A stretch of 64,000 nt of DNA from Nitrosopumilus sp. (lineage in GTDB: Archaea > Thermoproteota > Nitrososphaeria > Nitrososphaerales > Nitrosopumilaceae). The position numbers were made by a program, and so were the translations under genes. This document shows positions 1 through 64,000 of the stretch, piece after piece. The stretch lies in assembly GCA_965197525.1 (NCBI GenBank), contig OZ240211.1, positions 896,001 to 960,000 of the forward strand, written 5' to 3'. Positions within the stretch are counted from its first letter, which is position 1, and every line of letters begins with the position of its first letter. Under the pieces are notes generated by a model. That model was given only the letters and a program-made list of their open reading frames with translations. It made no database searches and had not been told where the DNA came from.

Positions 1-260
1 GACTCAAATAAAGGCAATATTGCCAAATGTAACGAACCATTGGAACCTAAATTCTGTGTCCAACACTTGTAACGGGGGTGTTGTATAAAAAACGACGGAT
101 CGTCAGTTTTATCACAGTCACCAACATAACATATACTAAATTTATCAGCATTACGTAAAAGAATCAAATAAACTAATTTTTCCATAGGTGGGCCCCATTC
201 TTCAAGAGGAATTGGTCCGAGAAACTCATATTGAAGGATTTGTATGCTCAATAAATTCAT
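1..260 (-). CDS. conserved thaumarchaeal hypothetical protein (3' end runs off window)
   Basis: Hand translation: open frame MNLLSIQILQYEFLGPIPLEEWGPPMEKLVYLIL... from ATG 260 to the window edge; not in the ORF track. Confidence 0.6.
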   Translation of the reverse strand, partial: MNLLSIQILQYEFLGPIPLEEWGPPMEKLVYLILLRNADKFSICYVGDCDKTDDPSFFIQHPRYKCWTQNLGSNGSLHLAILPLFE

Positions 261-372
261 TACAAGATACTCTCTTTTCTGCTTTTCTTAAAAAAAGTAC
301 GTTATGGCATTAGTTGAGAAATAAAATTGCAGCTTGAAAAGATTAAATTCAAGGGTTATCGATTTCCAATAA

Positions 373-621
373 ATGAAAGAACCTCACAACCACGCGCAAG
401 TAGGATATTCTATGATTGTAGTCTCAGCAAGCCTTGCTGCAATTGCGCTTATAGGACTAGCGATAGGCGGAGACGTTCTTTTCTCAGACAACATACAAAG
501 GGATAATACAAGTCATTTCAATGAATGCAAAGCTAACGACTTTCAGCCAGAAGACTGTATAAAATACAGAGACAGAATCAACAATGACATATCGGGAATT
601 TATGTAGACTTTGATGAATGA
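373..621 (+). CDS. small single-TM hypothetical protein
   Basis: 82 aa ORF with one hydrophobic segment and a Cys pair. Confidence 0.6.
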   Translation: MKEPHNHAQVGYSMIVVSASLAAIALIGLAIGGDVLFSDNIQRDNTSHFNECKANDFQPEDCIKYRDRINNDISGIYVDFDE

Positions 622-935
622 CATCAAAAGTTAACAATCGCGATAGAATTCAAGTAAACCCAAAGATTATAGAATGACACCATCCGGGCATGTTTTTTAC
701 GTTCAGTACGAGGTGTCATTTTAAAAGAATTTTGGAGTTTGGCCTATTTGTTAGCAAAAAACGTAATCAAGTACGAGTAAACATAACGGAAAAATAGAGA
801 GATATCATTTACAAGATTGAGAATAATTAGAAATGTATGTATAATTAGCATTACATTTAAAATCTAAACATGTAGCGGCAACTCTAAAGACTGCATCATT
901 GAAATAATAAAACAGCGTAAGATAAAATATAAAGT

Positions 936-1622
936 TTAGAAACCATTGGCATAGTCACTTAGCATATTTTGGTTTTTGGTAAGTTTATTCATTGCATAAA
1001 ATGCACCACCGACAATTCCTGCCTGATAGAAAGTATACAAGAAAACATTTGACACGGTGTGATCAGACTGTGTAAAGCTCAGAGCAAGAATTGTAAAGAA
1101 TATGAAAATGCCTACAAAAGTCATAAATCTGTTTATAATGCCATTATCCATTCCAACAAGTCGATGAGTTGCTGTTGCCATCAAAACGATACTGCTTATA
1201 ATCAGAAAAGTTGCGCCTCCATTTACCAGAATAAACTCATTTATCCAAGGTAAGATCTCACCATCAAAGGAGAGAATACCTGGGAGGATACTGCCACCGT
1301 TTATTGCAAAATTTACAGAGCTAAATATGCCACCTATAACAAAAAAGAATAGGAATACCTTGATAACTGATCTCTTAAGTGGACTGCGAATCTCTGATGG
1401 CGCTACGGCTCGTTGAGTAATTCGAACCCCGTAGATAAATCCCAGAATCATTGCAGGGACAAACATGATAGGAATCAGAAATGGAAAGTTTTGACTAAGG
1501 GAGGCGATCTCTGTACTAAAAACTAGAAATATTATGATTGCAATTGAAGCAGAGATGCAAGAGAACAACAAGTTCTGAGCAGTATGGCCTTTAGAACTTT
1601 GAGGATTATCCCAGTTATACAT
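936..1622 (-). CDS. multi-pass membrane hypothetical protein
   Basis: 228 aa ORF with about 6 hydrophobic segments. Confidence 0.75.
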   Translation of the reverse strand: MYNWDNPQSSKGHTAQNLLFSCISASIAIIIFLVFSTEIASLSQNFPFLIPIMFVPAMILGFIYGVRITQRAVAPSEIRSPLKRSVIKVFLFFFVIGGIFSSVNFAINGGSILPGILSFDGEILPWINEFILVNGGATFLIISSIVLMATATHRLVGMDNGIINRFMTFVGIFIFFTILALSFTQSDHTVSNVFLYTFYQAGIVGGAFYAMNKLTKNQNMLSDYANGF

Positions 1623-1725
1623 GATATCAGTTTTGAAGAAGATGATTAAACCACGAATCTAAAAATCATTTGGGTAAATAATCAATTCTGTTTACCCTTT
1701 TTAATGGAGACGCAGAGCATAACTC

Positions 1726-1938
1726 ATGAGAGTAGGCAAGACGCTAGTTACGCTAGGCTCAATTATCAGCGTGCTAGGGTTTATCTTTCATCTCCAAGGG
1801 CAGGCAGTACTAGGTCCAGAATCCTCGTTTATGTACTCGAATCCGGATTGGGTTACGCTAGGCATACAAATAATGATTACAGGATTTGTCATAATAGGCA
1901 TAGGCAGTGTTGTGATCATCAGAAAACAAGCTAGATGA
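1726..1938 (+). CDS. small two-TM membrane protein
   Basis: 70 aa, two hydrophobic helices around a GPESSFM loop. Confidence 0.65.
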   Translation: MRVGKTLVTLGSIISVLGFIFHLQGQAVLGPESSFMYSNPDWVTLGIQIMITGFVIIGIGSVVIIRKQAR

Positions 1939-1951
1939 CCTCAAACAGAGA

Positions 1952-3202
1952 TTAGAAGCCTGCAGCCATTGGATCATCAGGTTTCATCATCTCCCGTAAC
2001 AGAATTGTTGCAAAACTACCACGAGACAAGGAAAATTCTACAACACTATCATTGCCATCGTCTGAAACAGAAGAGGAGTAATTAGAACACTGGATTGCTG
2101 CCTGTCTGAATCCCCCCTCACTGCTTGCCTCTTGCATCTCTTTGATAAAAAAATCTTTAGGAGAGATCTCTTCTTGCTGTAATACTTTGGATATGTGATG
2201 ATCAAATCTTGTTTTTTTGTAATATGAATAACCAACAAACGGCAATGCCAAATGCTGCTGATCCAAGCCTTGTGTATGCTTTCCTATGATTCCATGTTTA
2301 TCAAAACACACATCACCTTGATACGCATTAAACAGATCTTCGCCGTCTAAAAACGCAAAGCTAAGAGATTGGTTAAAGATAAAAGATTGATAGGCTTGAA
2401 TGTAAAATCGTCTTAGCGATACAGGAATGGAGCGTAATGCACGAATCGGATCATCGTGTTCAATGATCTCTTTTAGAACTATTCTTTCAATATCCATCTG
2501 TGGTGGAACTTGATCAAAATATTTTTTATAATTCTCTTTATCAGATAGTTTTTGGCGAATTTCGGTATTTTCTTTAGAATCATAAACTGATGTAAATGAT
2601 AAGATGAGTTCTATTGCTTGCGCAAAATCTCGTTGTAGTATGGCCTTGCCAATTAAATGAGTTACAGGTCGTTTTGAACCAAAACGCTGATATCCATAAA
2701 AATTCAAAACGCGGTCATGCTCTGTAAAATCAGATAGATTGCCCTTAGAGCCAGTAATTTTCAACGTAAAACGATTTCCCACCATATCTTTTTTTGAGAG
2801 AGGTTTTTTCACAAACCCAATCTTTTCAAGAGAGTATCTAGGAGTTGAAAAATCCTCAATCGGCTTGCATTTATTTTGAGAGCAGACAAACTGCTCAGTC
2901 ACAGCAGATGCGTCCTTTAACCCAAGAGATTTTAGTCGTATGCCCCTGTATCTGAAGATCTCAGAGAGTGCGTGGTTTGTGTCAATTCTACGCTTTTTTA
3001 GTTTGTATACAGCGTATCCTTCTTTTTCTTGGTGTTGTTGTTGTTGACGATGATTAATAGATGCGTGTATCTTCTCAGAGATTAGCTCATCTACTTTGAA
3101 ATCATCAGGCTCAACTCGAATTTTGCCTCCAACTCCATCAAATTGTGTGCTGTATACCGTAATACCTATTTGAGAATCTAGTGAAGGGACGGGTTGTGTC
3201 AC
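1952..3202 (-). CDS. truD: tRNA pseudouridine(13) synthase TruD
   Basis: Motifs GLKDASAVTEQF, GNRFTL, NFYGYQRFG and FSLSRGSFATILLRE. Confidence 0.92.
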   Translation of the reverse strand: MTQPVPSLDSQIGITVYSTQFDGVGGKIRVEPDDFKVDELISEKIHASINHRQQQQHQEKEGYAVYKLKKRRIDTNHALSEIFRYRGIRLKSLGLKDASAVTEQFVCSQNKCKPIEDFSTPRYSLEKIGFVKKPLSKKDMVGNRFTLKITGSKGNLSDFTEHDRVLNFYGYQRFGSKRPVTHLIGKAILQRDFAQAIELILSFTSVYDSKENTEIRQKLSDKENYKKYFDQVPPQMDIERIVLKEIIEHDDPIRALRSIPVSLRRFYIQAYQSFIFNQSLSFAFLDGEDLFNAYQGDVCFDKHGIIGKHTQGLDQQHLALPFVGYSYYKKTRFDHHISKVLQQEEISPKDFFIKEMQEASSEGGFRQAAIQCSNYSSSVSDDGNDSVVEFSLSRGSFATILLREMMKPDDPMAAGF

Positions 3203-4863
3203 GTTATAGTCACTGTAACATATTTACTGACAGCGACATCTGGTAGTTGACCACCTAGAAGAATTTTGTAGGTTCCCGGCAATATGTCATTTGATGCGTA
3301 TATAACAACAGAGATTTGAGTAGGGGCAGCAGAGGTCCCATCGTTGGTATCATCATCATCATTATTATTATTATTATTAGCGCCGTCTAATTGGAATGTA
3401 GAAAAGGATTCGTCAAACGGCTGCACGCTGATAAGAGGAGAAGCAGAAGATGCAACCAATGATACATCTAGGACGTCTTGAATTGCAGCATTGTTAGGCG
3501 ATATTGCAAAGTCAAATAACTGCAAAGTGCCATTAGTCATACTAATATTAGTGCCAGACGGAAATGACACCTCAAGTGGCAATGGAACAGATGTATCAAC
3601 AACGCCTATATTATTTTCAACCCATTCAGTAAACCAAATCTTTTCACCATCAATTGCAAAGTCAAAGATTTGGGCAATACCGCAGTCATCAAACACTAGA
3701 CCGCTTGGAGCAACGCAGTCTCCCCAGCCAGGATTCTTTGAAGGAACATGGTACTCCACCAGAGATTGAGATACTGGATCCATTACTGAGATATTGTTAG
3801 CTGTCTGTTCGTTGAACACAACACGTCCCAAGGAATCAGACTCGATCCAATATGGTCTGGATATAGGGGATTGCACTACTCCCGTAAGATTGCCGTACGT
3901 GTCAGGTAGCGGGTTAGCAGTTACGTATTGAACGAACTCTTCAGTCACGGGATCAAAACTAAAGAAGGATGACGAAGTTGTATCAGCTAACCAAAGAGTG
4001 CCATCATCTGTAAAGGTAACGCCGTTTGGTGTATTCAATTCAAGAGGAAGTAGAAAAACGTCAATAAAGTTAGTCAAGGGAAGAAACTGTGAACCAGAGA
4101 TGGCGACTGCTGTACGATACTCATTTTGTTTGAATTTTACCAGGGCCCCACCTTGTTGGAATAACCAGTTTGTGTACCAGACATTATCATCAACATCTAA
4201 TGCAAAATCTGAAGTGGCAGAGTTATTCAGGGCAGATGGTATACTAAGATAATTTGCATCTTCTTGATTAGATGTAGGATTCATAAACGTAAGCTGATCT
4301 CCGGTAAAATCGTTAATAATTATTTGAGATCCGTCAACCAAGAGTTTTTGGGGCAGAGAATCACCGGTTGAAGGATAGGATAGCCGATTGTACTCTTCAT
4401 CAAATGTGGAGAATTGCCATACTATATCGTGTGCCTCATCAGTAAACCAGAGAGAACCGTCAGGTGCGTAATCCATTCCCCACATCATAGAACGGGCGCC
4501 AGGTGGCCAGGAAGGGTTGTCATATTCAGTAAACAACTCGGTAACAGGATTGAATTTTGCAATATTGCCGGTATTGGTCTGGGCAAACCAAACATTTCCG
4601 TCATAATCAGTTACAATAGCTAGTGGATTTGTACAGGGTGTAGGAATTGAAAACTCTTGAACATAGTCAGTGGATTCTGCAGTACCCGATCCACAAAACT
4701 GAGCGCGTTGATCATCAGGAAAATTATCAGCAGGAGTTCCGGTGATGGTTGTGGTAGGGGTGTCAGTAGAAGGAGGCGCAACCATCATGCTTTGTAATCC
4801 AAAACCAGAAGTTACCATAATTCCACCAAAGAACAGAACGACTAAAAGCCCCTTTTTCTTCAT
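3199..4863 (-). CDS. exported virginiamycin B lyase (Vgb)-like beta-propeller protein
   Basis: Signal peptide; repeated GNVWF / GSLWFTD / IWFTEW propeller motifs. Confidence 0.75.
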   Translation of the reverse strand: MKKKGLLVVLFFGGIMVTSGFGLQSMMVAPPSTDTPTTTITGTPADNFPDDQRAQFCGSGTAESTDYVQEFSIPTPCTNPLAIVTDYDGNVWFAQTNTGNIAKFNPVTELFTEYDNPSWPPGARSMMWGMDYAPDGSLWFTDEAHDIVWQFSTFDEEYNRLSYPSTGDSLPQKLLVDGSQIIINDFTGDQLTFMNPTSNQEDANYLSIPSALNNSATSDFALDVDDNVWYTNWLFQQGGALVKFKQNEYRTAVAISGSQFLPLTNFIDVFLLPLELNTPNGVTFTDDGTLWLADTTSSSFFSFDPVTEEFVQYVTANPLPDTYGNLTGVVQSPISRPYWIESDSLGRVVFNEQTANNISVMDPVSQSLVEYHVPSKNPGWGDCVAPSGLVFDDCGIAQIFDFAIDGEKIWFTEWVENNIGVVDTSVPLPLEVSFPSGTNISMTNGTLQLFDFAISPNNAAIQDVLDVSLVASSASPLISVQPFDESFSTFQLDGANNNNNNDDDDTNDGTSAAPTQISVVIYASNDILPGTYKILLGGQLPDVAVSKYVTVTIT

Positions 4864-4905
4864 AAAAAAAATATCGTGTCTTGTTATATTATCGTATACC
4901 CATGA

Positions 4906-5271
4906 TCACAGTAGCTTTAGATCGCCTGTGATCTTGTCAATTAAATCCCCGGGTGCGGGACCTATTGAGATGCATGTGATTGTGCCAGGTGAAATCTGAG
5001 TATGGCCTGCATCAGTTACCTCAGACCATGGAAGATTCAAGTCAATTGCACGTATCTTTACATCCTGCAGAATCTTAAGACTAGATACTTTGAGGACCAC
5101 CTTTGCTTGGGAGCCGTGTTCTGACTCCCACCACCGGTCGTACCATTGAGGATGAGAACGTTTAGCGTGCTCTGCTCCAAGAATACATGCATGACCTACC
5201 TGGGCTGCAATCTTACCTTTTCCCATTTTTAGATCAGTTCGTACTACTATTACCTGTTTAACATCAATCAT
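4906..5271 (-). CDS. pth2: peptidyl-tRNA hydrolase 2
   Basis: KQVIVVRTDLKMGKGKIAAQVGHA and DAGHTQI motifs. Confidence 0.95.
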   Translation of the reverse strand: MIDVKQVIVVRTDLKMGKGKIAAQVGHACILGAEHAKRSHPQWYDRWWESEHGSQAKVVLKVSSLKILQDVKIRAIDLNLPWSEVTDAGHTQISPGTITCISIGPAPGDLIDKITGDLKLL

Positions 5272-5642
5272 AATACTATGAAATACTAGTATTATGAAAA
5301 ACTTTGGAAGTAGGGCTTTGTCAAACCTGCAGTGGGCATTCTAGGTGGAAATTATCGATTGATGACATTTTGAGCTGTACCGCATCAGGAACGCAGACGC
5401 CGTGATGATTTAGTATATTTACATTCGTCCAAAAAATCTTATTTTTTAATCTGTTTGTGTAATAAATTGATCCTATCATTAATAAAGAGTTATTAATAAT
5501 TATAATTGGTGAAATATATGAATGAGACAACCGATACCTATGTTGAAGATATTGTCTTTGATGATGGTGAAAAAATTGAAATAGCATGTTCCTACCCTGA
5601 TGCAGAAACTGCTATAAAGGCTTTACATGACTCAACTGAGTA

Positions 5643-5891
5643 ATGACAAAGCCTAAAAACCTCATTTCATTTTCTACTGATTTTAAAAAACAATATCCTA
5701 ATAGACCTAAACCTGTACGTAACGACATTGATAATATTATAAAAGAATTAACAAAAGTTGTTCAATATATTTTAAAAAATAATCTTCCATTTAGAAAAAT
5801 GAAAATGTCTATTAGAATAGAATATTCTAACGAAGCATTAAGTGTAATTATTTTACCAGTTCCTAGAATAATTATCAAACGTATTGAATAA
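5643..5891 (+). CDS. small basic hypothetical protein (cargo)
   Basis: 82 aa AT-rich ORF inside the element; no recognised motif. Confidence 0.3.
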   Translation: MTKPKNLISFSTDFKKQYPNRPKPVRNDIDNIIKELTKVVQYILKNNLPFRKMKMSIRIEYSNEALSVIILPVPRIIIKRIE

Positions 5892-6359
5892 TTTACGTTT
5901 ACTTGCATTTTGAATTAATGTAATCCGCTTGTTATTTCCATTAATTTTAATTCCATATTTTTCACTCGAAGTTTTACCGTCTAACGCTTGATGTTGCCTG
6001 AAATAGGTATGATAAATCTCGTAACCCTTTAACAAAACAGTATCATTTGTTTTTTTTAGACCTCGCATTATCTTTTCTTTATCTCTAATCTCATCGTTCA
6101 GTCTTTCCATCTTGTTATTGTTCATGTCATCTTGTAGATGGATATATTTGATATATGATGTCCTATCTGCACGTTTAGCAGTCCAGAACTCTTTTTCGTA
6201 AGCATCAGGATATGATCCTAACTCATCTATGATGAACACTTTAGATCTTGTACCTGTTACGTCCTTAGATTTCCTTAGACCTAGTGCATATTGATGAATT
6301 GGACAAACCATTAGAAAATCAAACGTTTTTAGAACTGCCTCAATGGAAAAGACATTCAT
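5853..6359 (-). pseudogene. C-terminal remnant of IS6-family transposase
   Basis: DDMNNNKMERLN...YFRQHQALDGKTSSEKYGIKINGNNKRITLIQNAS aligns by eye with the C-terminus of the intact transposase at 26604-27728. Confidence 0.75.
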
Positions 6360-6416
6360 TACAATACACTGTCAGGGTTTTGCGTCTTATTGTAGAAACA
6401 TAAATGAAAAACATAA

Positions 6417-6780
6417 ATGAAAAACATAAACAAGATTAATTCTAGATTACAAAAACTACTCAATACCAATGAATTTAAGACAATTAAGGAAGAAGTTGGG
6501 CAAATTAGAAATGAAGATATTCCTGCACTTGAATCCATTAGAAAACTTACTGCCGGTTTGGAAAAATCCAAAAATAAGAAGGTCGATTATATTGGATAAT
6601 TCTGATGAATACATAGAAGAAGGAGTCATTGAAAAACTCCATTATTCTTTAGAACTTCAAAAATTGACAAATGAGATGTCTTTTCATCTGGCAGATAGTA
6701 CAAGATGGTTACATCACTATTGTAAGAAAAATAATATCCCATTATCCGATCAGGATAGAATTAACGAAATAGTAGATTAG
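6417..6780 (+). pseudogene. probably frameshifted hypothetical gene
   Basis: Two overlapping ORFs (6417-6599, 6469-6780) that read as one protein across a frame change near 6590. Confidence 0.35.
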
Positions 6781-6883
6781 GTAATCAAATTAAATGATGA
6801 TTCCCACCAAAAATTTATGCCTAATTTTTCAACTGCAGGTTTGGCATAGCCTGAAATAAATAATTGATAAAGAGACAGTACCT

Positions 6884-8038
6884 ATGAAGTTTGACGTAGT
6901 GATAGCAGGAGGAAGTGTCGCAGGATTACTGTGTGCAAGGGAGATAGCATCAAGGAATTTTTCGGTACTTGTAATTGAAGAAGATTACGAGATAGGCACG
7001 CCTGAACATTGCGGAGGACTAGTGAGCATGGCAGGATTAAAAGAGCTTGGAGTGATTCCGTTTAGAAGAACATTTGATCACATGATAGAGTCAGCGGAGA
7101 TAGTATCTCCGAATGGAACTAGTTTTACCATCAACTCAGAGAAACAAAGAGTTGCAGAGATAAGCAGAAGAGAATTAGACAAACAGATAGCTTTTCAGGC
7201 CCAAAGAAATGGTGCGACTATCAAAGTTAGAACTAGTTTCCAAGAAAGAACAGAGACAGGAATCAGAACAAACAATGAAAAGATTGACTGTAATATCTTC
7301 GTTGATGCACGAGGGGCAGCATCACTGATACACAGAGACAGAACAGGAATGCTGCCGTCAGCACAATACGAGATATATGCTGACTGGATAAAGAAAGGAA
7401 AGATCAAAGTAATCTTCGATCAGATAAGATACCCAGGATTCTTTGCATGGATAATTCCATCTGATGAAGGAAGAGGAAAGGTAGGGGTTGCGGGAAGAGG
7501 AATCAATGTAGCTGAAACTTTGGATAAGATTCTCGAGGAACAAGGTAAACATGCAATCATAAGAAAGATCTTTGCGCCAATATGGATAAAAGGTCCAATC
7601 AAAGACTTCGTTGATGGTAGCACCACAACGGTGATAGTAGGAGATGCAGCAGGGCAGGCAAAACCAACTACGGCAGGCGGAATATTCACTAGCGGAATGG
7701 GTGGAGTGTATGCAGGGCAAGCAATATCAGAATTTTTAGAGACAGGTAACAAAAAAGATTTGGAAAAGTATCAAAAGAGATGGACTGCAAGATTTGGTAA
7801 AGAGTTTGACAAACAACTCCATGCAAGAAAGATATTAGAACGAATAGACAATGACACCATCGACAAACTATTTGAGGCAATTACACCTGATACCATAGAG
7901 GAGATCTCACAGAGAGATGACTTTGATTTTCATACCAAATCAATTATAAAATTAATAGGACTAAAGACCTCAATTAAGACTGCCAAAATACTAATCAGCC
8001 AAGAGATCAGAAAACTGCAAAGTGATAATAATACATGA
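6884..8038 (+). CDS. geranylgeranyl reductase-family FAD oxidoreductase
   Basis: GGSVAG Rossmann motif, EHCGG, YAWIIP-like and VGDAAGQAKPTTAGGI motifs. Confidence 0.85.
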   Translation: MKFDVVIAGGSVAGLLCAREIASRNFSVLVIEEDYEIGTPEHCGGLVSMAGLKELGVIPFRRTFDHMIESAEIVSPNGTSFTINSEKQRVAEISRRELDKQIAFQAQRNGATIKVRTSFQERTETGIRTNNEKIDCNIFVDARGAASLIHRDRTGMLPSAQYEIYADWIKKGKIKVIFDQIRYPGFFAWIIPSDEGRGKVGVAGRGINVAETLDKILEEQGKHAIIRKIFAPIWIKGPIKDFVDGSTTTVIVGDAAGQAKPTTAGGIFTSGMGGVYAGQAISEFLETGNKKDLEKYQKRWTARFGKEFDKQLHARKILERIDNDTIDKLFEAITPDTIEEISQRDDFDFHTKSIIKLIGLKTSIKTAKILISQEIRKLQSDNNT

Positions 8039-8297
8039 TATGTGCAAGATTAGTTACAAGTGTTGATTGATAGATAGATAGATAGATAGACTGAATATGG
8101 CTGATAAAACATATTATCTGGATTTGTTATGTGAGGATGGAATCAGAAGAGTGTTTTGCTGTCACACAGCTTATTCAAAAAGTAATAGAAAAAGATGAAC
8201 TTTTTTTTAGAAAAATTTCCAAGCGGATTCAGATAACTATTAAGACTATTCCTTAGCATAAGGTATAAATGATGTTTGCAGAAAAATTCAATACAAC

Positions 8298-8477
8298 ATG
8301 TCGTCAACTATCTCATTACCAACGTGTTGCTGTTGTCACAGGCACATTATGCCTAATGATAAATGCGTAAAATTCAACTGTCCTAGTTGTGGCGTAGATT
8401 TAATTTGGAGATGTCAAAGTTGCAGAGAGTCAGCAAGAAATTATACATGCACTCAATGTAATTTTAGAGGGCCTTAG
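8298..8477 (+). CDS. DUF1610-like zinc-ribbon protein
   Basis: Hand translation [32 protein letters not shown]...WRCQSCR...[11 protein letters not shown]; typical position upstream of EF-1beta; missed by the ORF track. Confidence 0.8.
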
Positions 8478-8481
8478 AGAT

Positions 8482-8763
8482 ATGGCTCAATTACTACTAG
8501 TAGTAAAAATCCTTCCGTCTGGAACGGATGTAAACTTGGATAGCCTAGCTGAATCCATCAAGACAGCGCTAAAAGAAGGAATCGTCATGAAGAGACATGT
8601 AAAAGAACCATTGGCATTCGGATTAGAATTTATCAAAGCAGAATTCATAGTTGGCGATAAAGAAGGACAGATGGATAAATTAGAAGAATCTATCAGATCA
8701 GTTGACGGAGTAAGTGAATTTGAAGTACTCAATATGAGTAGAATGTCAGTTGATATGAAATAG
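8482..8763 (+). CDS. ef1B: translation elongation factor aEF-1beta
   Basis: EPLAFGL motif, 93 aa. Confidence 0.95.
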
Positions 8764-8771
8764 GTGATTCC

Positions 8772-10958
8772 ATGATACGCAAAGAAGAAACTTTGCAGGT
8801 GAGGGTAGGAGAAGCAAAACAAAGAGACGTTGGAAAAAAACGTGCAAGAATTGGCACAGAAGCCATGGATTTTCTCAAAGTTAGTTCAGGCGATATTGTT
8901 GAAGTTTTGGGTTCTAGAACAAGTTGCGCAGTTGTTTGGCCGGTTGACGAAGATGAAAGATCAACTGATATAATCAGAATCGATGGGCAGACAAGAAAGA
9001 ATGTAGGTGCGTCACTAAATGACGTTGTAAAGATTAGAAAGGTGACATCAAAGATCGCAAAAACCATATCTTTGATGCCAGTTAATGATTCAGTTACAGT
9101 CGACAAAGAGTTTACAGATTTTGTAAAAAATAGATTAAAAGGAATGCCGATCGTTCACGGAGATGAGATCTCTGTAATGATTCTGGGAAATTCTATGGAC
9201 TTTAAGATTACAAAGACTACACCAAAAGGAGTAATCAAGATAGACCGTACTACAAATCTCAGCATCTCAACTGAGATGTCAGTTGATAGAAAAGTCAGGG
9301 TGACGTACGAGGAGGTAGGAGGATTAAGGAACGAAGTCAAGGCAATGAGAGAGATTGTAGAGCTGCCACTAAAACATCCAGAATTATTTGCAAGATTGGG
9401 AATTGAACCACATAGCGGAATACTGCTTTATGGTCCACCAGGATGTGGGAAGACGCTACTTGCAAAAGTTATGGCAAGTGAATCAGAGGCAAACATGTTC
9501 CCAATTAACGGTCCTGAAATCATGAACAAATATTATGGAGAGACAGAGGCGAAACTGAGAGATATTTTTAAAGAAGCCAAAGACAACGCTCCAAGTATAA
9601 TATTCATAGATGAAATTGATGCCATTGCGCCAAAGAGAGAAGAAGCATATGGTGATGTAGAGAAGAGAGTTGTGGCTCAATTACTGGCATTAATGGATGG
9701 CCTAAATGAGAGAGGCAACGTTATCGTACTAGGTGCAACAAACAGGCCAGACAGTATTGATCCAGCATTGCGAAGACCTGGTAGATTTGATAGAGAGTTT
9801 GAGATATCGGTACCAAATGAGGATGAGAGATTAGAGATTCTGGAGATTCATGCAAGAGTGATGCCGCTTAGTAAGGAGAATGACTTGAAGGCACTAGCAT
9901 CAGAGTTGCACGGATACACAGGTGCTGACATCAAATCACTATGTAGGGAGGCAGCACTAAAGTCAATTAGAAGATACATTCCAGAGATAGATTTAGAGAC
10001 AGAAAAGATCCCATCAGAGGTACTACAATCAATGCAGATTAAACCAATTGACTTTGAGGACGCAATGCATGAGGTTGTACCTACTGCAATGAGGGAGTTT
10101 TATGTTGAGAGATCAAAAGTATGGTGGCAGGATGTTGGAGGATTAGACGAGACTAAAAAATCTCTGACAGATAATTTGGCAGTTGCGATGAAAGAGCCTA
10201 GTAAATTTACAAAATTGGGAATAAGACCTCCAAAAGGAGCTCTAATTTATGGTCCACCAGGATGCGGAAAAACCCTACTAGGACGAGCACTAGCTACTGA
10301 GACTGGTGCAAATATGATTCTAGTCAGAGGTCCTGAAATACTCTCAAAGTGGCTTGGCGAATCAGAGAAGGCAGTCAGAGAGATATTCAGAAAGGCAAAA
10401 ACCTCATCTCCCTGCGTGATAATTTTTGATGAATTAGACTCACTTGCACGCTACAGATCAGGTGATAGCAGTAATAGTGGAAGCGGAGGAACAAATGAGA
10501 CCATTCTAAGTCAGCTATTAACTGAGATTGAAGAAGGCATATCATCCCGAGTAGTCATAATTGGAATCACTAACAGACCAGATGTTTTAGATAGTTCACT
10601 GCTAAGAACAGGAAGGTTAGATTTAGCACTTTATGTAGGGCCGCCAGATGAGAAAGGAAGATTGGAGATTATTAAGATCCTGACAAAAAAGATGCCGCTT
10701 GCAGGGGATGTAAAACTAAAAGAGATAGCAGTTGCCACTACAAATTATACCGGTGCAGATTTAGCTGCACTTTGTAGAGAGGCAGCAGTTGAGGCTATGC
10801 GAAACAATTCTGCAAAAATTTCTAGCCATGACTTTGCAAGCAGTTTGAAACAAGTCAAACCATCAATTACTAAAGAGATTGACCAGTGGTACAACACCGT
10901 AAAGGAAAGTATATCTAACGTCATACCCAAGTCAGGGGATAAATCATTTTACGGATGA
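8772..10958 (+). CDS. cdc48: CDC48/VCP AAA+ ATPase
   Basis: N-domain plus two GPPGCGKT Walker A motifs, DEID/DELD Walker [10 protein letters not shown]. Confidence 0.95.
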
Positions 10959-10970
10959 TGATGAAGATAA

Positions 10971-11273
10971 ATGGCAATACCAATAAGAAACACAGTATAC
11001 GAAAAGATACAACAGGCAAATACACTAACGGATGTTGAGCTCTACAAAAATCTAATAAAAAACGGACATGTTATTGCAGATGACAGATTCAACAAGATAC
11101 TTTTAGATTTGGAGATTCTAGGCCTCATAAAGGTATCATGGGTTACAAAAGATGAACGCAGAATACAGATTACATCAGGAGTAGAAGAAAAAGAGATGGA
11201 TAAAATCGAAGAGCAGAACAAACAGACAATAGAAAAAGATTACGAAGCCAGTTTCCCAGGTGTAGATAAGTAA
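10971..11273 (+). CDS. small winged-helix-like hypothetical protein
   Basis: 100 aa following cdc48; FNKILLDLEILGLIKVSW wing-like segment. Confidence 0.65.
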   Translation: MAIPIRNTVYEKIQQANTLTDVELYKNLIKNGHVIADDRFNKILLDLEILGLIKVSWVTKDERRIQITSGVEEKEMDKIEEQNKQTIEKDYEASFPGVDK

Positions 11274-11276
11274 CTA

Positions 11277-12164
11277 CTAGAATAACGGAATATGAAACGC
11301 TGCATCTAATGCAATTGCTAAGAATATTATTGTAAGATATGGAGCGGTAACTTTGTACGCCTTCCAAGCAAACTCAGATGTAGGATCTTTGGTAAGTTTG
11401 TAATGATATGCAAGCATCAACCCGCCAGAGAATACTGCAATGACAGTGTATATGACTCCCAGACCATTTGGAATAAAAGAGAGTACCAAAGAGTATGGAA
11501 GCAGAATTATTGTGTTACCCAAAATGTATTTTGATGTCTTGTGCATACCAATAACTACGGGAAGCATCGGAATCTCGGCTTGTGCATATTGATCTTTCAT
11601 CTTCATTGCAAGACACCAGAAATGGGAAGGAGTCCAAACAAATACCAAGAATCCAACTAAGAACCCCAAGAGATCCATACTGTTGGTAGCTGCTGCCCAT
11701 CCTGCCCAAGCTGCAGCGCTACCTGCAATTCCGCCGATCACAATATTTGAGGTGTTCTTTCGTTTTAGCCAAACTGTGTAGATAACTACATATGAGAATA
11801 TTCCAACTGCGATAAAGAATGCAGATACTGCATTTAATGCAAAATATCCATATACTACAGATACCCCGCTTACAACCAAACCGTATATTAAAACATGCGA
11901 TGCTGCCATTCTTCCTGACGGAATAGGTCTTGTGCTAGTTCTTGCCATCTTTGGGTCAACGTCCCTGTCATAGTAATGGTTCAAAGCACTAGAGCCGGCA
12001 GATGCCAAGGCACCTGCAACAATTATGTGCAGGTAAGACACATACTCTAAATCCTCAACACCCGGAACTAGTTTACTTGCAGCAAACATGGACGTGACAG
12101 CGGTGATTACTAGCAGAATCACAATTCTAGGCTTGGATATCTCTATTATCTCGTTAAATCCCAA
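11277..12164 (-). CDS. ctaB: protoheme IX farnesyltransferase (heme o synthase)
   Basis: KPRI, NHYYDRDVDPKMARTSTRPIPSG and WTPSHFW motifs. Confidence 0.95.
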   Translation of the reverse strand: MGFNEIIEISKPRIVILLVITAVTSMFAASKLVPGVEDLEYVSYLHIIVAGALASAGSSALNHYYDRDVDPKMARTSTRPIPSGRMAASHVLIYGLVVSGVSVVYGYFALNAVSAFFIAVGIFSYVVIYTVWLKRKNTSNIVIGGIAGSAAAWAGWAAATNSMDLLGFLVGFLVFVWTPSHFWCLAMKMKDQYAQAEIPMLPVVIGMHKTSKYILGNTIILLPYSLVLSFIPNGLGVIYTVIAVFSGGLMLAYHYKLTKDPTSEFAWKAYKVTAPYLTIIFLAIALDAAFHIPLF

Positions 12165-12257
12165 TCTATTATATCATATTTCAATGGCATTTAATTTCTT
12201 TTGATAAACACTGCATTTCAAAAGGAATAAGTAACTCAATTCTATCAGCTAATTCAA

Positions 12258-13361
12258 ATGAGTAATTGGGATCTCATGATGCCCGGAATGGGACTAACAT
12301 CTATAGGCTTGGGAGGACTCGTACTATCTTATGCAGAGATAGCTCATACGTTCATTGACGGCATGCATGCTTTGAGCGGTCTGACCATGTTTGTAGGACT
12401 AATCTTTTTAGCTGCAGGCATCTTAGATGGCGGTGTCTCTACTAGTAACAAGGCAAAAGCCACAACTCTGGTAATCTTGTCAATAGCACTAGGATTTGGA
12501 ATGTTTGCCATGACAATGAACACGTCAAACTTTACAGTCACGATAGCTGGAATTTTGATGGCAATCGCATTTCCTGCAATAATTATAGGATATCTTGCAA
12601 TGAAGCATCCAAGTGTTGTAAAACCCATAGGATCAATTGTAGGGATGGCGTCAGCTGTGGGAATCATCATGTGGGTAGCATTCGGGTTTGTAACTCCAGA
12701 TACGTATATCATTCCACAGGCAGTAGTTGACGAACAAGTAGCAGAGGTTGAAGAAGATTTAGCGCCTACTGGACCAATATACGAGATCGATATGCTTTTA
12801 GATTCATCTATTGAAGGAAACCCGGACTATGAACCAGATGTTGCAATGGTGTCGCAGGGGCATACTATTCAATGGATAAATGTCGACACAGTTGCACACA
12901 CAGTAACAAGTACTGAAGGGTTTGGTGAATTGTTTGATTCGAGTTTGGTTAGTGCAGGAGATACATTTACACTTGATACTACAGATTTTGAACTAGGCGA
13001 GTATGAATATTTGTGCAGTGTGCATACTTGGATGGTTGCAACAATAATTATTGAAGAACCAGTAGAGCCGACGAGAGTGCTAATGCCACAGGGATCAGGA
13101 ATAAAACAAGAAGGACAGTTATACTATGACCCAGAGAACATAGAAGTTACGGCGGGAACCACCATATCATGGGATAATCTTGATAATATACTTCACACAG
13201 TAACGTCAGGAACTATAGAAGATGGATCAGACGAAATATTTGACTCGGACTTGATAGCTGTAGGCGAATCATTTGAATATACGTTTACAGAAGCTGGAAC
13301 TTTTGATTATTACTGTATTGTACATCCATGGATGATTGGACAGGTTAACGTAGTAGAGTAA
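12258..13361 (+). CDS. membrane-anchored protein with two cupredoxin (blue copper) domains
   Basis: N-terminal TM bundle; two HTVTS...YxCxxHxWM type-1 Cu sites. Confidence 0.9.
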   Translation: MSNWDLMMPGMGLTSIGLGGLVLSYAEIAHTFIDGMHALSGLTMFVGLIFLAAGILDGGVSTSNKAKATTLVILSIALGFGMFAMTMNTSNFTVTIAGILMAIAFPAIIIGYLAMKHPSVVKPIGSIVGMASAVGIIMWVAFGFVTPDTYIIPQAVVDEQVAEVEEDLAPTGPIYEIDMLLDSSIEGNPDYEPDVAMVSQGHTIQWINVDTVAHTVTSTEGFGELFDSSLVSAGDTFTLDTTDFELGEYEYLCSVHTWMVATIIIEEPVEPTRVLMPQGSGIKQEGQLYYDPENIEVTAGTTISWDNLDNILHTVTSGTIEDGSDEIFDSDLIAVGESFEYTFTEAGTFDYYCIVHPWMIGQVNVVE

Positions 13362-13370
13362 ACTGCAGAT

Positions 13371-13793
13371 TTGCAAAAAATTATACTATCAAAATCAAAT
13401 AAAGAGATTCTAGCCCAACATGCAGAAAGTCAAAGGCCTAATGAATCATGTGCAATATTATTTGGAAATAAAAATATAGTTTTAGACATAGTGTTGACTG
13501 AGAATATTGCAAAATCACCAACGAATTTTACAATATCTGCAGAGGAGTTAATCAAGGTATACAGCATGGAGAAAACCAAAAAGATGAACATTATAGGCAT
13601 ATTTCATTCTCATCCTAACTCAGATGCATACCCATCAAAGACTGATGAAAAATTTATGGAATATAATCCGGTAGTATGGATAATTTACTCTGGAATCAAC
13701 AAAGATTTCAAGGCATACACTCTTGACAATAAGGTTGTAGAGGTATTGATTGCAGAAGAAGAAGAAGAAGAAGAAGAAGAAGAAGAAGCATAA
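13371..13793 (+). CDS. JAMM/MPN+ (Mov34) metalloprotease
   Basis: ESCAILFG and IFHSHPNSDAYPSKTD motifs; (GAA)11 poly-Glu tail. Confidence 0.88.
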   Translation: MQKIILSKSNKEILAQHAESQRPNESCAILFGNKNIVLDIVLTENIAKSPTNFTISAEELIKVYSMEKTKKMNIIGIFHSHPNSDAYPSKTDEKFMEYNPVVWIIYSGINKDFKAYTLDNKVVEVLIAEEEEEEEEEEEA

Positions 13794-13902
13794 TATGTTA
13801 AAATAACCTTGTTCTGCGATTATGTTCTATTAGGTTGATATCACAAGGTGTAGACATACTTTACTCCTTAGATTAAATAATCCCTTTTTTTACTCATAAT
13901 TT

Positions 13903-14163
13903 ATGGAAATTCACGTATACGACACTTATGTCAAAGCAGCAGACGGTCACACCATGCACTTTGATGTAATAACAAGTGAAAAAGATCACGAGAAAGCCAT
14001 TACCTATGGTAAAGAGTGGTTATCATCAATCGGTGAAGGACAAGCAGATATGACAACAAGCGAATGTCAGTTCTGCCACTCTGAGAGTGCACCAGAACCA
14101 GTAGAACAGGCAATCAAGGAAAAAGGTTACTTTATCCAAAAGATGCAAGGCTGTCCTCAATAA
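13903..14163 (+). CDS. DUF2024-like protein
   Basis: IHVYDTYV...MHFDV...ECQFCHSE pattern. Confidence 0.75.
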   Translation: MEIHVYDTYVKAADGHTMHFDVITSEKDHEKAITYGKEWLSSIGEGQADMTTSECQFCHSESAPEPVEQAIKEKGYFIQKMQGCPQ

Positions 14164-14204
14164 AAAAAATATATTTTTTCTTTTTCTTTTTCTTTCTTTA
14201 GATC

Positions 14205-14420
14205 ATGTTTTTAAAACGTGTTAGAAGCATACATAGTATGTCCAAACACAAATATTCAAAATGGACAGTAGAAGGAGACAAGAAGACAAAATGGATTTGT
14301 GGATGTTTTCATACTGCTGACAACTATTTCAAATTCTGCGATACACATAATATGACACTGCAGAGAGCAATTCAAGCTCAAATCGACGAGTTAGATATGA
14401 CGTTGGTTATTGAGGATTAG
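14205..14420 (+). CDS. small Cys/His hypothetical protein
   Basis: 71 aa, CGCFH...FCDTH. Confidence 0.55.
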   Translation: MFLKRVRSIHSMSKHKYSKWTVEGDKKTKWICGCFHTADNYFKFCDTHNMTLQRAIQAQIDELDMTLVIED

Positions 14421-16549
14421 ATAGCAAGTATTGCAACAAACGCAGATACAAACACTATTGCAATTGTGTTTAACAATTTGATTACAGTGTTAAGGGCAGG
14501 ACCTGCGGTGTCTTTGTATGGATCGCCTATAATGTCACCTACGACTGCAACTTTGTGTACCTCAGAACCTTTCTCACCTTTCATCTCAACTAGCTTTTTG
14601 GCATTATCCCATGCACCGCCGGTATTTGCCAAATGATACGCCAACAGGATGCCAGTTACTACTGAACCCATTAACAGTCCCGCTACTGCAGTAGGACCTA
14701 ACAAAACACCTAATATGATCGGCGCAATTATTGCGACAAGCGCAGGTTTCCACAATTCTTTAAGCGATGCAGCAGTTGCAATATCCACACATTTAGCATA
14801 ATCAGGCTTTGAGTCTCCGGTAAGAATACCAGCATCTGCTTTGAACTGTCGCCTTACCTCATCTACCATCTTTCCTGCAGCTCTAGATACACCGTTAATG
14901 AGTTGACCGGTTATAATAAATGGAATCAAACCACCAATTAACAGGCCTACAATGATTGCAGGATTTGTTAAACTATAATCCAGAGCTAAAACGCCTTCAA
15001 AGACATGAGCTGCCTCAAATTGAAATGCCTGAATCATGGCAAGAGCTGCCAATGCAGCACTAGCAATAGCAAATCCCTTTGTAACTGCCTTGGTTGTATT
15101 TCCTACAGCATCAATCTCATCAGTAACTTTACGATTCTCCTCACCCATCTTTGTCATCTCAACGATTCCGCCTGCATTATCTGCAATTGGACCAAATGCA
15201 TCTATACTCAAGACGATGCCTGCCAGACTCAACATGGCCATGGCAGTCAATGAAGTACCAAATATTCCATACAGTACAGGGTCTGCACCTTCAGGGGCGG
15301 CGCCAGCTGCAATACTATAAGATATGATAATTGCAACCACTAGAGCAATCATGAATGGTCCAGTTGACTGCATACCCTTGATTATTCCCATCAAAGTCAG
15401 TGACGCATAACCCCATTTTGCAGAATCTGCAATCTCGATGACAGGTTTCTGTTTGTAGCTGGTGTAGAAATCAGTAATCCGTTGAATTACAGGAACAAGG
15501 ATAACCCCTATAACAGTTGAACCAAACAGAGCATAAGATGTCATAGAGTCTCCGATAAATTGTGTAATAAATACAAAGTTCAACGCAATTGCAATTACAG
15601 CTGAGACATAAAATGAGCGATTGAGTGGTTTCATGACATCAGTAATATTTTTTGAGCCAACAATTACTACGCCTATAATAGAGGCAACCATTCCAGAAGA
15701 GCCAATCAGAATAGGATACAAAAAGAAGTTTGGTGCACCAATCAGTGCTGCAATGAGCAATGCTGCAAGAATTGTGACTATGTATGATTCATAAACATCA
15801 GATCCCATTCCTGCTGCATCACCGACATTATCACCTACGTTATCGGCAATAGTTGCCGGATTTCGAGGATCATCTTCAGGAATATTTGCTTCAACCTTTC
15901 CTACCAGGTCAGCGCCCATATCAGCAGCTTTGGTAAAGATACCGCCTCCAATTCTAATAAATAGTGCAATCAGACTTGCTCCAATCCCAACACCAGCTAT
16001 TGTGATTGGATCAGGATATATTACATAAAGACCTGTGATTGCAAGTAAAGCCATTGCAGGAACAGCCAAACCAACGGTGGCACCACCACGAAACGCCATG
16101 GCAAATGTTTTTCCAAGACCGCTACTACTTAGATGTGCGGCCCTTACTGCTGCCTTTACTGTAATTTTTAACGATATTACACCTGCAACTGCAGAGAGTG
16201 TTGCGCCTACTGCAAATGCAAGTCCGTTTGAAGGCTGAAGGAATGCTCCTATTATTACTGATAGTGCTATTGCAACAGGTACAATAATTTTCATCTCTCT
16301 TCTGAGAAATGCTCCTGCACCTTCTTTGACAGCATTTGATATAGCCATCATCTCTTTTGTGCCAGATGGCTGTTTTGTAATCCAGAGTACCAAACCGCCT
16401 GCAACTAAAAAGGATACGATTCCAGTAACAAACGGTAAAATTATAGGTAGAATTTCCGTCCGTCCCACATCAAGGACAGTTAGTTCCGTCCCACGTGCAA
16501 TAAAAGGTAAAATTGTAGGCAGAATTTCCATTATATACTTTGCATGCAA
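14417..16549 (-). CDS. hppA: membrane-bound H+-translocating pyrophosphatase, K+-independent type
   Basis: GGGIFTKAADMGADLVGKVE, DNVGDNVGD, DNAGG and GDPYKDTAGP motifs; GNTTKA (Lys) marks the K+-independent subfamily; true start may be ATG 16531. Confidence 0.95.
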   Translation of the reverse strand: MHAKYIMEILPTILPFIARGTELTVLDVGRTEILPIILPFVTGIVSFLVAGGLVLWITKQPSGTKEMMAISNAVKEGAGAFLRREMKIIVPVAIALSVIIGAFLQPSNGLAFAVGATLSAVAGVISLKITVKAAVRAAHLSSSGLGKTFAMAFRGGATVGLAVPAMALLAITGLYVIYPDPITIAGVGIGASLIALFIRIGGGIFTKAADMGADLVGKVEANIPEDDPRNPATIADNVGDNVGDAAGMGSDVYESYIVTILAALLIAALIGAPNFFLYPILIGSSGMVASIIGVVIVGSKNITDVMKPLNRSFYVSAVIAIALNFVFITQFIGDSMTSYALFGSTVIGVILVPVIQRITDFYTSYKQKPVIEIADSAKWGYASLTLMGIIKGMQSTGPFMIALVVAIIISYSIAAGAAPEGADPVLYGIFGTSLTAMAMLSLAGIVLSIDAFGPIADNAGGIVEMTKMGEENRKVTDEIDAVGNTTKAVTKGFAIASAALAALAMIQAFQFEAAHVFEGVLALDYSLTNPAIIVGLLIGGLIPFIITGQLINGVSRAAGKMVDEVRRQFKADAGILTGDSKPDYAKCVDIATAASLKELWKPALVAIIAPIILGVLLGPTAVAGLLMGSVVTGILLAYHLANTGGAWDNAKKLVEMKGEKGSEVHKVAVVGDIIGDPYKDTAGPALNTVIKLLNTIAIVFVSAFVAILAI

Positions 16550-16567
16550 AATTCTTGTAAATATAAA

Positions 16568-16957
16568 TCAAATAGGAGGGGTTTTTATCCGTCTTCGATA
16601 TGGAGGAAATGTTTTCCCGCGTAGCCCTTGTCTTACCAGTTTATTGAATCTTTTACCATGCGCAAGATATGGAAATCGCATATGAATTAACTCGTGGACT
16701 ATTGTATTTTCAAGCGTCTTTAGATCAGGAATTTTTCTGACATTAATAAAGACGAGGTTGTGTTGAAGATAGGAGACTCCAAAATATTTGTAGGCTGATG
16801 TTCTTCGTCCCTCAGTCATCTCTTTTGGAGCATCCAAGACTTGTTTTGTAGTTAGAAGAACCTCAGGCTCAGTAATTGAGAATCGGGCAGAATAGATTCC
16901 AACCTTTTCTAATATTTGCAGTCTAAGGTCAGGGTCAAGCTTCATAGTATATATCAC
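16568..16957 (-). CDS. HExxH putative metallohydrolase
   Basis: TIVHELIHMRF motif. Confidence 0.6.
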   Translation of the reverse strand: MIYTMKLDPDLRLQILEKVGIYSARFSITEPEVLLTTKQVLDAPKEMTEGRRTSAYKYFGVSYLQHNLVFINVRKIPDLKTLENTIVHELIHMRFPYLAHGKRFNKLVRQGLRGKTFPPYRRRIKTPPI

Positions 16958-17198
16958 ACAGTATGCGTTTATCTTGAAATGTCAGTATTTTGTATAGACG
17001 GCATTAAACATGTTTGACTCGTAAATAAAATGAATTTGCATTTAAGAGACGGGGTTGACCCAGAGGTTAAAAAATATAGAATTGGATTAAAACCAAGTCC
17101 CATAATGATCATAAAGTGACAAAGGACCTCAAAAGTAAGAGCAGGCCCAAAGCTGTCATTTTTTTAGCAAAAATCAGACACAGACTGTATGACAAGTA

Positions 17199-18281
17199 GA
17201 GTGGCGTTATCAAGTCTTTGCAATTGATTTTCTGAATAGATACCGTTCAATATTTTGATTGAATGTAGCGGTTCTTAGATATTTCATTGCGGCTCGTGCA
17301 CGTTCGCTAACATGTTCATGGCGTTCATACATGAAAGGTTGAATTTTTAACTGGTGCCAACATTCTTCAATTGCACTAAATTCAGGACATCCTGTAGGCA
17401 AATACATTATTCGCAGTCGAGAACTGTTTTCTTTTACAAATTTTTTAAATGTCTTTGTTTTATGTTGGGATGCTGCATCCATGACAATGGCTACCTTGTC
17501 AGATAGTTCCAATAGTTTTTTGACAAATTTGAGAAATGTCGAACCGTTGAATTTTTTTTTCTGTAAAAAATATTGATGTGAGTCTGATATTGCACCATAA
17601 ATTATACGTCTCCGATGTCTCCAAAATATGCTCTGAATATTTTTTGACCCACCGGAGACCATGGGCCGCGCTTTGTGACATAGTCATGCATCAGTTGTTT
17701 CATCCTGTATATACATCTCAAAACCGTCCCGTTTTACGCATGAAATCCACCGTTTCAGGGATTTTTGCCACTCTTCCATCTGTTCACTAGATGCCTTGTT
17801 TTTGTGTGCGGAATCCTGGTACCTTTGGAGTAAAGTTATGACGACGCAGTATGTCGCGTATTCCAGATTCGGTGTATTTTACTCCTGTATCTTTTTTTAT
17901 TTTATGTACGAGTTGTTTTGGAAAAATACCGTTTTTAACACCTGCAAAAAATTCTGTAATCTTATGATTTACTATTTTTGTCGGGCGTCCGGATCTTGGT
18001 TTTTCATACAATCCTGCAACTCCAAATTCTTTAAATCGCATAACCCAATTTTTAATTGTGTTGTAAGATTTGTAAAACAACTGTGCGATTATTGAAATCG
18101 TTTCGCCTTCCTCTATGACATTTAACACTGCAAGCATCCGTTCTTTTGCTTTTGGGTTTAATTCCCTCTTGTAGACACACATTAATTCCACATTCTGGTT
18201 TTTCACGATGGGCAGTAAATGCTTCAAGCTATAAATGTTTCTAGTGTTTTTGAAAATTGCAAAGACTTTTTGACGTCACTC
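17199..18281 (-). mobile_element. IS630-family element, copy 1 (1083 bp, frameshifted transposase)
   Basis: TIRs GAGTGGCGT..AAGTCTTTGCAATT / AATTGCAAAGACTTTTTGACGTCACTC; TA duplicated on both sides; HTH and DDE_3-like (MDAASQHK, PEFSAIEECW) fragments. Confidence 0.95.
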
Positions 18282-19302
18282 TAACAGACGAGGTGTCCCA
18301 GTCAGAGAGGTCTCCGTTAAATACACGAGCATATTCGAACATGAATGACATGTTGGTAACAGACGAGGTGTTCCAGTTGGAGATATCACCGTTAAATTTG
18401 CCGGTATTGGCAAACATCTCAAACATGGTGGTAACAGACGAGGTGTTCCAGTTGGAGATATCACCGTTAAATTTGTGGGTATTGGCAAACATGGCAAACA
18501 TGCCTGTAACAGACGATGTGTTCCAGTTAGAGAGGTCTCCGTTAAATTCGTGGGCACTGCCGAACATGTTGGACATGTTGGTAACAGACGAGGTGTTCCA
18601 GTTAGAGAGGTCTCCGTTAAATTCGCCGGCAAAGTAGAACATCTCGAACATGTTGGTAACAGACGAGGTGTCCCAGTTAGAGAGGTCTCCGTTAAATTCG
18701 CCGGCAAAGTAGAACATCTCGAACATGTTGGTAACAGACGAGGTGTTCCAGTTAGAGAGGTCTCCGTTAAATTGGCTTGCGTAGCGGAACATGCCAGACA
18801 TGTCAGTAACCTGGGACAGATCAGGTGCATCAGTGGCGTGGTAGGTCATCTGACTGGCACCGCGGAATGCATTCTTCATAGTAGACCACTGGATGTCACC
18901 CCATTGGTTAATTGAGTGAAGTAACGTAGGTGTGGAGCCACTGCCGTCAAGATTTATTCTCGACAGGTCGCCAGTCATGGTAACACGGTAAGAGGCAGGT
19001 GTAGTGTATGTGTGTGTGACTTGGCCGTTAGAATTTACCGTGGTTGTGTCACCATCACCCCAATCTATAGTCAAGATTCCTCCTGAATGTATATCTACAG
19101 GTATACGTATCTTCTGGTTGATCCCAGTCGTAACCCATGTAGTCAGAAATGGATCATCTGTTTGTGTTTGCGCGTAGGCGTATATTGGAATTTCTGTGTA
19201 TACAGTATCGTGTAATGAATCTAACTTGTCCACTAAAAACATGTCCAGTTGTGTTGCAGTCAACATACTGACAGATATCAAAAGTATAATACTTAGAATC
19301 AA
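18241..19302 (-). pseudogene. PKD + DUF285 (BspA-like) repeat surface protein, truncated by IS630
   Basis: TIDWGDG PKD-like motif; seven 25-aa FNGDLSNWNTSSVTNM repeats; last 13 codons derive from the IS630 end. Confidence 0.85.
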
Positions 19303-19312
19303 TGTTCTATAT

Positions 19313-20813
19313 TAGAACTTATGAGCAATCCCAAAATATAAGAAAAAAAAACTCCAGTCACAAAGTCAAAAATAATAAAAATATTCCATACAACGCATCA
19401 TCAAGACGACATTCTCATATGTTTGATATTTTCATTATGCCATGCCTGAAATTCATGCGCAGACGTGTAGCACTGCAATGTGCACTGAACTAACTATGTA
19501 GCGGTATCTTGACTGGTGGCAACATTTGTCTTATCCCAGTCTATTACCGGTCTTGGATTATCATTCACAGGCGGTCCCTTCTCCATCTTATCCCACAAGA
19601 GCTCCAGGTTTACAAGTCCGGTTATGATGTTAAATTCATTATTAAATTCACTGACTGTTCCATTGTATGGGGCAACAAGTCTACCGTATCGTTTTAGCCT
19701 GCCAATACTGTGCTCTACCTTTACCCTGATGGAATTGACGTTGTGGTTTTCTTTTTTCTCTTTTGGTGTAAAATGTCTATGATTCTTGCTTCTCTTGTGT
19801 GGTTGTTGGGTAATTGTGCCTGGCAGTTCCTTTTCAATTCCCTTGTACCCCAGGTCCGTAAAGAGATGAACACGATCCTCATCAGGGATATCCTCACTGC
19901 ACATCTTCTCCCACCATATTCCAAATGGCAGTGGACTACTCTCTCTGAGTAATGTAATGTCGCGGATGGATCCCAAAGTGCTCTTTGATGCAGCCACAAT
20001 GACTCCGTTATCATTTATGCATACAGTGGTGTTAAACGTAAACTTTTTCTTTTTTCCAGAATATGTTATGCTTCTCATCTGGTTGTTACTAGGTCTATTC
20101 ACAGGACAATGAGTACCGTCAACCATGGCGATACCTCCATCAGGTCCGGGCATTATTTTTTTAAACTCTTCTTTTGTTTTTGCATTTGCTATATCTTTTG
20201 AAATGTTGCTGGCTGTAGGTAGCACTATACTCAACATAGAATCCATGATTTTGATGTATCGTGATACTGCAGCTTGATCCACTCCAAATAATGTAGCAAG
20301 GGATCCCTGTGTGGGATTGCCTTTTTTGTATATCAACGCCATGAGTAGTGCGTGTCTGAGATACAGCTTGCAGTGATTCCCTGCATCAGATGACCTGTCA
20401 TCATTATCTCTGAACAAGAGGGATTTGTTGTCTTGTTTCATGCATAGTGTTGCCACCATGCACCGAGTAGAGGTGTTCGATGAGATTATCAATAATGATG
20501 CAAAGATTCATGATGCCACATTAACGGATGTGGCCAAGTTCCAGTACCTGCTTGCCAGGGCAGCCTGCCCTGCAACTCCTGATTCAGAACCATTCCGAGT
20601 ATTCCAGAGATCTCGTTCGTGTCTGATGATCTCTTCCTGACGCTTGTTTTTTTCTCTAAGAATTTTAATCTCTTTTTGTAAACGCTTTATTTCTTGTTTT
20701 GACAACAATATGACTGGTATCTTTTAATTTTAACAGGTTAAATCATAAATTTTTGACAGCAATGTTAACGCATCTATGGCCGATCTGAGAATCAGGATTA
20801 CTCATAAGTTCTA
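19313..20813 (-). mobile_element. IS5-family (DDE_Tnp_4 / ISL2-like) element
   Basis: TIRs TAGAACTTATGAGCAATCC and reverse complement of TAGAACTTATGAGTAATCC match 18/19, the terminal TA probably being the TSD. Confidence 0.85.
19494..20708 (-). pseudogene. DDE_Tnp_4-type transposase interrupted by a 104-bp internal inversion
   Basis: MVDGTHCP, YSGKKK, DLGYKG and RVKVEHSIGRLK motifs; one in-frame TGA at 20508-20510 lies inside the inverted segment. Confidence 0.85.
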
Positions 20814-21452
20814 TTGTGAGTATCTGCAGAGGTTGAGATATTTGGTAACGCCGCGTGGTGTACGTTCTTCTATTGCCGACAATATGTGTAACATTCTACT
20901 CTCCGCCTAATCTCTCTCTCTCTCTCCCCACAACAGCATTCTTCAGACTAGCTAAAACTATAGTCAATATTGCAGTCAGAGAGGAGTTTGAGAATTGGAT
21001 GTCACGTATACAGAATCTGTTTTTATTGTTCTTGGAAATGTACTTGTCAGTATTGTTACTATTGTTATTATTAATATAATTTGCCATTATTTGGGGCTGT
21101 TAAGTTCATGGTAGATAATTCTTGCTGTTAAGGGTCGGTAGATGATTGTGATTTAGACACCACGTGTAGAATTTTGGATGGTATTATATCATCCTCGTTC
21201 TCATACTCGTATACTGTATCCAGAGTATCTGTAAAACCAGCGGTTCTTTCTGTTCTGACCATAACAATCATCATTATCCATAGTATTCTTTTAACTTTTC
21301 TAATACAGGGTTCTGTTAACTTATCGTCGCTTAATTCTTCCTGTTAACTGTCGAGGGGTGAGTGTTCTGTCGGTTCTGTCTAATAATGGGGATATGGAAT
21401 AGATGTCAGGGGTTAAACCCTGTTGTTAATTGTCAGTAGTTTTATGGTGATT

Positions 21453-22634
21453 TCATAGTTCTGTCTTACCCTTACCGAACTTCATGCCCTCTGCAACCAG
21501 CACGGCATTAAGTTCAGTCATGGTAAGCTTTCCGCCCTTCCGTCTGTTGCAGTTACCACAAAGTAGTTGAAGGTTTTTGTCATCATCCTGACCACCCTTT
21601 GCTTTTGGTATGATGTGATCTACCTCCAAATCCTTGAATAGATAATGGTATTTACAACCGTTGCAGTACCCATGTTGGATTCCGTATAACGTATGCTTGA
21701 CATCCTTGGATCGCCTACCCTTTCTTTTTGGTATATCCGTTCTTTGTATAACTTGTCCTGCGCTAGTAATGAACTTGGCAATTCCTGCATCTTTCTTGAG
21801 TCTTTGTTCAATCAACGAATAGGCTCTTTCTGATATATCGCACCCTATCCATTTTCTGCCCTGTTTCTCTGCTGCAAGACAATCTGTGGCACAGCCACAA
21901 AAGGGGTCAAACACCATTCCACCAGTGTAACTGCTGGCTTTTATGATTCGTTCCAAAAGTGCAAGTGGTTTTTGCGTATGGTGGCCAAGCCTTTCTGAAC
22001 CCTTGACACCAGATATGTCAGTCCAGATGTTCTACAAAGGCAGTCCCTTTGCATCATCAAGATATATCTTATAACGTGGAAGTCCACCTTTTTTCTTTGG
22101 GTAATGCAACATATCATTTTTTTCTAACTCCAACATAGATTCTAACGCTCTCTTCCAGATTCTCATATGCCCCTTGTATTCATACTCGTACCCTCCGCCT
22201 GACAGACTTTTAGCAGTTAATTGTTCATGGCTATAATATCCACGATCATCCTTGTTCTTGAAATTTTTCTTTTTGTATTCCTCCGAGTATGGAAGATAGA
22301 CATCATTCCATGTGTAGTCTCTGGTCTTGGAGTAAAACAGTATCTGGTCAGAAATCTTCCCGTATCTCTTGCTGTCATTGTGAGAACTGGTTCGTTTCCA
22401 CGTTATGTCGTTTCGGAATGATTCCGCACCAAATATTGAATCCAGTACCAGCTTGAGATAATGGCTCATTGTGGTGTCGCAGTGCAGGTACAACGAACCT
22501 GTTGATTTTAGAATTCTATGCATCTCCAAAATCCTAATTGCCATGTATATCAGATACGACATTGTAGATTTTCCTCCTACTTTGCCAGCAGTTCCTATAA
22601 TCGAATACAAGGATTCGTTGATCTCTGCAATCTC
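21453..22634 (-). pseudogene. 5'-truncated, nonsense-mutated copy of the DNA MTase-HNH gene
   Basis: Homologous to 24403-25830; lacks the DPPF motif region; CAG>TAG at 22032-22034; both ORF pieces are in the same frame. Confidence 0.9.
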
Positions 22635-22748
22635 GGTGCACTCAAAGGACAAACTCCAGCAGAATCAGCTAAAATCACGGTTGGCGGAATAAATCGTTGG
22701 AAAACAATTATAGAAAACGCTTCATTGCACAAGCAAAATTCAGTCTAA
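22635..22748 (+). pseudogene. 3' tail of a second IS6-family transposase
   Basis: GALKGQTPAESAKITVGGINRWKTIIENAS matches QSLDGDTPADRAGIRVKGDNKWKTIIQNAS of the intact enzyme; fused directly to the MTase breakpoint. Confidence 0.8.
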
Positions 22749-22756
22749 TAGAATTG

Positions 22757-22828
22757 TGATGGTAGTGGGAATTGAACCCACGTCGTATGGGTCGGAATCC
22801 ATACATCATACCACTAGACCATACAACC
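22757..22828 (-). tRNA. atypical tRNA-like gene or pseudo-tRNA (anticodon ambiguous, TCC or CCG)
   Basis: Cloverleaf GGTTGTA-TG-GTCTAGTGGTATGAT-G-TATGG[ATTCCGAC]CCATA-CGAC-GTGGG[TTCAATT]CCCAC-TACCATC-A; 8-nt anticodon loop; one U.C mismatch and one G.U pair in the acceptor stem. Confidence 0.75.
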
Positions 22829-22981
22829 AAAAATAAATTGCCTCCTGCTTTCCGACGAACTGTGCCCAGTCCAACAGGAGGTATGCTTATTCTAATCGGG
22901 TAAACCGACAGAACACACACAACAAGCTTGTAACATCATAATATTATATACCATATATAAGAATATTATTAGCCTAAAGAT

Positions 22982-23007
22982 TCAGCACCCGAAGATTACA
23001 CAGAACC
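22982..23007. repeat. IS6-type TIR (right-end orientation)
   Basis: TCAGCACCCGAAGATTACACAGAACC is the perfect reverse complement of 24321-24346. Confidence 0.9.
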
Positions 23008-23049
23008 TTCGATCGCAATCATTTTATATAACTATTCTAATACTTAGTA

Positions 23050-23637
23050 ATGACTTTTAAAATAATAAAAACAATACTGTTTACATCTTTGATTACTGCA
23101 ATGATTCTTCCATTTGGAATGGATTATGCATTTGCAGATCATCCAGACACAGATGTATGGAGCACTGATAGAGAATTTGATATTCAATCATCATTGAATA
23201 ACATATCTCATGCAAGTTTTACACCAGCTACAGATTTTGAAGACGCTGCAGACGTATGGAACTCTGTGAGTAATTCGTGGTGGGACTTTACAAGAGATGA
23301 TTCAAGTAATGATGTAGAAATTGGTGCATGGTTTATGGGTTGGCATATATCCACATTAGCTGAAACCACATGGTATGACAGTGGGGGTTACATGTTATGG
23401 GCTTTTATCGATTTTAACAGTGCTAAAGATTTTAGAGATGTAAATGTATCTCAAGGATGGATGTCTTATGACTATGAAACTGTTGCCATCCATGAAATCG
23501 GACATGTTGCTGGTATCCATGATCATACAACAACATCAAGCTCACCTATGATAGCTTCAATTTCAGTCAATACTGTAGATAGAACATTGAACAGCCATGA
23601 TAAAGCAACAATTAGGGGGATGTATCAAGATGAATAA
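23050..23637 (+). CDS. secreted metzincin (matrixin-like) zinc protease
   Basis: Signal peptide; HEIGHVAGIHDH (HExxHxxGxxH) followed by an SPM Met-turn. Confidence 0.85.
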   Translation: MTFKIIKTILFTSLITAMILPFGMDYAFADHPDTDVWSTDREFDIQSSLNNISHASFTPATDFEDAADVWNSVSNSWWDFTRDDSSNDVEIGAWFMGWHISTLAETTWYDSGGYMLWAFIDFNSAKDFRDVNVSQGWMSYDYETVAIHEIGHVAGIHDHTTTSSSPMIASISVNTVDRTLNSHDKATIRGMYQDE

Positions 23638-24199
23638 AAAACTATTACTACCTCTTTTGGTACTTGTGGTAATTCCTGTTCTTGTATTTAGTCAACCAGA
23701 TGCTGATACAATAGGGAAACAATTTGCAGTTGATAACCCAGGTATATCTATTGGTGTTAGTACTTTAGAAGAGGCTTTAACAGAAGAGCAAGAGATCAAC
23801 AGAGCATCTCTTATTGTTGAAGGAACTATACTAGAAGCCAAACCATACTGGAAGATTATCCATAATGATAAACCACCTAGAATTTACACCGAATTTACTG
23901 TTAAAGTAGATGATGTCATCAAAGGTGATATAAATTCTCAAACTATCACATTTGTAGTGGGTGGTGGTGATTTAGATGGAATAATTTCTAGAACAGAGTC
24001 AGTAGATCTAACTGTGGGAGAACAAGTAATTTTATTACTTGGAAAAGACATCTATAGTATATTTGGGGACACATACAACCCAATATCTATCTCAAAATCT
24101 ATTTACAAAATTGAAGATGGTCAAGCAATAAACAAACTAGATGATAGAACAGGCAACAAAGACGACGTAAAAGAGAGAATATCTGATCTATTAAGATAG
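23630..24199 (+). CDS. secreted or anchored partner protein of the protease
   Basis: ATG 23630 overlaps the protease stop; N-terminal hydrophobic helix; ASLIVEGTILE...IYTEFTVKVDDVIKG. Confidence 0.7.
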   Translation: MNKKLLLPLLVLVVIPVLVFSQPDADTIGKQFAVDNPGISIGVSTLEEALTEEQEINRASLIVEGTILEAKPYWKIIHNDKPPRIYTEFTVKVDDVIKGDINSQTITFVVGGGDLDGIISRTESVDLTVGEQVILLLGKDIYSIFGDTYNPISISKSIYKIEDGQAINKLDDRTGNKDDVKERISDLLR

Positions 24200-24320
24200 A
24201 TACCCTTATCTTTTTTTTATGAATATTAGTTAAAGAATTATAAAATAACATCATATGTCATAAATTGTGCGAATTGACTGCTGCAGGAATTGTGGGAAGT
24301 TATTAAAAGTGTTGGAATAT

Positions 24321-24346
24321 GGTTCTGTGTAATCTTCGGGTGCTGA
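24321..24346. repeat. IS6-type TIR (left-end orientation)
   Basis: GGTTCTGTGTAATCTTCGGGTGCTGA, perfect inverted partner of 22982-23007. Confidence 0.9.
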
Positions 24347-24402
24347 GATTATGAGTTCTGTTAACTTGACGGGATCTAACTCTTTCTGGTAAGTGTCAGG
24401 AG

Positions 24403-25830
24403 CTAGGATCCAGAACGCCCCTTGCCGAACTTCATGCCCTCTGCAACTAGCACGGCATTAAGTTCAGTCATGGTAAGCTTTCCGCCCTTCCGTCTGTTGC
24501 AGTTACCACAAAGTAGTTGAAGGTTTTTGTCATCATCCTGACCACCCTTTGCTTTTGGTATGATGTGATCTACCTCCAAATCCTTGAATAGATAATGGTA
24601 TTTACAACCGTTGCAGTACCCATGTTGAATACCGTATAGCGTATGCTTGATGTCCTTGGATCGCCTGCCTTTTCTTTTTGGTATATCCGTTCTTTGTATG
24701 ACTTGTCCTGCACCAGTAATGAACTTGGCAATACCTGCATCTTTCTTGAGTCTTTGTTCAATCAGCGAATAGGCTCTTTCTGATATATCGCACCCTATCC
24801 ATTGTCTACCCAATCTCTCTGCCGCAAGACAAGCTGTTGCACATCCACAAAACGGATCAAACACGATTTCTCCTACGTTACTGCTTGTCTCAATGATGCG
24901 CTCCAGTAATGCCAGTGGTTTTTGCGTGGGATAACCAAGTCTTTCCTGACCTCGAACATTTGGAATATCAGTCCAGATGTTCTGTAGTGGTACACCTTTA
25001 GCATCTTTCAGGTATATCTTGCGACGAGGCAGTCCACCCTTCTTCTTTGGATAGTGTATCATGTCGTTCCTTTCCAACCCTAGCATAGATTCTAACGGTC
25101 GTTCCCATGTCCTTATGTGTCCCTTATACTCATACTCATATCCCCCAGCCGATAAGTTCTCGGCAGTCAATTTCTCGTGACTGTAACGTCCACGCCCGTC
25201 CTCATTCTTGAAATTCTTCTTGGTGTATTCTTCCGAGTACGGCAGATATACATCATTCCATGTGTAGTCTCTGGTCTTGGAGTAAAACAGTATCTGGTCA
25301 GAAATCTTCCCATATCTCTTGCCGTCATTGTGAGAACTGGTTCGTTTCCACGTTATGTCGTTTCGGAATGATGCTCCACCAAATATTGAATCCAGTACCA
25401 GCTTGAGATAATGACTCATTGTGGTATCGCAGTGCAGGTACAACGAACCCGTTGATTTTAGAATTCTGTGCATCTCCAAAATCCTAATTGCCATGTATAT
25501 CAGATACGACATTGTAGATTTTCCTCCTACTTTGCCAGCAGTTCCTATAATCGAATACAAGGATTCGTTGATCTCTGCAATCTCACCCCACCATGCAACA
25601 TCCACATCACTAAGTGTCCATGTGTCCTTAAACTCGACACCTGCTGCCTTTGATCCTATTGGTGCAGCATAATTGTGTTTGGAATTGAACGGAGGATCAA
25701 GATAAATCAAATCTACACCTTCATCTTCCATACCTCTCATAACAGGCAGATTATCGGCTGTGAAGATAGTTCGATTTTTAATGGTCAAAATGACCACCTT
25801 GAATAACATGATTTGATTTGATTGCTTCAA
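24403..25830 (-). CDS. amino-DNA methyltransferase (N6/N4 family) fused to a C-terminal HNH endonuclease
   Basis: IYLDPPFNS (motif IV), YPTQKP and FDPFCGCAT (motif I), beta-class order; C-terminal CNGC...DHIIPKAKGG..NLQLLCGNCNRRK HNH; true start may be TTG 25788. Confidence 0.92.
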   Translation of the reverse strand: MKQSNQIMLFKVVILTIKNRTIFTADNLPVMRGMEDEGVDLIYLDPPFNSKHNYAAPIGSKAAGVEFKDTWTLSDVDVAWWGEIAEINESLYSIIGTAGKVGGKSTMSYLIYMAIRILEMHRILKSTGSLYLHCDTTMSHYLKLVLDSIFGGASFRNDITWKRTSSHNDGKRYGKISDQILFYSKTRDYTWNDVYLPYSEEYTKKNFKNEDGRGRYSHEKLTAENLSAGGYEYEYKGHIRTWERPLESMLGLERNDMIHYPKKKGGLPRRKIYLKDAKGVPLQNIWTDIPNVRGQERLGYPTQKPLALLERIIETSSNVGEIVFDPFCGCATACLAAERLGRQWIGCDISERAYSLIEQRLKKDAGIAKFITGAGQVIQRTDIPKRKGRRSKDIKHTLYGIQHGYCNGCKYHYLFKDLEVDHIIPKAKGGQDDDKNLQLLCGNCNRRKGGKLTMTELNAVLVAEGMKFGKGRSGS

Positions 25831-25862
25831 AAATATTATTGGAAGGAAGTACCCCTATTGTG

Positions 25863-26224
25863 GGTTCTTGGTTCTTGGTTCTTGGTTCTTGGTTCTTGGT
25901 TCTTGGTTCTTGGTTCTTGGTTCTTGGTTCTTGGTTCTTGGTTCTTGGTTCTTGGTTCTTGGTTCTTGGTTCTTGGTTCTTGGTTCTTGGTTCTTGGTTC
26001 TTGGTTCTTGGTTCTTGGTTCTTGGTTCTTGGTTCTTGGTTCTTGGTTCTTGGTTCTTGGTTCTTGGTTCTTGGTTCTTGGTTCTTGGTTCTTGGTTCTT
26101 GGTTCTTGGTTCTTGGTTCTTGGTTCTTGGTTCTTGGTTCTTGGTTCTTGGTTCTTGGTTCTTGGTTCTTGGTTCTTGGTTCTTGGTTCTTGGTTCTTGG
26201 TTCTTGGTTCTTGGTTCTTGGTTC
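25863..26224. repeat. perfect heptanucleotide tandem repeat (GGTTCTT)x51 plus GGTTC
   Basis: 357 bp / 7 = 51 identical units, read directly. Confidence 0.97.
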
Positions 26225-26230
26225 ATATCA

Positions 26231-26395
26231 TCACATACTCGGTTTTAGAATCAGTTTGTTTCCAATGATTTTAGCTTCCAATTCCTGTCCTTTGTTCCAC
26301 TCCAGTTTTTTTACTTCTTCCTTTGAAAGATTGATGTACCATCTTCGATATTCCTTGTCACCTACACGTCTGTTTATCTTGTCTTGTAACTTCAT
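26231..26395 (-). CDS. AbrB/MazE-like (swapped-hairpin) DNA-binding protein
   Basis: Hand translation MKLQDKINRRVGDKEYRRWYINLSKEEVKKLEWNKGQELEAKIIGNKLILKPSM (54 aa); below the ORF-track cutoff. Confidence 0.7.
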   Translation of the reverse strand: MKLQDKINRRVGDKEYRRWYINLSKEEVKKLEWNKGQELEAKIIGNKLILKPSM

Positions 26396-26409
26396 ATCTT
26401 TTAATTATA

Positions 26410-26474
26410 TAGACCCCTAATAAACAAATCGGTTTATTTGTAGGGGTCTAAACATTTATATTATTAGGGGTCTA
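26410..26474. promoter_or_regulatory. putative operator: three TAGGGGTCTA boxes
   Basis: TAGACCCCTA (26410), TAGGGGTCTA (26441, 26465); 14-bp perfect inverted repeat 26410-26423 / 26461-26474 between the divergent AbrB-like and transposase genes. Confidence 0.6.
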
Positions 26475-26603
26475 ATACTATTGTATGAAAAGAACTGCAA
26501 TGATGAAAAAAGAATCAAAGGGTATGGGACACCCAATGATGAGATTGTTACGATCTGAGTACTCTTTTCTGTCCCACTTTATAATTTTTGAGGTGTCGTA
26601 CCT

Positions 26604-27728
26604 ATGAACGCAAGACAGGCAAGAGGTCAAACCATTGTAGAAAAACAGGGTCAGATCAGAAGAATAAACGACACACAATACGAGATCAAAAGCCAAAACA
26701 GTGATTCTCTATACGATGTGGTTGGCACTGAGTTTGGATGGTCGTGTTCATGTCCCGATCATCAGTTCCGTAAGGTTTGCTGTAAACATATCCATGCAGT
26801 CGAAATATCAATCAAGATACATCAAAAGGTGTATGATGATGTGGTAATTTCAGAAGTTACCATTGACACGTGCAAATACTGCAAATCGGCAAACATAACC
26901 AAGATGGGAGTACGTCACAACAAAAATTATGACGTTCAGATGTTTAGTTGCAAAGACTGTAACAGAAAGTTTTCAATCAATTTGGGATTTGAGAAGATGA
27001 GGGCTACACCAGACCAAATCACAATGGCTATGAACCTGTACTTTAACGGTGAATCCACAAGAAAGACTGCACAGTCGTTGTTACTCACTGGAATCAAGGT
27101 ATCAAACGTCACCATACACAACTGGATAAAGAAATACGTTGATCTTATGGATAGGTATTTGGAAAAGATTACACCTCAAGTGGGTGAATCATGGAGGACT
27201 GATGAGATGTATTTGAAGATCAAGGGTGACAAAAAATACATGTTTGCCATGTTAGATTCTGAGACTAGATTTTGGTTGGCACAGATGGTCTCAGAACACA
27301 AGGGGAATGATGATGTATCGCCAATGTTCAAACAGGCTAAATGCACTGCCAACAAAGTGCCATCAACCCTAATATCTGACGGAGCTGCAAACTTTCATCA
27401 TGCTTGGAAAGAACAATACAAGGCAAAGAATTTCTTACACAAGGACACAGAACACGTAAGGCACATACATCTTGCAGGCGATATGAACAACAACCAAATG
27501 GAATCCTTTAACGGTAATACCATGAGGTTGCGTGAGAGTGCTACAAGAGGAATCAAAAAAGATGATTCTGTCATATTCAAGGGTATGCAAATCCATCACA
27601 ACTTTGTCAGACCTCATCAAAGTTTAGATGGTGATACTCCAGCAGACAGGGCCGGTATCAGGGTTAAAGGTGACAACAAATGGAAAACCATAATTCAGAA
27701 CGCTTCAATGGTACCTACCAACCCTTAA
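26604..27728 (+). CDS. IS6-family DDE transposase with N-terminal SWIM and Zn-ribbon domains
   Basis: CSCPDH...CKHI SWIM; CKYC...CKDC; WRTDEMYLKIKG, LISDGA, NNQMESFNG catalytic segments; stop lies inside the right TIR. Confidence 0.9.
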   Translation: MNARQARGQTIVEKQGQIRRINDTQYEIKSQNSDSLYDVVGTEFGWSCSCPDHQFRKVCCKHIHAVEISIKIHQKVYDDVVISEVTIDTCKYCKSANITKMGVRHNKNYDVQMFSCKDCNRKFSINLGFEKMRATPDQITMAMNLYFNGESTRKTAQSLLLTGIKVSNVTIHNWIKKYVDLMDRYLEKITPQVGESWRTDEMYLKIKGDKKYMFAMLDSETRFWLAQMVSEHKGNDDVSPMFKQAKCTANKVPSTLISDGAANFHHAWKEQYKAKNFLHKDTEHVRHIHLAGDMNNNQMESFNGNTMRLRESATRGIKKDDSVIFKGMQIHHNFVRPHQSLDGDTPADRAGIRVKGDNKWKTIIQNASMVPTNP

Positions 27729-28007
27729 CAGCAAGAATTACCTACCGTGAACTTAACAGCCCCCATTATTTTTTACCATTATTTTGTAGACAACGATACG
27801 GTAATTGACCGGAGGTTTCTTTATCGTATTTTTGACAACTTGAAGTTTTACCAAGCACATTGTCTTGATTGGGATCAGTAACAACACTACTTGAAAGAAT
27901 TACAAAAGTCACATTCAGTATTAAAAACAACCATCATATAACAAAGAGGTCATCTAAACTAGTCTTAGACCGATAATAATATACATGATTAACGGTGAAA
28001 TCTTGAT

Positions 28008-38480
<10,473 letters not shown>

Positions 38481-38596
38481 CGAGCATCAAAACTACGACG
38501 GTGAATCAAACCAAGTACCGTATCATCTGGCAGTTTGCGGAACTTGTATCCGTGGATGGGTATGGCCTGCGATGAAAGTTAATTTTGGCTACTATA

Positions 38597-39679
38597 GAGT
38601 GGCGTCATTAAGTCTTTGCAATTGATTTTCTGAATAGATACCGTTCAATATTTTGATTGAATGTAGCGGTTCTTAGATATTTCATTGCGGCTCGTGCACG
38701 TTCGCTAACATGTTCATGGCGTTCATACATGAAAGGTTGAATTTTTAACTGGTGCCAACATTCTTCAATTGCACTAAATTCAGGACATCCTGTAGGCAAA
38801 TACATTATTCGCAGTCGAGAACTGTTTTCTTTTACAAATTTTTTAAATGTCTTTGTTTTATGTTGGGATGCTGCATCCATGACAATGGCTACCTTGTCAG
38901 ATAGTTCCAATAGTTTTTTGACAAATTTGAGAAATGTCGAACCGTTGAATTTTTTTTTCTGTAAAAAATATTGATGTGAGTCTGATATTGCACCATAAAT
39001 TATACGTCTCCGATGTCTCCAAAATATGCTCTGAATATTTTTTGACCCACCGGAGACCATGGGCCGCGCTTTGTGACATAGTCATGCATCAGTTGTTTCA
39101 TCCTGTATATACATCTCAAAACCGTCCCGTTTTACGCATGAAATCCACCGTTTCAGGGATTTTTGCCACTCTTCCATCTGTTCACTAGATGCCTTGTTTT
39201 TGTGTGCGGAATCCTGGTACCTTTGGAGTAAAGTTATGACGACGCAGTATGTCGCGTATTCCAGATTCGGTGTATTTTACTCCTGTATCTTTTTTTATTT
39301 TATGTACGAGTTGTTTTGGAAAAATACCGTTTTTAACACCTGCAAAAAATTCTGTAATCTTATGATTTACTATTTTTGTCGGGCGTCCGGATCTTGGTTT
39401 TTCATACAATCCTGCAACTCCAAATTCTTTAAATCGCATAACCCAATTTTTAATTGTGTTGTAAGATTTGTAAAACAACTGTGCGATTATTGAAATCGTT
39501 TCGCCTTCCTCTATGACATTTAACACTGCAAGCATCCGTTCTTTTGCTTTTGGGTTTAATTCCCTCTTGTAGACACACATTAATTCCACATTCTGGTTTT
39601 TCACGATGGGCAGTAAATGCTTCAAGCTATAAATGTTTCTAGTGTTTTTGAAAATTGCAAAGACTTTTTGACGTCACTC
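38597..39679 (-). mobile_element. IS630-family element, copy 2
   Basis: Same 1083-bp unit, TIRs and TA duplication. Confidence 0.95.
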
Positions 39680-39704
39680 TAGTATTAAAATTAATCAACT
39701 GTTA

Positions 39705-41067
39705 AACATTGTTTCCTAATTATCACCAACCACGCCTAACTAATCCAAAATCAGATCAGATTAGGCATAGAACAACTGAATTTGAACGTTGTATCAAACA
39801 CTTTCAATAGAAAACGGTATTGAGCAGAGAGGTGCATTATCAATCAGACTAACAATCATGACCAAAAACACATCCTCTCCAGACAAACTAGGCAAGCATG
39901 GTACTAAAAAATCTTCCAGTTCAAACGAATGCAGGCTCCAGTATGATAACCGCAAATACATAGATCGCGGCAAGTTGTTTATGCTTCAGATAAACGAGGA
40001 GCTCATGGTGCAGGGGCTTGAGAAGATGAACTGTGGAAAGGTAGGCCACCCGTTTACATTCTCAAACGCGTGCGTTGCAGCAGCTGTTCTGTTCCGAAAC
40101 GCCACCGGTATCCCATACAGACAGTTGGAGGGTGTGGCAGAGGCAATCGTCGGCAAGGAAAATGCGCCTACATACTCTGCATTTCAGAAAAGGATGACAA
40201 AACTCAACTGTACAATAGATGACAACGGTAGCGGTAACACTGCCGCTGCATGGTTTACAGACGGCAAAACGAGAACCGAGATAAGCCTGTTTGCGTTTGA
40301 TTCAACTGGGCTCAAGCCTACAAACCGCGGCGACTGGATGGCAGAAAAATGGGGAGTGAGGCGCGGATTCATAAAACTGCATGTCGGTGTAGATGCTAAA
40401 ACCAAGAAGATCTATGCAGTGGTCATAACTGACGACAAGTGTGGAGATTCCCCGCAGTTTGAAGAACTAGTGGAACAAGCTTTTGCAAACGCAGAAAAAT
40501 CACCAAACGTGGAGATGTCTGCCGATACCAAGGTTGCAGCCGATGGTGCGTATGATACACGAGATATTTACAACTACTGCAACAAAAACGAGATTAAACC
40601 ACTGATTCCGGTTCGCATTAATTTTGCTGGAAACGCAAACGGATGCATGTCTCGTAAGAAGGCTGGGTTCGAGCAGCTTGGCAGTTTTGAGCATATAGAT
40701 AAAAAGTCAGAACACAAGTTTGCAGATCTTACGCGCAAGGAAAAGAAGGAACGGCAGAATATGTGGCGCAGGGAATCAGGATACAACGACAGGTGGACAG
40801 TAGAGACTGCGTTCTCTACGTTCAAGCGGGTATTAGGGGAGTCTATAATGGCACGAAAATGGGAAAACGTCAAGACGGAGATATACGGAAAGGTGTGTTT
40901 GTACAATCAGATGATCGATACGGCAATTGAGAACGGATACGGCACGCCAAAGATAGTGTATCAGTCTAAAACCCGCCACAAAGACCGCAGTGTAGGAGGA
41001 AAGGCAATGACATAAGCAAAATCACCCAGATGGTGGTCTGTGTTGCATGTAATTAGGAAACAGAGTT
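39705..41067 (+). mobile_element. IS5-family element (IS903-like DDE), 1363 bp
   Basis: TIRs AACATTGTTTCCTAATTA and reverse complement of AACTCTGTTTCCTAATTA; 8-bp TSD AACTGTTA at 39697-39704 and 41068-41075. Confidence 0.88.
39789..41015 (+). CDS. IS5-family transposase (apparently intact)
   Basis: FDSTGLK, KLHVGVD, ADGAYDT and RWTVETAFSTFKR motifs; start may be ATG 39858. Confidence 0.9.
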   Translation: MYQTLSIENGIEQRGALSIRLTIMTKNTSSPDKLGKHGTKKSSSSNECRLQYDNRKYIDRGKLFMLQINEELMVQGLEKMNCGKVGHPFTFSNACVAAAVLFRNATGIPYRQLEGVAEAIVGKENAPTYSAFQKRMTKLNCTIDDNGSGNTAAAWFTDGKTRTEISLFAFDSTGLKPTNRGDWMAEKWGVRRGFIKLHVGVDAKTKKIYAVVITDDKCGDSPQFEELVEQAFANAEKSPNVEMSADTKVAADGAYDTRDIYNYCNKNEIKPLIPVRINFAGNANGCMSRKKAGFEQLGSFEHIDKKSEHKFADLTRKEKKERQNMWRRESGYNDRWTVETAFSTFKRVLGESIMARKWENVKTEIYGKVCLYNQMIDTAIENGYGTPKIVYQSKTRHKDRSVGGKAMT

Positions 41068-41216
41068 AACTGTTAGATTTGAATAAATTATGCATAATCT
41101 AGATTACCCATAATCTCTATTATAATGAATTGCGTGACAATAATGATGCACTATCTTATGATTATGATGTAGTGATTGGTAATTATGAAGAACTACTTGA
41201 TCAGAATAGTGTACTA

Positions 41217-42299
41217 GAGTGACGTCAAAAAGTCTTTGCAATTTTCAAAAACACTAGAAACATTTATAGCTTGAAGCATTTACTGCCCATCGTGAAAAAC
41301 CAGAATGTGGAATTAATGTGTGTCTACAAGAGGGAATTAAACCCAAAAGCAAAAGAACGGATGCTTGCAGTGTTAAATGTCATAGAGGAAGGCGAAACGA
41401 TTTCAATAATCGCACAGTTGTTTTACAAATCTTACAACACAATTAAAAATTTGGTTATGCGATTTAAAGAATTTGGAGTTGCAGGATTGTATGAAAAACC
41501 AAGATCCGGACGCCCGACAAAAATAGTAAATCATAAGATTACAGAATTTTTTGCAGGTGTTAAAAACGGTATTTTTCCAAAACAACTCGTACATAAAATA
41601 AAAAAAGATACAGGAGTAAAATACACCGAATCTGGAATACGTGACATACTGCGTCGTCATAACTTTACTCCAAAGGTACCAGGATTCCGCACACAAAAAC
41701 AAGGCATCTAGTGAACAGATGGAAGAGTGGCAAAAATCCCTGAAACGGTGGATTTCATGCGTAAAACGGGACGGTTTTGAGATGTATATACAGGATGAAA
41801 CAACTGATGCATGACTATGTCACAAAGCGCGGCCCATGGTCTCCGGTGGGTCAAAAAATATTCAGAGCATATTTTGGAGACATCGGAGACGTATAATTTA
41901 TGGTGCAATATCAGACTCACATCAATATTTTTTACAGAAAAAAAAATTCAACGGTTCGACATTTCTCAAATTTGTCAAAAAACTATTGGAACTATCTGAC
42001 AAGGTAGCCATTGTCATGGATGCAGCATCCCAACATAAAACAAAGACATTTAAAAAATTTGTAAAAGAAAACAGTTCTCGACTGCGAATAATGTATTTGC
42101 CTACAGGATGTCCTGAATTTAGTGCAATTGAAGAATGTTGGCACCAGTTAAAAATTCAACCTTTCATGTATGAACGCCATGAACATGTTAGCGAACGTGC
42201 ACGAGCCGCAATGAAATATCTAAGAACCGCTACATTCAATCAAAATATTGAACGGTATCTATTCAGAAAATCAATTGCAAAGACTTAATGACGCCACTC
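41217..42299 (+). mobile_element. IS630-family element, copy 3 (inverted relative to copies 1 and 2)
   Basis: Same 1083-bp unit, TIRs and TA duplication; a few substitutions. Confidence 0.95.
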
Positions 42300-42904
42300 T
42301 ATCAAAAAAGAGACAAGAAAACACATCTTTTACATTATGCATAATTTGTTAATAAATACATGCTTTAAATACATCTAAAATAATAATGGTTTAAAATTAT
42401 GAATATTGATGGACGTTATTTGTTTATTTTTAAAGTTAGGTTTTCGGATATGAAATAATTTGGGCGCCGTTGCATCAATGACAATTACTACAACAATAAT
42501 GAATCCAAACTCAATATCTTGTTCGTGATTTTATAATACATACACTTGTTAGTATCAAAATTGAAAATTATAGTCTTTTATATTTACACAGAGATCATAT
42601 GATGTTAGAAAATTGACAACATGGATTACAAATGTATTTGATATAATCAAAATAAATACATAGAGATGATAATAATCCAATTTATCATCAGATATTGTGT
42701 TAGAGCATTTTGCTGTGTACCATTCATACCTGCTTGTTGAGGCAGATGACATCAATATGCAGACTGCCTTCTTTGGTATCATGCTAAAGATATTTGACAG
42801 TATTAGTACAGAATATCAAGATATTCGTCCTAGATTGTTAATGGGGTCAGAGGTTTTAGTAGGTTAATCACAAATCATACAGCCACCGTCTCATCATACC
42901 CCAA

Positions 42905-43414
42905 CTATTCTACTAGATCAAGTAGTGTCTGTGCTTTATTTCTAATTTCTGGAGTAATATTCACTATAACCAAACCTTGATTTGGCTGACCGTACAAGAG
43001 AACGGCATTTTCAGGCGCATAAATGCATGCTGGAAGTACCAAAAGGTCCTCTTCGCCATTAACACAAAGTCTTACAGGTAATGCAGACGTGGTAAATGCT
43101 GCTTTTATAGCAGATATGCTTTGAGGAGTAATTGTCGCTGCAGGATTATCCACAGTTATCTCCGTTGGACCGTCAAATTTTGGAGGCTCCCGTGCTTTTC
43201 TCTTTTCGTAACCGTCAATGATTTGTAGCGACGGAATTATACCAAATGAAATCAGGTTTTCTGTAGTCCTATCACCAACTGAGATTACATATTGGCTCTC
43301 TGTAAAATGCTCTGTAAAATGTCTCAGAATACTAGATCTATCAACTTGATTACTAGGTAGTAAGACGCCTAGAGGAATCTTCAACTGCTCTCTTAAAGAA
43401 TCAGATATAGTCAC
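42905..43414 (-). CDS. GTP-dependent dephospho-CoA kinase (DUF359)
   Basis: SVGDRTT, VDNPAATI, GEEDLLVLP and YGQPNQG motifs. Confidence 0.9.
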   Translation of the reverse strand: MTISDSLREQLKIPLGVLLPSNQVDRSSILRHFTEHFTESQYVISVGDRTTENLISFGIIPSLQIIDGYEKRKAREPPKFDGPTEITVDNPAATITPQSISAIKAAFTTSALPVRLCVNGEEDLLVLPACIYAPENAVLLYGQPNQGLVIVNITPEIRNKAQTLLDLVE

Positions 43415-43434
43415 AGGAATCCATATTACTTGGG

Positions 43435-44574
43435 TTAGTTAGGAACAGAGGGAGACGGAGGCGAGGAAGAGGCAGAAGACGGAACAGGTTCTTCATCAGA
43501 TGTGTCAGCAGCCATCTCTTCTTGAAGTTTTGCTGCAAGAATACTGCACTGAGCTGCAATATTTTTGGCGCTATTTCTAAAAGCAACAGCGCTTGGCGAA
43601 TCAGCATTTGTAATCATAATCGGTTTACCAATATCAGAACCTTCCATGATTCCAGAGTTTAACGGAATCTCACCTAAGAAGGGCATGCCAAACTGCGCAC
43701 TAATCTTCTTTGCGCCACCCTGACCAAATATGTAATGCTTGTTATTGCAATCAGGACAGATAAAGTGACTCATATTTTCAACAACCCCGATGATTGGAAC
43801 GTTTAGCTTGTCAAACATGGATACAGCCTTGACTGCAACATTACTTGCGACATCCTGCGGAGTTGTGATAACAAGTATTCCGGTAATCGGAATGGTTTGC
43901 GCAAGGGTTAATGGAATATCACCTGTTCCAGGGGGCAAATCAACTATAAGATAATCCAAGTTGGACCAGTTTGTATCAACTAGAAATTGTTTTAAGATTC
44001 CAGATATGATTGGACCACGATAGATGGCTGCTTGGTTTGACTGGTCTGCAAAGAAACCAAACGATACAACTTTGAGACCATCTACATCTGCGGGTTGGAG
44101 TTTGTTGTCATCAACTTCCATAGAACCGTCTGTTAACCCAAGCATCAAAGGAATGCTAGGACCGTAAATATCAGCATCAAGTAAACCAACCTTTGCTCCT
44201 GTCTGTTGTAGTGCCAGAGCAAGATTCAATGAGACGGTAGATTTTCCCACGCCACCTTTGCCGCTTGCAACACCAATGATGTTTTTAACAGATGCCATTC
44301 CAGTATCTTCATCAAGTGAACGACCTTCCATGACTTTGGCAGTAACGTTCATATCAAAATTTTTTAGTTCAGATATTTCACCAATTGCCTTTCTAACATC
44401 GTCCTCAATCTCTACATTAAATGGACATGCAGGAGTTGTCAATTCTAGCGTAAATTTCAGATTATTATCATTGAGCTCTAAATCTTTTATCATTCCCATA
44501 GACACGATATCTTTCTTTAAATCGGGATCAATTACAGTACTGAGTTTTTCTAAGACCTGATCAATTCCAACCAT
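43435..44574 (-). CDS. mrp: Mrp/ApbC/NBP35 Fe-S cluster carrier ATPase with N-terminal MIP18-like domain
   Basis: TTPACP, SGKGGVGKST, DADIYGPS, DLPPGTGD and ENMSHFICPDC motifs. Confidence 0.93.
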   Translation of the reverse strand: MVGIDQVLEKLSTVIDPDLKKDIVSMGMIKDLELNDNNLKFTLELTTPACPFNVEIEDDVRKAIGEISELKNFDMNVTAKVMEGRSLDEDTGMASVKNIIGVASGKGGVGKSTVSLNLALALQQTGAKVGLLDADIYGPSIPLMLGLTDGSMEVDDNKLQPADVDGLKVVSFGFFADQSNQAAIYRGPIISGILKQFLVDTNWSNLDYLIVDLPPGTGDIPLTLAQTIPITGILVITTPQDVASNVAVKAVSMFDKLNVPIIGVVENMSHFICPDCNNKHYIFGQGGAKKISAQFGMPFLGEIPLNSGIMEGSDIGKPIMITNADSPSAVAFRNSAKNIAAQCSILAAKLQEEMAADTSDEEPVPSSASSSPPSPSVPN

Positions 44575-44717
44575 TGCGTCAAAAAGTCAGTACGCTTTAT
44601 TTAAACATAAGTTAGATAGTGGAAAACCATCTTTTTTGAGAAAAAAATGATATTTTCAAGCATTAAAGCTAAAATTACCCAAAGATTCATAAATTCAAAT
44701 TCAAGGAAAACGTATAG

Positions 44718-45344
44718 TTGTTTTCTATATCTACCCTAGTTGATGTTGTAAGAATCCCTCCAAGCCTGTTTGGAACTACACTCAAAAAAGCGGCTGTAAA
44801 TATTCTCAAAGAAAAGTATGAAAGTATGATAAATGCAGAGCTGGGATACATAATTATGATTTTAGATGCCAAAGTAAACGAGATGGGAAAGATGGTTGCA
44901 GGTGACGGAGGAACGTTTCATAAGGTTGAGTTTGAGGCATTAACATTTTATCCAAAGTTACAAGAGATCGTTCAAGGAGAGATTGTAGACGTTACAGACT
45001 TTGGAGCATTTGTAAGAATTGGACCTACTGATGCATTATTACACTTGTCACAAGTTATGGATGATTACCTAAAGAGTGATGTAAAATCGGGAATGATTTT
45101 GGCCAATCAAAGCGGCAGAACACTCAAAGTTGGTTCTACACTCCGTGCAAGAATTACGGCAGTTTCGCTAGGAAAAGCTGCCGCAATGGGAAAGATTGGA
45201 ATCACATGCAGACAGCCATTTTTAGGAGCAGGCGAATGGATTAAAGAAGAGATAGAGAAAGCAGGCGGAAGTGGCGATGGTAGTGGTAATAAGGATAATA
45301 GTTCAGAACAATCAACTAAAAAAGACAAAGGAGATGCAGGGTAA
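44718..45344 (+). CDS. rpoE1: RNA polymerase subunit E' (Rpo7)
   Basis: S1 domain DFGAFVRIGPTDALLHLSQV. Confidence 0.95.
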   Translation: MFSISTLVDVVRIPPSLFGTTLKKAAVNILKEKYESMINAELGYIIMILDAKVNEMGKMVAGDGGTFHKVEFEALTFYPKLQEIVQGEIVDVTDFGAFVRIGPTDALLHLSQVMDDYLKSDVKSGMILANQSGRTLKVGSTLRARITAVSLGKAAAMGKIGITCRQPFLGAGEWIKEEIEKAGGSGDGSGNKDNSSEQSTKKDKGDAG

Positions 45345-45533
45345 ATGGCACGAGAGATGGCATGCCGTAAATGTAAATTTGTGACAGCTGGAAAGGTATG
45401 TCCGGTTTGCAAATCATCTGATTTGACGCCAGATTGGAATGGGATTGTACTAGTAGTTGACCCAACAAATTCAGAGATCTCAAAGACGTTAGGCATCACA
45501 AAAAAAGGCAAGTATGCAATCAAGGTAACATAA
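45345..45533 (+). CDS. spt4: transcription elongation factor Spt4 (RpoE'')
   Basis: ACRKC...CPVC...DWNG motif, directly after rpoE1. Confidence 0.93.
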   Translation: MAREMACRKCKFVTAGKVCPVCKSSDLTPDWNGIVLVVDPTNSEISKTLGITKKGKYAIKVT

Positions 45534-45575
45534 AAAAAAATATTTTAATCAAAGTTACACAAGTGTACTAACATT

Positions 45576-46394
45576 ATGAAAGAATTTAATTCAAAAAAAC
45601 AGTTACAAAAGTTTCTTGCAGAAGACATAGGAAGAGGCGACATTACGAGTGCGCTTTTAACGAAGAGAGAGACATCCGCTAGAATTATCTCAAGGGAAGA
45701 TGCAGTGATAGCAGGAGTCTCCTTTGTCAAAGAAATATTCGAATTAAATAGATGCAAGGTGCGTATTTTAAAAAAAGATGGTTCCAAAATAGAATCAGAC
45801 CAGACAATAATGACTATTTCAGGTAATGCAAAAAACATACTAGAATGCGAGAGAACCGCATTAAACCTATTGACAAGAATGAGCGGGATTGCAACACTGA
45901 CGAACCGTTTGGTAAAAAAAATTCCAAAGACAACAAAGCTGTATGCTACAAGAAAGACAGCTCCCGGATTGAGATACTTTGATAAAAGAGCAGTAGAGAT
46001 AGGAGGAGGAAACAGGCATAGACTTCGATTAGACGAGATGGTAATGATAAAAGACAATCATATTGCAGTAGAGGGATCCATGATAGCGTTAATTGAAAAA
46101 GCAAAAAAACGATACAAAAAATTCGAGGTAGAGGTAGAGAGTATCACAGATGCCGTTGCTGCAGCACAGAGAGGTGCAACAGTTATTATGCTAGATAATT
46201 TTTCGCCTGCACGAATTAAAAAGACGATAAAGATTCTCAAAGAACAGAAACTACGAAACAAAGTAATGCTTGAAGCTTCAGGAGGAATCAACTATAAGAA
46301 TATCTCCAGATATGCACAAACAAAAGTGGACATAATCTCAGTTGGGAGTATTACAAATTCCGTAAAAGGAATTGATATGAGTTTGGAGATCTAA
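45576..46394 (+). CDS. nadC: nicotinate-nucleotide pyrophosphorylase (carboxylating)
   Basis: EDIGRGDITS, ATRKTAPG, MIKDNHI and MLDNF motifs. Confidence 0.95.
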   Translation: MKEFNSKKQLQKFLAEDIGRGDITSALLTKRETSARIISREDAVIAGVSFVKEIFELNRCKVRILKKDGSKIESDQTIMTISGNAKNILECERTALNLLTRMSGIATLTNRLVKKIPKTTKLYATRKTAPGLRYFDKRAVEIGGGNRHRLRLDEMVMIKDNHIAVEGSMIALIEKAKKRYKKFEVEVESITDAVAAAQRGATVIMLDNFSPARIKKTIKILKEQKLRNKVMLEASGGINYKNISRYAQTKVDIISVGSITNSVKGIDMSLEI

Positions 46395-46783
46395 GTGTCC
46401 AGTTCTGCCAACAAGGCAAGAACTGCCTTATTTTTAGGATCAATCTCTTGAATTTTTTTACAGCATTTGACAGCTTTGCTGTTCTCAGATAACTTTTGAT
46501 GGGCATACGCCTTTAGCAACAATACATCAATGTCGTAAGACCCGATTGCAAGTGCTTTATCAAAATAAGAGATTGCGGTTCTGTACTGGTTTTTCATATA
46601 GTATATGCCGCCTACGGTAAACAAGACGTCATGATTGTTAGGAACTTTTTGTAGATATGCTGTGCCTAATTTCAAGGCCTCTGGATATTGTTTCTTCCGG
46701 ACTAGTCTTTTCACCTCTTTTAGTGTTTTGATGTTCTTCTTTAGTTGAGGATCTTTAGGGGATCTAGAGAATAATCCAGTCAT
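46391..46783 (-). CDS. TPR-repeat protein
   Basis: TPR-like helical repeats. Confidence 0.75.
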   Translation of the reverse strand: MTGLFSRSPKDPQLKKNIKTLKEVKRLVRKKQYPEALKLGTAYLQKVPNNHDVLFTVGGIYYMKNQYRTAISYFDKALAIGSYDIDVLLLKAYAHQKLSENSKAVKCCKKIQEIDPKNKAVLALLAELDT

Positions 46784-46801
46784 ATCTACAAAACACGGTA
46801 A

Positions 46802-47782
46802 TTAACTAATGGCAAGCATTCTGTCAATTGCCAGACGGGCCTTAGATGCAATCTCTTTAGGAACAGTAACTATATTTTTTTCATTGACTAGTGTATCATA
46901 TACCTTCTCCAATGTGATCATCTTCATGTACTGGCATTCTGCCTTATCTGATGCAGGAACAAATGTTTTGGTAGGATTTTGTTGTCTCATCTTGTAGAGT
47001 ATTCCAGTTTCAGTAGCAACGACAAAACGAGAAGATTTTGACTGACTGACATGATTAAGCATGCCTTCAGTTGAGAGAATTGATACTTTGTGATTATCAA
47101 AACTGCCGTCTGCTACATCGTACATCAGTGGCGTGGTACAACTGCATTCAGGATGAATAACGAATTCGGTATCGCGCATTTCATCCAATTTTTTAGTCAC
47201 GTCTTCAGGAGTGATCCCTGCATGAACATGGCATTCACCTGCCCAAATGTGCATGTTTTTTCTGCCAGTCATCTTTGCAACATATGCACCAAGAAACATG
47301 TCAGGCAAAAACAAGATCTCTTTGTTCTCTGGAATTGCTTTGATGACATTTACGGCATTTGATGAAGTACAACAATAGTCGAGTTCTGCTTTGATCTCTG
47401 CTGTAGTGTTAACATAGCCTACTGATATGGCATCAGGATGCTGCGCTTTCCAATTTCGTAACTCGCCTACTGTAATTGAGTCAGATAGTGAACATCCCGC
47501 ATCTAGATCAGGCAGTAACACCTTTTTCTCAGGACTGATTATAGCAGCAGTCTCTGCCATGAAATTTACACCACAAAATAAGATTGTCTTTTGACTCACA
47601 GTAGCTGCCTGTCTTGATAGACCTAGAGAATCACCTGTAAAATCAGCGATATCTTGAACATCGGGAATCTGATAGTTGTGTGCCAAGATTACCACATCTT
47701 TCTCTTTTTTAAGTCGCATGATCTCGTCTTTGAGGTTTAATGGCGATGAGGATGAAGGTGGTGGTTGTACTAGCATAAGCAA
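46802..47782 (-). CDS. nadA: quinolinate synthase A
   Basis: LAHNYQ, FCGVNFMAETA, AGCSL, CHVH and HPEC motifs. Confidence 0.96.
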   Translation of the reverse strand: MLMLVQPPPSSSSPLNLKDEIMRLKKEKDVVILAHNYQIPDVQDIADFTGDSLGLSRQAATVSQKTILFCGVNFMAETAAIISPEKKVLLPDLDAGCSLSDSITVGELRNWKAQHPDAISVGYVNTTAEIKAELDYCCTSSNAVNVIKAIPENKEILFLPDMFLGAYVAKMTGRKNMHIWAGECHVHAGITPEDVTKKLDEMRDTEFVIHPECSCTTPLMYDVADGSFDNHKVSILSTEGMLNHVSQSKSSRFVVATETGILYKMRQQNPTKTFVPASDKAECQYMKMITLEKVYDTLVNEKNIVTVPKEIASKARLAIDRMLAIS

Positions 47783-47944
47783 TAAAAAATTGCGTTTGTG
47801 GGAATTTAAAGAGTAGGAAATTGTCTAAAAATATCTAAAAATCATGTAAATGTGGCAATTATTGCCATTTACGGTTCTGTGAAGTTATCGGGGGTTATCT
47901 GTCAATCCCTAAAATGTATAAACCTCTAAACCGTAAGATATTCG

Positions 47945-49138
47945 TTGAGAGCGATAAAGTCAATATCACAGAAATATACGCCAAACTCTGATCTAATGGA
48001 TATGATGGCTATATTCACAAAGATGGTCAATCATTGCATCAAGACAGGATTGAAAGAAGACACTCACAATATGAAGAGGTTGTCCATGTTATGTTATCAT
48101 GAATTACGTAATTATGACATCCTGTCTTCATACAAACTAAATGCAATATCACGAGCTGCAGGCATATTATCAAACAGAAAACAATCAATCAAACGAGGTG
48201 TCAGAATAAGAGACCCAATAGTCAAAAATCCCTTTATGACAAACTGTTACGGTATACAACACAGCGGTGCACTATTAACAATCCCATACAAGAAACATAA
48301 CCCAATCAACATTTTACTCAACGTTCACACCCAAAAAATCCTATCTGATCCCGCCTTGACGGTGCGCTCGTTTTCATTGACTGCTCTGAACATCAGTCTT
48401 TGTGTTTCAAAAACAGTACAAGAGATAGAGTGCACCAATCAAGTGGGAATAGACAGAAACCTAAGAAATGTGACGTGTGGGAACAAGCAAGAGGTGACAG
48501 TCTACAAGACAAACAAACTGTTATCCATAAAGGAGAACACAATACACGCTAGGGCAGGATTCCACAGAAATGATCGCAGAAAGAAAGGTCAATTCTGGAA
48601 ACAAAGACAGAGACGAATGAGCAATAGAACAAAGCAGTACATCCACAGAATCTCAAAGGATATGGTATACAACGCAGTCAAAAACAAGACTGCAATCGTC
48701 ATGGAAAACCTGAAAGGAATAAGAAAATTGTACCGAAAAGGAAACAGTCAAGGTAACAAGTACAGGCGTAGATTGAACGGGTGGCAATTCTACGAGTTAC
48801 AACGCCAAATAGAATACAAAGCCCAATGGGTAGGGCTGCCTCCAGTCAAGACAGTAGACCCAGGAAACACGAGCACGCAGTGTCCACGATGCGGAAAGAG
48901 ACTCCAAGAGGACATGCAACAACATCGTAAAATGTCGTGTAATAATTGCGGTTTGTTTATGGACAGGGATATTATTGCTGCCATGAACATATCACGCAAG
49001 CTGCCCCCTAGGTTTAGGGGTAGTAGAGATGACATAGATGAAGCGCAGTCCGGCACTTTTGAGCAGGCGATGACGGAACCCGGCACACCATTGGTAATCC
49101 GAATAGTCGATATGTCAAAGTCAAGTTATAGGGGTTAA
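47945..49138 (+). CDS. tnpB: TnpB RNA-guided endonuclease
   Basis: RuvC-I GIDRN, RuvC-II MENL, Zn finger CPRC/CNNC, RuvC-III DRDIIAAMNI; stop lies within the right TIR. Confidence 0.95.
   Translation: MRAIKSISQKYTPNSDLMDMMAIFTKMVNHCIKTGLKEDTHNMKRLSMLCYHELRNYDILSSYKLNAISRAAGILSNRKQSIKRGVRIRDPIVKNPFMTNCYGIQHSGALLTIPYKKHNPINILLNVHTQKILSDPALTVRSFSLTALNISLCVSKTVQEIECTNQVGIDRNLRNVTCGNKQEVTVYKTNKLLSIKENTIHARAGFHRNDRRKKGQFWKQRQRRMSNRTKQYIHRISKDMVYNAVKNKTAIVMENLKGIRKLYRKGNSQGNKYRRRLNGWQFYELQRQIEYKAQWVGLPPVKTVDPGNTSTQCPRCGKRLQEDMQQHRKMSCNNCGLFMDRDIIAAMNISRKLPPRFRGSRDDIDEAQSGTFEQAMTEPGTPLVIRIVDMSKSSYRG
49001..49122 (+). ncRNA. putative omegaRNA scaffold overlapping the tnpB 3' end
   Basis: Nucleotide conservation with 57272-57390 after RuvC-III, including a CCCTA-GGTT-TAGGG hairpin, ends abruptly after GTCGATATGTCAAAGTC; boundaries approximate. 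Confidence 0.6.
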
Positions 49139-49164
49139 CTCCCGATAACTTCACAGAACCCCAT

Positions 49165-49986
49165 TTACGTACCAATAGTGATATCATCTGTGCAGTATCG
49201 TCTCAGAGTTTCGATTGCAGACAGGATAGCCAGCCTGCTAGTCTTAGGATTTAGAGAATCAGGATAGTTTTCAATGGTAAAAATCATCGCACCAAATTTG
49301 CCTTTAGCCTGTATATGATGAGTATTTTTTGTAGAATCCGGATCTGCTACTATCTTTACAAACGTCTTTTCACTGCCAATTCCAGATAGTGATAATAGTG
49401 CTGCAACGTTAATGTTGGCAGGAAACAAATGTACTGCCTCTTTGGCAGCACCCTGAAAGATTGTCGTTGGTGTAGATATAGAGTCCAAGTCCATAGGACA
49501 TTTCTCAAAGAACTTTGCACCTTTAAGAGAACGAGGATGTTTGGTAGTGGTTATTGACAAAGTCTCCAGCTCTGATTTGACTGATTTGATCCCATCCAAT
49601 CCGGCAATAGCCCCTGATGGTAAAATTATTCTTTTCTTAAAATCCCTACAAGCATCAGACAGTATATCATAGACTGACTCGTCTAGCAATGCACCAACGC
49701 TCATAATCATTAGATCACGCTTGTTTTGCAAAACACTTAGTGCAACATCGCGTACGGCATCTTGAGATGCGGCCTCAACTACAATGTTGAGTGGATGGGA
49801 GGACAGTAAATGAGAGTTTTCAACAATTTCAGGTTTGTTTACTAGTTTTTCAACCAAAGACGTAGATGCCTCTTTTGAATCATCATATACATGGGTAATT
49901 ATTGCTGCTGGGATTTTACCAGAGTCAACTGCAAGAGCTATCTGGGTTCCAATTGCACCGCATCCTAAGAGGCCTATTCGTATCAA
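49165..49986 (-). CDS. nadX: L-aspartate dehydrogenase
   Basis: GCGAIG, VVEAASQ, LPSGAIAG, FPANINVAA and NPKTS motifs; stop codon lies inside the TSD. Confidence 0.93.
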   Translation of the reverse strand: MIRIGLLGCGAIGTQIALAVDSGKIPAAIITHVYDDSKEASTSLVEKLVNKPEIVENSHLLSSHPLNIVVEAASQDAVRDVALSVLQNKRDLMIMSVGALLDESVYDILSDACRDFKKRIILPSGAIAGLDGIKSVKSELETLSITTTKHPRSLKGAKFFEKCPMDLDSISTPTTIFQGAAKEAVHLFPANINVAALLSLSGIGSEKTFVKIVADPDSTKNTHHIQAKGKFGAMIFTIENYPDSLNPKTSRLAILSAIETLRRYCTDDITIGT

Positions 49987-50053
49987 ACAATACTATTAGA
50001 GAAATGGGGTTATTAATAATTCACCCAAGTAGAAATGCGCTCCAACGTGGATA

Positions 50054-50620
50054 TCAACGTGGTTTTGGATTATGCTTGAGTGAGGGTCGGGCATGTTTTT
50101 TTAATACATATTCTGTAGTTTGTAATAGTGTTTGAGTTTGAGGATAGGATGTATCTTCAAGAAGACCGTCTTTGATTGCTGAGAGATAACGTCTATGGGG
50201 TTTGATTATTCGTGATTTTTTTGATGCTGATACATCACTATAGTTTTTTAGATCACTCAGGTCAGCTGAGATATCACATAGTTTGACTAATTTGGCAGCA
50301 GGAGAGGATTTTGCAAGTTGTTTTACATAGGCCTGCTCTCTCTTTTTTCTTGGTAATGACATGTCTTGAGTCAAATCAGATACCAATACCGTGATTTTGC
50401 TACCAAACTGCTCATACAGATCATCAAAACTGGTATTAGTGTGATACAGGATAGCGTGTAGCCAGCCAGAACAAAGGACATCTTCATCTACAACACCCAA
50501 ACTCTTAAGCCTGTTTACCACATCTTCCAGATGCTTAGAATAAGGAGTTTTTCCATCTATCGTGGTAATTCCAGAGTATCTCTTTTTTGCAAATAATTCA
50601 GCGCTTTTTAATAACTCCAA
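50054..50620 (-). CDS. HD-domain (RelA/SpoT hydrolase-like, Mesh1-type) protein
   Basis: PYSKH...WLHA...KLVKLCD; the canonical HD reads HA here. Confidence 0.7.
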   Translation of the reverse strand: MELLKSAELFAKKRYSGITTIDGKTPYSKHLEDVVNRLKSLGVVDEDVLCSGWLHAILYHTNTSFDDLYEQFGSKITVLVSDLTQDMSLPRKKREQAYVKQLAKSSPAAKLVKLCDISADLSDLKNYSDVSASKKSRIIKPHRRYLSAIKDGLLEDTSYPQTQTLLQTTEYVLKKHARPSLKHNPKPR

Positions 50621-50759
50621 ACTTCTAACATGTAAAATACAGCTAGGTAATATTATGTTAGAGAAGAGTCAAGGTAGTAGAATCAACCCAGCAGTAAAAT
50701 AATTGATAGTCAACAGGCTGCTGCTGTTTGTGGTTTGGTTACAGCAGAAGAAGAAATAT

Positions 50760-51215
50760 CTACTCAACATTAACTGTGCCGACCATCCATGGATGAACTA
50801 TACAAAAATACTCAAAAGTGCCGGGATCATCAAATGTATACTCAAAGGATTCTCCTGGAGGAAACAGTGAAGAATCAAAAATATCGGTAATACCAACATC
50901 GAAATTGCCGCTAGTTACAGTGTGTGCAATATTATCATCATTACTCCAAGAAACAGTCGTGCCCGCAGTAACGGTAGGGTTAGAATCTGAATAACAAGCA
51001 TCATCTACTTCACATCCAGGAAGTCCAGAATCCAAGAGAATTGAGATATGCAAAGTTGCTGGTAAGACTGGTACATCAACAGCGGGATCAACTGCAGGAT
51101 TAATTGCTACTGATTGTGGCACACTCTGAGGATCCATGGCAATGAATCCCAAAGATATCGCAACAAGAACACCAACAAAAGCTATTACACCGTATGCAAA
51201 ATTCATTTTATCCAC
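50760..51215 (-). CDS. membrane-anchored blue copper (cupredoxin) protein
   Basis: AHTVTSG...YFCIVHPWMVG. Confidence 0.9.
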   Translation of the reverse strand: MDKMNFAYGVIAFVGVLVAISLGFIAMDPQSVPQSVAINPAVDPAVDVPVLPATLHISILLDSGLPGCEVDDACYSDSNPTVTAGTTVSWSNDDNIAHTVTSGNFDVGITDIFDSSLFPPGESFEYTFDDPGTFEYFCIVHPWMVGTVNVE

Positions 51216-51699
51216 CTGTCAGTTTGGCAAACTTTTCGTTCTTACCTAACTTTTCCATAAATTCAATATTAGACAAAGCTACGATTGCTGATTCTACAAC
51301 TGGTTTATCAGGATCGTTTAACGCTTTCTTTAATGCATCTTTTGCTTGTTTTGAACCAACTACACCTAAAGCAATAGCGGCTTCATGACGAACAAACATA
51401 CTAGAATCATTAAGTGTTGCGTCAGTTAAAGGAGGAATAGCGCTAGAATAGGACATTTGTCCTAATGAGAATGCGGCTTCATGACGAACTAGTTCGTTTT
51501 CGTCATCTTTTAAGACTTTGGCAATATGAGGAATTTTATCTTCCCCACCAAAGTCAACCAAGATACAAGTAGCTCTAGTTCTTACTACAAAATCGGGATG
51601 ATTTAACAAGGATACAAAATATTCAGTGTTACATTGTTCATAATTTTGTTCCATCTCAGATAATATGGCTAATCTATCATCAGTAGTTACAGTCTGCAA
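51208..51699 (-). CDS. HEAT/PBS-lyase repeat protein
   Basis: Two VRHEAA motifs. Confidence 0.85.
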   Translation of the reverse strand: MQTVTTDDRLAILSEMEQNYEQCNTEYFVSLLNHPDFVVRTRATCILVDFGGEDKIPHIAKVLKDDENELVRHEAAFSLGQMSYSSAIPPLTDATLNDSSMFVRHEAAIALGVVGSKQAKDALKKALNDPDKPVVESAIVALSNIEFMEKLGKNEKFAKLTGG

Positions 51700-51932
51700 T
51701 TTATTTTGAGATTTTTTGTGTCCTATATTAGGTTACTTGAAAAAAAACACAACTATAGTCGTATTATGATATTTTTGCTATATACAATTACTTAGTTTGT
51801 GCTGAGAGATTATAGTAGAACGCTACAAAGATAAAAAAATACAAAAAATTTGATGTGCGAGGATGGGTCAGTGTGTGAGAAGAGATCAAAGTTCAGAGCT
51901 ATGTATTTAATGGAAAAAATACAAATCACATT

Positions 51933-52598
51933 ATGAGCGTGGTAATTGGTCAACAAGCACCAAATTTTGGAGTATCAGAGTGGGTGCAAGGAACACCCAC
52001 AAATTTTGATAAAGAAAACGATCACATAGTGCTATTGGAGGTTTTTCAGGTAAACTGCCCCGGATGTTTCATGCATGCGATTCCTGAGGCAATCAACATT
52101 TACAACAAATACAAAGACGAGGGTGTCAGAGTTTTAGGACTTGCTACTGCTTTTGAGGATTTTGATAAAAATACGTTAGATAATCTAAAGATGCTTGCAG
52201 AGACAGGCAAGGTAATTGGTGAGACAAAATCAGCACTTGCTGCATATGGTAAGTTGCAAGATGGGGACAGACTAAGTTACAAGATTCCATTTCCACTAGG
52301 AATGGATAGCCTGACAAAGACCCCAGAAACTGCAAGTCAGGAAAAGATAATGGAGATCATCTACCAGCAGATTCCCGAATTTGATGCATATCAAAAAGAA
52401 CACAAGGAAGGGATCATACAAAGAGTGAGGGATTACTTGAGTGCAAAAGAGTATTCAGCTGAAACGTTTGAAAAATATTCGCTACGAGGGACCCCATCAA
52501 CTATTGTAGTTGACAGAAGAGGAATTCTCAGAGATGTATCATTTGGTCAGACCGGACATTTGGATTCTATGATTCAAAAGCTAATTAACGAAGGATGA
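51933..52598 (+). CDS. thioredoxin-fold redox protein
   Basis: FQVNCPGC active site; GTPSTIVVD. Confidence 0.85.
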   Translation: MSVVIGQQAPNFGVSEWVQGTPTNFDKENDHIVLLEVFQVNCPGCFMHAIPEAINIYNKYKDEGVRVLGLATAFEDFDKNTLDNLKMLAETGKVIGETKSALAAYGKLQDGDRLSYKIPFPLGMDSLTKTPETASQEKIMEIIYQQIPEFDAYQKEHKEGIIQRVRDYLSAKEYSAETFEKYSLRGTPSTIVVDRRGILRDVSFGQTGHLDSMIQKLINEG

Positions 52599-52751
52599 GT
52601 CACCTTGTCAAGAAAAGCACTAGTGACAAGAGTGCAACGACAGCAAACCCGCTTACAAGAGCAATTTTTGCATTATCCATGCTGCTAATTTACCAAAGTG
52701 TAATAAAAATAAAGCTGAATTGTGCTACTACCGTTAAAAGACATACTGCAT

Positions 52752-53303
52752 CTATCTCTGTTTGTTCTTCTTTAGTTTTAGCAGATATAGTACTGCAATA
52801 ACGGCTGCGATAAGAGATAGAATTAGAACCAACAACTCCAAAGTAGCAGAATCATATTTCTCTGAGATTGGCATAACGGATTGCACAGTATTCGTAGGAA
52901 CTAGACCAAAGAGATGCGTAGTTCCAGTAATCGTTATAGTGTTTTCGCCAGAACCGATAAAATTCAAGGTTATAAAAGAAATTTTTTGGTTGTCGTGTAC
53001 GGTTGGGTGGTAGGCCTCTCCATTTAGAGAGAATGTCAAATTACCACCCAAGAGATCTTTTGGAAGAATAACTTCACCTAAATTATCTTCCAAACTACTA
53101 GAGATAAAAAGTGCTAATGTTTTTTCCTCCTCGTTAAACGTAAAATCAGGAATGCCGAAATTGGCAACTACTTGAACCGGAAAAACATATCCGCTTGCAG
53201 ATACATCCAGATTATGTACAAATCCAGTGGCATCAGACAGTTGGCCATACACAGGTGTCACGGTAACTACTGAAAGCAATACTAGAAGTATTATGATCTT
53301 CAA
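52752..53303 (-). CDS. exported protein with C-terminal TM anchor
   Basis: Signal peptide, C-terminal TM and basic tail. Confidence 0.7.
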   Translation of the reverse strand: MKIIILLVLLSVVTVTPVYGQLSDATGFVHNLDVSASGYVFPVQVVANFGIPDFTFNEEEKTLALFISSSLEDNLGEVILPKDLLGGNLTFSLNGEAYHPTVHDNQKISFITLNFIGSGENTITITGTTHLFGLVPTNTVQSVMPISEKYDSATLELLVLILSLIAAVIAVLYLLKLKKNKQR

Positions 53304-53304
53304 T

Positions 53305-53763
53305 TTATACAGCGCTAGCTACGACTCTTTTGCTAAGCTCTTTATCCTGTACAATTCTAGGATGGGAAGGATCAGCTAGAATAACTTCAAACCAGTAATG
53401 CTTTCCATCTTTATAGATAAAGTAAGATCCCAGTAATTTCATGTTCGGATATCTCTGAAGAACCCTTCTATCAGCAACTGTCTTCATGTTATCGTCTGCT
53501 TTGATTCTTGTAACACCCAAATGTTTTGGCCTTCTACCTCCAGTGGGTCTCTGCTTCCTCATACCACCTGTACCAACTCTCATTCGAACAACAACAATGC
53601 CTTGTTTGGCTTTGTAACCCAGTCTTCTAGCCCTCTGTAATCGACTAGGTTTGTCAATACGAGTGACAGCTGGCTGTTTACGCCATCCTACTACGCGTTG
53701 ACGAATATCAATAGAGTTCTCTCTCCACAATCTAATCCAAGTTTGATCCTGGTAACTAGGCAT
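53305..53763 (-). CDS. rpl15e: 50S ribosomal protein L15e
   Basis: RARRLGYKAKQG, RPKHLG and LGSY...WFEVILADP motifs. Confidence 0.96.
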   Translation of the reverse strand: MPSYQDQTWIRLWRENSIDIRQRVVGWRKQPAVTRIDKPSRLQRARRLGYKAKQGIVVVRMRVGTGGMRKQRPTGGRRPKHLGVTRIKADDNMKTVADRRVLQRYPNMKLLGSYFIYKDGKHYWFEVILADPSHPRIVQDKELSKRVVASAV

Positions 53764-54048
53764 ATCCTAAATTAAAAAACGCCCTTTAATAACTGTAAAT
53801 CGAGAGATAGGCATGCCGTGATTTATTGAATTAAAACCTCTTTGAGCATGAAGTGTAATTTACACACTCAAAGAGAGATCGTCTCCGCAGAAAACACGAT
53901 AAACAAGGTATGCAGACACAATTAAAAAAGATTTGCAAATAATCGTAACGAAACATAGTCCGGTATTCAAATAAAATTTGGGAACAGATAGATATTATAC
54001 AAAATTATACCGATCTGAGATTTTTATTGAACAACATATCCAGAGATA

Positions 54049-54711
54049 TTGATGAAGATAACAAGAGGAGTGTCGTTAGTATTTTTAGCAATAATAACCA
54101 TGGTGTCTCTCCCACCAGTTTATGCAGAGCAGACAGTAGCAATAGTAATGGAAAAAACAGTGTATGAGTATTGCGAAAAACTATTTTACACTATCCAAGT
54201 CTCAGAAGTCACAGGAGATTCTGCAATTATCCATATCAGAGATGAGTCAGGTGGACAGAGCAGTGCGATTCCAATTCCAATAACAGGCCTACAAACCCCA
54301 GTCCCATCGGTAGTTGCTTTTGAAGCAGAAATTTTTCCGCTAGGAAAATATTTCATTGATGTAGAGTATTCAGGGGCAAAATCTAGTGCAGAATTTGAAC
54401 TAGTAGAATCCAATGCAAGTTGCATTCCACAAGTAATGAAAACGATAACGGCAAACTGGTTATCAGGAAAAATTTCAGATGGATTTTTACTTGATGCGTT
54501 TAAGAAATATGTGGATGATGAATTAATAGACATACCTTTAGAGATCACTAGAGACAATGTTTACAAGTTAGACATACCAGAGTGGGTAAAAAACTTGGGA
54601 TATTGGTGGCTAACAGAAGAGATAACAGAGAATGCCTTTGTTGAGGCGATCAATTACATGATAAAGAATAACATTATAGGATTTCCAATGGATGTAGGAA
54701 ATAAGACATGA
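54049..54711 (+). CDS. secreted thaumarchaeal protein with IPEWVKN C-terminal domain
   Basis: Signal peptide; IPEWVKNLGYWW...FVEAINYMIKNNII. Confidence 0.75.
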   Translation: MMKITRGVSLVFLAIITMVSLPPVYAEQTVAIVMEKTVYEYCEKLFYTIQVSEVTGDSAIIHIRDESGGQSSAIPIPITGLQTPVPSVVAFEAEIFPLGKYFIDVEYSGAKSSAEFELVESNASCIPQVMKTITANWLSGKISDGFLLDAFKKYVDDELIDIPLEITRDNVYKLDIPEWVKNLGYWWLTEEITENAFVEAINYMIKNNIIGFPMDVGNKT

Positions 54712-55223
54712 ACAAATATTCGGTTATCACAGTCATAGCAATAATAGTTATTATTATTCCATTTGCACATTCAGGATGGAATATTTTTGCAGGACAGCAG
54801 CTAGAGTACAGATGGGATAGTCCGGGTCTGTTTTCATTTTTTACATTTTCTAATCATGGAGAGATAGAATTCTGCAACGCGATGCCATTTTGGACAAATG
54901 TTCAGCAATTTGAAATTTTAACATTCTATGACGAAGTATATCTTGGATCATTTGTGATAAATCCATTTACAGTCAACCCGTATTCATCGACCATACAGAC
55001 AGGGGATTTTATTGCAGAGGATCTCTTGGCAGCACAGCATGTTTTTATGACAATGGATTTTGAGTTCGATGGTGGAGATATAAGGCTTGATCCTAACAAG
55101 ATGATTGTCATAACAGAGATAGATACTCCAATAATGGGAATAATTCCGTATTCATCTACAAATCAGATATCGGGATTTGAGTTGGACAGAATTATGAATT
55201 CAGAAGATCTGTCTTGTAATTAA
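54708..55223 (+). CDS. conserved thaumarchaeal hypothetical protein
   Basis: N-terminal TM; start overlaps the previous stop. Confidence 0.7.
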   Translation: MNKYSVITVIAIIVIIIPFAHSGWNIFAGQQLEYRWDSPGLFSFFTFSNHGEIEFCNAMPFWTNVQQFEILTFYDEVYLGSFVINPFTVNPYSSTIQTGDFIAEDLLAAQHVFMTMDFEFDGGDIRLDPNKMIVITEIDTPIMGIIPYSSTNQISGFELDRIMNSEDLSCN

Positions 55224-55254
55224 ATCAGATTAGCAAGTGTTACACTACCGGCAA

Positions 55255-56145
55255 TTATTTACGTTGATGTGCTTTGGATATCAATCCAATAAAAACTGCA
55301 ATGGCACCTGCAATTATAAATGCAGCAACGGCACCAAGAACAAGTCCTTTATCTGATACAGACTTGGAAGATGTTGGTTGTTGTGTGGACTCTGAAGCAA
55401 GAACACATACACCATCTTCTAGAATAGTGCCAGGTCCGCATCGCTCATCTAATACACATACACCATCTTCTAGAATAGTGCCAGGTCCGCATTTTGATTC
55501 AGATGTTTCATCCATAGAGAGATCAGAATCCATAGACGTTGAGTCTTTCTCTCCGGTATCTGACATTGCGCCAGATTGCTCTGCATCTGAGGGTATGGTG
55601 TCCGGAATCACAGGATCTTCTTCTAGTTGATCAGTAACGGTATCCTCGATAGATGGAGGAGGTGGTGGTGGAGCAGGAATATCAGGACCAAGTTTGGATC
55701 CAATAATCTCTAATTCTTCAGAACCGCTAGGTAGTCGAATGGATAAAGTTCTATACTCATCAGTACTTTCAGTTTCTGTATAACGTAGTTCGTCACCGTC
55801 AATTAAAATGAAAAATGGTTCACCTAATCCACTAGTATCAAAAAATTCACGGTCAAACGTAATAGTTAAGAATCCAGCTAGATCAATCAAGTTGACATCT
55901 ATGATCAAAGAGTTGGCAGGCAGATCAGGTGTAATGTCAGTTACAGTCATTCCAAGTACTGTGTACTCGATATCAAATGATTCACCTCGAACATCAACAG
56001 TGATGGTTTCAGCATATACTGACGCAAAAGGAATTAACGTAAGAAGAGCAAGTCCGAGTGAGAGCGTCAATACAAGATTACTGTTAACAGGATAGCGTGT
56101 TAGTATGGACTGTAACATAGTTGTATCGTGATTCTCACTCATCAT
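55255..56145 (-). CDS. cell-surface protein with CGPGTILEDGVCV repeats and C-terminal TM
   Basis: Signal region, Pro-rich linker, two CGPGT repeats. Confidence 0.75.
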   Translation of the reverse strand: MMSENHDTTMLQSILTRYPVNSNLVLTLSLGLALLTLIPFASVYAETITVDVRGESFDIEYTVLGMTVTDITPDLPANSLIIDVNLIDLAGFLTITFDREFFDTSGLGEPFFILIDGDELRYTETESTDEYRTLSIRLPSGSEELEIIGSKLGPDIPAPPPPPPSIEDTVTDQLEEDPVIPDTIPSDAEQSGAMSDTGEKDSTSMDSDLSMDETSESKCGPGTILEDGVCVLDERCGPGTILEDGVCVLASESTQQPTSSKSVSDKGLVLGAVAAFIIAGAIAVFIGLISKAHQRK

Positions 56146-56247
56146 ATTTTAAACTTTGAATTGATCTTAAAATGAATAGTATATAATAAATTACACAAGA
56201 GTCAAACTTTTTCACTTATTTGGGAATAGATCCAAGTCATTAAAAGA

Positions 56248-57186
56248 CTAGATGACACCACGCAGTATCTGAACAATCTTTTCAGCTATAACGTTTGCTG
56301 CCAGAGATTGGGCTTCTTTTGTTTGGGCACCGATATGAGGTGTTAAAATAACACTGTCTAGTTGGGCTAGTTTATTCCCAATTGCAGGTTCTTTCTCAAA
56401 GACATCAAGAGCTGCACCGCCCAAAGTGCCATTGCTGAGGGCATCATACAAAGCATCTTCATCAACAACACCGCCTCTAGAGGTATTGATGATCTTGGCA
56501 GTGTCCTTCATCATAGACATCTTTTCTGCATTAAGAAGATGGTATGTAGAGTCAAGCAAGGGAACGTGAATTGAGATATAGTCTGAGCTTTGTAATAAAG
56601 TGTCAAGGTCAGCCTTCATTAGACCAACCTCTTTTGAAAATTCGGCATCAATAGGAATCACATCATAGCCAATAATGTTCATATTAAATCCACGGGCAAG
56701 TCTTGCCAATCTCTTTCCGATGTTTCCCAGACCTATAATTCCAAGATACTTTCCGCGCAGTTCAGTTCCCTTTAGTTCTTTTTTGAGCCATTGTTGATTC
56801 CTTATTGCTCTATCGCCCCTTGCAGTCTGTCTTGCAAGTGATAACATTAAACCTAAAACCAGTTCTGCGACAGCATTCATCGCTCCTTCTACAGCGTTAA
56901 TTACACGAATATCTTTTGCGTTAGCTGCTTTTTGATCTATGTTGTCGAGTCCAACCCCAACACGAGCAATAATCTTACAATTATCAGCTTTTTCAATCAT
57001 CTCTTGGGTAATGGTAGTTCTACTACGAACAATTATAATATTAAACTCAGAGATCGTATCGAGAATTTGTGTAGCAGTAATTTCAGGTTGATAAGACACG
57101 CGTAGTCCATTATCTGATAAAATTTTTTCAAGTATTGGATCAACCTGATCACATATCAGAACAGAATCATCAAATCCCATAATCAA
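56248..57186 (-). CDS. serA: D-3-phosphoglycerate dehydrogenase family protein
   Basis: ARVGVGLDNID, GLGNIG, INTSRG, LDVFEKEP and TPHIGA motifs. Confidence 0.88.
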   Translation of the reverse strand: MIMGFDDSVLICDQVDPILEKILSDNGLRVSYQPEITATQILDTISEFNIIIVRSRTTITQEMIEKADNCKIIARVGVGLDNIDQKAANAKDIRVINAVEGAMNAVAELVLGLMLSLARQTARGDRAIRNQQWLKKELKGTELRGKYLGIIGLGNIGKRLARLARGFNMNIIGYDVIPIDAEFSKEVGLMKADLDTLLQSSDYISIHVPLLDSTYHLLNAEKMSMMKDTAKIINTSRGGVVDEDALYDALSNGTLGGAALDVFEKEPAIGNKLAQLDSVILTPHIGAQTKEAQSLAANVIAEKIVQILRGVI

Positions 57187-57243
57187 ATGATGTGTAATAC
57201 AGCATATATTTCATAGGTTCTGTTGCATTAACGAGTGGTGTTA

Positions 57244-58443
57244 TTAACAATAACAATCACTCAGAACACTGGACTTTGACATATCGACTATCTGGATTAC
57301 CGGTATACAGGGTTCCATCATAGCTGACTCAAAAACGTCAGACTGCGCTTCACTTATGCCATCTCTACTATCCCTAAACCTAGGGGACAGTTTGCGTGAT
57401 ATGTTCATGGCAGCTATAATGTCTCTGTCCATGAATAATCCGCAATTATTACACGACATTTTACGATGTTGTTGCATGTCCTCTTGGAGTTTCTTTCCGC
57501 ATCTTGGACATTGCGTGCTCGTGCGTTTTGGGTATACAAATTTGACTGGGAGCCCGACCCATTGGGCTTTGTATTCTATTTGGCGTTGTAACTCGTAGAA
57601 TTGCCAGCCATTCAATCTACGTCTATACTTGTTTCCTTGACCATTTCCTTTCTTGTACAATTTTCTTATTCCTTTCAAGTTTTCTAACACAATTACAGCC
57701 TTTTTACTAACGGCATTATCCACAATATCTTTTGATATTTTGTGTATGTATTGTTTTGTTCTATTGGCCATTCTTTGCTGTTTTATCTTCCAGAATTGAC
57801 CTTTTTTTCTATTGTCATTTCTGTGAAAACCAGCTCTTGCATGTATTGTGTTCTCTTTGATAGATAACAGTTTGTTAGTTTTATAGAACATTACTTTTTC
57901 ATCATTCCCACATGTGACATTTCTAAGGTTTCTGTCTATACCTATTACATTAGAGCACTCTATCTCTTCTATTTGTTTTGAGACACAAATACTAATGGTA
58001 CCATCATTTAATGAAAATGAACGTATAGTTAATTCAGGGTCAGATAGAATATTTTGAGTGTGATCATTTAACAGTATATTGATAGGTTGTCTGTTCTTGA
58101 ATGGTATTGTTAGTAGTGCACCATTGTGTTTTATACCGTAACAATTAGTGATAAATGGCTTTTTTATTTTTGGATATTTAACTTTGACGCCACGTTTTAT
58201 TGATTGCCTTCTGTTTGATAGCATGCCGGCAGCCCTTGATATTGCACAGATTTTATATGTTGATAAAATATCGTATTGATTTAACTCATGATAACACAGA
58301 TAGGACAACCGTTTCATATTGCACACATCTTCTTTTAGTCCTATTCTAATGGAAAGGTTTACCATTTCTATGAATGTATCCATCAACTCTTTTAGTTCAG
58401 AGTTTGGCGTATGCTTTTGTGTTATTGATTTTATGGCTTGCAC
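57244..58443 (-). CDS. tnpB: TnpB RNA-guided endonuclease (paralog)
   Basis: GIDRN, LENL, CPRC/CNNC and DRDIIAAMNI all intact. Confidence 0.95.
   Translation of the reverse strand: MQAIKSITQKHTPNSELKELMDTFIEMVNLSIRIGLKEDVCNMKRLSYLCYHELNQYDILSTYKICAISRAAGMLSNRRQSIKRGVKVKYPKIKKPFITNCYGIKHNGALLTIPFKNRQPINILLNDHTQNILSDPELTIRSFSLNDGTISICVSKQIEEIECSNVIGIDRNLRNVTCGNDEKVMFYKTNKLLSIKENTIHARAGFHRNDNRKKGQFWKIKQQRMANRTKQYIHKISKDIVDNAVSKKAVIVLENLKGIRKLYKKGNGQGNKYRRRLNGWQFYELQRQIEYKAQWVGLPVKFVYPKRTSTQCPRCGKKLQEDMQQHRKMSCNNCGLFMDRDIIAAMNISRKLSPRFRDSRDGISEAQSDVFESAMMEPCIPVIQIVDMSKSSVLSDCYC
57272..57390 (-). ncRNA. putative omegaRNA scaffold of the second tnpB
   Basis: Conserved with 49001-49122; boundaries approximate. 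Confidence 0.6.
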
Positions 58444-58573
58444 GTTATAAATTACAAGGTTTGTTTTTAATAAAAGTGCTTTTTTTATTTATTTGGTTCT
58501 ATTTTACCACTAGTGAATGCAACAGAGCCATTTCATACAAAATAATAAAAAAGAAAAAAAGATGTTTATACAA

Positions 58574-59995
58574 TCAAGAAGTCAGGATTTCAGCAACTAC
58601 TGGAATTACTTCCCATAGTGCAAGATAGTCTGGATGTTCTTCTTGTATTTCGGAAACTCTATCATCACTGTATAGGCCATGAATGTTTATTTTAGGATGA
58701 GCAATACTGTCTGCCCCCATTGGTGGGACAGCATCGCTTGGATTACCTAAAACATGTGCATATGATGCTACAGGCTCTTCGATGATTCCTGCTTCAACTA
58801 GAACTGGGTTCAAGCCAAATGGATCACCGGCTACAAATACTGAAGCTGCACCTGTATATAGTGCTGCATAGTCATGGTTTACTAGTGCATATGCACCTGG
58901 TTCATCAAATACCAAATCTACTATCATGTTCTGTGATCCTCCTAGTAGCCATGTTTCAGTGGCTGCAGATTGTACTCTGTTGCCTTGTGTAACTCTATCC
59001 AATATCTCTCCAACAATATGGAAGTATACTGGTTCGTTACCATGGTTTTCAGTAAAGATTCTCACGTGTTGATTAGTTTCAACAAACAAGAGTTGTGATT
59101 GGTACTGCTTGAGATCAAGTCCGTTCCATGGTTGTGCAACAAAGATGTTTCTATTGACATCCCCATTGACAAGTAAGTTGTGAGCCATGTTTGGTACATA
59201 ACCAAATGACATACCATTAACAACTGTTGCAGTGTTCTTATGTGCGAACATTGCTGTGGCATCATATGTGCCTTCAGGTGTTAGGTACAATTGGTTGTAT
59301 TGCATCTGGAACTCCAATGCATCTGCATCGTAGAACTTTCTATCTAGTTCACCGCTTCCGCTTGTCTTCTCAACCATTAATTTCTTGTATCCGTTTGCAG
59401 GATCAACAATTGCAATTCCGTACATGCCGGAAAATACGTGTTGGTCCATGCCAACTAGTTTGACACCAGAACAGTGATATTTGAAAACACCTGCGGCTTC
59501 AGCAATGTAACAATACTGACTTGTTTCACCAGGATTAACTGATTCAAAAGCGCTAGATGAGATTTGTGATGAGTGCATGTCGTTACCGTGTCCGGTAACT
59601 TCATCTGCTGGAATTTCTAGTGTCATTTTTACAACGTCGCCCTGAGTAACTCTCAGTGTAGGTCCTGGAACTTGTTCGTTAAAGACCATTGCGCTGAAAG
59701 TCTTGCCTCCCATGATTGGAAGTTCAATACTTTCGCCAACTAGGTTGAATTCAACTACGTTGCGTCCACTATTCTCCAATACACCACAATCAGTTTCTGC
59801 GAATGCCTGAGGCATTACAAGCTTTAAACCTCCCATTTGATGGATTTGTTCTAGTACATCGATATCCATTTCTTCGATATCAATGGACTGTCCAACAATC
59901 TGGGTTTGTGTATATGTGCTTCCGAATAAGGTAGCTCCCATTACAGCTACTGCCATAATTGTAAAGAGCATACTAACACGCTTATTCATGAACAA
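58574..59995 (-). CDS. nirK: copper-containing nitrite reductase (archaeal NirK)
   Basis: GHGNDMH, YHCSG...MDQHVFSGMYG, FHIVGE and VNH Cu ligands. Confidence 0.92.
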   Translation of the reverse strand: MFMNKRVSMLFTIMAVAVMGATLFGSTYTQTQIVGQSIDIEEMDIDVLEQIHQMGGLKLVMPQAFAETDCGVLENSGRNVVEFNLVGESIELPIMGGKTFSAMVFNEQVPGPTLRVTQGDVVKMTLEIPADEVTGHGNDMHSSQISSSAFESVNPGETSQYCYIAEAAGVFKYHCSGVKLVGMDQHVFSGMYGIAIVDPANGYKKLMVEKTSGSGELDRKFYDADALEFQMQYNQLYLTPEGTYDATAMFAHKNTATVVNGMSFGYVPNMAHNLLVNGDVNRNIFVAQPWNGLDLKQYQSQLLFVETNQHVRIFTENHGNEPVYFHIVGEILDRVTQGNRVQSAATETWLLGGSQNMIVDLVFDEPGAYALVNHDYAALYTGAASVFVAGDPFGLNPVLVEAGIIEEPVASYAHVLGNPSDAVPPMGADSIAHPKINIHGLYSDDRVSEIQEEHPDYLALWEVIPVVAEILTS

Positions 59996-60089
59996 AATGG
60001 CTTACAGTTCCTATATAATAATTGCCATTGATAAAGGTGTAATTTTATAAGAATGTCAAAAAAAGAAGAAATATTGAAGGATAAGAGGT

Positions 60090-61460
60090 GTGATTGTTAT
60101 GAAATTTAGATTAGATCAAGATTCGCTTGGAAAAGTCAAGGTTCCAGCTGACGCATATTATGGAGCGTTTACAGGGCGAGCCGTCAAACAGTATCATGTA
60201 ACAGGCAGTAAAAGTCATGAAAATTTGACAAGGGCGTTTGTAATGATAAAACGCTCTGCAGCAGTTGCAAACGTAAAGACGGGCGCCATTGATGCAAAGC
60301 GCGGGGATGCAATAGTGACGGCGTGTGACAAGATACTGGCTGGAAAATATATGGATCAGTTCGTCGTAGACATGATAAACTCGGGGGCAGGTACTGCATT
60401 TAACATGAATGCCAATGAGGTAGTTGCAAATGTAGCACTGGAGATACTGCACAAGAAGAGAGGCCAGTACGAGTTTCTACATCCAAATGATCACGTCAAC
60501 ATGTCGCAGTCAAGTAATGATACATATCCTACTGCGATGCATATTGCAATTCTGATGAATTTAAACGAGACAATTCCAGCTACAGATGTTTTAATAGAAT
60601 CGCTTGCCAAAAAAGCAAAGGAGTTTTCTGCATTCAAAAAAATTGGAAGAACACACCTTATGGATGCGTTGCCTGTAACACTGGGCGGGGAATTCCAAGC
60701 TTTTGTTACAGCAATAAAGAAAGCGCAAAGCGGTATAGTACAATCACAAAAGGAGTTACAACATGTTGCTTTAGGCGGTACGGCTGTGGGCACGGGCGCC
60801 AATACACCAAAAGGTTATAGAAAGATTGCAATATCAGAATTAGGAAAGATATCAGGATTGCAGCTAAAACCAGAAAAAGATATGCAATATAGTTTGCAAA
60901 GCAAATTCGCAATAACTAATCTATCAGGTGCGTTACGAAATCTGGCATTAGAGATAGGAAAGATTGCAAATGATATCAGACTAATGGCCTCAGGCCCGAT
61001 TGCAGGATTGGCAGAACTAGGAATTCCTGCAGTACATGCGGGATCATCTATTATGCCAGGAAAAGTAAACCCGTCTTTGGCAGAATGTATGAACATGATA
61101 TGTTTTAATATTATCGGAAATGATACGGCAGTCTCCTTGGCAGGGCAGGCAGGGCAGCTTGAGCTAAATGTCATGCTGCCAGGTATGCTAAAGTGCATAC
61201 TAGAGTCTACTGACATGCTAAAAAACTTTTTGCCAATATTTGCGTTGAATCTAATCGACGGTTTAACTACAAACAAGGACAAATTACGAGCAGATATTGA
61301 GAACAGCCCGGTAATTGTCACGCTACTGACCCCAAAGATTGGATATCTCAAATCTGCAGAACTCTTCAAAGAGTCGCTAAAGACTGGAAAGACCATTAGA
61401 GAACTAGTTGTTTCAAAAGGGCTGATGAGTAACAAAGAAATTGATTCTTTATTTGAATAG
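60090..61460 (+). CDS. fumC: class II fumarate hydratase / aspartate ammonia-lyase family
   Basis: HPNDHVNMSQSSND, GRTHLMDA and GSSIMPGKVNP motifs; fumC versus aspA not resolved by eye. Confidence 0.8.
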   Translation: MIVMKFRLDQDSLGKVKVPADAYYGAFTGRAVKQYHVTGSKSHENLTRAFVMIKRSAAVANVKTGAIDAKRGDAIVTACDKILAGKYMDQFVVDMINSGAGTAFNMNANEVVANVALEILHKKRGQYEFLHPNDHVNMSQSSNDTYPTAMHIAILMNLNETIPATDVLIESLAKKAKEFSAFKKIGRTHLMDALPVTLGGEFQAFVTAIKKAQSGIVQSQKELQHVALGGTAVGTGANTPKGYRKIAISELGKISGLQLKPEKDMQYSLQSKFAITNLSGALRNLALEIGKIANDIRLMASGPIAGLAELGIPAVHAGSSIMPGKVNPSLAECMNMICFNIIGNDTAVSLAGQAGQLELNVMLPGMLKCILESTDMLKNFLPIFALNLIDGLTTNKDKLRADIENSPVIVTLLTPKIGYLKSAELFKESLKTGKTIRELVVSKGLMSNKEIDSLFE

Positions 61461-61466
61461 AACGTA

Positions 61467-62735
61467 ATGGCCAAGATCTTTGTAGAAGCGTACGGGTGCT
61501 CTGCTAGCTTTGCAGATTCGGAGATGATCTCAGGGTTAATACAGAATGGAGGGCATGTTCTAGCAGATGATTCGGCAGACTCTGATTTAAACATCATAGT
61601 AACGTGCTCAGTCAAAGATGCAACTGCAAACAAGATGGTTAATAGAATAAAATCACTAAAAGCAAAACCGTTGGTCGTGGCAGGATGTCTGCCAAAAGCA
61701 GAGAGGGATAACGTAGAGAGATTCTCAGAGAATGCTAGTTTGTTGGGACCTAACTCACTAGGCAAAACGTTGCAAGTAGTTGATACTGCACTAAGAGGAG
61801 GAAAACAGATTGCGTTAGATGACTCAGATTTATCCAAAGTAGGGCTGCCAAAAGTCAGACTAAATCCAACGGTAGGGATTGTCGAGATTGCAAGTGGGTG
61901 TATGAGTGAATGTACATTTTGTCAGACGAAATTAGCCAAAGGAGATCTAACAAGTTATAGACTAGGGGATATTGTAAGACAGGTTCAAACTGAAGTTAGA
62001 GAGGGATGTAAAGAGATATGGTTAACGTCTACAGATAATGGATGCTATGGATTTGACATAGGAACTGACTTGCCAGCACTAGTAAATACAGTGGCAGATA
62101 TTCCAGACAAGTTTATGATCAGAGTAGGCATGATGAACCCAATGTATGTGCCAAGAATCAAAGAAGGATTGATTGAGTCTTTTGGCAATGACAAAGTCTT
62201 CAAATTTCTTCACGTTCCAGTACAAAGCGGAAATAACAAAGTATTACAAAATATGAAGAGAGGACATACATCTGAGACGTTTAGAAGAGTGGTAAAAGAC
62301 GTAAGAGAAAGATTTGGAGATTTTACCATCTCAACTGACGTTATAGTGGGCTTTCCATCAGAGACTGAAGATGATTTTCAAGATACGGTATCGCTACTTG
62401 CAGAAACAAGACCGGATGTGGTAAACCTGTCAAGGTATAGTGCAAGACCGGGAACAGATGCTGCAACATGGAAGCAGATTGACGTTGTAGAGATAAAGAG
62501 AAGAAGCAAAATAATTTTTGAGCAGATAAGCGAGATATCAGTAGAAAATAACAAAAGATGGCTAGGTTGGGAAGGCGAGGTGCTCTTTGATGAGAGAACC
62601 GAGGAAGGCATCAAAGGAAGAAACTTTGCATACAAGCCTGTATTTGTAAGAGAAGACGTAGACATAGGACAGGTGCACACAGTAAAGATTACCAATGTGT
62701 CTAAGAGTACGCTATCAGGTAAGATTACAAGCTAA
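61467..62735 (+). CDS. mtaB: tRNA t6A37 methylthiotransferase (radical SAM, UPF0004 and TRAM domains)
   Basis: YGCSAS, GCMSECTFC, HVPVQSG and IVGFPSET motifs. Confidence 0.88.
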   Translation: MAKIFVEAYGCSASFADSEMISGLIQNGGHVLADDSADSDLNIIVTCSVKDATANKMVNRIKSLKAKPLVVAGCLPKAERDNVERFSENASLLGPNSLGKTLQVVDTALRGGKQIALDDSDLSKVGLPKVRLNPTVGIVEIASGCMSECTFCQTKLAKGDLTSYRLGDIVRQVQTEVREGCKEIWLTSTDNGCYGFDIGTDLPALVNTVADIPDKFMIRVGMMNPMYVPRIKEGLIESFGNDKVFKFLHVPVQSGNNKVLQNMKRGHTSETFRRVVKDVRERFGDFTISTDVIVGFPSETEDDFQDTVSLLAETRPDVVNLSRYSARPGTDAATWKQIDVVEIKRRSKIIFEQISEISVENNKRWLGWEGEVLFDERTEEGIKGRNFAYKPVFVREDVDIGQVHTVKITNVSKSTLSGKITS

Positions 62736-62807
62736 ATTTTTTCAATCGACTATTTGACTAAAATAACGTTAGAAGGTTTTTTATCTAGATGATTAGCATA
62801 GTTAGTA

Positions 62808-63773
62808 ATGAACCTTCAAGAGCCAATTCTAGTAATAGGTTTAGGCGGGGTGTGCTCAAAGTTAGCAGCAAAGGCAAAAGACTCGCTAAAGTCAGACTGC
62901 CTGCTGATTAGTAATGATGCAAAAGATCTCATATCAGATAACAGTAATAATAATAATAGCTCATCTATTCACATATCAACAAAGCCGATAATCAATCCAT
63001 CTATACAGTTGATCAGAGGTTCAACTTTTAAGGTTGCAGACAAGATAGAATCAAAGATATCCGAATACTCTACAATTGTATTATTAGGTAATTTGGCAGG
63101 CAAGGCAGGAACAGCGATAGCACCCGTAGTATCAAAGATGTGTAAAGATGCAGGTAAAGGACTGATATCGTTTGTTATCATGCCTTTCAAATATGAAAAA
63201 GACAGAATCTTTAACTCGGGAGTAGCGCTCAAAAGAGTCAAAGAGTATTCCGAGTGTACAATAGTTTTGGACAATGATGCATTACTAGAGAGCAATCCAG
63301 ATCTTAGCCCCAAAGCATGTTACAATATTGCAAATTCTGCAATGATGCATGTTGTAGATTCATTTGGTTCATCAGAGATACCCAAGGAAACAAATATTCT
63401 TACTACTAGCAGAGATGACGAGGGTATCGAAGATTCACTCAGAGATTCACTAAAGATGTTATACGATAATGCTCCACCAAACTCAATTAAGCAATCAATG
63501 TTGCATATAGTCGGAGGAGATAATGTACCTACAAGAGTACTAAATTCAATTAATGATCTTACAAAGGGAGTTTTAAGCCAAAAAAGTAACTCACAGATTA
63601 ATACAGAGTCAACTACAAACGAGTCCAAGATTGTAATGCTATCATCTGTTCAAGGGACTACAAAATTTGATAGATATGATCCATTAGGAGTTATTCCACA
63701 AAAAGATACTCTTGACTGGGATACCCCAGATTGTAGTATTAATTGCGAACTAGATCTTTATCAATTAGAATAA
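62808..63773 (+). CDS. ftsZ: divergent FtsZ/tubulin-family protein
   Basis: VIGLGG, LAGKAGTAIAP, MPFKYE and LDND motifs. Confidence 0.8.
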   Translation: MNLQEPILVIGLGGVCSKLAAKAKDSLKSDCLLISNDAKDLISDNSNNNNSSSIHISTKPIINPSIQLIRGSTFKVADKIESKISEYSTIVLLGNLAGKAGTAIAPVVSKMCKDAGKGLISFVIMPFKYEKDRIFNSGVALKRVKEYSECTIVLDNDALLESNPDLSPKACYNIANSAMMHVVDSFGSSEIPKETNILTTSRDDEGIEDSLRDSLKMLYDNAPPNSIKQSMLHIVGGDNVPTRVLNSINDLTKGVLSQKSNSQINTESTTNESKIVMLSSVQGTTKFDRYDPLGVIPQKDTLDWDTPDCSINCELDLYQLE

Positions 63774-63809
63774 AGGAATCGATAAAATTCAGACTTGTAA
63801 AAACGATAC

Positions 63810-64000
63810 TTATTGTTTAGCTGATGTGTCTCTAGTTTCAGAGGAGGTTTCTTCTTTTGTGGTTTTAGTATTATCGTCTGCAGGGGTTTCTTCTTTTGTG
63901 GTTTTAGTATTATCGTCTGCAGGGGTTTCTTCTTTTGTGGTTTTAGTATTATCGTCTGCAGGGGTTTCTTCTTTTGTGGTTTTAGTATTATCGTCTGCAG
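63810..64000 (-). CDS. 3' end of a gene with a 13-aa (39-bp) PADDNTKTTKEET tandem repeat
   Basis: About 4 copies with period 39 from 63846; frame open to TAA at 63810-63812. Confidence 0.6.
   Translation of the reverse strand, partial: ADDNTKTTKEETPADDNTKTTKEETPADDNTKTTKEETPADDNTKTTKEETSSETRDTSAKQ

Follow-up and report, generated by a model that had tools for sequence, protein, structure and literature searches.

A locus in the 2.21-Mb genome of a Nitrosopumilus sp. raises the question of whether a set of genes enclosed by one pair of IS6-type ends was moved there as a unit. Textbook IS6 elements are "transposase-only" insertion sequences, and other genes are moved only by pairs of them. Here, 6,671 bp are enclosed by two copies of CATTATTT, and an initial annotation described the whole as a 6.7-kb IS6-family transposon with a single set of cargo. 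We analyzed the window, a stretch of 64,000 nucleotides (OZ240211.1:896001-960000); positions are counted from its first letter unless given as genome positions, and the features are collected in Table 1.

The ends and the target duplication proved to be as first described, with 49-bp terminal inverted repeats (TIRs) matching at 46 of 49 positions, an internal repeat (GCTGTTAAG...GGTAG, twice in each arm), and an exact 8-bp target site duplication (TSD). Both outer ends, here termed T3, begin with GGGGCTGTTAAG, which combines a GG tip with an internal cTGTt motif, as in the IS6 family. A search allowing up to 12 substitutions found the T3 TIR at only two sites in the 2.21-Mb genome, and by chance, two given positions would carry the same 8-mer with a probability of 2e-5 at this base composition. 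The target is an intergenic repeat of 365 to 480 bp with five other copies in the same genome, and these paralogs served for the empty-site check that had been proposed: all five are colinear with the left and right flanks joined, and one (genome positions 1861003-1861364) has a single CATTATTT at the insertion spot. Since the paralogs hold at most one copy of CATTATTT, the flanking pair is not native to the repeat. The insertion lies 236 bp upstream of a 3,490-aa ORF, which probably encodes a surface protein. Among public contigs over the left 5.5 kb, one loose end past 21092 reads on like an empty site; it differs by 1 nt from the right flank in the window and is identical to no paralog. At most this suggests an empty allele or strain, the source being short contigs in a repeat family.

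There is just one intact transposase gene between the outer ends, with a stop codon that falls within the right end. The product matched the Pfam model DDE_Tnp_IS240 (PF13610) at 53.2 bits (cut-off, 27), and SWIM was matched as well. The NCBIfam model transpos_IS6 gave 106 bits over model positions 1 to 201 of 202, which is below the curated equivalog cut-off of 125 and far ahead of IS1 (43 bits) and IS481 (38 bits). Among solved structures in the PDB, the transposase sequence had no match. The assignment to the IS6 family holds because the transposase is IS6-like; the IS6/IS240-type DDE core is accompanied by GG..CTGTT tips and the 8-bp TSD. We conclude that the transposon insertion is genuine and was made by an IS6-type transposase. 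In its makeup the locus is a unit (cargo) transposon, or tIS, with one transposase, one TIR pair, and a TSD around passenger genes; it is not a compact IS, given its 6,671 bp (core unit, 3.2 to 3.4 kb), 49-bp bipartite ends, and cargo genes.

Table 1. Features of the 6.7-kb element and its borders, in window positions
Feature	Position	Strand	Remarks
Left TSD copy, CATTATTT	21085..21092	.	Single copy at paralogous empty site
Outer left end, T3 type, 49 bp	21093..21141	+	Two GCTGTTAAG..GGTAG subrepeats
Stacked left end, T2 subtype	21309..21359	+	44/51 vs perfect TIR of sibling, genome 699962-703151
Stacked left end, T1b subtype	21372..21403	+	Resembles ends of a 1.97-kb IS, genome 746475-748444
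Dead MTase-HNH of sister element A	21453..22652	-	One TAG stop; ~75-80 N-terminal residues missing, including DPPF
Transposase C-terminus stub, 30 aa	22637..22727	+	60% to intact transposase; internal deletion fused stub to truncated MTase-HNH
tRNA-like gene, Gly-UCC-like	22757..22828	-	Rfam tRNA, 48.6 bits; one acceptor mismatch
T1-type right end of element A (decayed)	22982..23007	-	Tip at 23007
Matrixin-like (Peptidase_M10) metalloprotease	23050..23637	+	Hydrophobic N-terminus, HEIGH motif
Partner ORF of protease, 200 aa	23597..24199	+	Signal-like N-terminus; no family match
Second T1-type end	24321..24346	+	Inverted, 26/26 identical to 22982-23007; 26-33 bp left
Own left end of B'	24354..24404	+	In register with functional left end of L025, closest relative
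Intact MTase-HNH	24403..25830	-	Beta-class N6/N4 DNA methyltransferase plus C-terminal HNH nuclease
Perfect (GGTTCTT)x51.7 array	25863..26224	.	Between small ORF and MTase-HNH gene
54-aa ORF	26231..26395	-	Upstream of MTase-HNH; MazE/AbrB match sub-threshold, E 0.003
Transposase, 374 aa	26604..27728	+	SWIM zinc finger, zinc ribbon, HTH, IS6/IS240-type DDE core
Outer right end, T3 type	27715..27763	-	46/49 vs outer left end
Right TSD copy, CATTATTT	27764..27771	.	Paralogous empty site has one copy

The element divides into two modules, B' (24354-27763) and S (21093-24353). B' is the standard form of the lineage: a left end, an MTase-HNH fusion, a small ORF, a divergent transposase, and a right end. 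Its left end is also in register with the inner left end of a 3.2-kb sibling (see below). The MTase-HNH protein, for which ATG at 25809 is the likely start codon, matched Pfam N6_N4_Mtase (5e-44) and HNH (1e-13); it has the methyltransferase motifs DPPF and FCGCAT and an HNH domain of the form CxxC..DH..N..CxxC, and the nearest solved structures are M.MboIIA, CcrM, and DpnA. It thereby joins a methyltransferase and a nuclease domain in one system, as restriction-modification requires. Small ORFs occupy the position equivalent to the 54-aa ORF in L025 and in the sibling, and the ORF could possibly encode a small regulator. The heptamer array is absent from relatives, and the intergenic region measures 799 bp here versus 442 bp in L025. 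The intact MTase-HNH gene and the array had thus been correctly recognized; of the AbrB-like regulator, the ORF stands, with only the sub-threshold MazE/AbrB match.

Module S is more heterogeneous, comprising an outer left end corresponding in sequence to the right end of B', two left ends of other subtypes, a sister element, and a protease cassette. Five further IS6-type ends were found within the 6.7 kb (21309, 21372, 22982-23007, 24321-24346, and 24354); the second of these, judging from its resemblances, probably formed the left terminus of sister element A, now decayed. The dead MTase-HNH gene of A had been listed as a paralog of the intact one, and a dead gene is indeed present; its alignments begin at residues 75 to 83 of the intact copy. 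The two share 87.3% nucleotide identity, and another species has a copy with 99.6% identity to the dead gene, which rules out a recent internal duplication and makes it the relic of a separate element.

The tRNA-like gene, likewise borne out, has no close paralog in the same genome. Homologous sequence follows the transposase of L025 and also that of two other copies in the genome, and the gene belongs to the 3' region of the subtype of element A. Among nine related loci, none had a tRNA behind the transposase at the Rfam gathering threshold; ARAGORN by itself calls a tRNA-like gene behind the transposase in L035. The transposase-tRNA pairing is therefore limited to A, L025, and T-arm-like stubs in the two other genome copies, and its generality is not established. 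The matrixin-like gene and its partner ORF were also as annotated. Homologous two-gene cassettes in other Nitrosopumilus genomes lack both IS ends and a transposase in the surrounding 1.5 kb, and by this comparison the pair is a captured host cassette. It lies between two facing T1 ends, the second of which points its tip toward it. An arrangement of T1 site, spacer, and CTGTTAAC that resembles the stacked ends recurs at genome position 1610404, so that the stacked ends could in part represent long ends with several sites and not independent insertions. In place of the single cargo set first proposed, we find a nested composite in which five extra ends accompany the remains of a sister element and the cassette captured from the host.

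Relatives of the element indicate what the usual mobile unit is. The sibling (genome positions 699962-703151) is 3,190 bp long, with perfect 51-bp TIRs, a transposase 59% identical to that of B', and MTase-HNH and transposase genes in the same divergent layout; it has no TSD. A joint from 21359 to 24355 with AAATTTTTG between, considered as a deletion variant of the element, turned out to be the sibling locus. The same gene pair occurs in G154 and G007, where MTase-HNH adjoins transposases that are only 41% identical. TIR-bounded relatives span 2.8 to 4.6 kb, with exact 8-bp TSDs in three (L035, L037, and L045); an 8-bp TSD is also present in L106 and in two of three TnpB-carrying elements. 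All have a single SWIM/IS6-type transposase and long multi-site ends, and relatives have landed next to the ends of related elements. The cargo of the TIR-bounded relatives consists of CfrBI, BsaWI, MunI, HinP1I, or MvaI/BcnI restriction enzymes with their methylases, or of a fused 821-aa enzyme, a GmrSD_N-HNH protein, or MTase-HNH. The recurrent mobile unit is the 3.2- to 3.4-kb module of transposase and MTase-HNH. By analogy with the relatives that carry classical restriction and methylase pairs in the same position, MTase-HNH would be a self-protecting nuclease acting as a one-chain restriction-modification module, which would stabilize the element and may defend the host.

Module S was found in another Nitrosopumilus species (G153), where 21093-23009 and 23413-24353 are matched at 99.6 to 99.8% identity. 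There it has the same T3 outer-end boundary (no mismatches), but the flanks differ and B' is absent; G153 has only dead or divergent MTase-HNH copies. This form of S was also seen in runs from a second study. Identity between the present genome (G000) and G153 ends exactly at 24353/24354, and a 405-bp deletion in G153 starts exactly at the T1 right-end tip (23007). Neither a T3 right end nor a matching 8-mer was found in G153 within 8 kb to the right of S. Among 401 Nitrosopumilaceae genomes, the T3 end occurs only in G000, as a pair, and in G153, as the left end alone; an exact scan of metagenome contigs for the 29-base core of the T3 end gave 0 matches. The 6.7-kb unit in its entirety was found only at the present locus.

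We consider it about 75% probable that the 6.7 kb represent one insertion of a nested composite of B' and S, made by the IS6-like transposase acting on the 49-bp ends. Related elements would have inserted at one another's left ends or slightly inward of them, deletions would then have given rise to the composite, and the composite would have moved whole by means of its outer end pair. IS6-like replicative transposition, by a cointegrate or copy-in route, would account for 8-bp duplications and for deletions beside an end; the deletion at the T1 tip in G153 may be a hint of it. Because S occurs at another site in another species with the same outer boundary, it travelled attached to the T3 end, which supports movement as a unit without proving it. 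We infer that the element likely moved as one unit, as first claimed: S travelled with the end, but no second 6.7-kb copy is known and S stands alone elsewhere. Against the composite insertion we count that missing copy, the lack of a TSD at the sibling, the lack of TSDs for the internal pieces (21309..23007, 21372..23007, and 24354..27763), the NCBIfam IS6 score of 106 bits against 125, and the chance that the stacked ends are in part multi-site ends.

The element might instead have grown in place. A 3.4- to 3.6-kb T3 element, made up of the outer left end and B', would then have made the TSD and acquired the contents of S later; we regard this as unlikely, and equally so the corollary that the additions came by nested insertions and rearrangements and that the 6.7 kb never moved whole. 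Growth in place would suit the canonical 3- to 4-kb units of the lineage, the repeated insertion activity that five internal IS6-type ends imply, and the want of a second copy. It is hard to reconcile with the finding of S, bounded precisely by the T3 end, at the other site in G153, since S must already have been joined to that end when it was last mobilized, and with internal pieces that all lack a TSD of their own. An IS26-style origin, in which two direct copies flank the protease cassette as a cointegrate or translocatable-unit footprint or a pseudo-compound transposon, is improbable, and so is its second part, that the lone outer TSD stems from replicative insertion of "element plus cassette." The IS6 cointegrate model (PMC7986276) does predict A and B' in direct orientation around the cassette with the TSD outside the whole, the two identical T1 ends do face the cassette, and the cassette is host-type DNA. 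The flanking elements, however, are not identical copies: their MTase-HNH genes are 87% identical, their left ends differ, and the 3' region of A is T1-type with the tRNA-like gene, whereas B' ends in a T3 end that overlaps the transposase stop. Both facing T1 ends are, moreover, of the right-end type, for which replicative inversion by a T1 element is a better fit than direct repeats, and the two identical direct IS copies around passenger DNA that mark a pseudo-compound transposon are not present. A chance inverted repeat beside a chance 8-mer, with no mobile element, is refuted. Nothing but the AT-richness of the TSD speaks for it, and it is contradicted by a 46/49 TIR that is unique in 2.2 Mb, a transposase gene that ends within one arm, the empty sites in the paralogs, and a second genome in which this end borders the same DNA.

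More tentatively, and at somewhat less than even odds, the lineage may be a dedicated restriction-modification vehicle whose members choose as targets the exact tips of resident relatives or positions slightly inward of their ends. If so, it would have a built-in means to stack, swap, and capture modules, which would explain why a different element abuts the same nucleotide (24353/24354) in two species and how the protease cassette and the tRNA-like gene became mobile. The locus can be read as a snapshot of nesting, decay, host-gene trapping, and module exchange between species, a 3.3-kb module being 99.7% identical in two of them. Here and in many relatives from ammonia-oxidizing and other archaea, a restriction-modification system rides between the long ends that belong to one IS6-type transposase. 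Such carriage would be a simple path for the spread of restriction-modification among archaea and may help account for the patchy occurrence of Nitrosopumilus methylases. As natural cargo transposons of compact size, the elements could also be put to use for genetics in archaea for which tools are still lacking.

The initial annotation knew of no described archaeal IS6 element with such a load, and our full-text literature searches likewise returned no description of archaeal IS6-type elements with restriction-modification cargo; a review of the family (Varani et al. 2021, PMC7986276) does not cover cargo-bearing IS6 elements, apart from one member listed as having a passenger gene. With the IS6/IS26 group (IS26, IS257, and IS6100; PMC7986276) the element shares the IS6/IS240-type DDE core with an upstream HTH, tips of GG followed by CTGTT, the 8-bp target duplication, and a lone transposase gene that runs at its 3' end into the right end, and the end-adjacent deletion fits replicative intramolecular transposition. 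Those elements are compact (0.7 to 1.8 kb), consisting essentially of the transposase gene, and have ends of 15 to 20 bp; here, 3.2 to 6.7 kb with cargo lie inside the element's own ends of 49 to 64 bp, which have at least two internal subrepeats, the 374-aa transposase includes a SWIM finger and a zinc ribbon, and the host is an ammonia-oxidizing archaeon. The clostridial IS6 clades h and i (the ISCpe7 group; PMC7986276) are similar by description in their N-terminal zinc-finger extension and transposase length of 340 to 450 aa, but are bacterial, without cargo, and have short TIRs. Defense or addiction modules carried within a transposon are also a feature of Tn7-like elements (Benler et al. 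2021, PMC8649781); in contrast to these, the present lineage has a one-protein, IS6-like transposase from another superfamily branch, with much smaller elements and a cargo that is almost always one restriction-modification system.

The 6,671-bp composite is a true insertion, and its transposase is of the IS6 type. The initial annotation had described a 6.7-kb IS6-family transposon, and its account of the ends holds: the arms at 21093-21141 and 27715-27763 match at 46/49 positions, each contains the repeat GCTGTTAAG...GGTAG twice, and CATTATTT lies immediately outside both as an exact 8-bp target-site duplication (TSD), with a 2e-5 chance of such a match at two fixed positions. The source genome, G000, is a single 2.21-Mb contig of an ammonia-oxidizing archaeon of the genus Nitrosopumilus, and the window covers G000:C1:896001-960000. 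A search of this genome, allowing up to 12 substitutions, found no site for this end type, T3, beyond the two arms. Five further stretches of G000, 365-480 bp long, are colinear with the left flank, one CATTATTT and the right flank in sequence (85-93% identity); at genome 1861003-1861364 the alignment reads ...TTTGT CATTATTT TTCACC..., with one CATTATTT exactly at the junction. Empty sites thus exist as paralogs, and the 6,671 bp are an insertion that duplicated 8 bp.

The target (window 20812-21092 and 27772-27970) belongs to a 365-480-bp repeat with six genomic copies. The next 280 bp, reaching the start of a 3,490-aa ORF 236 bp downstream of the insertion, belong to a second repeat, found three more times in the genome (at 983104, 1460330, and 48311). 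Public contigs from a source-like sequencing run, X1, and another run, X3, show opposite-strand joints at 20450/20558 and 20455/20559 (window 20449-20560), which indicates that a segment of ∼104 bp is inverted in other copies or molecules; they fall within ORF 19494-20492, an ORF that recurs almost unchanged at genome 118310 and 2194016.

The family assignment was borne out by the 374-aa transposase. In Pfam, DDE_Tnp_IS240 scored 53 bits against a cut-off of 27, alongside a SWIM finger and a lower-scoring rve match; NCBIfam transpos_IS6 aligned over model positions 1-201 of 202 (residues 129-335) at 106 bits, below its cut-off of 125 yet far above every other transposase family; and residues 90-124 resemble IS1/IS1595-type zinc ribbons. 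These matches identify a divergent, N-terminally extended IS6-type enzyme. A sequence-based search of solved structures gave no match. tblastn of G000 found seven full-length or nearly full-length paralogs plus fragments; another fragment of the family lies at window 5901-6161 (88 C-terminal residues, 48% identical).

Features of the composite, its sibling, and related elements (T1, T1b, and T2 are further end subtypes; MTase-HNH, DNA methyltransferase fused to HNH nuclease)
Feature	Position	Description
T2-type left end	21309-21359	
T1b-type left end	21372-21403	
MTase-HNH pseudogene	21453-22652	alignment to intact copy begins at residue 75-83; one TAG stop
Transposase C-terminal stub	22637-22727	30 aa; fused directly to pseudogene
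tRNA-like gene	22757-22828	Rfam 48.6 bits; Gly-UCC-like; without paralog in genome
T1-type right end	tip at 23007	
Segment between facing T1 tips		1,313 bp; matrixin-like protease gene + 200-aa partner
Second T1 end	24321-24346	26/26 identical to first, inverted; both tips point at protease segment
Left end of B'	24354	seven bases beyond second T1 end
Module B'	24354-27763	MTase-HNH gene, (GGTTCTT)x51.7 array, 54-aa ORF, transposase, right end
Transposase ORF	26604-27728	374 aa; 3' end within right arm
T2 sibling element	genome 699962-703151	3,190 bp; perfect 51-bp ends (GGTTCTGTTAAC...)
L026	135-kb contig and 2.04-Mb chromosome	CfrBI-type restriction enzyme + methylase; 3,911 bp, perfect 64-bp ends
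L033		BsaWI-type + methylase
L035		MunI-type + MT-A70 methylase
L036		HinP1I-type + D12 methylase
L045		MvaI/BcnI-type + methylase
L042		PD-(D/E)XK nuclease + methylase
L061		821-aa HSDR_N + N6_Mtase fusion
L037		GmrSD_N-HNH + EcoRI-methylase fragment
L029, L032, L047		methylase + unknown ORF
L025, L041, L044, L057		MTase-HNH
L104		no cargo
L106		unknown 328-aa ORF

What recurs is a unit shorter than 6.7 kb. The sibling, which has no TSD, carries an intact transposase 59% identical to the window's and, arranged divergently as in the window, an MTase-HNH gene with a frameshift; G154 and G007, also Nitrosopumilus genomes, have the pair as well, with transposases only 41% identical. Within the composite, the left end of B' shares its register with two others: that of L025, the closest related locus outside G000, where the end is functional and perfectly paired, and the sibling's inner left end. 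The array (window 25863-26224, 100% matches) separates the 54-aa ORF from the MTase-HNH start, is absent from the closest relative and from the sibling, and may be a length-variable spacer affecting methylase-nuclease expression.

To the left, in module S (21093-24353), the pieces from 21309 to 23007 make up one sister element, A, that has undergone an internal deletion. Three other IS copies in G000, and also L025, have 3' regions that align with that of A, and in L025 the tRNA-like sequence is in the same place. The tRNA-like gene directly follows the transposase stop and is encoded on the opposite strand; it is conserved in L025 (7122-7153, 8446-8631), survives as T-arm-like stubs in two other G000 copies, and is called in the same place in L035 by ARAGORN alone and not by Rfam. 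The protease cassette is of host type: no fewer than four other Nitrosopumilus genomes have homologous pairs of these genes (protease 64-95% and partner 54-95% amino acid identity), with no IS6-type ends or transposase found within 1.5 kb. Both T1 ends facing it are of the right-end type, an arrangement that would be expected after replicative inversion by a T1-type element.

The two modules can occur apart. In G153, another Nitrosopumilus species, 21093-23009 and 23413-24353 are present at 99.6-99.8% identity, which begins exactly at the outer T3 left-end tip and ends exactly at 24353. Past this point G153 has another IS6-type element, whose left end shares the register of 24354, and the sequences flanking the shared stretch bear no relation to those in the window. 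The same form and loose ends recur in contigs from two runs of a second study, and an X1 contig spans 24353/24354 in the window's arrangement. In a set of 401 Nitrosopumilaceae genomes, only G000 (as a pair) and G153 (left end only) have the T3 end. From the shared boundaries and differing flanks it follows that module S was mobilized while joined to the T3 left end, which speaks for the composite having moved as one unit. Later growth in place is less likely, since S was already attached to that end when mobilized. That the 6.7 kb moved as one unit, as first proposed, is probable (roughly two chances in three). The 405-bp deletion in G153, which starts exactly at the T1 tip (23007) and takes out the 5' part of the protease gene, is a signature of intramolecular replicative transposition from a still-recognizable end.

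The MTase-HNH paralog reported as dead is indeed so, and its origin as a recent internal duplicate is excluded: its identity to the intact copy is 87.3%, against 99.6% between the G000 and G153 species, which makes it a relic of a separate element. Same-orientation left ends are stacked 216, 63, and 33 bp behind an outer tip in the composite and 59 bp in the sibling. Such stacks would arise if incoming elements preferred to insert at resident ends or slightly inside them and deletions followed; the pattern could partly reflect long multi-site ends rather than separate insertions.

Transposase relatives at E≤1e-30 number >1,000 (best, 80% identical). A genome scan gave 79 loci, nearly all in Nitrosopumilaceae and other Nitrososphaerota, with a few in Bathyarchaeia and Thermoplasmata; most had no MTase detectable with the queries used, or no pairable ends. 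Those with clear paired ends span 2.0-4.6 kb, four with exact 8-bp TSDs, and cargo is always upstream of the transposase; the cargo tabulated samples the best transposase matches and is no census. The CfrBI-type transposon (L026 3260-7170; L027/L040; transposase 77% identical to the window's) occurs on a contig and a chromosome from one sample, with perfect 64-bp ends and a 6-bp flanking repeat, GTGAAA, on the former and truncated outer ends on the latter. At L110 1514-3561 (G000:C1:581513-583560), the 53%-identical transposase paralog, itself truncated, is adjoined by genes for a GmrSD_N-HNH protein and a full EcoRI-type methylase, a pair that is also cargo of L037.

Three 1.33-kb elements with T1 ends (GGTTCTGTGTAATCTTCGGGTG...) lie at G000:C1:724290-725621 (L108 291-1622), 838811-840157, and 1567235-1568566; two of the three have exact 8-bp TSDs, TTTTTGGA and CAGCCCTT. 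They lack an IS6 transposase and encode a 399-aa TnpB-like protein (Cas12f1-like_TNB 3e-19, RuvC), so TnpB seems to ride in a non-autonomous IS6-type element as its cargo, with T1-type transposases presumably acting in trans to move it.

In the mechanism we propose, the transposase would bind the two subrepeats in each 49-bp end, IS6-type replicative strand transfer would leave the 8-bp duplication, and intramolecular transfer would yield deletions and inversions adjacent to ends. The MTase-HNH would spare methylated DNA and cut unmodified DNA, making loss of the element costly; phage defense could be an added effect.

A full-text literature search found no account of IS6-type elements with restriction-modification cargo in archaea. 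A survey of thaumarchaeal mobile elements classes IS-like transposons among elements of 1-2 genes and contains no description of such cargo (PMC6563490). In a review of the IS6 family, zinc-finger transposases are clostridial, a passenger gene is noted in a single member, ISDsp3, and TIRs measure 15-20 bp, compared with 49-bp ends here (PMC7986276). We conclude that the composite is a new, cargo-transposon variant of the IS6 kind.

What the first reader, a model, noticed from the sequence alone, without database searches (positions are those of the whole stretch)
21093..58537. Candidate system: one IS6 transposase lineage mobilising interchangeable nuclease cassettes
Four elements in 64 kb have related ends but different payloads: TnpB (twice), MTase-HNH and unknown ORFs. 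Three have exact 8-bp TSDs. Only one intact IS6 transposase is present (26604). The tnpB-1 TIR matches the internal TIR at 24321 at 16/20, and the partner of that TIR (22982-23007) lies downstream of the IS6 transposase remnant at 22635-22748. Both nuclease types can act as retention or addiction modules. The inference is a TIR-based cassette family that captures selfish nucleases.
Basis: inference. Interest (0 to 1): 0.82.

Follow-up and report, generated by a model that had tools for sequence, protein, structure and literature searches.

The report
IS6-like transposon family with nuclease cargo
A Nitrosopumilus-type archaeon carries a family of jumping genes with IS6-like ends: some hold a transposase, often with a methylase-nuclease gene, while about 34 hold only the RNA-guided nuclease TnpB and must borrow a transposase, probably not the one in this window.

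Summary
The core observation is real. One detail and the central attribution need correction.

**Confirmed elements (three, each with exact 8-bp target duplications):**
- tnpB-1, 47873-49160
- tnpB-2, 57216-58529
- a 6671-bp composite, 21093-27763

**Not an element:** the fourth one, "unknown ORFs" at 22982-24346. Its two 26-nt arms point outward. They are the right end of a truncated transposase element and the left end of the next unit.

**Genome-wide (2.21 Mb, one contig):**
- 34 full-length TnpB copies plus about 10 stubs carry GGTTCTGT-type inverted ends.
- No Y1 or serine recombinase is present.
- Seven IS6-like transposase copies are present: four intact, one frameshifted, two not assessed.

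**Transposase attribution:** the ends of the window's 374-aa transposase resemble the TnpB ends least (12-15 of 24). Copies elsewhere fit better. The truncated element at 22634-23007 shares all 26 end bases with one TnpB subfamily.

**Cargo:** it varies under the same ends, including TnpB, methylase-HNH, tRNA genes and unknown ORFs.

**TTR motif:** a one-sided T-T-purine motif sits just before the left duplication of 36 of 42 TnpB-type elements. It is absent from 0 of 4 transposase-bearing elements.

The same architecture occurs in other Nitrosopumilaceae genomes. This scan had already reported the TnpB part elsewhere in this genome. I rate it a new variant of the known DDE-associated TnpB kind.

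The parts
21085..21092 (.). Left 8-bp target-site duplication CATTATTT of the 6.7-kb composite
   Evidence: Flanks are contiguous at five other genomic loci.
21093..21146 (+). Left terminal inverted repeat of the composite. Tip is GGGGCTGTTAAG, with an internal second CTGTTAAG box.
   Evidence: (I4)
21309..21359 (+). Extra, stacked left-end sequence of E700/E583 type (GGTTCTGTTAAC...)
21372..21403 (+). Third stacked left-end-like sequence (GGTTCTGTCTAA...), similar to E746/E1956/E2002 left ends
21453..22652 (-). Broken second copy of the methylase-HNH gene. It is split into two ORFs, lacks the first ~82 codons, and is 87.5% nt identical to the intact copy.
22634..22749 (+). 3' remnant of an IS6-like transposase gene of the E746/E2002 clade
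22756..22828 (-). tRNA-like gene carried between the transposase remnant and the right end. The sister element E2002 carries tRNA-Leu(UAA) at the same place.
   Evidence: (Rfam tRNA, 48.6 bits)
22982..23007 (-). Right end of the truncated transposase element. Its 26 nt are identical to the TIR of TnpB subfamily F3.
   Evidence: (I7)
23008..24320 (.). Unique 1313-bp passenger segment between two outward-facing ends. It holds a matrixin-like ORF (23050-23637) and an unknown ORF (23597-24199).
24321..24346 (+). Left end of F3 type, a perfect inverted copy of 22982-23007
24353..24402 (+). Second, stacked left end. It is homologous to the inner end of E700 and to the ends of the 4-kb element in genome G013.
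24403..25830 (-). Intact 475-aa beta-class DNA methyltransferase fused to an HNH nuclease. It shows the DPPF and FDPFCG motifs and an HNH domain with two CxxC pairs.
25863..26224 (.). (GGTTCTT) x about 52 heptamer array between the divergent methylase-HNH and transposase genes
26231..26395 (-). 54-aa ORF with a weak AbrB/MazE-like match
   Evidence: E 0.003, below the cut-off
26604..27728 (+). Intact 374-aa IS6-like DDE transposase. It has a SWIM-type zinc finger, a zinc ribbon and a DDE domain; D200, D259 and E300 are invariant among relatives.
27710..27763 (-). Right terminal inverted repeat of the composite
27764..27771 (.). Right 8-bp target-site duplication CATTATTT
47862..47864 (+). TTG immediately 5' of the left duplication of tnpB-1 (candidate target-adjacent motif)
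47865..47872 (.). Left duplication CCATTTAC of tnpB-1
47873..49160 (+). tnpB-1 element, 1288 bp, subfamily F1, with 25-nt TIRs. It is absent, together with one duplication copy, from a related population.
   Evidence: Empty-site contig in run X3.
47945..49138 (+). TnpB ORF, 397 aa. The RuvC motifs GIDRN, MENL and DRD and the CxxC...CxxC zinc finger are all present.
49161..49168 (.). Right duplication CCATTTAC of tnpB-1
57208..57215 (.). Duplication ATTTCATA on the TnpB-downstream side of tnpB-2
57216..58529 (-). tnpB-2 element, 1314 bp, subfamily F4, with 24-nt TIRs at 21/24
57244..58443 (-). TnpB ORF, 399 aa, 76% identical to tnpB-1
58530..58537 (.). Duplication ATTTCATA on the TnpB-upstream side of tnpB-2
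58538..58540 (-). CAA on the + strand, which reads TTG on the TnpB strand, immediately 5' of the duplication

Best explanation
The window samples a Nitrosopumilaceae-wide family of DDE transposons with IS6-like ends (GG..CTGT tips, 24-54 nt TIRs, 8-bp target duplications).

Autonomous members encode a ~375-aa IS6-like transposase with two N-terminal zinc modules. They usually carry passengers: a methylase-HNH fusion, a methylase with an unknown partner ORF, tRNA genes, or unknown ORFs.

Non-autonomous members keep only the ends and carry TnpB plus the 3' region where its guide-RNA scaffold is expected. They are moved in trans by IS6-like transposases encoded elsewhere in the genome. The best candidates are the E746/E2002 type for subfamily F3 and the E700 type for F4 (tnpB-2). 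No exact partner was found for F1 (tnpB-1).

The 6.7-kb composite is one autonomous methylase-HNH/transposase element that moved as a unit. Before that move it had acquired fragments of a second, F3-ended element and a 1.3-kb host segment, most simply by recombination with a circular or tandem copy.

Shown: boundaries, duplications, copy numbers, shared ends, absence of other recombinases, presence in relatives, and one empty site.

Inferred: trans-mobilisation, which transposase acts on which ends, and any retention role of TnpB or methylase-HNH.
For: Boundaries and mobility:
- Three TSD-flanked elements lie in the window.
- Paralogous empty sites exist for the composite.
- A DNA contig from another sample joins 47864 to 49161, skipping 1296 nt, which equals tnpB-1 plus one TSD.

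Family size:
- 34 full-length TnpB copies, 60-100% identical to tnpB-1 and mostly 76-98%, nearly all between GGTTCTGT TIRs.
- About 10 stubs of 208-497 bp keep only the ends and the TnpB 3' region.

Shared ends:
- The transposase-remnant element at 22634-23007 and TnpB subfamily F3 share 26/26 end bases.
- Intact E746 (1970 bp, TSD CTATTGTG) shares the first 18.
- E700 matches the tnpB-2 TIR at 20/24.

No alternative recombinase:
- PF01797 and PF00239 give no hit in the 99%-complete single-contig genome, with working controls.
- The IS630- and IS5-type elements in the window have unrelated ends.

Transposase identity:
- Pfam DDE_Tnp_IS240 scores 53 bits against a cut-off of 27.
- The best NCBIfam hit is IS6.
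- The DDE residues are invariant.

Relatives:
- The same TIR/TSD/TnpB architecture occurs in G077, G056, G094 and G008, and in named Nitrosopumilus MAGs.
- 8 of 11 other TnpB-positive genomes have the transposase, against 65 of 150 overall.

Cargo:
- Methylase-HNH sits next to the transposase in G100 (twice), G125, G039 and G044.
- The closest transposase, in G013 at 75% identity, sits in a 4027-bp element with an N6/N4 methylase.
Against: - No element anywhere examined holds TnpB and the transposase between one pair of ends. The nearest transposase to any TnpB copy in this genome is 9 kb away.
- The most recently active subfamily, F1 (copies up to 98% identical), has no transposase-bearing partner with matching ends. 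The best match is 18-19/24.
- Three TnpB-positive genomes (G008, G035, G084) show no IS6-like transposase. They are assemblies of 90-120 contigs, so absence is not shown.
- The transposase scores below NCBIfam's IS6 cut-off (106-121 vs 125). It is far longer than classical IS6 transposases (PMC7986276).
- Only the terminal ~18-26 nt are shared between TnpB elements and transposase elements. Nothing subterminal is shared (one search compared).
Confidence: 0.72

Rival explanations
1. Strict first-reader version: the single 374-aa transposase at 26604-27728 mobilises all the cassettes in the window, both TnpB elements included.
For: It is the only intact IS6-like transposase in the window, with conserved DDE residues. 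Its element has transposed as a unit with an 8-bp TSD. All ends share GG..CTGT at positions 1-8.
Against: Its own TIR (GGGGCTGTTAAG...) is the least similar of all transposase-linked ends to every TnpB subfamily TIR, at 12-15/24. It differs at tip positions 3-4. Six other copies in at least two further clades exist in the genome, and their ends fit better.
Confidence: 0.1
2. The one-sided T-T-purine motif reflects the target preference of whichever transposase moves the TnpB elements. It is not the TnpB target-adjacent motif, and TnpB plays no part in site choice or retention.
For: DDE transposases can have sequence preferences. The motif abuts the top-strand cut site. No guide RNA 3' end was mapped here. 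The subfamily-conserved part of the TnpB 3' tail stops 38-56 nt before the tip.
Against: The motif is on the TnpB-upstream side only: 36/42 there against 6/42 on the other side, with a genome frequency of 8.8%. The TIRs are near-perfect, so the termini themselves offer no asymmetry. None of four transposase-bearing elements with intact TSDs has the motif on either side. Stubs that keep only the TnpB 3' region have it on the matching side. It persists across TnpB relatives down to 37% identity with different TIRs.
Confidence: 0.25
3. The TnpB elements are ordinary IS200/IS605- or IS607-type (IS1341-like) elements moved by a Y1 or serine transposase. On this view the inverted ends and duplications are incidental.
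For: TnpB is typically in those families (PMC10691335). Two related genomes (G084, G035) do encode Y1 transposases.
Against: No Y1 or serine recombinase is found in this complete genome, with positive controls. Of these elements, 27 have TSDs of at least 7/8 and 24-26 nt TIRs, which those families do not make. In G084 and G035 the Y1 genes sit beside a different TnpB clade, 26-31% identical. The 49-52% relatives there still end in GGTTCTGT.
Confidence: 0.02
4. The shared ends are relics. The TnpB elements were once mobilised but are now immobile fossils, and the IS6-like transposases no longer act on them.
For: No exact partner exists for subfamily F1. Twenty-one of 52 elements lack matching TSDs, and several copies are degraded.
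Against: Many F1 copies are 96-98% identical with perfect TIRs and TSDs and open frames. The tnpB-1 insertion is absent from a related population. A sister MAG has 13 copies at different sites.
Confidence: 0.08

Closest known systems
DDE-transposase-associated TnpB branches (DDE-1 to DDE-6) and solo TnpBs with the same ends, Altae-Tran et al. 2023 (PMC10691335)
   Same: TnpB lies between symmetric inverted terminal repeats. TnpB-only copies have ends matching transposase-bearing elements, so trans-mobilisation is inferred. The TnpB 3' end lies within 250 bp of the transposon end.
   Different: The DDE partners named in the literature read here are ISL2, IS630 and IS1031 (PMC13565253), not IS6-like. 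Here no element holds both genes. The partner carries its own nuclease cargo. A one-sided TTR motif separated from the end by the 8-bp duplication is documented.
IS6/IS26 family insertion sequences, including the long zinc-finger clade h and the single passenger-carrying member ISDsp3 (PMC7986276)
   Same: A DDE transposase best matching the IS6 profiles, 8-bp direct target repeats, short GG-started inverted repeats, stacked ends, and directly oriented units around a passenger segment as in pseudo-compound transposons.
   Different: Elements are 1.97-6.7 kb rather than 0.7-0.9 kb. The transposase is 374-383 aa with SWIM and zinc-ribbon modules, against 213-254 aa. Cargo is the rule rather than a single exception. 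TIRs reach 54 nt with a repeated internal box. The NCBIfam score is below the IS6 cut-off. The host is a Nitrosopumilaceae archaeon, a lineage not among the archaeal groups listed in that review.
IS1341-type TnpB-only elements of IS200/IS605
   Same: A single TnpB gene of ~400 aa, intact RuvC and zinc-finger motifs, a small element of ~1.3 kb, and many copies.
   Different: IS200/IS605 elements have no inverted ends, make no duplication and insert directly 3' of the target motif. These elements have 24-26 nt TIRs and 8-bp duplications, and no Y1 enzyme is in the genome.
MITEs and mobile insertion cassettes (passenger genes between IS ends without a transposase; recalled from my own knowledge of MIC231-type cassettes)
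   Same: Transposase-free units bounded by the ends of an autonomous IS, with target duplications typical of that IS. Deletion derivatives of 208-497 bp exist.
   Different: The passenger is an RNA-guided nuclease with its guide region. Even the smallest derivatives retain the TnpB 3' region rather than ends only.
Fanzor/TnpB in eukaryotic DDE transposons, where the 5' duplication is read as part of the TAM (review PMC13565253)
   Same: An RNA-guided nuclease rides a DDE transposon that makes target duplications. The geometry lets the nuclease recognise the unoccupied site.
   Different: Here the duplication is variable and the fixed motif lies just outside it. This is prokaryotic and IS6-like, and no biochemical data exist.

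Membership tests
IS6/IS26 family | DDE transposase matching the IS6 (IS240) profile | tested here: inconclusive
   Pfam PF13610 scores 53.2 bits against a cut-off of 27. NCBIfam transpos_IS6 is the best hit over 201/202 positions but scores 106-121 bits against a cut-off of 125.
IS6/IS26 family | 8-bp direct target repeats | tested here: met
   The composite, E746, E1956 and L043 each have exact 8-bp TSDs. So do 27 TnpB-type elements, at 7/8 or better.
IS6/IS26 family | Short terminal inverted repeats with conserved GG tips | tested here: met
   All ends start GG..CTGT. Likeness to the IS26 terminus itself is recalled from memory, not tested.
IS6/IS26 family | Length about 0.7-0.9 kb with a single 213-254 aa transposase filling the element | tested here: not met
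   Elements are 1970-6671 bp and the transposase is 374-383 aa with two added N-terminal zinc modules. Figures for the family come from PMC7986276. Only clade h, at 340-350 aa with a zinc finger, resembles this.
IS6/IS26 family | Replicative transposition through cointegrates | not testable with these tools
   The search for swapped flanks in this genome gave nothing convincing. One swapped pair in a sister MAG fits homologous inversion instead.
TnpB (OMEGA) RNA-guided nucleases | RuvC-I/II/III acidic residues and a C4 zinc finger | tested here: met
   GIDRN, MENL, DRD and CxxC...CxxC align with solved TnpB/Cas12f chains. NCBIfam guided_TnpB scores 121-136 bits against a cut-off of 100.
TnpB (OMEGA) RNA-guided nucleases | Guide RNA scaffold at the gene's 3' end, reading into flanking DNA | tested here: inconclusive
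   No Rfam family matched. Stubs retain exactly this region. The fold z-score is only -1.96. RNA-library contigs pile up on 48780-49125, but contig depth cannot rank parts of a gene.
TnpB (OMEGA) RNA-guided nucleases | Target-adjacent motif 5' of the guide-matching sequence | tested here: inconclusive
   WTR sits at -11 to -9 in 36/42 elements, one-sided, P about 3e-32. The position is right for a TAM if the guide starts at the right duplication. Cleavage was not tested.
IS200/IS605 (and IS607) | Y1 (or serine) transposase, asymmetric ends, no target duplication | tested here: not met
   No PF01797 or PF00239 hit in the genome. Symmetric TIRs and 8-bp TSDs are present.
DDE-associated TnpB with solo copies sharing ends (PMC10691335) | Inverted terminal repeats around TnpB that match those of transposase-bearing elements | tested here: met
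   26/26 with the transposase-remnant element in the window. 18/18 terminal bases with intact E746. 20/24 with E700.
DDE-associated TnpB with solo copies sharing ends (PMC10691335) | Some members encode TnpB and the DDE transposase in one element | tested here: not met
   None was found among 34 copies here, 19 loci in family genomes and 15 loci in named MAGs.
Restriction-modification-like cargo | Methyltransferase catalytic motifs plus a nuclease domain | tested here: met
   PF01555 at 151 bits, PF01844 at 51 bits, and the DPPF, FDPFCG and HNH/CxxC motifs. Restriction activity and any post-segregational effect were not tested.

The most novel reading that the evidence does not exclude
The TnpB elements are DDE-type OMEGA transposons with a division of labour. 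IS6-like elements supply the transposase. The TnpB cargo imposes or selects the landing geometry: TTR, then the 8-bp duplication, then the right flank. A guide RNA read across the right end would therefore match the unoccupied allele exactly, and only that allele. TnpB could then cut empty sites, giving homing or anti-loss, in a transposon class that does not excise scarlessly. The autonomous partners carry a second kind of selfish nuclease module, methylase-HNH with a slippery heptamer tract.
Probability: 0.3. Interest if true: 0.85.

Novelty: new variant of a known kind. Interest (0 to 1): 0.6.

Why it matters
TnpB is understood as a helper of scarlessly excising IS200/IS605 and IS607 transposons. 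Its rare links to DDE transposons are poorly explained.

This family offers an unusually clean natural data set:
- dozens of TSD-flanked copies,
- several co-diverged end types,
- candidate partner transposases in the same complete genome,
- sister genomes with the same design,
- a natural empty site.

The one-sided TTR motif turns "why would a DDE transposon keep TnpB?" into a testable question about empty-site cutting or site selection.

The autonomous partners extend the IS6 family from near cargo-free 0.8-kb elements to multi-kb archaeal carriers of methylase-nuclease and tRNA genes. The small TnpB proteins with a short candidate TAM may also interest genome-editing work.

Tried and rejected
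- **Swapped or reverse-complement flanks.** I searched the 21 TSD-less elements for signatures of IS26-type cointegrates or inversions. Only two AT-rich near-matches turned up, compatible with chance.
- **TnpB and transposase in one element.** None was found in this genome, in 19 family loci or in 15 loci of named MAGs.
- **Rfam scan of 20000-60000.** It found only the tRNA-like gene and no guide-RNA family.
- **Single-sequence fold of the tnpB-1 tail.** It is weakly better than shuffles (z -1.96) and is not evidence for a scaffold.
- **RNA runs X6 and X10.** They are contigs. Their higher summed depth over 48780-49125 and the drop after 49125 may reflect subfamily divergence breaking the assembly. 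I do not use them to place an RNA 3' end.
- **Co-occurrence of TnpB and the transposase across 151 genomes.** The figures are 8/11 against 65/150. The genomes are related and many are fragmented, so no test was applied.
- **Pure MITEs without any TnpB tail (M883, M572, M338).** They were too few to test whether TTR needs the TnpB module.
- **IS630-type element (38594-39684 and 41212-42302) and IS5-type element (39704-41067).** I considered both as alternative DDE partners and rejected them because their ends are unrelated.
- **History of the left 3.3 kb of the composite.** I could not reconstruct an unambiguous order of events. The stacked left ends at 21309, 21372 and 24353 remain unexplained.

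Full report
**Context**

The window is bases 896001-960000 of a single-contig 2.21-Mb genome. Close relatives of its TnpB genes lie in records titled Nitrosopumilus sp. MAGs. RNA libraries that hold parts of the element are sponge metatranscriptomes. Earlier notes of this scan call the organism a sponge-associated Nitrosopumilus-type archaeon.

**Observation check**

Three of the four claimed elements are real.

- **tnpB-1** spans 47873-49160. It has 25-nt TIRs at 24/25 and the duplication CCATTTAC.
- **tnpB-2** spans 57216-58529. It has 24-nt TIRs at 21/24 and the duplication ATTTCATA. Each of these two elements holds one ORF, identified as TnpB by Pfam and NCBIfam.
- **The composite** is a 6671-bp unit at 21093-27763 with 49-54 nt TIRs and the duplication CATTATTT. 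The sequences on its two sides lie next to each other, sharing one copy of the 8 bp, at five other places in the genome. The boundaries are therefore exact.

The fourth 'element' (22982-24346, 'unknown ORFs') is not an element.

- Its left arm ends ...ACAGAACC at 23007 and its right arm begins GGTTCTGT at 24321. The tips face away from the enclosed 1313 bp, and no duplication flanks it in either sense.
- The left arm is the right end of a truncated transposase element. Positions 22634-22749 align to the last ~115 nt of three IS6-like transposase genes elsewhere in the genome, and the alignment resumes over the last ~70 nt to the tip.
- Between those two stretches lies a tRNA-like gene at 22756-22828 (ARAGORN; Rfam 48.6 bits). 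The sister element E2002 carries tRNA-Leu(UAA) at the same place.

**Genome-wide picture**

A tblastn search finds 34 full-length TnpB copies, 60-100% identical to tnpB-1 and mostly 76-98%.

- Almost all sit between 24-26 nt TIRs that start GGTTCTGT.
- Pairing of tips with TIR identity and TSD filters gives 31 elements with a TSD of at least 7/8.
- TIR sequence co-varies with TnpB subfamily. tnpB-1 belongs to F1 and tnpB-2 to F4.
- About ten stubs of 208-497 bp keep the two ends and only the last ~90-115 codons of TnpB, the region where a guide-RNA scaffold would be expected.
- TnpB keeps the RuvC motifs and the zinc finger.

**Who moves them**

The genome has no Y1 transposase and no serine recombinase, and the positive controls worked. 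It has seven IS6-like transposase copies in at least three clades, 31-59% identical to each other.

- The protein matches Pfam DDE_Tnp_IS240 above threshold.
- IS6 is its best NCBIfam family, though below that model's cut-off.
- It carries an extra SWIM-type zinc finger and a zinc ribbon.
- D200, D259 and E300 are invariant among five relatives.

Transposase-bearing elements with exact 8-bp TSDs are E746 (1970 bp), E1956 (4126 bp, with a nested IS5-type element and a frameshift) and the window composite.

End comparison over 24 nt gives the following:

| Transposase-linked end | Match to TnpB TIRs |
|---|---|
| Window transposase's own TIR | 12-15/24 to every TnpB subfamily (the worst of all) |
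| E700 | 18-20/24 to F1, F2 and F4 |
| E746/E2002 | Identical to F3 over the first 18 nt |
| Truncated element in the window | Identical to F3 over all 26 nt |

Trans-mobilisation by IS6-like transposases is therefore well supported as an inference.

Points against:
- No element holds both genes.
- F1 has no exact partner.
- Three fragmented relatives with TnpB elements show no IS6-like transposase.

In two of those three relatives a Y1 gene exists. It sits beside a different TnpB clade (26-31% identical), and the 49-52% relatives there still end in GGTTCTGT.

**The TTR motif**

With elements oriented by TnpB, the three bases just 5' of the left duplication are [T/A]-T-[A/G].

- This holds in 27 of 27 elements with intact TSDs and in 36 of 42 overall.
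- On the other side the count is 6 of 42. The genome frequency is 8.8%, giving P about 3e-32.
- Both window elements have TTG there.
- None of four transposase-bearing elements with intact TSDs has the motif on either side.
- The motif is present in relatives with TnpB as low as 37% identical and with different TIRs, and in a sister MAG.

The geometry has a clear consequence. An RNA reading out across the right end would carry the duplication plus the right flank. That sequence follows TTR only in the unoccupied site. A contig from another sample shows just such an empty site for tnpB-1, joining 47864 to 49161.

Whether TnpB cuts that site, and whether TTR is imposed at insertion or selected afterwards, is not shown. 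I see the same. The remaining stretch can fold into a terminal hairpin that uses the inner TIR, so the question of where the guide starts stays open.

**Cargo of the autonomous elements**

In the window, a 475-aa beta-class methyltransferase fused to an HNH nuclease (24403-25830, minus strand) lies divergent from the transposase. Between the two genes are a (GGTTCTT) array of about 52 units and a 54-aa AbrB/MazE-like ORF.

- E700 (3190 bp) has the same two genes in the same arrangement.
- Methylase-HNH homologues (34-54% identical) sit next to IS6-like transposases in G100 (two loci), G125, G039 and G044. The closest methylase-HNH homologues (52-79%) have no transposase within 1.5 kb.
- The closest transposase (75%, G013) lies in a twice-repeated 4027-bp element with 52-55 nt TIRs, an unknown 386-aa ORF and an N6/N4 methylase.
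- Other cargo under the same kind of ends includes tRNA genes, unknown ORFs in E583 and L043, and a non-TnpB insert under F4 ends in E1394.

'Interchangeable cargo' is therefore supported. 'Nucleases only' is not.

**The composite**

From left to right it reads:
- the outer left end (21093)
- two more stacked left ends (21309, 21372)
- a broken methylase-HNH copy
- the transposase remnant, the tRNA-like gene and the F3 right end (23007)
- the unique 1313-bp segment with a matrixin-like ORF
- the F3 left end (24321) and another stacked left end (24353)
- the intact methylase-HNH, the heptamer array and the transposase
- the outer right end (27763)

Both halves run methylase-HNH then transposase. 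The outer ends pair with each other and the inner ends pair with each other. The simplest reading follows a lead from a note on this window. A circular or tandem form of an F3-ended element plus the 1.3-kb segment recombined into a resident element within the shared methylase-HNH gene. An internal deletion then removed most of the second transposase. This resembles IS26 translocatable-unit biology (PMC7986276). The order of events is inference, and the stacked ends are unexplained.

**Comparison with what is known**

- Altae-Tran et al. 2023 describe six DDE-associated TnpB branches with inverted terminal repeats, and solo TnpBs with the same ends as transposase-bearing elements (PMC10691335).
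- A 2026 review lists the DDE partners as ISL2, IS630 and IS1031 (PMC13565253). An IS6-like partner is not mentioned in what I could read. The paper's supplementary tables were not available.
- The IS6 review reports elements of 0.7-0.9 kb, one passenger-carrying member, two MITEs and no Nitrosopumilaceae member.

I therefore file this as a new variant of a known kind. It works like a DDE-associated, trans-mobilised TnpB element, with an IS6-like partner that fails the classical size criteria of IS6.

This scan has already reported the TnpB part at several other places in this genome, and IS6-like cargo carriers in other genomes.

This report adds:
- the link to a transposase-bearing element with identical ends
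- the ranking of candidate transposases
- the recurrent methylase-nuclease and tRNA cargo
- the natural empty site
- the correction of the fourth element

Noticed in passing
window 25863-26224: A perfect (GGTTCTT) array of about 52 units lies between the divergent methylase-HNH and transposase genes. The unit resembles the transposon tip GGTTCTGT. Seven-base units change the reading frame with copy number, so it could act as an on/off tract.
   Followed up: partly
window 22756-22828 (minus strand); L006 448-535: A tRNA-like gene (Rfam 48.6 bits; ARAGORN reports an odd four-base anticodon) sits inside the truncated IS6-like element. The sister element E2002 carries tRNA-Leu(UAA) in the same slot, while E746 has unrelated sequence there.
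   Followed up: partly
window 38594-42302: Two copies of a 1.09-kb IS630-type element (DDE_3 plus HTH ORFs, 29-nt TIRs, about 10 genomic copies), 99.8-100% identical to each other, lie in inverted orientation around a 1364-bp IS5-type element. A third copy is at window 17197-18283.
   Followed up: partly
window 28008-38480: A 3490-aa ORF is built from at least 24 tandem 204-nt (68-aa) repeats at 76-98% identity. Its G+C is 48-56%, against about 38% around it. It starts 240 nt after the right end of the composite.
   Followed up: no
window 21000-21092 and 27764-27970: The target that the 6.7-kb composite landed in is itself a repeated sequence, with five other copies in the genome at 75-94% identity.
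   Followed up: partly
L081 and L083 (OZ245003.1, about 126 kb apart, inverted): Two TnpB elements in a sister Nitrosopumilus MAG have exactly swapped 8-bp flanks (TAGAAACT/TTATGTTA and TTATGTTA/TAGAAACT). This is the footprint of a large inversion by recombination between two inverted copies.
   Followed up: partly
L045 3322-7348 (genome G013; second identical copy in L046): A 4027-bp IS6-like element holds the closest transposase (75%), an N6/N4 methylase without HNH and an unknown 386-aa ORF with no Pfam match. The unknown ORF may be the nuclease partner of a two-gene restriction-modification pair.
   Followed up: partly
genome 1394563-1396016 (L008): A 1454-bp element with F4 ends, an exact TSD and the TnpB tail has about 1.2 kb of unrelated sequence in place of the TnpB body. 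This suggests cargo replacement inside a TnpB-type element.
   Followed up: no
window 47700-49400, run X3: The run that shows the empty site for tnpB-1 is labelled a viral metagenome. Its flanks differ from the window by several percent, so a related population lacking this insertion is present in that sample.
   Followed up: no

Follow-up and report, generated by a model that had tools for sequence, protein, structure and literature searches.

The sequence examined here, referred to as the window, is a stretch of 64,000 nucleotides from an ammonia-oxidising archaeon with a Nitrosopumilus-type, amoA-positive genome, which is complete and assembled as a single contig of 2,210,164 bp (2.21 Mb). 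Within the window lies a 6.7-kb transposon that carries, one after the other on the minus strand, a small gene, a leader ORF containing a perfect heptanucleotide array, and a gene for a DNA methyltransferase fused to an HNH nuclease, called MTase-HNH below (see Table 1). The transposon is delimited by terminal inverted repeats of 54 nt (21088-21141 and 27715-27768), which are 91% complementary, and an 8-bp duplication, CATTATTT, is present at both ends. The transposase scores 106 bits against NF033587, which is under the 125-bit cut-off. An IS6-family element would have inverted-repeat tips of the form GG..CTGT and an 8-bp target duplication; inverted repeats and a duplication are present here, while the size of 6.7 kb and the cargo are atypical. 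A second, decayed MTase-HNH paralogue is found in the same transposon, and the array is placed exactly before the one paralogue that is intact.

Table 1. Features of the locus, in window coordinates (n is the number of heptamer units).
Feature	Position	Strand	Remarks
Transposon, 6.7 kb	21085..27771		Inverted repeats and 8-bp duplication
MTase-HNH paralogue, decayed	21453..22652	-	N-terminal 67 residues missing; in-frame TAG; without leader or repeat
MTase-HNH, intact	24403..25788	-	Beta-class N4/N6 DNA methyltransferase with C-terminal HNH nuclease; 461 aa from TTG 25788
Alternative leader stop TAA (n mod 3 = 1)	25778..25780	-	Begins at the last base of the hairpin 3' arm
Hairpin, 8 bp	25780..25798	-	GGUGGUCA-UUU-UGACCAUU; encloses SD AGGUG 25799-25795 and UUG 25788-25786
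Alternative leader stop TAA (n mod 3 = 2)	25836..25838	-	37 nt upstream of the hairpin
Leader ORF, present state	25855..26226	-	ATG 26226; 123 codons; (NQEPRTK)n; stop TAG 25857-25855
Perfect heptanucleotide array	25863..26224	-	mRNA strand AACCAAG, plus strand GGTTCTT
Small ORF, 54 aa	26231..26395	-	Weakly SpoVT/AbrB-like, sub-threshold
IS6-family-like DDE transposase	26604..27728	+	Divergently oriented; N-terminal SWIM/zinc domain

The MTase-HNH protein matches PF01555 (E 5e-44) and PF01844 (E 1e-13), that is, a methylase followed by an HNH domain, and its DPPF motif precedes an FxGxG-like motif I. The predicted catalytic motifs are intact: DPPF, FCGC and the His/Asn/Cys residues of the HNH part are all conserved, and the motifs are invariant in 20 homologues. 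Relatives with structures in the PDB are MboIIA, CcrM and EcoP15I Mod, and in a protein from another assembly (P0001) the N-terminal 430 aa are 100% identical to those of MTase-HNH.

TTG 25788 was named as the likely start codon in the original prediction, and homology supports this choice. The N-termini of the homologues start with M-x-x-IKNRTIF, which fits this codon, and both the Shine-Dalgarno (SD) sequence and the TTG are kept in two congeners, G007 and G131. The 3' end of the 16S rRNA, GGATCACCTCCT, is complementary to the AGGUG(G)UC that precedes the start, and genome-wide, the SD-like motifs ahead of ATGs are most frequent at -17 to -11. Another option considered was ATG 25809, the start implied by the length of the 468-aa member P0122 of the MTase-HNH cluster and here taken to be leaderless and to have a TATA box of its own. 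Promoters were scored with a home-made TATA matrix derived from the source genome's own promoters, and no good one was found with it in the 75-nt spacer before the MTase gene, the best score there being the 3.5 of an AT-rich box at 25840. This ATG is moreover not conserved in frame in G007 and G131, and it is less likely to be the start than TTG 25788. The weak TATA-like box could give the MTase a transcript of its own starting near ATG 25809, a point against the switch proposed below.

The array was the basis of the original prediction, which had counted 51 copies of GGTTCTT in a leader ORF. Tandem Repeats Finder bears this out, giving 51.7 copies with period 7, 100% matches and 0 indels. On the mRNA strand, ATG 26226-26224 is followed by 51 units of AACCAAG (26223-25867) and then by a partial AACC. 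This strand of the array contains no T, and all six reading frames are free of stops. In a genome-wide listing of simple sequence repeats (SSRs), the array is the longest by far; the runners-up among the non-triplet SSRs are T27, A19 and tetranucleotides in five copies. Its length is far beyond chance.

The repeat ORF is placed where it could be translated: it begins with an ATG that follows the stop of the small gene upstream by 4 nt (TGAT), not 5 nt as was first counted, and its frame is open through the array. The small gene itself had been called AbrB-like. A match to PF04014 is indeed seen, but it is sub-threshold (E 0.0032, 17.8 vs 24.7 bits). No similarity was found between this 54-aa ORF and the small ORF of paralogue copy 3, and at the homologue loci the upstream slot is occupied by unrelated small genes, either a Zn-ribbon or another 56-aa ORF. 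At five loci, the ATG of the leader or of the MTase is at most 4 nt from the stop of the small gene that precedes it.

The stop codon at which the leader ends depends on the number of units. Simulation of 45-57 units reproduced exactly the three outcomes that had been predicted. For n mod 3 = 0, which includes the present 51, the leader ends 56 nt before the hairpin described below, and for n mod 3 = 2 it ends 37 nt before it. For n mod 3 = 1, the tail reads ...IGVLPSNNIFEAIKSNHVIQGGHFDH, and the leader overlaps the MTase gene from TTG 25788 by 11 nt. In no frame is the repeat ORF joined to the MTase; the stops come before or just after the MTase start in all three. At 51 units the leader and the MTase share a frame, with a single TAG between them. 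Read-through or recoding of this TAG, which would fuse the two, was also considered, and nothing supports it.

The start region of MTase-HNH is predicted to form a hairpin, with an energy of -8.6 kcal/mol (z -3.3). In G007 and G131, 8/8 pairs are kept, including one compensatory double change from U-A to C-G, and the energies for the three species are -8.6, -11.2 and -11.4 kcal/mol (z -3.3 to -4.1). This conservation is seen over three sequences only, and as the 3' arm is coding, part of it could reflect protein constraint. Upstream of the SD, the alignment of the window with G007 and G131 is unreliable, and an apparently shared CCACAAT..TAG, as well as neighbouring (TCTG)n mini-repeats, were set aside as unproven. 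The hairpin is followed by AAAAAU and not by the U-run of an intrinsic transcription terminator, and the SD and the UUG are inside it, which means that the control would be translational. A search of positions 20000-28500 against Rfam gave no known RNA family apart from a tRNA-like gene. It is also worth pointing out that the hairpin is short, and that it may not block initiation at all.

The mechanism that we propose is as follows. The array would be a hypermutable microsatellite in the translated leader ORF of an operon consisting of the small gene, the leader and MTase-HNH. Replication slippage would add or remove 7-nt units, and each such change would shift the frame of the leader. The SD and the UUG of MTase-HNH would both be locked in the 8-bp hairpin. 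In the cases of n mod 3 = 0 and 2, the leader ribosomes would stop 56 or 37 nt short of it, the start would stay closed, and the expression would be basal. In the case of n mod 3 = 1, on the other hand, the ribosomes would traverse the hairpin and terminate at its 3' foot, which lies 8 nt beyond the first base of the UUG. The start would thereby become open and termination-reinitiation possible, and the expression would thus be high.

According to this mechanism, the locus is a slippage-driven expression switch with one frame ON and two frames low, the 51 copies of the present sequence representing a low state. We estimate the probability of this reading to be about 0.45. The leader gated by its frame, as envisaged in the original prediction, is retained in so far as the MTase start lies in a conserved hairpin that only n mod 3 = 1 traverses. 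The three states envisaged there are not, as the evidence points to two functional states, one ON and two frames low, rather than to three distinct ones. We infer that slippage occurs in vivo, that the leader is translated and that the operon is co-transcribed; how the hairpin acts, and any consequence for methylation or restriction, are likewise inferred. An observation that speaks against the switch is that the 11-nt overlap differs from the -4/-1 class that has been tested experimentally. Among the results in its favour is that, both in E. coli and in an archaeon, coupling by termination-reinitiation is lost at a distance of ~20 nt (PMC10666635).

Repeats are found at the homologue loci as well. 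Within -250..+40 of the conserved N-terminus, a non-triplet SSR is present at 10 of the 25 archaeal homologue loci, in the form of G/C runs of 8-12, another heptamer or a 13-mer. The SSR density is 1.38 per kb in this 5' zone vs 0.036 per kb in the remaining parts of these loci, a difference of ~38-fold, and for homologues with a 5' SSR both ON and OFF states are seen among the assemblies. Most of the homologues differ in layout, the tract being part of an extension at the N-terminus of the MTase, which speaks against the leader-ORF reading. For paralogue copy 3 and several homologues the tract is inside the MTase ORF, which is not so at the window locus; the leader-ORF reading is drawn from this locus and two decayed relatives.

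A broader reading, which we put forward only tentatively, is that the sponge-associated Nitrosopumilaceae possess a family of methylase-nuclease genes that switch stochastically, each with its own 5' repeat, and that the window holds the leader-ORF/hairpin version of it, carried by a transposon. The comparison suggests that mobile methylase-nuclease genes common to the sponge microbiome are kept switchable, which would have a bearing on phage defence, barriers to horizontal gene transfer and epigenetic heterogeneity in uncultured symbionts. Should the broader reading prove true, it would make this the first contingency locus or phasevarion in an archaeon, and the methylome and the restriction would be heterogeneous in the symbiont population.

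Slippage-driven phase variation is textbook biology of bacterial pathogens. Its distribution in archaea is still listed as future work in a 2025 review (PMC11868660), and the present locus offers a concrete and testable archaeal candidate, with comparative support across the family. Several known systems are similar to it in part. In Streptococcus gallolyticus, pil1 is controlled by a (GCAGA)n leader-peptide switch, whose OFF-state stop precedes a hairpin by 39 bp (Danne et al. 2014, PMC3894217). As in pil1, the SSR lies here within a leader ORF upstream of the gene that would be regulated, the stop of the short leader is tens of nt before the hairpin (39 bp in pil1 and 37 or 56 nt at the window locus), and the frameshifted long leader stops in or at the hairpin, which implies that the ribosome would melt it. 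The pil1 hairpin is, however, a transcription terminator, whereas the present one encloses the SD and the start codon and has no U-run. Furthermore, the repeat is 5 nt in 22 copies in pil1 compared to 7 nt in 51 copies here, and a bacterium and its pilus are involved there, while here it is an archaeon and a transposon-borne methylase-nuclease.

The contingency locus neuO of E. coli K1, on the prophage CUS-3, has the heptanucleotide repeat (AAGACTC)n with 3-53 copies in complete genomes (PMC13001214). It shares with the window locus a 7-nt unit directly after the ATG, a mobile element as carrier, a comparable range of copies and, in our proposal, an outcome decided by the copy number mod 3. 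In contrast to the present case, the neuO repeat is inside the enzyme ORF, such that the protein is full-length if n is a multiple of 3, whereas here stops separate the repeat ORF from the enzyme. Among the SSR-switched DNA methyltransferases (phasevarions), the Type III mod gene of M.Eco131I contains CAGCGAC[26] (Atack et al. 2018, PMC5909438). The window locus resembles these in that a long SSR is located ahead of a beta-class, Mod-like N6/N4 methyltransferase, and in that homologues in its relatives have G/C tracts inside the ORF, with ON and OFF states among genomes. It differs in that the tract is outside the MTase ORF, and in that the enzyme is a single-chain MTase-HNH fusion and not the Mod and Res of Type III systems. 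The established cases are also all bacterial, while the present candidate is archaeal.

Of the alternatives to the expression switch, the first is that the array is a neutral, runaway microsatellite in a dispensable leader of a mobile element, in a cell without mismatch repair, and that MTase-HNH is expressed whatever the copy number from its own SD/TTG or promoter. We consider this rather unlikely, but quite a number of results are in line with it. A frame switch needs few units, and the 51 found are far above this need and are left unexplained by the switch model; the failure of any frame to fuse the leader to the MTase fits here as well. The array is carried by 0/150 congeners, which counts against the switch too, the (AACCAAG)x3 pattern is absent from the 100 congeners searched, and the post-array flank, in a DNA search of all 151 genus genomes, matches only the SD/TTG region of G007 and G131. 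No MutS_V or NucS match was obtained in the source genome, which is 99%-complete, and slippage would thus go uncorrected, a point that speaks for the switch as well. Arrays of the unit also occur in many unrelated contigs: scans of metagenome and of viral contigs gave more than 119 each, none of which encodes a close MTase-HNH relative. As unrelated coding or intergenic heptamer arrays, they are uninformative on copy-number variation at the window locus. A neutral array would not, however, predict the independent SSRs of different kinds at the 5' position of 10/25 archaeal homologue loci, nor their 38-fold enrichment. That this is the sole long non-triplet microsatellite in 2.2 Mb, and that it sits ahead of precisely the intact paralogue, also argue against neutrality.

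A further possibility, which we regard as unlikely, is a rheostat that is independent of the frame. Here, the length of the tract would set the distance from promoter or operator to the MTase, or act on mRNA stability or processivity, a longer tract giving lower expression. With the TATA matrix, a strong site (score 9.5) is found upstream at 26588, which counts in favour of the switch as well, and the array is located between this best promoter candidate, with its repeated TAGGGGTCTA boxes, and the MTase. A rheostat would also give a meaning to the great length of the tract. A precedent is provided by hmw1A/hmw2A of H. influenzae, where the heptanucleotide repeats of the promoter region act gradually through the length of the tract and not through the frame, longer tracts giving less expression (cited in PMC4525171). 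The heptamer array is in both cases upstream of the regulated gene and not in its ORF, while the present one differs by being inside an ORF with frame-specific stops. The ATG tight against the upstream stop and the three open frames suggest that the array is translated, which does not favour a rheostat. The positions of the stops relative to the hairpin would in that case be a coincidence, and the tracts of the homologues are frame-setting.

That the assembly has created the array, or has given it a false length, is very improbable: mis-sizing is common for long perfect repeats, and the heptamer tract of one congener (L371) ends in a run of N, but the 2.21 Mb contig is single and the sequence flanking the array is unique on either side, the related records are chromosome-level MAGs, and an artefact would not yield an array that is perfect, in register and bounded by an ATG. 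Hardly credible, finally, is that the repeat serves as decoy IS-end-like sites for the transposase, since the likeness of GGTTCTT to the inner inverted-repeat tip GGTTCTGT is limited to its first 6 nt (GGTTCT), out of at least 26 IS-end bases, and is too short to build on, or that it encodes a real stand-alone protein, (NQEPRTK)17 or (LGSWFLV)n on the opposite strand. The six open frames, and the short AACCAAG arrays elsewhere, which are mostly in long ORFs in the NQEPRTK sense (125 vs 19), are compatible with such a protein; against it, the leader peptide has no family match, a heptamer that is open in one frame is necessarily open in all, and the ORFs on the plus strand are antisense to the small gene.

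In the original prediction, the number of units (n) in the GGTTCTT array (AACCAAG on the mRNA strand) gates translation of the downstream methylase-nuclease gene, MTase-HNH, as a three-state, phasevarion-like switch. Our simulation of 45-57 units reproduces the leader stops foreseen for 51, 50/53 and 49/52 units, and frame-dependent gating is partly supported; the three states, however, are now read as one ON frame and two low frames. It is fairly probable that the array modulates expression in some way. To the specific mechanism, which would act via a start-sequestering hairpin, we assign a probability of roughly 0.45.

Features of the array locus, predicted hairpin and leader stops as a function of the unit count n
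Feature	Position	Detail	Basis
Element inverted ends	21088-21141 and 27715-27768	54 nt	
IS6-like transposase	26604-27728	106 bits to NF033587, under its cut-off	
54-aa ORF stop	TGA 26233-26231		sequence reading
Gap, 54-aa ORF stop to leader ATG		four bases, TGAT	sequence reading
Leader ATG	26226-26224		sequence reading
Leader ORF (minus strand)	25855..26226	123 codons	ORF listing
(AACCAAG)x51 + partial AACC		directly after leader ATG	sequence reading
Tandem repeat	25863-26224	period 7, 51.7 copies, 100% matches, no indels	Tandem Repeats Finder
Spacer, array to methylase gene		75 nt	sequence reading
Leader stop, n mod 3 = 0 (present 51 included)	TAG 25857-25855	56 nt before hairpin	simulation
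Leader stop, n mod 3 = 2	TAA 25838-25836	37 nt before hairpin	simulation
Leader stop, n mod 3 = 1	TAA 25780-25778	first base = last base of hairpin 3' arm	simulation
Predicted hairpin	25798-25780	8-bp stem enclosing SD + UUG	RNA folding
Hairpin energy, window genome		-8.6 kcal/mol, z -3.3	
Hairpin energy, G007		-11.2 kcal/mol, z -4.1	
Hairpin energy, G131		-11.4 kcal/mol, z -3.4	
MTase-HNH (minus strand)	24403-25788	PF01555 N4/N6 methylase + PF01844 HNH nuclease fusion	domain search

The array and the leader ORF that holds it are borne out as predicted. In a genome-wide scan (one contig, 2,210,164 bp, 39.6% G+C) the array exceeds every other simple repeat in length by a wide margin, the runner-up non-triplet repeats being T27, A19 and tetranucleotides x5, and a search of the whole genome for its exact three-unit pattern gave no second site. 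Its mRNA strand is free of T. The AACCAAG unit is not specific to the MTase-HNH locus: at least 120 metagenome contigs have arrays of four units or longer, and at least 119 viral contigs have arrays of three units or longer. Among the contigs listed the maximum is 18 copies, and none of these arrays adjoins an MTase-HNH relative. In this set (L109-L347), short arrays lie mostly within long ORFs, in the NQEPRTK sense; arrays of greater length, reaching 18 units, sit in intergenic DNA, often with degenerate or inverted heptamer runs on their flanks (e.g. L160, L274).

The expected MTase start, TTG 25788, is supported by homology. Homologues usually begin with M-x-x-IKNRTIF, to which this TTG corresponds, and the stretch AAGGTGGTCATTTTGACC, containing the Shine-Dalgarno sequence (SD) and the TTG, is found again in congeners G007 (L025) and G131 (L351). 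The 3' end of the 16S rRNA, GGATCACCTCCT, is complementary to AGGUG(G)UC. The long-ORF ATGs of this genome are preceded by a peak of SD-like pentamers at -17 to -11 and one of TATA-like hexamers at -31 to -26, so both SD-led and leaderless starts exist. A 468-aa cluster member on the genome's contig (P0122) implies the alternative start ATG 25809, for which in-frame conservation is absent in G007 and G131. The predicted hairpin is GGUGGUCA-UUU-UGACCAUU; across the three species, five substitutions leave 8/8 pairs intact, one of them being a U-A to C-G double change. As the comparison has only three sequences and the 3' arm is coding, such conservation is suggestive but does not amount to proof.

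According to the proposed mechanism, leader ribosomes at n mod 3 = 0 or 2 would stop before the hairpin, giving a low state, and at n mod 3 = 1, where the leader overlaps the TTG by 11 nt, translation would be coupled through the hairpin, giving the ON state. At 51 units the leader shares the enzyme frame, with the TAG intervening, and in the simulation a leader-enzyme fusion arises in none of the three frames. The same leader-stop/hairpin geometry is found at pil1 of S. gallolyticus, where (GCAGA)n lies inside a leader-peptide gene: a short peptide ending 39 bp before the hairpin gives the low state, and longer peptides ending in or beyond it give the high state, since the ribosome then melts this structure (PMC3894217). 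Unlike at pil1, the hairpin here lacks a U-run and contains the ribosome-binding site; control would therefore act on translation. Experiments in E. coli and Haloferax volcanii found termination-reinitiation almost abolished with the upstream stop ~20 nt away (PMC10666635), which fits two low frames and a coupled third.

In five related loci (three unrelated small genes), the next ATG lies at most 4 nt from the stop of the upstream small gene. A position matrix derived from the TATA boxes of this genome itself scores 9.5 at 26588, which lies upstream of the small gene, and 7.8 at 26408, compared with a best score of 3.5 in the pre-methylase spacer, which weakly favours co-transcription through the array. 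That the T5 run 25833-25829 could add a polarity effect is speculation. The stretch that separates the small gene from the transposase start (26400-26470) has several copies of the TAGGGGTCTA box, including a pair arranged as an inverted repeat, and the best TATA-like sites of both strands are nearby; this region may be a shared operator.

As judged by sequence comparison, the strongest support for the switch reading is the repeats at the 5' ends of homologues. We surveyed -250..+40 of the conserved N-terminus for simple sequence repeats (SSRs) at 25 further homologue loci, drawn from 400 sampled genomes of the class. Non-triplet SSRs are present at 10 of them. Their density is 1.38 per kb, and over the remaining 82 kb of these loci it is 0.036 per kb. 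Eight of the ten are G/C runs (C12, C10, C9, G11, G12, C11, G11, G8). Congener G111 (contig 18, L371) carries (CCAGTTC)x>=8, running into ~130 N, ~45 nt ahead of where the conserved N-terminus begins in a homologue 41% identical and from the same genus, and in G323 (L375) a 13-nt repeat, (GGTCGAGACGCCA)x9, continues directly into the N-terminus. Congeners G169, G105 and G031 have C12 (out of frame), an interrupted G5TGGCGG and C11, respectively. As assembled, some tracts (G286, G323) share the frame of an ATG upstream of them, and others do not. Tracts are also found in bacterial homologues (C12 in a Tepidiformaceae genome, G7 in a Rhodobacter genome).

Two other explanations, an effect of array length and neutral expansion, are possible, and both gain from the very large copy number, which a pure frame switch leaves unexplained. 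With the heptamers in the hmw promoter, expression is graded (PMC4525171). As to neutral slippage, it does not predict different repeat types at the same site of diverged genes, which recurrent selection for switchability does. A search of the 99%-complete genome for MutS_V and NucS_C domains found neither, so slippage should go uncorrected, and the genome seems to have no recognised mismatch repair.

The frame switch also has heptameric precedents: neuO, a prophage gene with 3 to 53 copies of (AAGACTC)n in its 5' coding region, is ON when the copy number is divisible by 3 (PMC13001214), and a Type III mod gene of STEC has CAGCGAC[26] (PMC5909438). A 2010 survey of 18 archaeal genomes gave nothing beyond statistics on short homopolymers (PMC2831843), a 2025 review leaves surveys of phase variation in archaea to future work (PMC11868660), and we found nothing specific in the literature on archaeal SSR switches of methylases. 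The locus would add to a known switch type a new variant, archaeal and carried by a transposon.

The genome, which encodes archaeal AmoA, has three methylase-nuclease copies, of which only the copy behind the heptamer array is intact. In copy 3 (genome 701.3-703.0 kb), a small ORF is followed 4 nt on by an ATG and then a G8 run; this ATG is off the core's frame by one base, and a G9 run would join the two. G/C runs of at least 8 are rare, numbering 22 in 2.2 Mb, with bimodal lengths (none of 9; 18 of 10-14), and look like a set of contingency tracts. A C11 run (28148-28158) lies ~47 codons into the 3490-aa ORF 28008-38480, right after a hydrophobic N-terminal segment.

The MTase-HNH motifs are invariant among 20 homologues compared. 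P0001, a protein from a 15,645-nt contig of another assembly, is 100% identical to the methylase of this locus over ~430 residues, then diverges, without the HNH. Within the genus the gene is patchy (4/36 and 7/83 sampled genomes). A search of 185,579 species-representative genomes gave 588 confirmed loci, the best 80 of which (L029-L108) belong mostly to lineages titled sponge-associated or typical of sponges (Poribacteria, Porisulfidus, Dehalococcoidia, Caldilineaceae, Latescibacterota, Nitrosopumilus). Since these span many phyla, horizontal spread within the sponge habitat is suggested.

The element carrying the locus measures 6.7 kb and is bordered on either side by CATTATTT, an 8-bp duplication. 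Within it, a tRNA-like gene (22757-22828) scores 48.6 bits with the Rfam tRNA model, and ARAGORN assigns it no anticodon (four-base 'tccg'). An inner perfect 26-nt inverted repeat (24321-24346 / 22982-23007) starts with GGTTCTGT, the first six bases of which equal those of GGTTCTT; this may be coincidence or the array seed.

Follow-up and report, generated by a model that had tools for sequence, protein, structure and literature searches.

What moves a tnpB gene that lies between inverted repeats and direct duplications, and what does the nuclease offer such an element? These questions are raised by a locus between NadA and nadX in Nitrosopumilus sp. (GCA_965197525.1, contig OZ240211.1), found in the window analysed here, the 64,000 nt at forward-strand positions 896,001-960,000. 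In window coordinates, the locus comprises the following features.

46802-47782, minus strand: flanking gene NadA (annotation of neighbours)
47862-47864, plus strand: TAM-like motif TTG, directly 5' of the left duplication; a pre-existing target sequence, with TTG kept in the uninserted site of six relatives
47865-47872, no strand: left 8-bp target-site duplication CCATTTAC, an exact match to the right copy
47873-47897, plus strand: left terminal inverted repeat, IS6-type (GGTTCTGT...), from sequence comparison of the ends
47917-47922, plus strand: TATAAA, some 25 nt ahead of the tnpB start and possibly an archaeal TATA box, proposed from sequence only
47945-49138, plus strand: tnpB, 397 aa, TTG start, RuvC D-E-D motifs and zinc ribbon intact (profile searches, PDB alignment)
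49136-49160, minus strand: right terminal inverted repeat, from sequence comparison of the ends
49161-49168, no strand: right duplication CCATTTAC, an exact match to the left copy
49165-49986, minus strand: flanking gene nadX, aspartate dehydrogenase (annotation of neighbours)

The element spans 47873-49160 (1288 bp). Its inverted ends are 25 nt long and complementary at 24 of 25 positions, the first 20 perfectly so (GGTTCTGTGAAGTTATCGGG); this 20-mer has only two sites in the window, both of them element ends, against a chance expectation of 0.01 matches. The nadX stop codon (49165-49167, minus strand) falls inside the right copy of the duplication. An ORF scan gave tnpB as the sole long ORF of the element, with no transposase inside, and the 25-nt right arm opens with the three nucleotides of the tnpB stop codon. 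The tnpB product matched Pfam Cas12f1-like_TNB (PF07282; 4.5e-20) and scored 121 bits with the NCBIfam guided_TnpB model (cut-off, 100). Alignment to TnpB and Cas12f chains in the PDB located the RuvC motifs GIDRN, MENL and DRD and a CxxC...CxxC zinc ribbon. A preliminary description had listed 20-bp perfect inverted repeats with an exact 8-bp duplication, tnpB as the only gene of a 1288-bp unit, a reading frame running into the right repeat and all three RuvC acidic residues, and each of these is borne out. Between tnpB subfamilies, dN/dS was 0.05-0.13 (codons 1-280); TnpB is under purifying selection.

Related genomes retain the site as it was before insertion. The insertion locus is contiguous in 8 of 10 relatives' loci, and in six related species the uninserted site reads ...ATTATTGCCAT(A)TTACGTACC.... 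Furthermore, in a close strain (run X5) one contig passes directly from 47864 to 49161 and lacks 1296 nt (i.e., 1288 + 8), which is an exact empty site. The nadX-nadA site thus collapses to a single CCAT(A)TTAC in relatives, and does so exactly in the close strain, as the preliminary description had anticipated.

The host genome (2.21 Mb, single contig, 99% complete) carries 34 full-length and about 15 truncated copies of the element, about 50 in total, which fall into several subfamilies. At least 24 are flanked by perfect 8-bp duplications, all different, and conservation drops to background exactly at both element ends. Every truncated copy retains the 3' part of the element. All copies differ from one another: the most similar two are 5 nt apart, and the copy at 47873-49160 differs by 20 nt from its nearest relative. 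Ends of the same type, with duplications, also delimit homologues both within this genome and in other genera and families, which agrees with what had been expected of homologous flanks. The window itself holds one further copy.

57216-58529, minus strand: second tnpB element, of another subfamily, with ends GGTTCTGTTGCATTAACGAGTGGT, duplication TATGAAAT and TTG on the tnpB-5' side

Among duplication-less copies in this genome, no swapped 8-mers were found except one AT-rich chance match. Two inverted copies in a relative have swapped flanks, which fits recombinational inversion and intramolecular replicative transposition alike. An 851-bp element at G000 883991 is without transposase, tnpB or omega-RNA motif.

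Candidate transposases are encoded elsewhere in the genome, at eight DDE_Tnp_IS240 loci; transposase and tnpB were never found within one element. An intact 1970-bp transposase element (G000 746475-748444), with perfect 26-nt ends and the duplication CTATTGTG, has the first 18 nt of its ends in common with one tnpB subfamily (18/18), and another transposase element agrees with the second window copy in 20 of 24 end positions. Intact transposase genes lie at G000 746963-748096 and 2002343-2003476. For the subfamily of the first window copy, the genome has no transposase element with identical ends, the best match being 15/20 (manual count). The partner transposase (~375 aa) has a SWIM and zinc-finger N-terminus and a DDE_Tnp_IS240 core (Pfam match above cut-off); its best NCBIfam match is the IS6 model (1.8e-30), at 106 bits, under the 125-bit equivalog cut-off. 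Together, the IS6-type ends, the at least 24 distinct duplications and the matching ends of transposase elements uphold the DDE (IS6) signature proposed for this locus. DDE_Tnp_IS240 occurs in 9 of 13 tnpB-positive family genomes and in 50 of 138 others, a comparison to which we give no weight, as these are kin genomes and many are drafts. The window also contains a decayed transposon.

24354-27763, no strand: decayed IS6-like transposon with mutated tips, holding a transposase and a DNA methylase-HNH gene
24403-25830, minus strand: its DNA methylase-HNH gene (profile search)
26604-27728, plus strand: its SWIM and DDE_Tnp_IS240 transposase (profile search)

The 26604 transposase had been put forward as the helper of the window copy, a role that we reject because the tips of its element are mutated and its ends resemble those of a different tnpB subfamily.

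Covariation reveals an RNA structure in the last ~160 nt of the element; it would fit an omega RNA and is predicted to be arranged as follows.

49000-49117, plus strand: predicted omega-RNA scaffold core (covariation, synonymous constraint)
49000-49006 with 49018-49024, plus strand: scaffold helix 1 (covariation)
49030-49036 with 49111-49117, plus strand: scaffold helix 2 (covariation)
49050-49054 with 49063-49067, plus strand: scaffold helix 3 (covariation)
49074-49077 with 49098-49101, plus strand: scaffold helix 4 (covariation)
49120-49154, plus strand: terminal hairpin of the inner right inverted repeat and the sequence just upstream, leaving ACAGAACC single-stranded (predicted fold)
49161-49180, plus strand: predicted guide-encoding DNA, i.e., duplication and right flank (from TTR geometry and the known TnpB omega-RNA layout; PMC13565253)

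Across 39 sequences, 95.1% of cells in the four helices were paired versus 29-38% in slid controls, 180 cells were changed on both sides versus 7-38, and the covariation score was reached by none of 500 shuffles. At two helix positions G-U is the commonest pair, and amino-acid changes are tolerated with pairing kept. Consistent with constraint on the RNA, third-codon identity rises from 0.61-0.79 to 0.81-0.89 over the last 117 tnpB codons, where dS is two- to fourfold lower in 8 of 9 subfamily comparisons. Of 13 subfamily representatives, 12 have a predicted terminal hairpin, whose arms vary between subfamilies. We infer an omega RNA here, with its guide beginning at 49161. Helices predicted upstream of 49000 are nearly invariant, hence uninformative, and were set aside; Rfam gave no family match, an E-value scan of 47700-49400 returning only chance-level hits. 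As a weak hint, sponge metatranscriptome contigs are 20-40x deeper over 48880-49135 than over the gene body, versus 2-4x in DNA runs, a depth from which contigs can give neither transcription level nor 3' extent. One RNA-library contig extends 255 nt beyond 49160 into the flank of another copy and may be DNA carry-over.

The left flanks of the copies carry a motif that the right flanks lack. Oriented by tnpB, 33 of 37 copies in this genome have (T/A)T(A/G), hereafter TTR, in the three positions that precede the left duplication (background 0.088, P about 7e-31), including 23/23 copies with an intact duplication. The mirrored right side fits in 6 of 37, which is chance level, and a symmetric target signature (TR-N8-YA) was rejected on this count. 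The motif adjoins the duplication with a spacing that never varies, and it holds in other genomes and genera. Of three further Thermoproteota families whose ends could be read (TTA, TTA, TTT), two have it as well. Transposase-bearing elements carried it on 0 of 8 sides, with only four elements scorable; end-finders run on five further genomes added only one clean control of this kind. The one-sided motif, seen as a sequence pattern, stands where a TAM is expected, and we infer that TTR is the TAM of TnpB. Because TTR precedes the duplication on the left, the motif, duplication and right flank of an empty site would match the predicted guide.

We consider it probable that these are non-autonomous IS6-like DDE transposons with tnpB and an omega RNA as cargo, in which the guide derives from the right flank, TTR serves as the TAM and the nuclease confers a homing or retention benefit. 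An IS6-like transposase encoded elsewhere in the genome would recognise the GGTTCTGT ends and produce the 8-bp duplication. The omega-RNA gene would overlap the tnpB 3' end and continue through the right inverted repeat, so that transcription over the right end would yield an RNA whose guide is the duplication plus right flank. Since the uninserted site consists of TTR, duplication and right flank in succession, TnpB guided by this RNA would cleave empty alleles and spare occupied ones, which would promote the copying or the retention of the insertion (homing or drive). Homing or retention would then be the benefit that TnpB brings to the element. If movement is IS26-like, by copy-in without excision, there would be no empty donor site for restorative homing (PMC13565253). 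Against homing, a simple drive advantage is not obviously enough to account for TTR in 23/23 intact copies.

This last difficulty favours a second explanation, which we regard as possible though unlikely: TnpB helps to choose the target. TAM-bound TnpB, perhaps held at the right end of the element by nascent RNA, would mark or open DNA beside TTR, and the DDE transposase would insert there in one orientation with an 8-bp stagger. The abutment of motif and duplication with unchanging spacing, its one-sidedness in all 23 intact copies (the most similar ones included) and its absence from transposase-only elements all fit this explanation, and a drive advantage alone seems too weak to act as an absolute filter. 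However, we know of no precedent for guide-independent TAM targeting of a DDE transposase, and the copies all differ by at least 5 nt, which leaves time enough for selection to have acted. More generally, we can tentatively entertain that TnpB takes part in DDE transposition, either by picking the target via TAM binding or by being needed to fix each insertion, hence the establishment of TAM-adjacent insertions only. If true, archaea would have an RNA-guided nuclease coupled to a DDE transposase in minimal form and without CRISPR.

It is less likely still that TTR reflects a built-in, asymmetric target choice by the transposase complex on these particular ends, with TnpB and its RNA as cargo whose function is unrelated to the site. 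The ends of the tnpB elements are slightly asymmetric (left and right differ from position 19 on) and the 26-nt ends of the transposase element perfectly symmetric, and only four transposase-bearing elements could be scored. However, insertion preferences of DDE transposases are normally symmetric; moreover, the motif persists even where the inner end sequences of subfamilies and genera differ strongly, and it sits exactly where canonical TnpB logic places the TAM. Finally, it is very improbable that this is an ordinary IS200/IS605 (IS1341-type) or IS607 tnpB element whose inverted repeats and duplication are chance or secondary features: the TnpB family models bear the IS200/IS605 name, but 20-26-nt inverted ends, along with perfect 8-bp duplications that differ from copy to copy, are present in at least 24 cases, DDE transposase elements have identical ends, and neither Y1 nor serine TnpA (PF01797, PF00239) was found in the 99%-complete single-contig genome.

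About 50 copies in several subfamilies are available in one small complete genome, together with candidate helper transposases, a naturally empty allele, a defined RNA scaffold and predictions for the TAM and the guide geometry. The system makes two questions testable, namely the use of TnpB to a possibly non-excising DDE element and the influence of a nuclease on the landing site, and is a source of small archaeal TnpBs paired with their RNAs, for which a simple TAM is predicted.

In its accessible portion, Altae-Tran et al. 2023 (PMC10691335) describes six DDE-associated TnpB branches (DDE-1 to DDE-6), all with inverted ends, along with solo TnpBs that have the same ends and are mobilised in trans, and names IS630 as a partner. 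The preliminary description was right about a tnpB-only element with IS6-type ends, 8-bp duplications and DDE-style movement; its suggestion that no description was known overstates the novelty. The basic pairing being published, what is surprising is the detail rather than the category. Our search of work on TnpB, IS6 and sponge Thaumarchaeota transposons found no description of the element, an IS6 partner or the one-sided motif, and a 2026 review (PMC13565253) gives ISL2, IS630 and IS1031 as DDE partners of TnpB, with IS6 not among them. The DDE-1 to DDE-6 TnpBs resemble the present elements in placing a prokaryotic tnpB between inverted ends, with its 3' end near the transposon end and solo copies mobilised in trans; in the same portion of that paper, they differ in having partners other than IS6 and in that no one-sided TTR beside a variable 8-bp duplication is mentioned.

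IS6 elements (IS26, IS257; PMC7986276, PMC6807381) likewise have ends that begin with GG and contain a cTGT motif (GGTTCTGT here), an 8-bp duplication and known miniature derivatives, and the partner transposase matches both DDE_Tnp_IS240 and the NCBIfam IS6 model. That family, however, consists of a single DDE transposase gene (HTH + DDE) in 700-900 bp, whereas here a 1288-bp element carries tnpB and the transposase lies elsewhere. The IS6 review (Varani et al. 2021, PMC7986276) mentions no tnpB cargo; here the cargo is tnpB with a predicted guide RNA. The partner transposase is also long (~375 aa, SWIM and zinc fingers) and scores 106 versus 125 bits, and Harmer and Hall 2019 (PMC6807381) argue against true family membership of archaeal 'IS6' elements, so that their inclusion is disputed.

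The tnpB-only IS1341 group of IS200/IS605 (PMC13565253) shares a solo tnpB, an omega RNA overlapping its 3' end, a guide (predicted in our elements) from the right flank, a T-rich motif on the left flank and gene-less miniatures that retain the RNA end. Those elements have no inverted ends or duplication and are moved as single strands by Y1 TnpA, whereas ours have inverted ends and 8-bp duplications in a genome without Y1, and the duplication supplies the first 8 nt of the predicted target. The same review ties the benefit of TnpB to cleanly excising transposons (IS605, IS607) and considers prokaryotic DDE partners rare. Fanzors in DDE transposons (PMC13565253) similarly place an RNA-guided nuclease between inverted ends and duplications, with an RNA that runs, or in our elements is predicted to run, through the right end. 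The Fanzor TAM, however, incorporates a duplication of fixed sequence (TA, TTAA), and the 3' duplication belongs to the scaffold, whereas our elements have variable duplications with the TAM-like motif outside.

The 1288-bp tnpB unit is a genuine and well-defined element, delimited by the following features.

Features of the tnpB element (window positions)
47865-47872 and 49161-49168: duplication CCATTTAC, at both element ends
47873-47897 and 49136-49160: inverted repeats of 25 nt, 24/25 complementary, with the first 20 nt perfect
47945-49138 (+): tnpB ORF, 397 aa, the sole long ORF of the element

The 20-mer GGTTCTGTGAAGTTATCGGG occurs in the window at exactly two sites, both of them element ends, against a chance expectation of 0.01 matches. 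The 25-nt right arm opens with the tnpB stop codon. By sequence comparison the ORF product is TnpB: it carries a Pfam TNB domain (4.5e-20), scores above the cut-off of the NCBIfam guided_TnpB model, and aligns with TnpB and Cas12f chains of known structure, in a register that preserves the zinc ribbon and all three RuvC motifs. The adjoining genes encode aspartate dehydrogenase (nadX) and NadA. The nadX stop codon lies inside the right duplication, and the likely nadA promoter is downstream of the insertion, which therefore looks harmless.

To rebuild the empty site, we placed one duplication copy between the left and right flanks; the resulting sequence aligned in one piece with 8 of 10 relatives' loci. 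Six of the relatives' empty sites read ...GGCAATTATTGCCAT(A)TTACGTACCAAT... Furthermore, a 5.7-kb contig from sequencing run X5 (a strain ~5% diverged) joins 47864 to 49161, skipping 1296 bases (i.e., 1288 + 8). The collapse to a single copy that the preliminary description anticipated is thus seen both in relatives and in the X5 contig. The same nadA-nadX spacer holds unrelated inserts in two related species (L123:1253-1500, ~250 bp, and L121:2308-3117, ~810 bp), and may be a tolerated landing place.

The genome containing the window (G000; the window is G000:C1:896001-960000) is a single 2.21-Mb contig; among named genomes, it is closest to Nitrosopumilus MAGs and to a bin of sponge Thaumarchaeota. 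It contains 55 tnpB matches, including 34 full-length elements and ~15 truncated ones. End pairing across G000 identified 23 elements derived from tnpB units, each flanked by a perfect 8-bp duplication that no other shares, and a second copy in the window raises this total to 24:

57216-58529 (-): second tnpB element; different subfamily; duplication TATGAAAT; TTG on the flank 5' of tnpB

Nucleotide conservation among the 34 copies is ~0.8-0.9 and drops to background precisely at the two tips. This is the pattern of a large family with DDE-type movement. No copies are identical; 5 nt of difference separate the closest pair, and the element differs from its nearest copy by 20 nt. Between subfamilies, dN/dS for TnpB (codons 1-280) is 0.05-0.13, indicative of strong purifying selection. 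Ends of the GGTTCTGT type and duplications of 8 bp (in one case 9 bp) recur in homologues from another Nitrosopumilus MAG, from Nitrosopumilaceae of other genera (45-59% identity) and from three additional families of Thermoproteota, so the inverted ends and duplications on which the preliminary description staked its claim extend beyond this genome. Solitary GGTTCTGT-type ends that have no matching partner, at window positions 21309, 21372, 23007 (-) and 24321, are likely leftovers of additional elements or of rearrangement. In a relative, two copies lying inverted and 126 kb apart (L054 and L056, OZ245003.1) have exchanged their flanking 8-mers TAGAAACT and TTATGTTA, the signature of inversion between copies or of intramolecular replicative transposition.

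Orienting all elements by tnpB and reading the 3 nt that precede the left duplication revealed a one-sided motif, (T/A)-T-(A/G) (TTR, a putative TAM). It is present in 23 of 23 copies with intact duplications and in 33 of 37 overall, while the mirrored right position fits in 6 of 37 (genome background 0.088; P ~7e-31). Outside G000, 14 of 16 loci, drawn from further genomes and genera, fit NTR, and the more distant families have TTA, TTA and TTT. Because relatives' empty sites carry TTG, the motif is a pre-existing target sequence. Canonical TnpB elements have their TAM on the left flank and take the guide from the flank past the right end (PMC13565253). The empty site of the present element consists of TTR followed by the duplication and the right flank, and so matches the predicted guide starting at 49161. 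In the occupied allele, ...ACC stands ahead of the right junction, and agreement with the predicted guide at the left junction is limited to 8 nt. This geometry therefore predicts that empty alleles would be cut and occupied alleles spared.

The 3' end of tnpB is a candidate guide-RNA scaffold. Its last 117 codons show higher third-codon identity (0.81-0.89, up from 0.61-0.79) and, in 8 of 9 subfamily comparisons, a two- to fourfold lower dS. All truncated derivatives have retained this 3' stretch together with the right end. An alignment of 39 tails, from G000 and eight other genomes, yielded four helices in which 95.1% of cells are paired by pair count (29-38% with slid partners) and 180 cells show both-sided changes (7-38 in slid controls); 0 of 500 shuffles reached the observed pairing score. 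G-U is the commonest form at two pairs, which points to a tnpB-sense RNA, and pairing in helix 1 is maintained despite an amino-acid cost (Pro to Ser, Gly to Asp). A hairpin 3' of the conserved GUCAAAGUC, in which the inner right repeat pairs with sequence just upstream, is predicted in 12 of 13 subfamily representatives and leaves ACAGAACC unpaired. A third transposase site at the DNA level would co-vary likewise, so this terminal hairpin alone is ambiguous. Rfam gave no match. In contigs of two sponge metatranscriptome runs, 48880-49135 is 20-40 times deeper than the gene body (2-4 times in DNA runs), which is a weak hint, because contig depth cannot rank parts within a gene.

Searches of G000 found neither Y1 (PF01797) nor serine recombinase (PF00239), with positive controls that worked. 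There are eight DDE_Tnp_IS240 loci, and no element combines transposase and tnpB. The transposases (~375 aa, with an N-terminal SWIM and zinc finger) best match the NCBIfam IS6 model, at a score below its cut-off.

Transposase elements (G000 positions)
746475-748444: intact DDE_Tnp_IS240 element, 1970 bp, perfect 26-nt ends GGTTCTGTGTAATCTTCGTGATATGG, duplication CTATTGTG
699962-703151: second transposase element, with a DNA methylase also aboard

The first 18 nt of the 746475-748444 ends equal those of one tnpB subfamily (e.g., 724290, 838811), and the 699962-703151 ends match the second window copy at 20 of 24 nt. A transposase element with ends identical to the element's own subfamily is absent from G000 (best, 15/20). 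G000 harbours several tnpB-element subfamilies, at least two with ends resembling those of two different IS6-like transposase lineages, which suggests that ends and helpers have been matched repeatedly or have co-evolved. Element 699962-703151 is an intact sister of a decayed 3.4-kb IS6-like transposon at window 24354-27763 with both tips mutated (AGTTCTGT... and ...ACAGCCCC), which contains an N6/N4 DNA methylase-HNH fusion, ~18 tandem 21-nt repeats at 25855-26250 and a SWIM + DDE_Tnp_IS240 transposase (26604). An 851-bp unit at G000 883991-884841 has perfect IS6-type ends, duplication TATTACTG and a sole ORF of 98 aa (coiled-coil-like); no transposase, tnpB or omega-RNA motif was found in it.

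We hypothesize that IS6-like transposases mobilise the tnpB element in trans, and that insertions beside a TAM would then be favoured through TnpB-dependent homing or retention. This is the likeliest reading, and we lean towards it. Any two copies show 5 or more nucleotide differences, so selection had time to act. However, a replicative transposase of the IS26 kind would leave no excised donor site in need of restoration, and a drive advantage does not obviously yield 23 of 23. Hence we considered two rivals. That TnpB itself takes part in target choice is a doubtful but serious alternative. An asymmetric preference intrinsic to the transposase complex on these ends seems improbable; the motif is absent on 8 of 8 sides of four transposase-bearing elements with clean duplications.

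Our literature search turned up no publication dealing with tnpB elements that have IS6-type ends or with the one-sided motif. The interest of the element lies in a testable coupling of TAM and duplication. Among known systems, a review of IS6 describes a single passenger-carrying member and nowhere mentions TnpB (PMC7986276), and Harmer and Hall questioned whether the archaeal 'IS6' elements are true members (PMC6807381). Altae-Tran et al. 2023 (PMC10691335) describe six branches of DDE-associated TnpBs, whose elements have inverted ends, as well as solo TnpBs mobilised in trans, and a 2026 review names the DDE partners ISL2, IS630 and IS1031 (PMC13565253).

Follow-up and report, generated by a model that had tools for sequence, protein, structure and literature searches.

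A large family of tnpB elements with IS6-like inverted repeats and a putative TAM beside the target site duplication in a Nitrosopumilus genome

A 1,314-bp mobile element occupies positions 57216-58529 of the window, the whole 64,000-nt stretch of Nitrosopumilus sp. DNA that was analysed. Its sole gene is an intact tnpB on the minus strand, and it is bounded by terminal inverted repeats (TIRs) and an exact 8-bp target site duplication (TSD). It is a genuine TIR-plus-TSD tnpB element, independent of a second copy at 47873-49160, and as a single locus it is an ordinary member of a large family, so that the interest sits in the family-level pattern. We regard it as probably a non-autonomous member of an IS6-like transposon family whose sole cargo is an OMEGA module and which is mobilised in trans, with a W-T-R motif next to the left TSD acting as the TAM and the TSD plus flanking DNA acting as the guide.

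The TIRs are 24 nt long, start with GGTTCTGTTGCATT and match at 21 of 24 positions (88% complementary). In the orientation of tnpB, inverted-repeat detection places the right end (RE, the tnpB 3' side), GGTTCTGTTGCATTAACGAGTGGT, at 57216-57239 and the left end (LE), GGCTCTGTTGCATTCACTAGTGGT as minus strand, at 58506-58529. The TSD ATTTCATA is read directly at 57208-57215 on the RE side and, identically, at 58530-58537 on the LE side; on that strand of the 64-kb window this octamer occurs only once more. Read on the minus strand, the RE-side TSD is TATGAAAT; the predicted guide would begin with these 8 nt. Between the left TIR and the tnpB start lies a subterminal leader (58444-58505, minus strand) that is A/T-rich with TATA-like runs and, to judge from its sequence, is a possible promoter. 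The element has no space for a tnpA.

The tnpB gene (57244-58443, minus strand) is the only long ORF in the element and encodes an intact protein of 399 aa, identified by profile and motif evidence. It scores 75.5 bits against the Pfam model Cas12f1-like_TNB (cut-off 26.3) and 136.5 bits against the NCBIfam model guided_TnpB (cut-off 100). The RuvC D-E-D residues are intact (D170 in GIDRN, E254 in VLENL and D341 in MDRDI, the DRD motif) and a zinc ribbon is present (CPRCG/CNNCG). The PDB matches of the protein are TnpB and Cas12f chains, and its catalytic motifs align with those of solved TnpB-like chains. By these features it is an active-looking nuclease.

The insertion is flanked by a serA-like gene for a 2-hydroxyacid dehydrogenase and a gene for a multicopper oxidase. 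The preliminary description had spoken of a serA-nirK site with a single ATTTCATA at its empty junction; the serA-like gene and the empty junction are as described, whereas the downstream neighbour is assigned as a multicopper oxidase by a Cu-oxidase_3 match only. In seven congeners (same genus) the two flanking genes are ~40 nt apart and the target is present once in each. A model consisting of the left flank, one ATTTCATA and the right flank aligns unbroken to the intergenic DNA of all seven, which reads ...ATATAATTCAT-TAAGAAAAT.... At the W-T-R position these empty sites have TTA, compared with TTG at the element. Logan contigs from two sponge metatranscriptome runs and from unlabelled runs were compared, and no empty-allele junction was seen among them.

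The genome is a single contig of 2.21 Mb with 39.6% G+C. TnpB matches occur at 60 places, of which 33 are full-length with 76-96% identity. TIR-bounded copies were obtained by pairing GGTTCTGT-type ends across the genome, which gave 43 TnpB-related elements, all with GGTTCTGT ends: 33 full-length (1.28-1.45 kb) and 10 miniature or truncated (208-655 bp), the latter retaining ~75-100 nt of the left end and the 3' part of tnpB. An exact 8-bp TSD, different each time, is present in 26 of the 43 copies. Fifteen copies have no TSD, which would fit replicative intramolecular events; a search among these 15 for reciprocal TSD halves or flank pairs, a sign of inversions between copies, gave none that was convincing. 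A copy at genome positions 179539-180854 is 96% identical, with the same ends and another exact TSD, GATTATAT.

The paralogous element in the window (47873-49160, plus strand, 1,288 bp) has the TIR GGTTCTGTGAAGTTATCGGG, the TSD CCATTTAC and TTG before its left TSD. Aligned columns of the two window elements are 76.5% identical in DNA, and their proteins are 77% identical, close to the 'roughly 70 percent' first estimated by eye. The preliminary description had reported the 57216-58529 element as a second TIR-bounded tnpB element, and its TIRs, exact TSD and tnpB were found where it had placed them. It had also set this element apart from the paralog by site, TIR and exact TSD (ATTTCATA versus CCATTTAC), and all three differ. 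Its 'two independent cases' are indeed independent, but the number is greatly understated for a family of ~43 copies. The judgement that coincidence is very unlikely is borne out by the recurrence of these ends with tnpB in all of those copies.

Inverted repeats and an 8-bp repeat could in principle be coincidental, or be two unrelated MITE ends around an ordinary IS1341-type (IS200/IS605) tnpB, and solo tnpB genes are described as usually being IS200/IS605 derivatives (PMC10691335). We give this account practically no credence: the same ends accompany tnpB in 43 copies and match those of DDE transposase elements, and the congeners' site lacks exactly the whole unit. As the same family recurs across the genome, a chance origin of the TIRs and TSD is excluded. 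The notion of two separate MITE ends fails in the same way, since both ends accompany tnpB at 179539-180854 with a TSD of their own. Coincidental repeats and paired MITE ends are both refuted by the 43-copy recurrence, the copies' own TSDs and the congeners' empty site.

The TIRs of all copies have GGTTCTGT in common, followed by subfamily-specific divergence. In a maximum-likelihood tree of 32 TnpBs each TIR variant forms a clade, and the TnpB of the 57216-58529 element groups with that of the 179539 copy with support 100/99. In the congener G004 a 62%-identical TnpB lies between perfect 22-nt TIRs starting GGTTCTGTTGCATT. The gene and the ends have thus diversified together within one family. 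Either a diversified family or repeated capture had been suggested at the outset, with a co-phylogeny of TnpB and TIRs as the means of deciding. The TnpB tree follows the TIR class, which upholds the diversified family. Repeated capture of tnpB by different ends was rejected on this agreement; with TnpB clades and TIR variants co-diverging, it is unneeded and disfavoured.

The genome contains eight matches to DDE_Tnp_IS240, which score above the Pfam cut-off (42-61 bits versus 27), and at least three of its DDE transposase genes are intact. Two transposases that were examined closely (387-403 aa) have an N-terminal zinc-ribbon-like Cys cluster followed by an IS6-like catalytic domain. Pfam recognises a SWIM finger in the 387-aa transposase only; in the 403-aa transposase a SWIM-like motif (CxC...CKH) can be made out by eye. 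In each of them an additional zinc-binding domain falls slightly short of its cut-off. Both align best to the NCBIfam model of the IS6 family, along its entire length, with 102.6 and 121.4 bits against a cut-off of 125.

Some of these transposase genes are found within elements whose ends resemble those of the TnpB family. The element at genome positions 746475-748444 (1,970 bp) encodes the intact 403-aa transposase, whose gene spans 746888-748096, and has 29-nt TIRs starting GGTTCTGTGTAATCTTCG, the first 18 nt of which are identical to those of one TnpB subfamily, and the TSD CTATTGTG. Another, at 699962-703151, carries an intact transposase gene at 699972-701132 together with a DNA methyltransferase and an HNH gene, and by hand count its TIR matches the RE of the 57216-58529 element at 20 of 24 positions. 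A transposase element with exactly the TIR of the 57216-58529 subfamily was looked for and not found. The window itself holds a SWIM/IS6-like DDE transposase gene copy (26580-27722, plus strand) that is 37% identical to an intact copy and contains a single in-frame TGA. A search of 2.5 kb around it gave no matching GGTTCTGT ends.

Of 151 genomes sampled across the order, 58 encode the transposase. Among 30 transposase loci, 16 (15 of them in other genomes) have a TIR pair of the GGTTCTGT type, and 15 of these 16 also have an exact 8-bp TSD (14 in other genomes). Within the present genome two transposase-bearing elements have an exact 8-bp TSD. Transposase elements are 2-3.3 kb in size, and none of the 30 loci has a transposase and a tnpB in one TIR-bounded unit. 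With GGTTCTGT ends and 8-bp TSDs common to both kinds of element, mobilisation in trans is the best-supported route, and SWIM-zinc-finger IS6-like DDE transposases likely move the family of the 57216-58529 element in this way.

The 3' part of tnpB appears to encode an omega RNA. Close to the tnpB stop all subfamilies have a near-invariant block, GGTAATCC..GTCAAAGTC (also delimited as GGTAATCC..TAGTCGATATGTCAAAGTC), and the two window copies are 86-90% identical in DNA in the 3' third of tnpB compared with 68-78% elsewhere in the gene. An RNAalifold consensus of 38 distinct copies has compensatory double changes at seven base pairs (76-92, 78-90, 122-139, 123-138, 125-136, 126-135 and 146-176), examples being UA in 22 copies and CG in 15, UA in 14 and CG in 15, AU in 11 and GC in 25, and CG in 28 and UA in 10. 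In folds of 10 subfamily representatives the last hairpin is formed by a subfamily-specific upstream arm and the inner right TIR, leaving ACAGAACC unpaired at the terminus. In the 57216-58529 element it is the inner part of the right TIR (57216-57239) that supplies the 3' arm of this last hairpin in the predicted omega RNA.

From the conserved block, the covariation and the identity we predict a structured scaffold at 57216-57456 (minus strand) that overlaps the tnpB 3' end and ends with the right TIR at the element terminus. The predicted layout is that expected of a TnpB omega RNA, with the guide starting at the first base outside the element. On this geometry the guide would lie at 57200-57215 (minus strand), comprising the TSD and the next 8 nt of flank, TATGAAAT-ATATGCTG, where 16 nt is an assumed length. 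An Rfam search of window positions 57000-58700 (E up to 1) matched no family. Among the Logan contigs, depth is high over the 3' part of tnpB, and equally so in DNA-like runs; contig depth follows copy number and thus carries no information on expression. One 104-nt contig from an RNA library has its end 16 nt outside the RE of the sister copy at genome position 1394563, a weak hint of a flank-derived guide.

The family-level pattern was seen when flanks were compared after orienting every copy by tnpB. In 38 of 43 copies a W-T-R motif immediately precedes the left TSD on its 5' side (TTA in 17, TTG in 13, ATA in 5 and ATG in 3), against a genome background of 8.8% (binomial p 4e-35); at the 57216-58529 element it is the TTG at 58538-58540 (minus strand), a putative TAM. 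The mirror position on the right side has the motif in 6 of 43 copies. Position -10 is T in all 19 full-length copies with an exact TSD, and the five W-T-R exceptions are all copies with no TSD, whose flanks have changed since insertion. Miniature copies, in which only the omega-RNA part is kept, have the motif in 7 of 10 cases, and the three exceptions again have no TSD. This geometry and its statistics are direct observations.

The motif is shown only for the family in this genome, as distant relatives have it less regularly. Distant TnpB homologues from other families of the order (30-46% identity) have GGTTCTG-type ends at 9 of 22 loci, and elements of this kind have W-T-R in only 3 of 8 cases. 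In G004 it is present in one of two TnpB elements, both of which have no TSD. In the flanks of transposase elements W-T-R occurs in 5 of 28 (Fisher p 2e-9), and in none of four in the present genome. This control set is small. Its elements belong to other transposase clades, so an asymmetric target preference peculiar to one clade may be the source of the motif.

Such a preference is the substance of an alternative in which the architecture is the same but W-T-R reflects the target choice of the transposase or transpososome, made asymmetric by the unlike ends and unrelated to TnpB. DDE transposases often have target preferences, the motif stands at a fixed distance from the staggered cut, and its 100% linkage in intact-TSD copies would be most simply explained by a requirement at insertion. 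Nevertheless, DDE preferences are normally symmetric about the TSD, and here the right side has the motif in 6 of 43 copies only. Transposase-carrying elements with the same ends and TSD length mostly lack it, as the flank counts above show, and without exception it stands upstream of tnpB, at the very position that a TAM must occupy if the guide is read from the right end. We therefore consider this alternative unlikely.

A different alternative gives TnpB a part in insertion itself. TnpB, with or without the omega RNA, would be positioned at the TAM and would place the DDE transposase so that the 8-bp stagger falls right after the TAM in one orientation, as a minimal, TAM-only analogue of CRISPR-associated transposition. 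The near-total linkage and the fixed orientation speak for it, as do the tnpB-less transposase elements, in which the motif is absent from all but 5 of 28 flanks, and the omega-RNA-only miniatures, which show it apart from the exceptions with no TSD. Recruitment of a DDE transposase by TnpB has no known precedent, however; a 3-nt motif gives very little specificity, there is no co-encoded adaptor, the two proteins are encoded in separate elements, and homing selection gives the same pattern. This makes a direct role for TnpB in placing the insertion a long shot.

In our preferred explanation of a trans-mobilised element with an OMEGA module, we infer cleavage, the RNA ends and a benefit to the element, and the steps would be as follows. 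SWIM-zinc-finger DDE transposases encoded elsewhere in the genome would transpose the element in trans. The omega RNA would be made from the tnpB 3' end, with the final base of the right TIR as the end of its scaffold; the transcript would read on into the flank, so that the guide would consist of the 8-bp TSD and the downstream DNA. W-T-R (mostly TTA or TTG) 5' of the left TSD would be the TAM. In an empty site the TAM is followed without interruption by the single target copy and the flank, which would allow TnpB to cut; recombination of the cut site with a filled copy would then reinstall the element (homing or retention). A filled site would escape cutting, since at its right junction ..ACC stands where a TAM would be needed, and its left junction matches the guide over 8 nt only.

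IS6/IS26 movement is thought to be replicative, via cointegrates (PMC7986276). Replicative movement would leave no emptied donor site for 'restorative' homing, and any benefit would then have to come from drive against empty alleles. Nor would post-insertion selection by itself easily produce a TAM linkage this close to complete; together with replicative movement, this is the reason for keeping both the transpososome-preference and the TnpB site-choice alternatives. Nearly all surviving insertions are found immediately 3' of W-T-R, in a single orientation, which suggests that TnpB drives fixation of these insertions only, or helps to choose the site. We put the chances at about even that the TSD is used as a TAM-proximal guide seed in this way, which would constitute an undescribed functional coupling of TnpB to an IS6-like DDE transposase.

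If true, this would link IS6-like transposition to RNA-guided DNA cutting. The family is in any case a natural data set: it offers ~43 independent insertions within a single genome, transposase elements lacking tnpB that can serve as controls, and RNA-only miniatures. The order of TAM, TSD guide seed and flank is directly testable. Should the reading be confirmed, the TnpB would also be a compact 399-aa nuclease with a short TTR-type TAM. For genome annotation, these TnpB copies should not be labelled IS200/IS605 elements.

TnpB is regarded as a means of retaining IS200/IS605 and IS607 elements, whose excision next to the TAM is scarless. A 2026 review asks what role it has in DDE transposons (PMC13565253). 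Association of TnpB with such transposons is itself known: Altae-Tran 2023 PNAS described six DDE-associated TnpB branches (DDE-1 to DDE-6) with inverted terminal repeats, and solo TnpBs with ends near-identical to those of transposase-bearing elements, implying mobilisation in trans (PMC10691335). The novelty implied by the preliminary description was accordingly too high, since DDE-associated TnpBs with inverted ends had already been published there. Those TnpBs are likewise located inside inverted-repeat elements, with the tnpB 3' end no more than 250 bp from the transposon end. The main text of that paper names only IS630 as a partner, and an overlap of the present family with DDE-1 to DDE-5 is possible; the 2026 review lists ISL2, IS630 and IS1031, with IS6 not among the partners named (PMC13565253). 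In contrast to the DDE-associated TnpBs, the elements sampled here never unite transposase and tnpB, and their 33 full-length plus 10 miniature copies in 2.2 Mb outnumber the TnpB clusters in the account given in PMC10691335, none of which has more than 30 copies.

With the IS6/IS26 family (IS26, IS257, IS1216) the elements have GG tips and an internal CTGT in common, and at both ends of the 57216-58529 element the GG tips and internal cTGTt are found as GGTTCTGTT.... The first 12 nt of the TIR equal the IS257/IS1216 end, as the preliminary description had noticed, and this agrees with the published inverted repeats, GGTTCTGTTGCAAAGTT for IS257 (PMC4856351) and an enterococcal IS6-family repeat that starts ggttctgttgcaaag (PMC2920175). 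The 8-bp TSD is that of the IS6/IS26 family, and the putative transposase has a DDE_Tnp_IS240 catalytic domain and IS6 as its best NCBIfam model. Classical IS6 members are 700-890 bp long with one ~230-aa transposase as the single ORF (Varani 2021, PMC7986276), whereas the TnpB elements measure 1.28-1.45 kb and lack a transposase, and the transposases here have 380-400 aa, with extra N-terminal zinc fingers and scores just under the IS6 cut-off. The IS6 family review has one passenger-carrying member on record and none with TnpB (PMC7986276).

Fanzors, the eukaryotic TnpB homologues, likewise are RNA-guided nuclease cargo in DDE transposons with TIRs and a TSD, with an omega RNA that extends into the TIR. 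In Fanzor elements the TAM includes the 5' TSD (e.g. TA, TTAA) and the RNA scaffold includes the 3' TSD (PMC13565253), whereas the TSD here has no sequence preference and the conserved motif is outside it. OMEGA elements of the IS200/IS605 and IS607 families (ISDra2, IS608; IS1341 group) share with the present family an intact RuvC and zinc ribbon, an omega RNA predicted here, too, over the tnpB 3' end up to the right end, a T-rich left-flank motif and miniature derivatives that keep the RNA. Those families have no TIRs and no TSD and insert directly 3' of the TAM; they have asymmetric hairpin ends and a Y1 or serine TnpA, in contrast to the 24-nt TIRs and 8-bp TSD of the 57216-58529 element. 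Here a variable 8-bp TSD separates the left end from the TAM-like motif and would join the guide. The known OMEGA homing logic (PMC13565253) would thereby be adapted to a transposon that duplicates a random target. TnpB in DDE transposons was already known; what is new is the IS6-like partner, the geometry in which the TSD would serve as guide seed, and the very high copy number.

Ten of the 43 TIR-bounded TnpB-related elements in the source genome (one 2.21-Mb contig, G000:C1) are miniature copies of 208-655 bp, for example at G000:C1:870887-871264, 803351-803738 and 143852-144348. All ten retain both TIRs and the left leader, and from tnpB only the omega-RNA-coding 3' part has been kept. The W-T-R motif, a putative TAM directly 5' of the left TSD, still precedes seven of them. 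The miniature copies have the appearance of RNA-only riders, for which TnpB would act in trans.

A 104-nt contig from a sponge metatranscriptome run spans the last 88 nt of the window element (window 57216-57303) and stops 16 nt inside the flank of the sister copy at G000:C1:1394563. Sixteen nucleotides past the element end is the length expected for a TnpB guide, and this stop, seen at the level of contigs only, is a weak hint. Two features persist at the left junction of the window element (window 58530-58545, minus strand): a TAM-like TTG, and the TSD itself, which matches the predicted guide over 8 nt before the sequence diverges into the TIR. TnpB could bind without cutting at the left junction, just upstream of its own putative promoter region, and such contact would be a possible form of autoregulation.

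The copy at G000:C1:1394563-1396016, outside the window, is a TnpB-family element of 1,454 bp with TGCATT-type TIRs, the same type as those of the window element, and a TSD of TATTTTTC. Its tnpB is reduced to the last ~48 codons, fused in frame with an N-terminal segment to give a 135-aa ORF, and unrelated DNA follows. By eye, the N-terminal segment resembles the zinc ribbon of IS1595-type transposases. The structure arose through a cargo swap or through a nested insertion. A gene-less element of 835 bp (G000:C1:572469-573303) has 40-nt TIRs (GGTTCTGTTGCGTTCATGAGGGGTAATTCTTCCTGTTGCG) that hold an internal repeat of CTGTTGCG, and carries neither a TSD nor a TnpB remnant.

Among the TIRs of transposase elements, those closest to the TIRs of the window element (57216-58529) belong to a 3.19-kb IS6-like unit outside the window (G000:C1:699962-703151). 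This unit has perfect 50-nt TIRs, encodes the SWIM-DDE transposase and lacks a TSD. By eye, it also appears to encode a DNA methyltransferase and to contain an HNH-motif ORF. The SWIM/IS6-like transposase gene at window 26580-27722 (plus strand) contains one in-frame TGA, no recognisable GGTTCTGT ends occur within 2.5 kb of it, and the locus probably represents an autonomous element that has decayed.

A TSD is absent from a third of the copies genome-wide (15 of 43), and a comparison of these 15 yielded no reciprocal flank pairs. Adjacent deletions, or another type of replicative intramolecular event known from IS26, may account for the missing TSDs.
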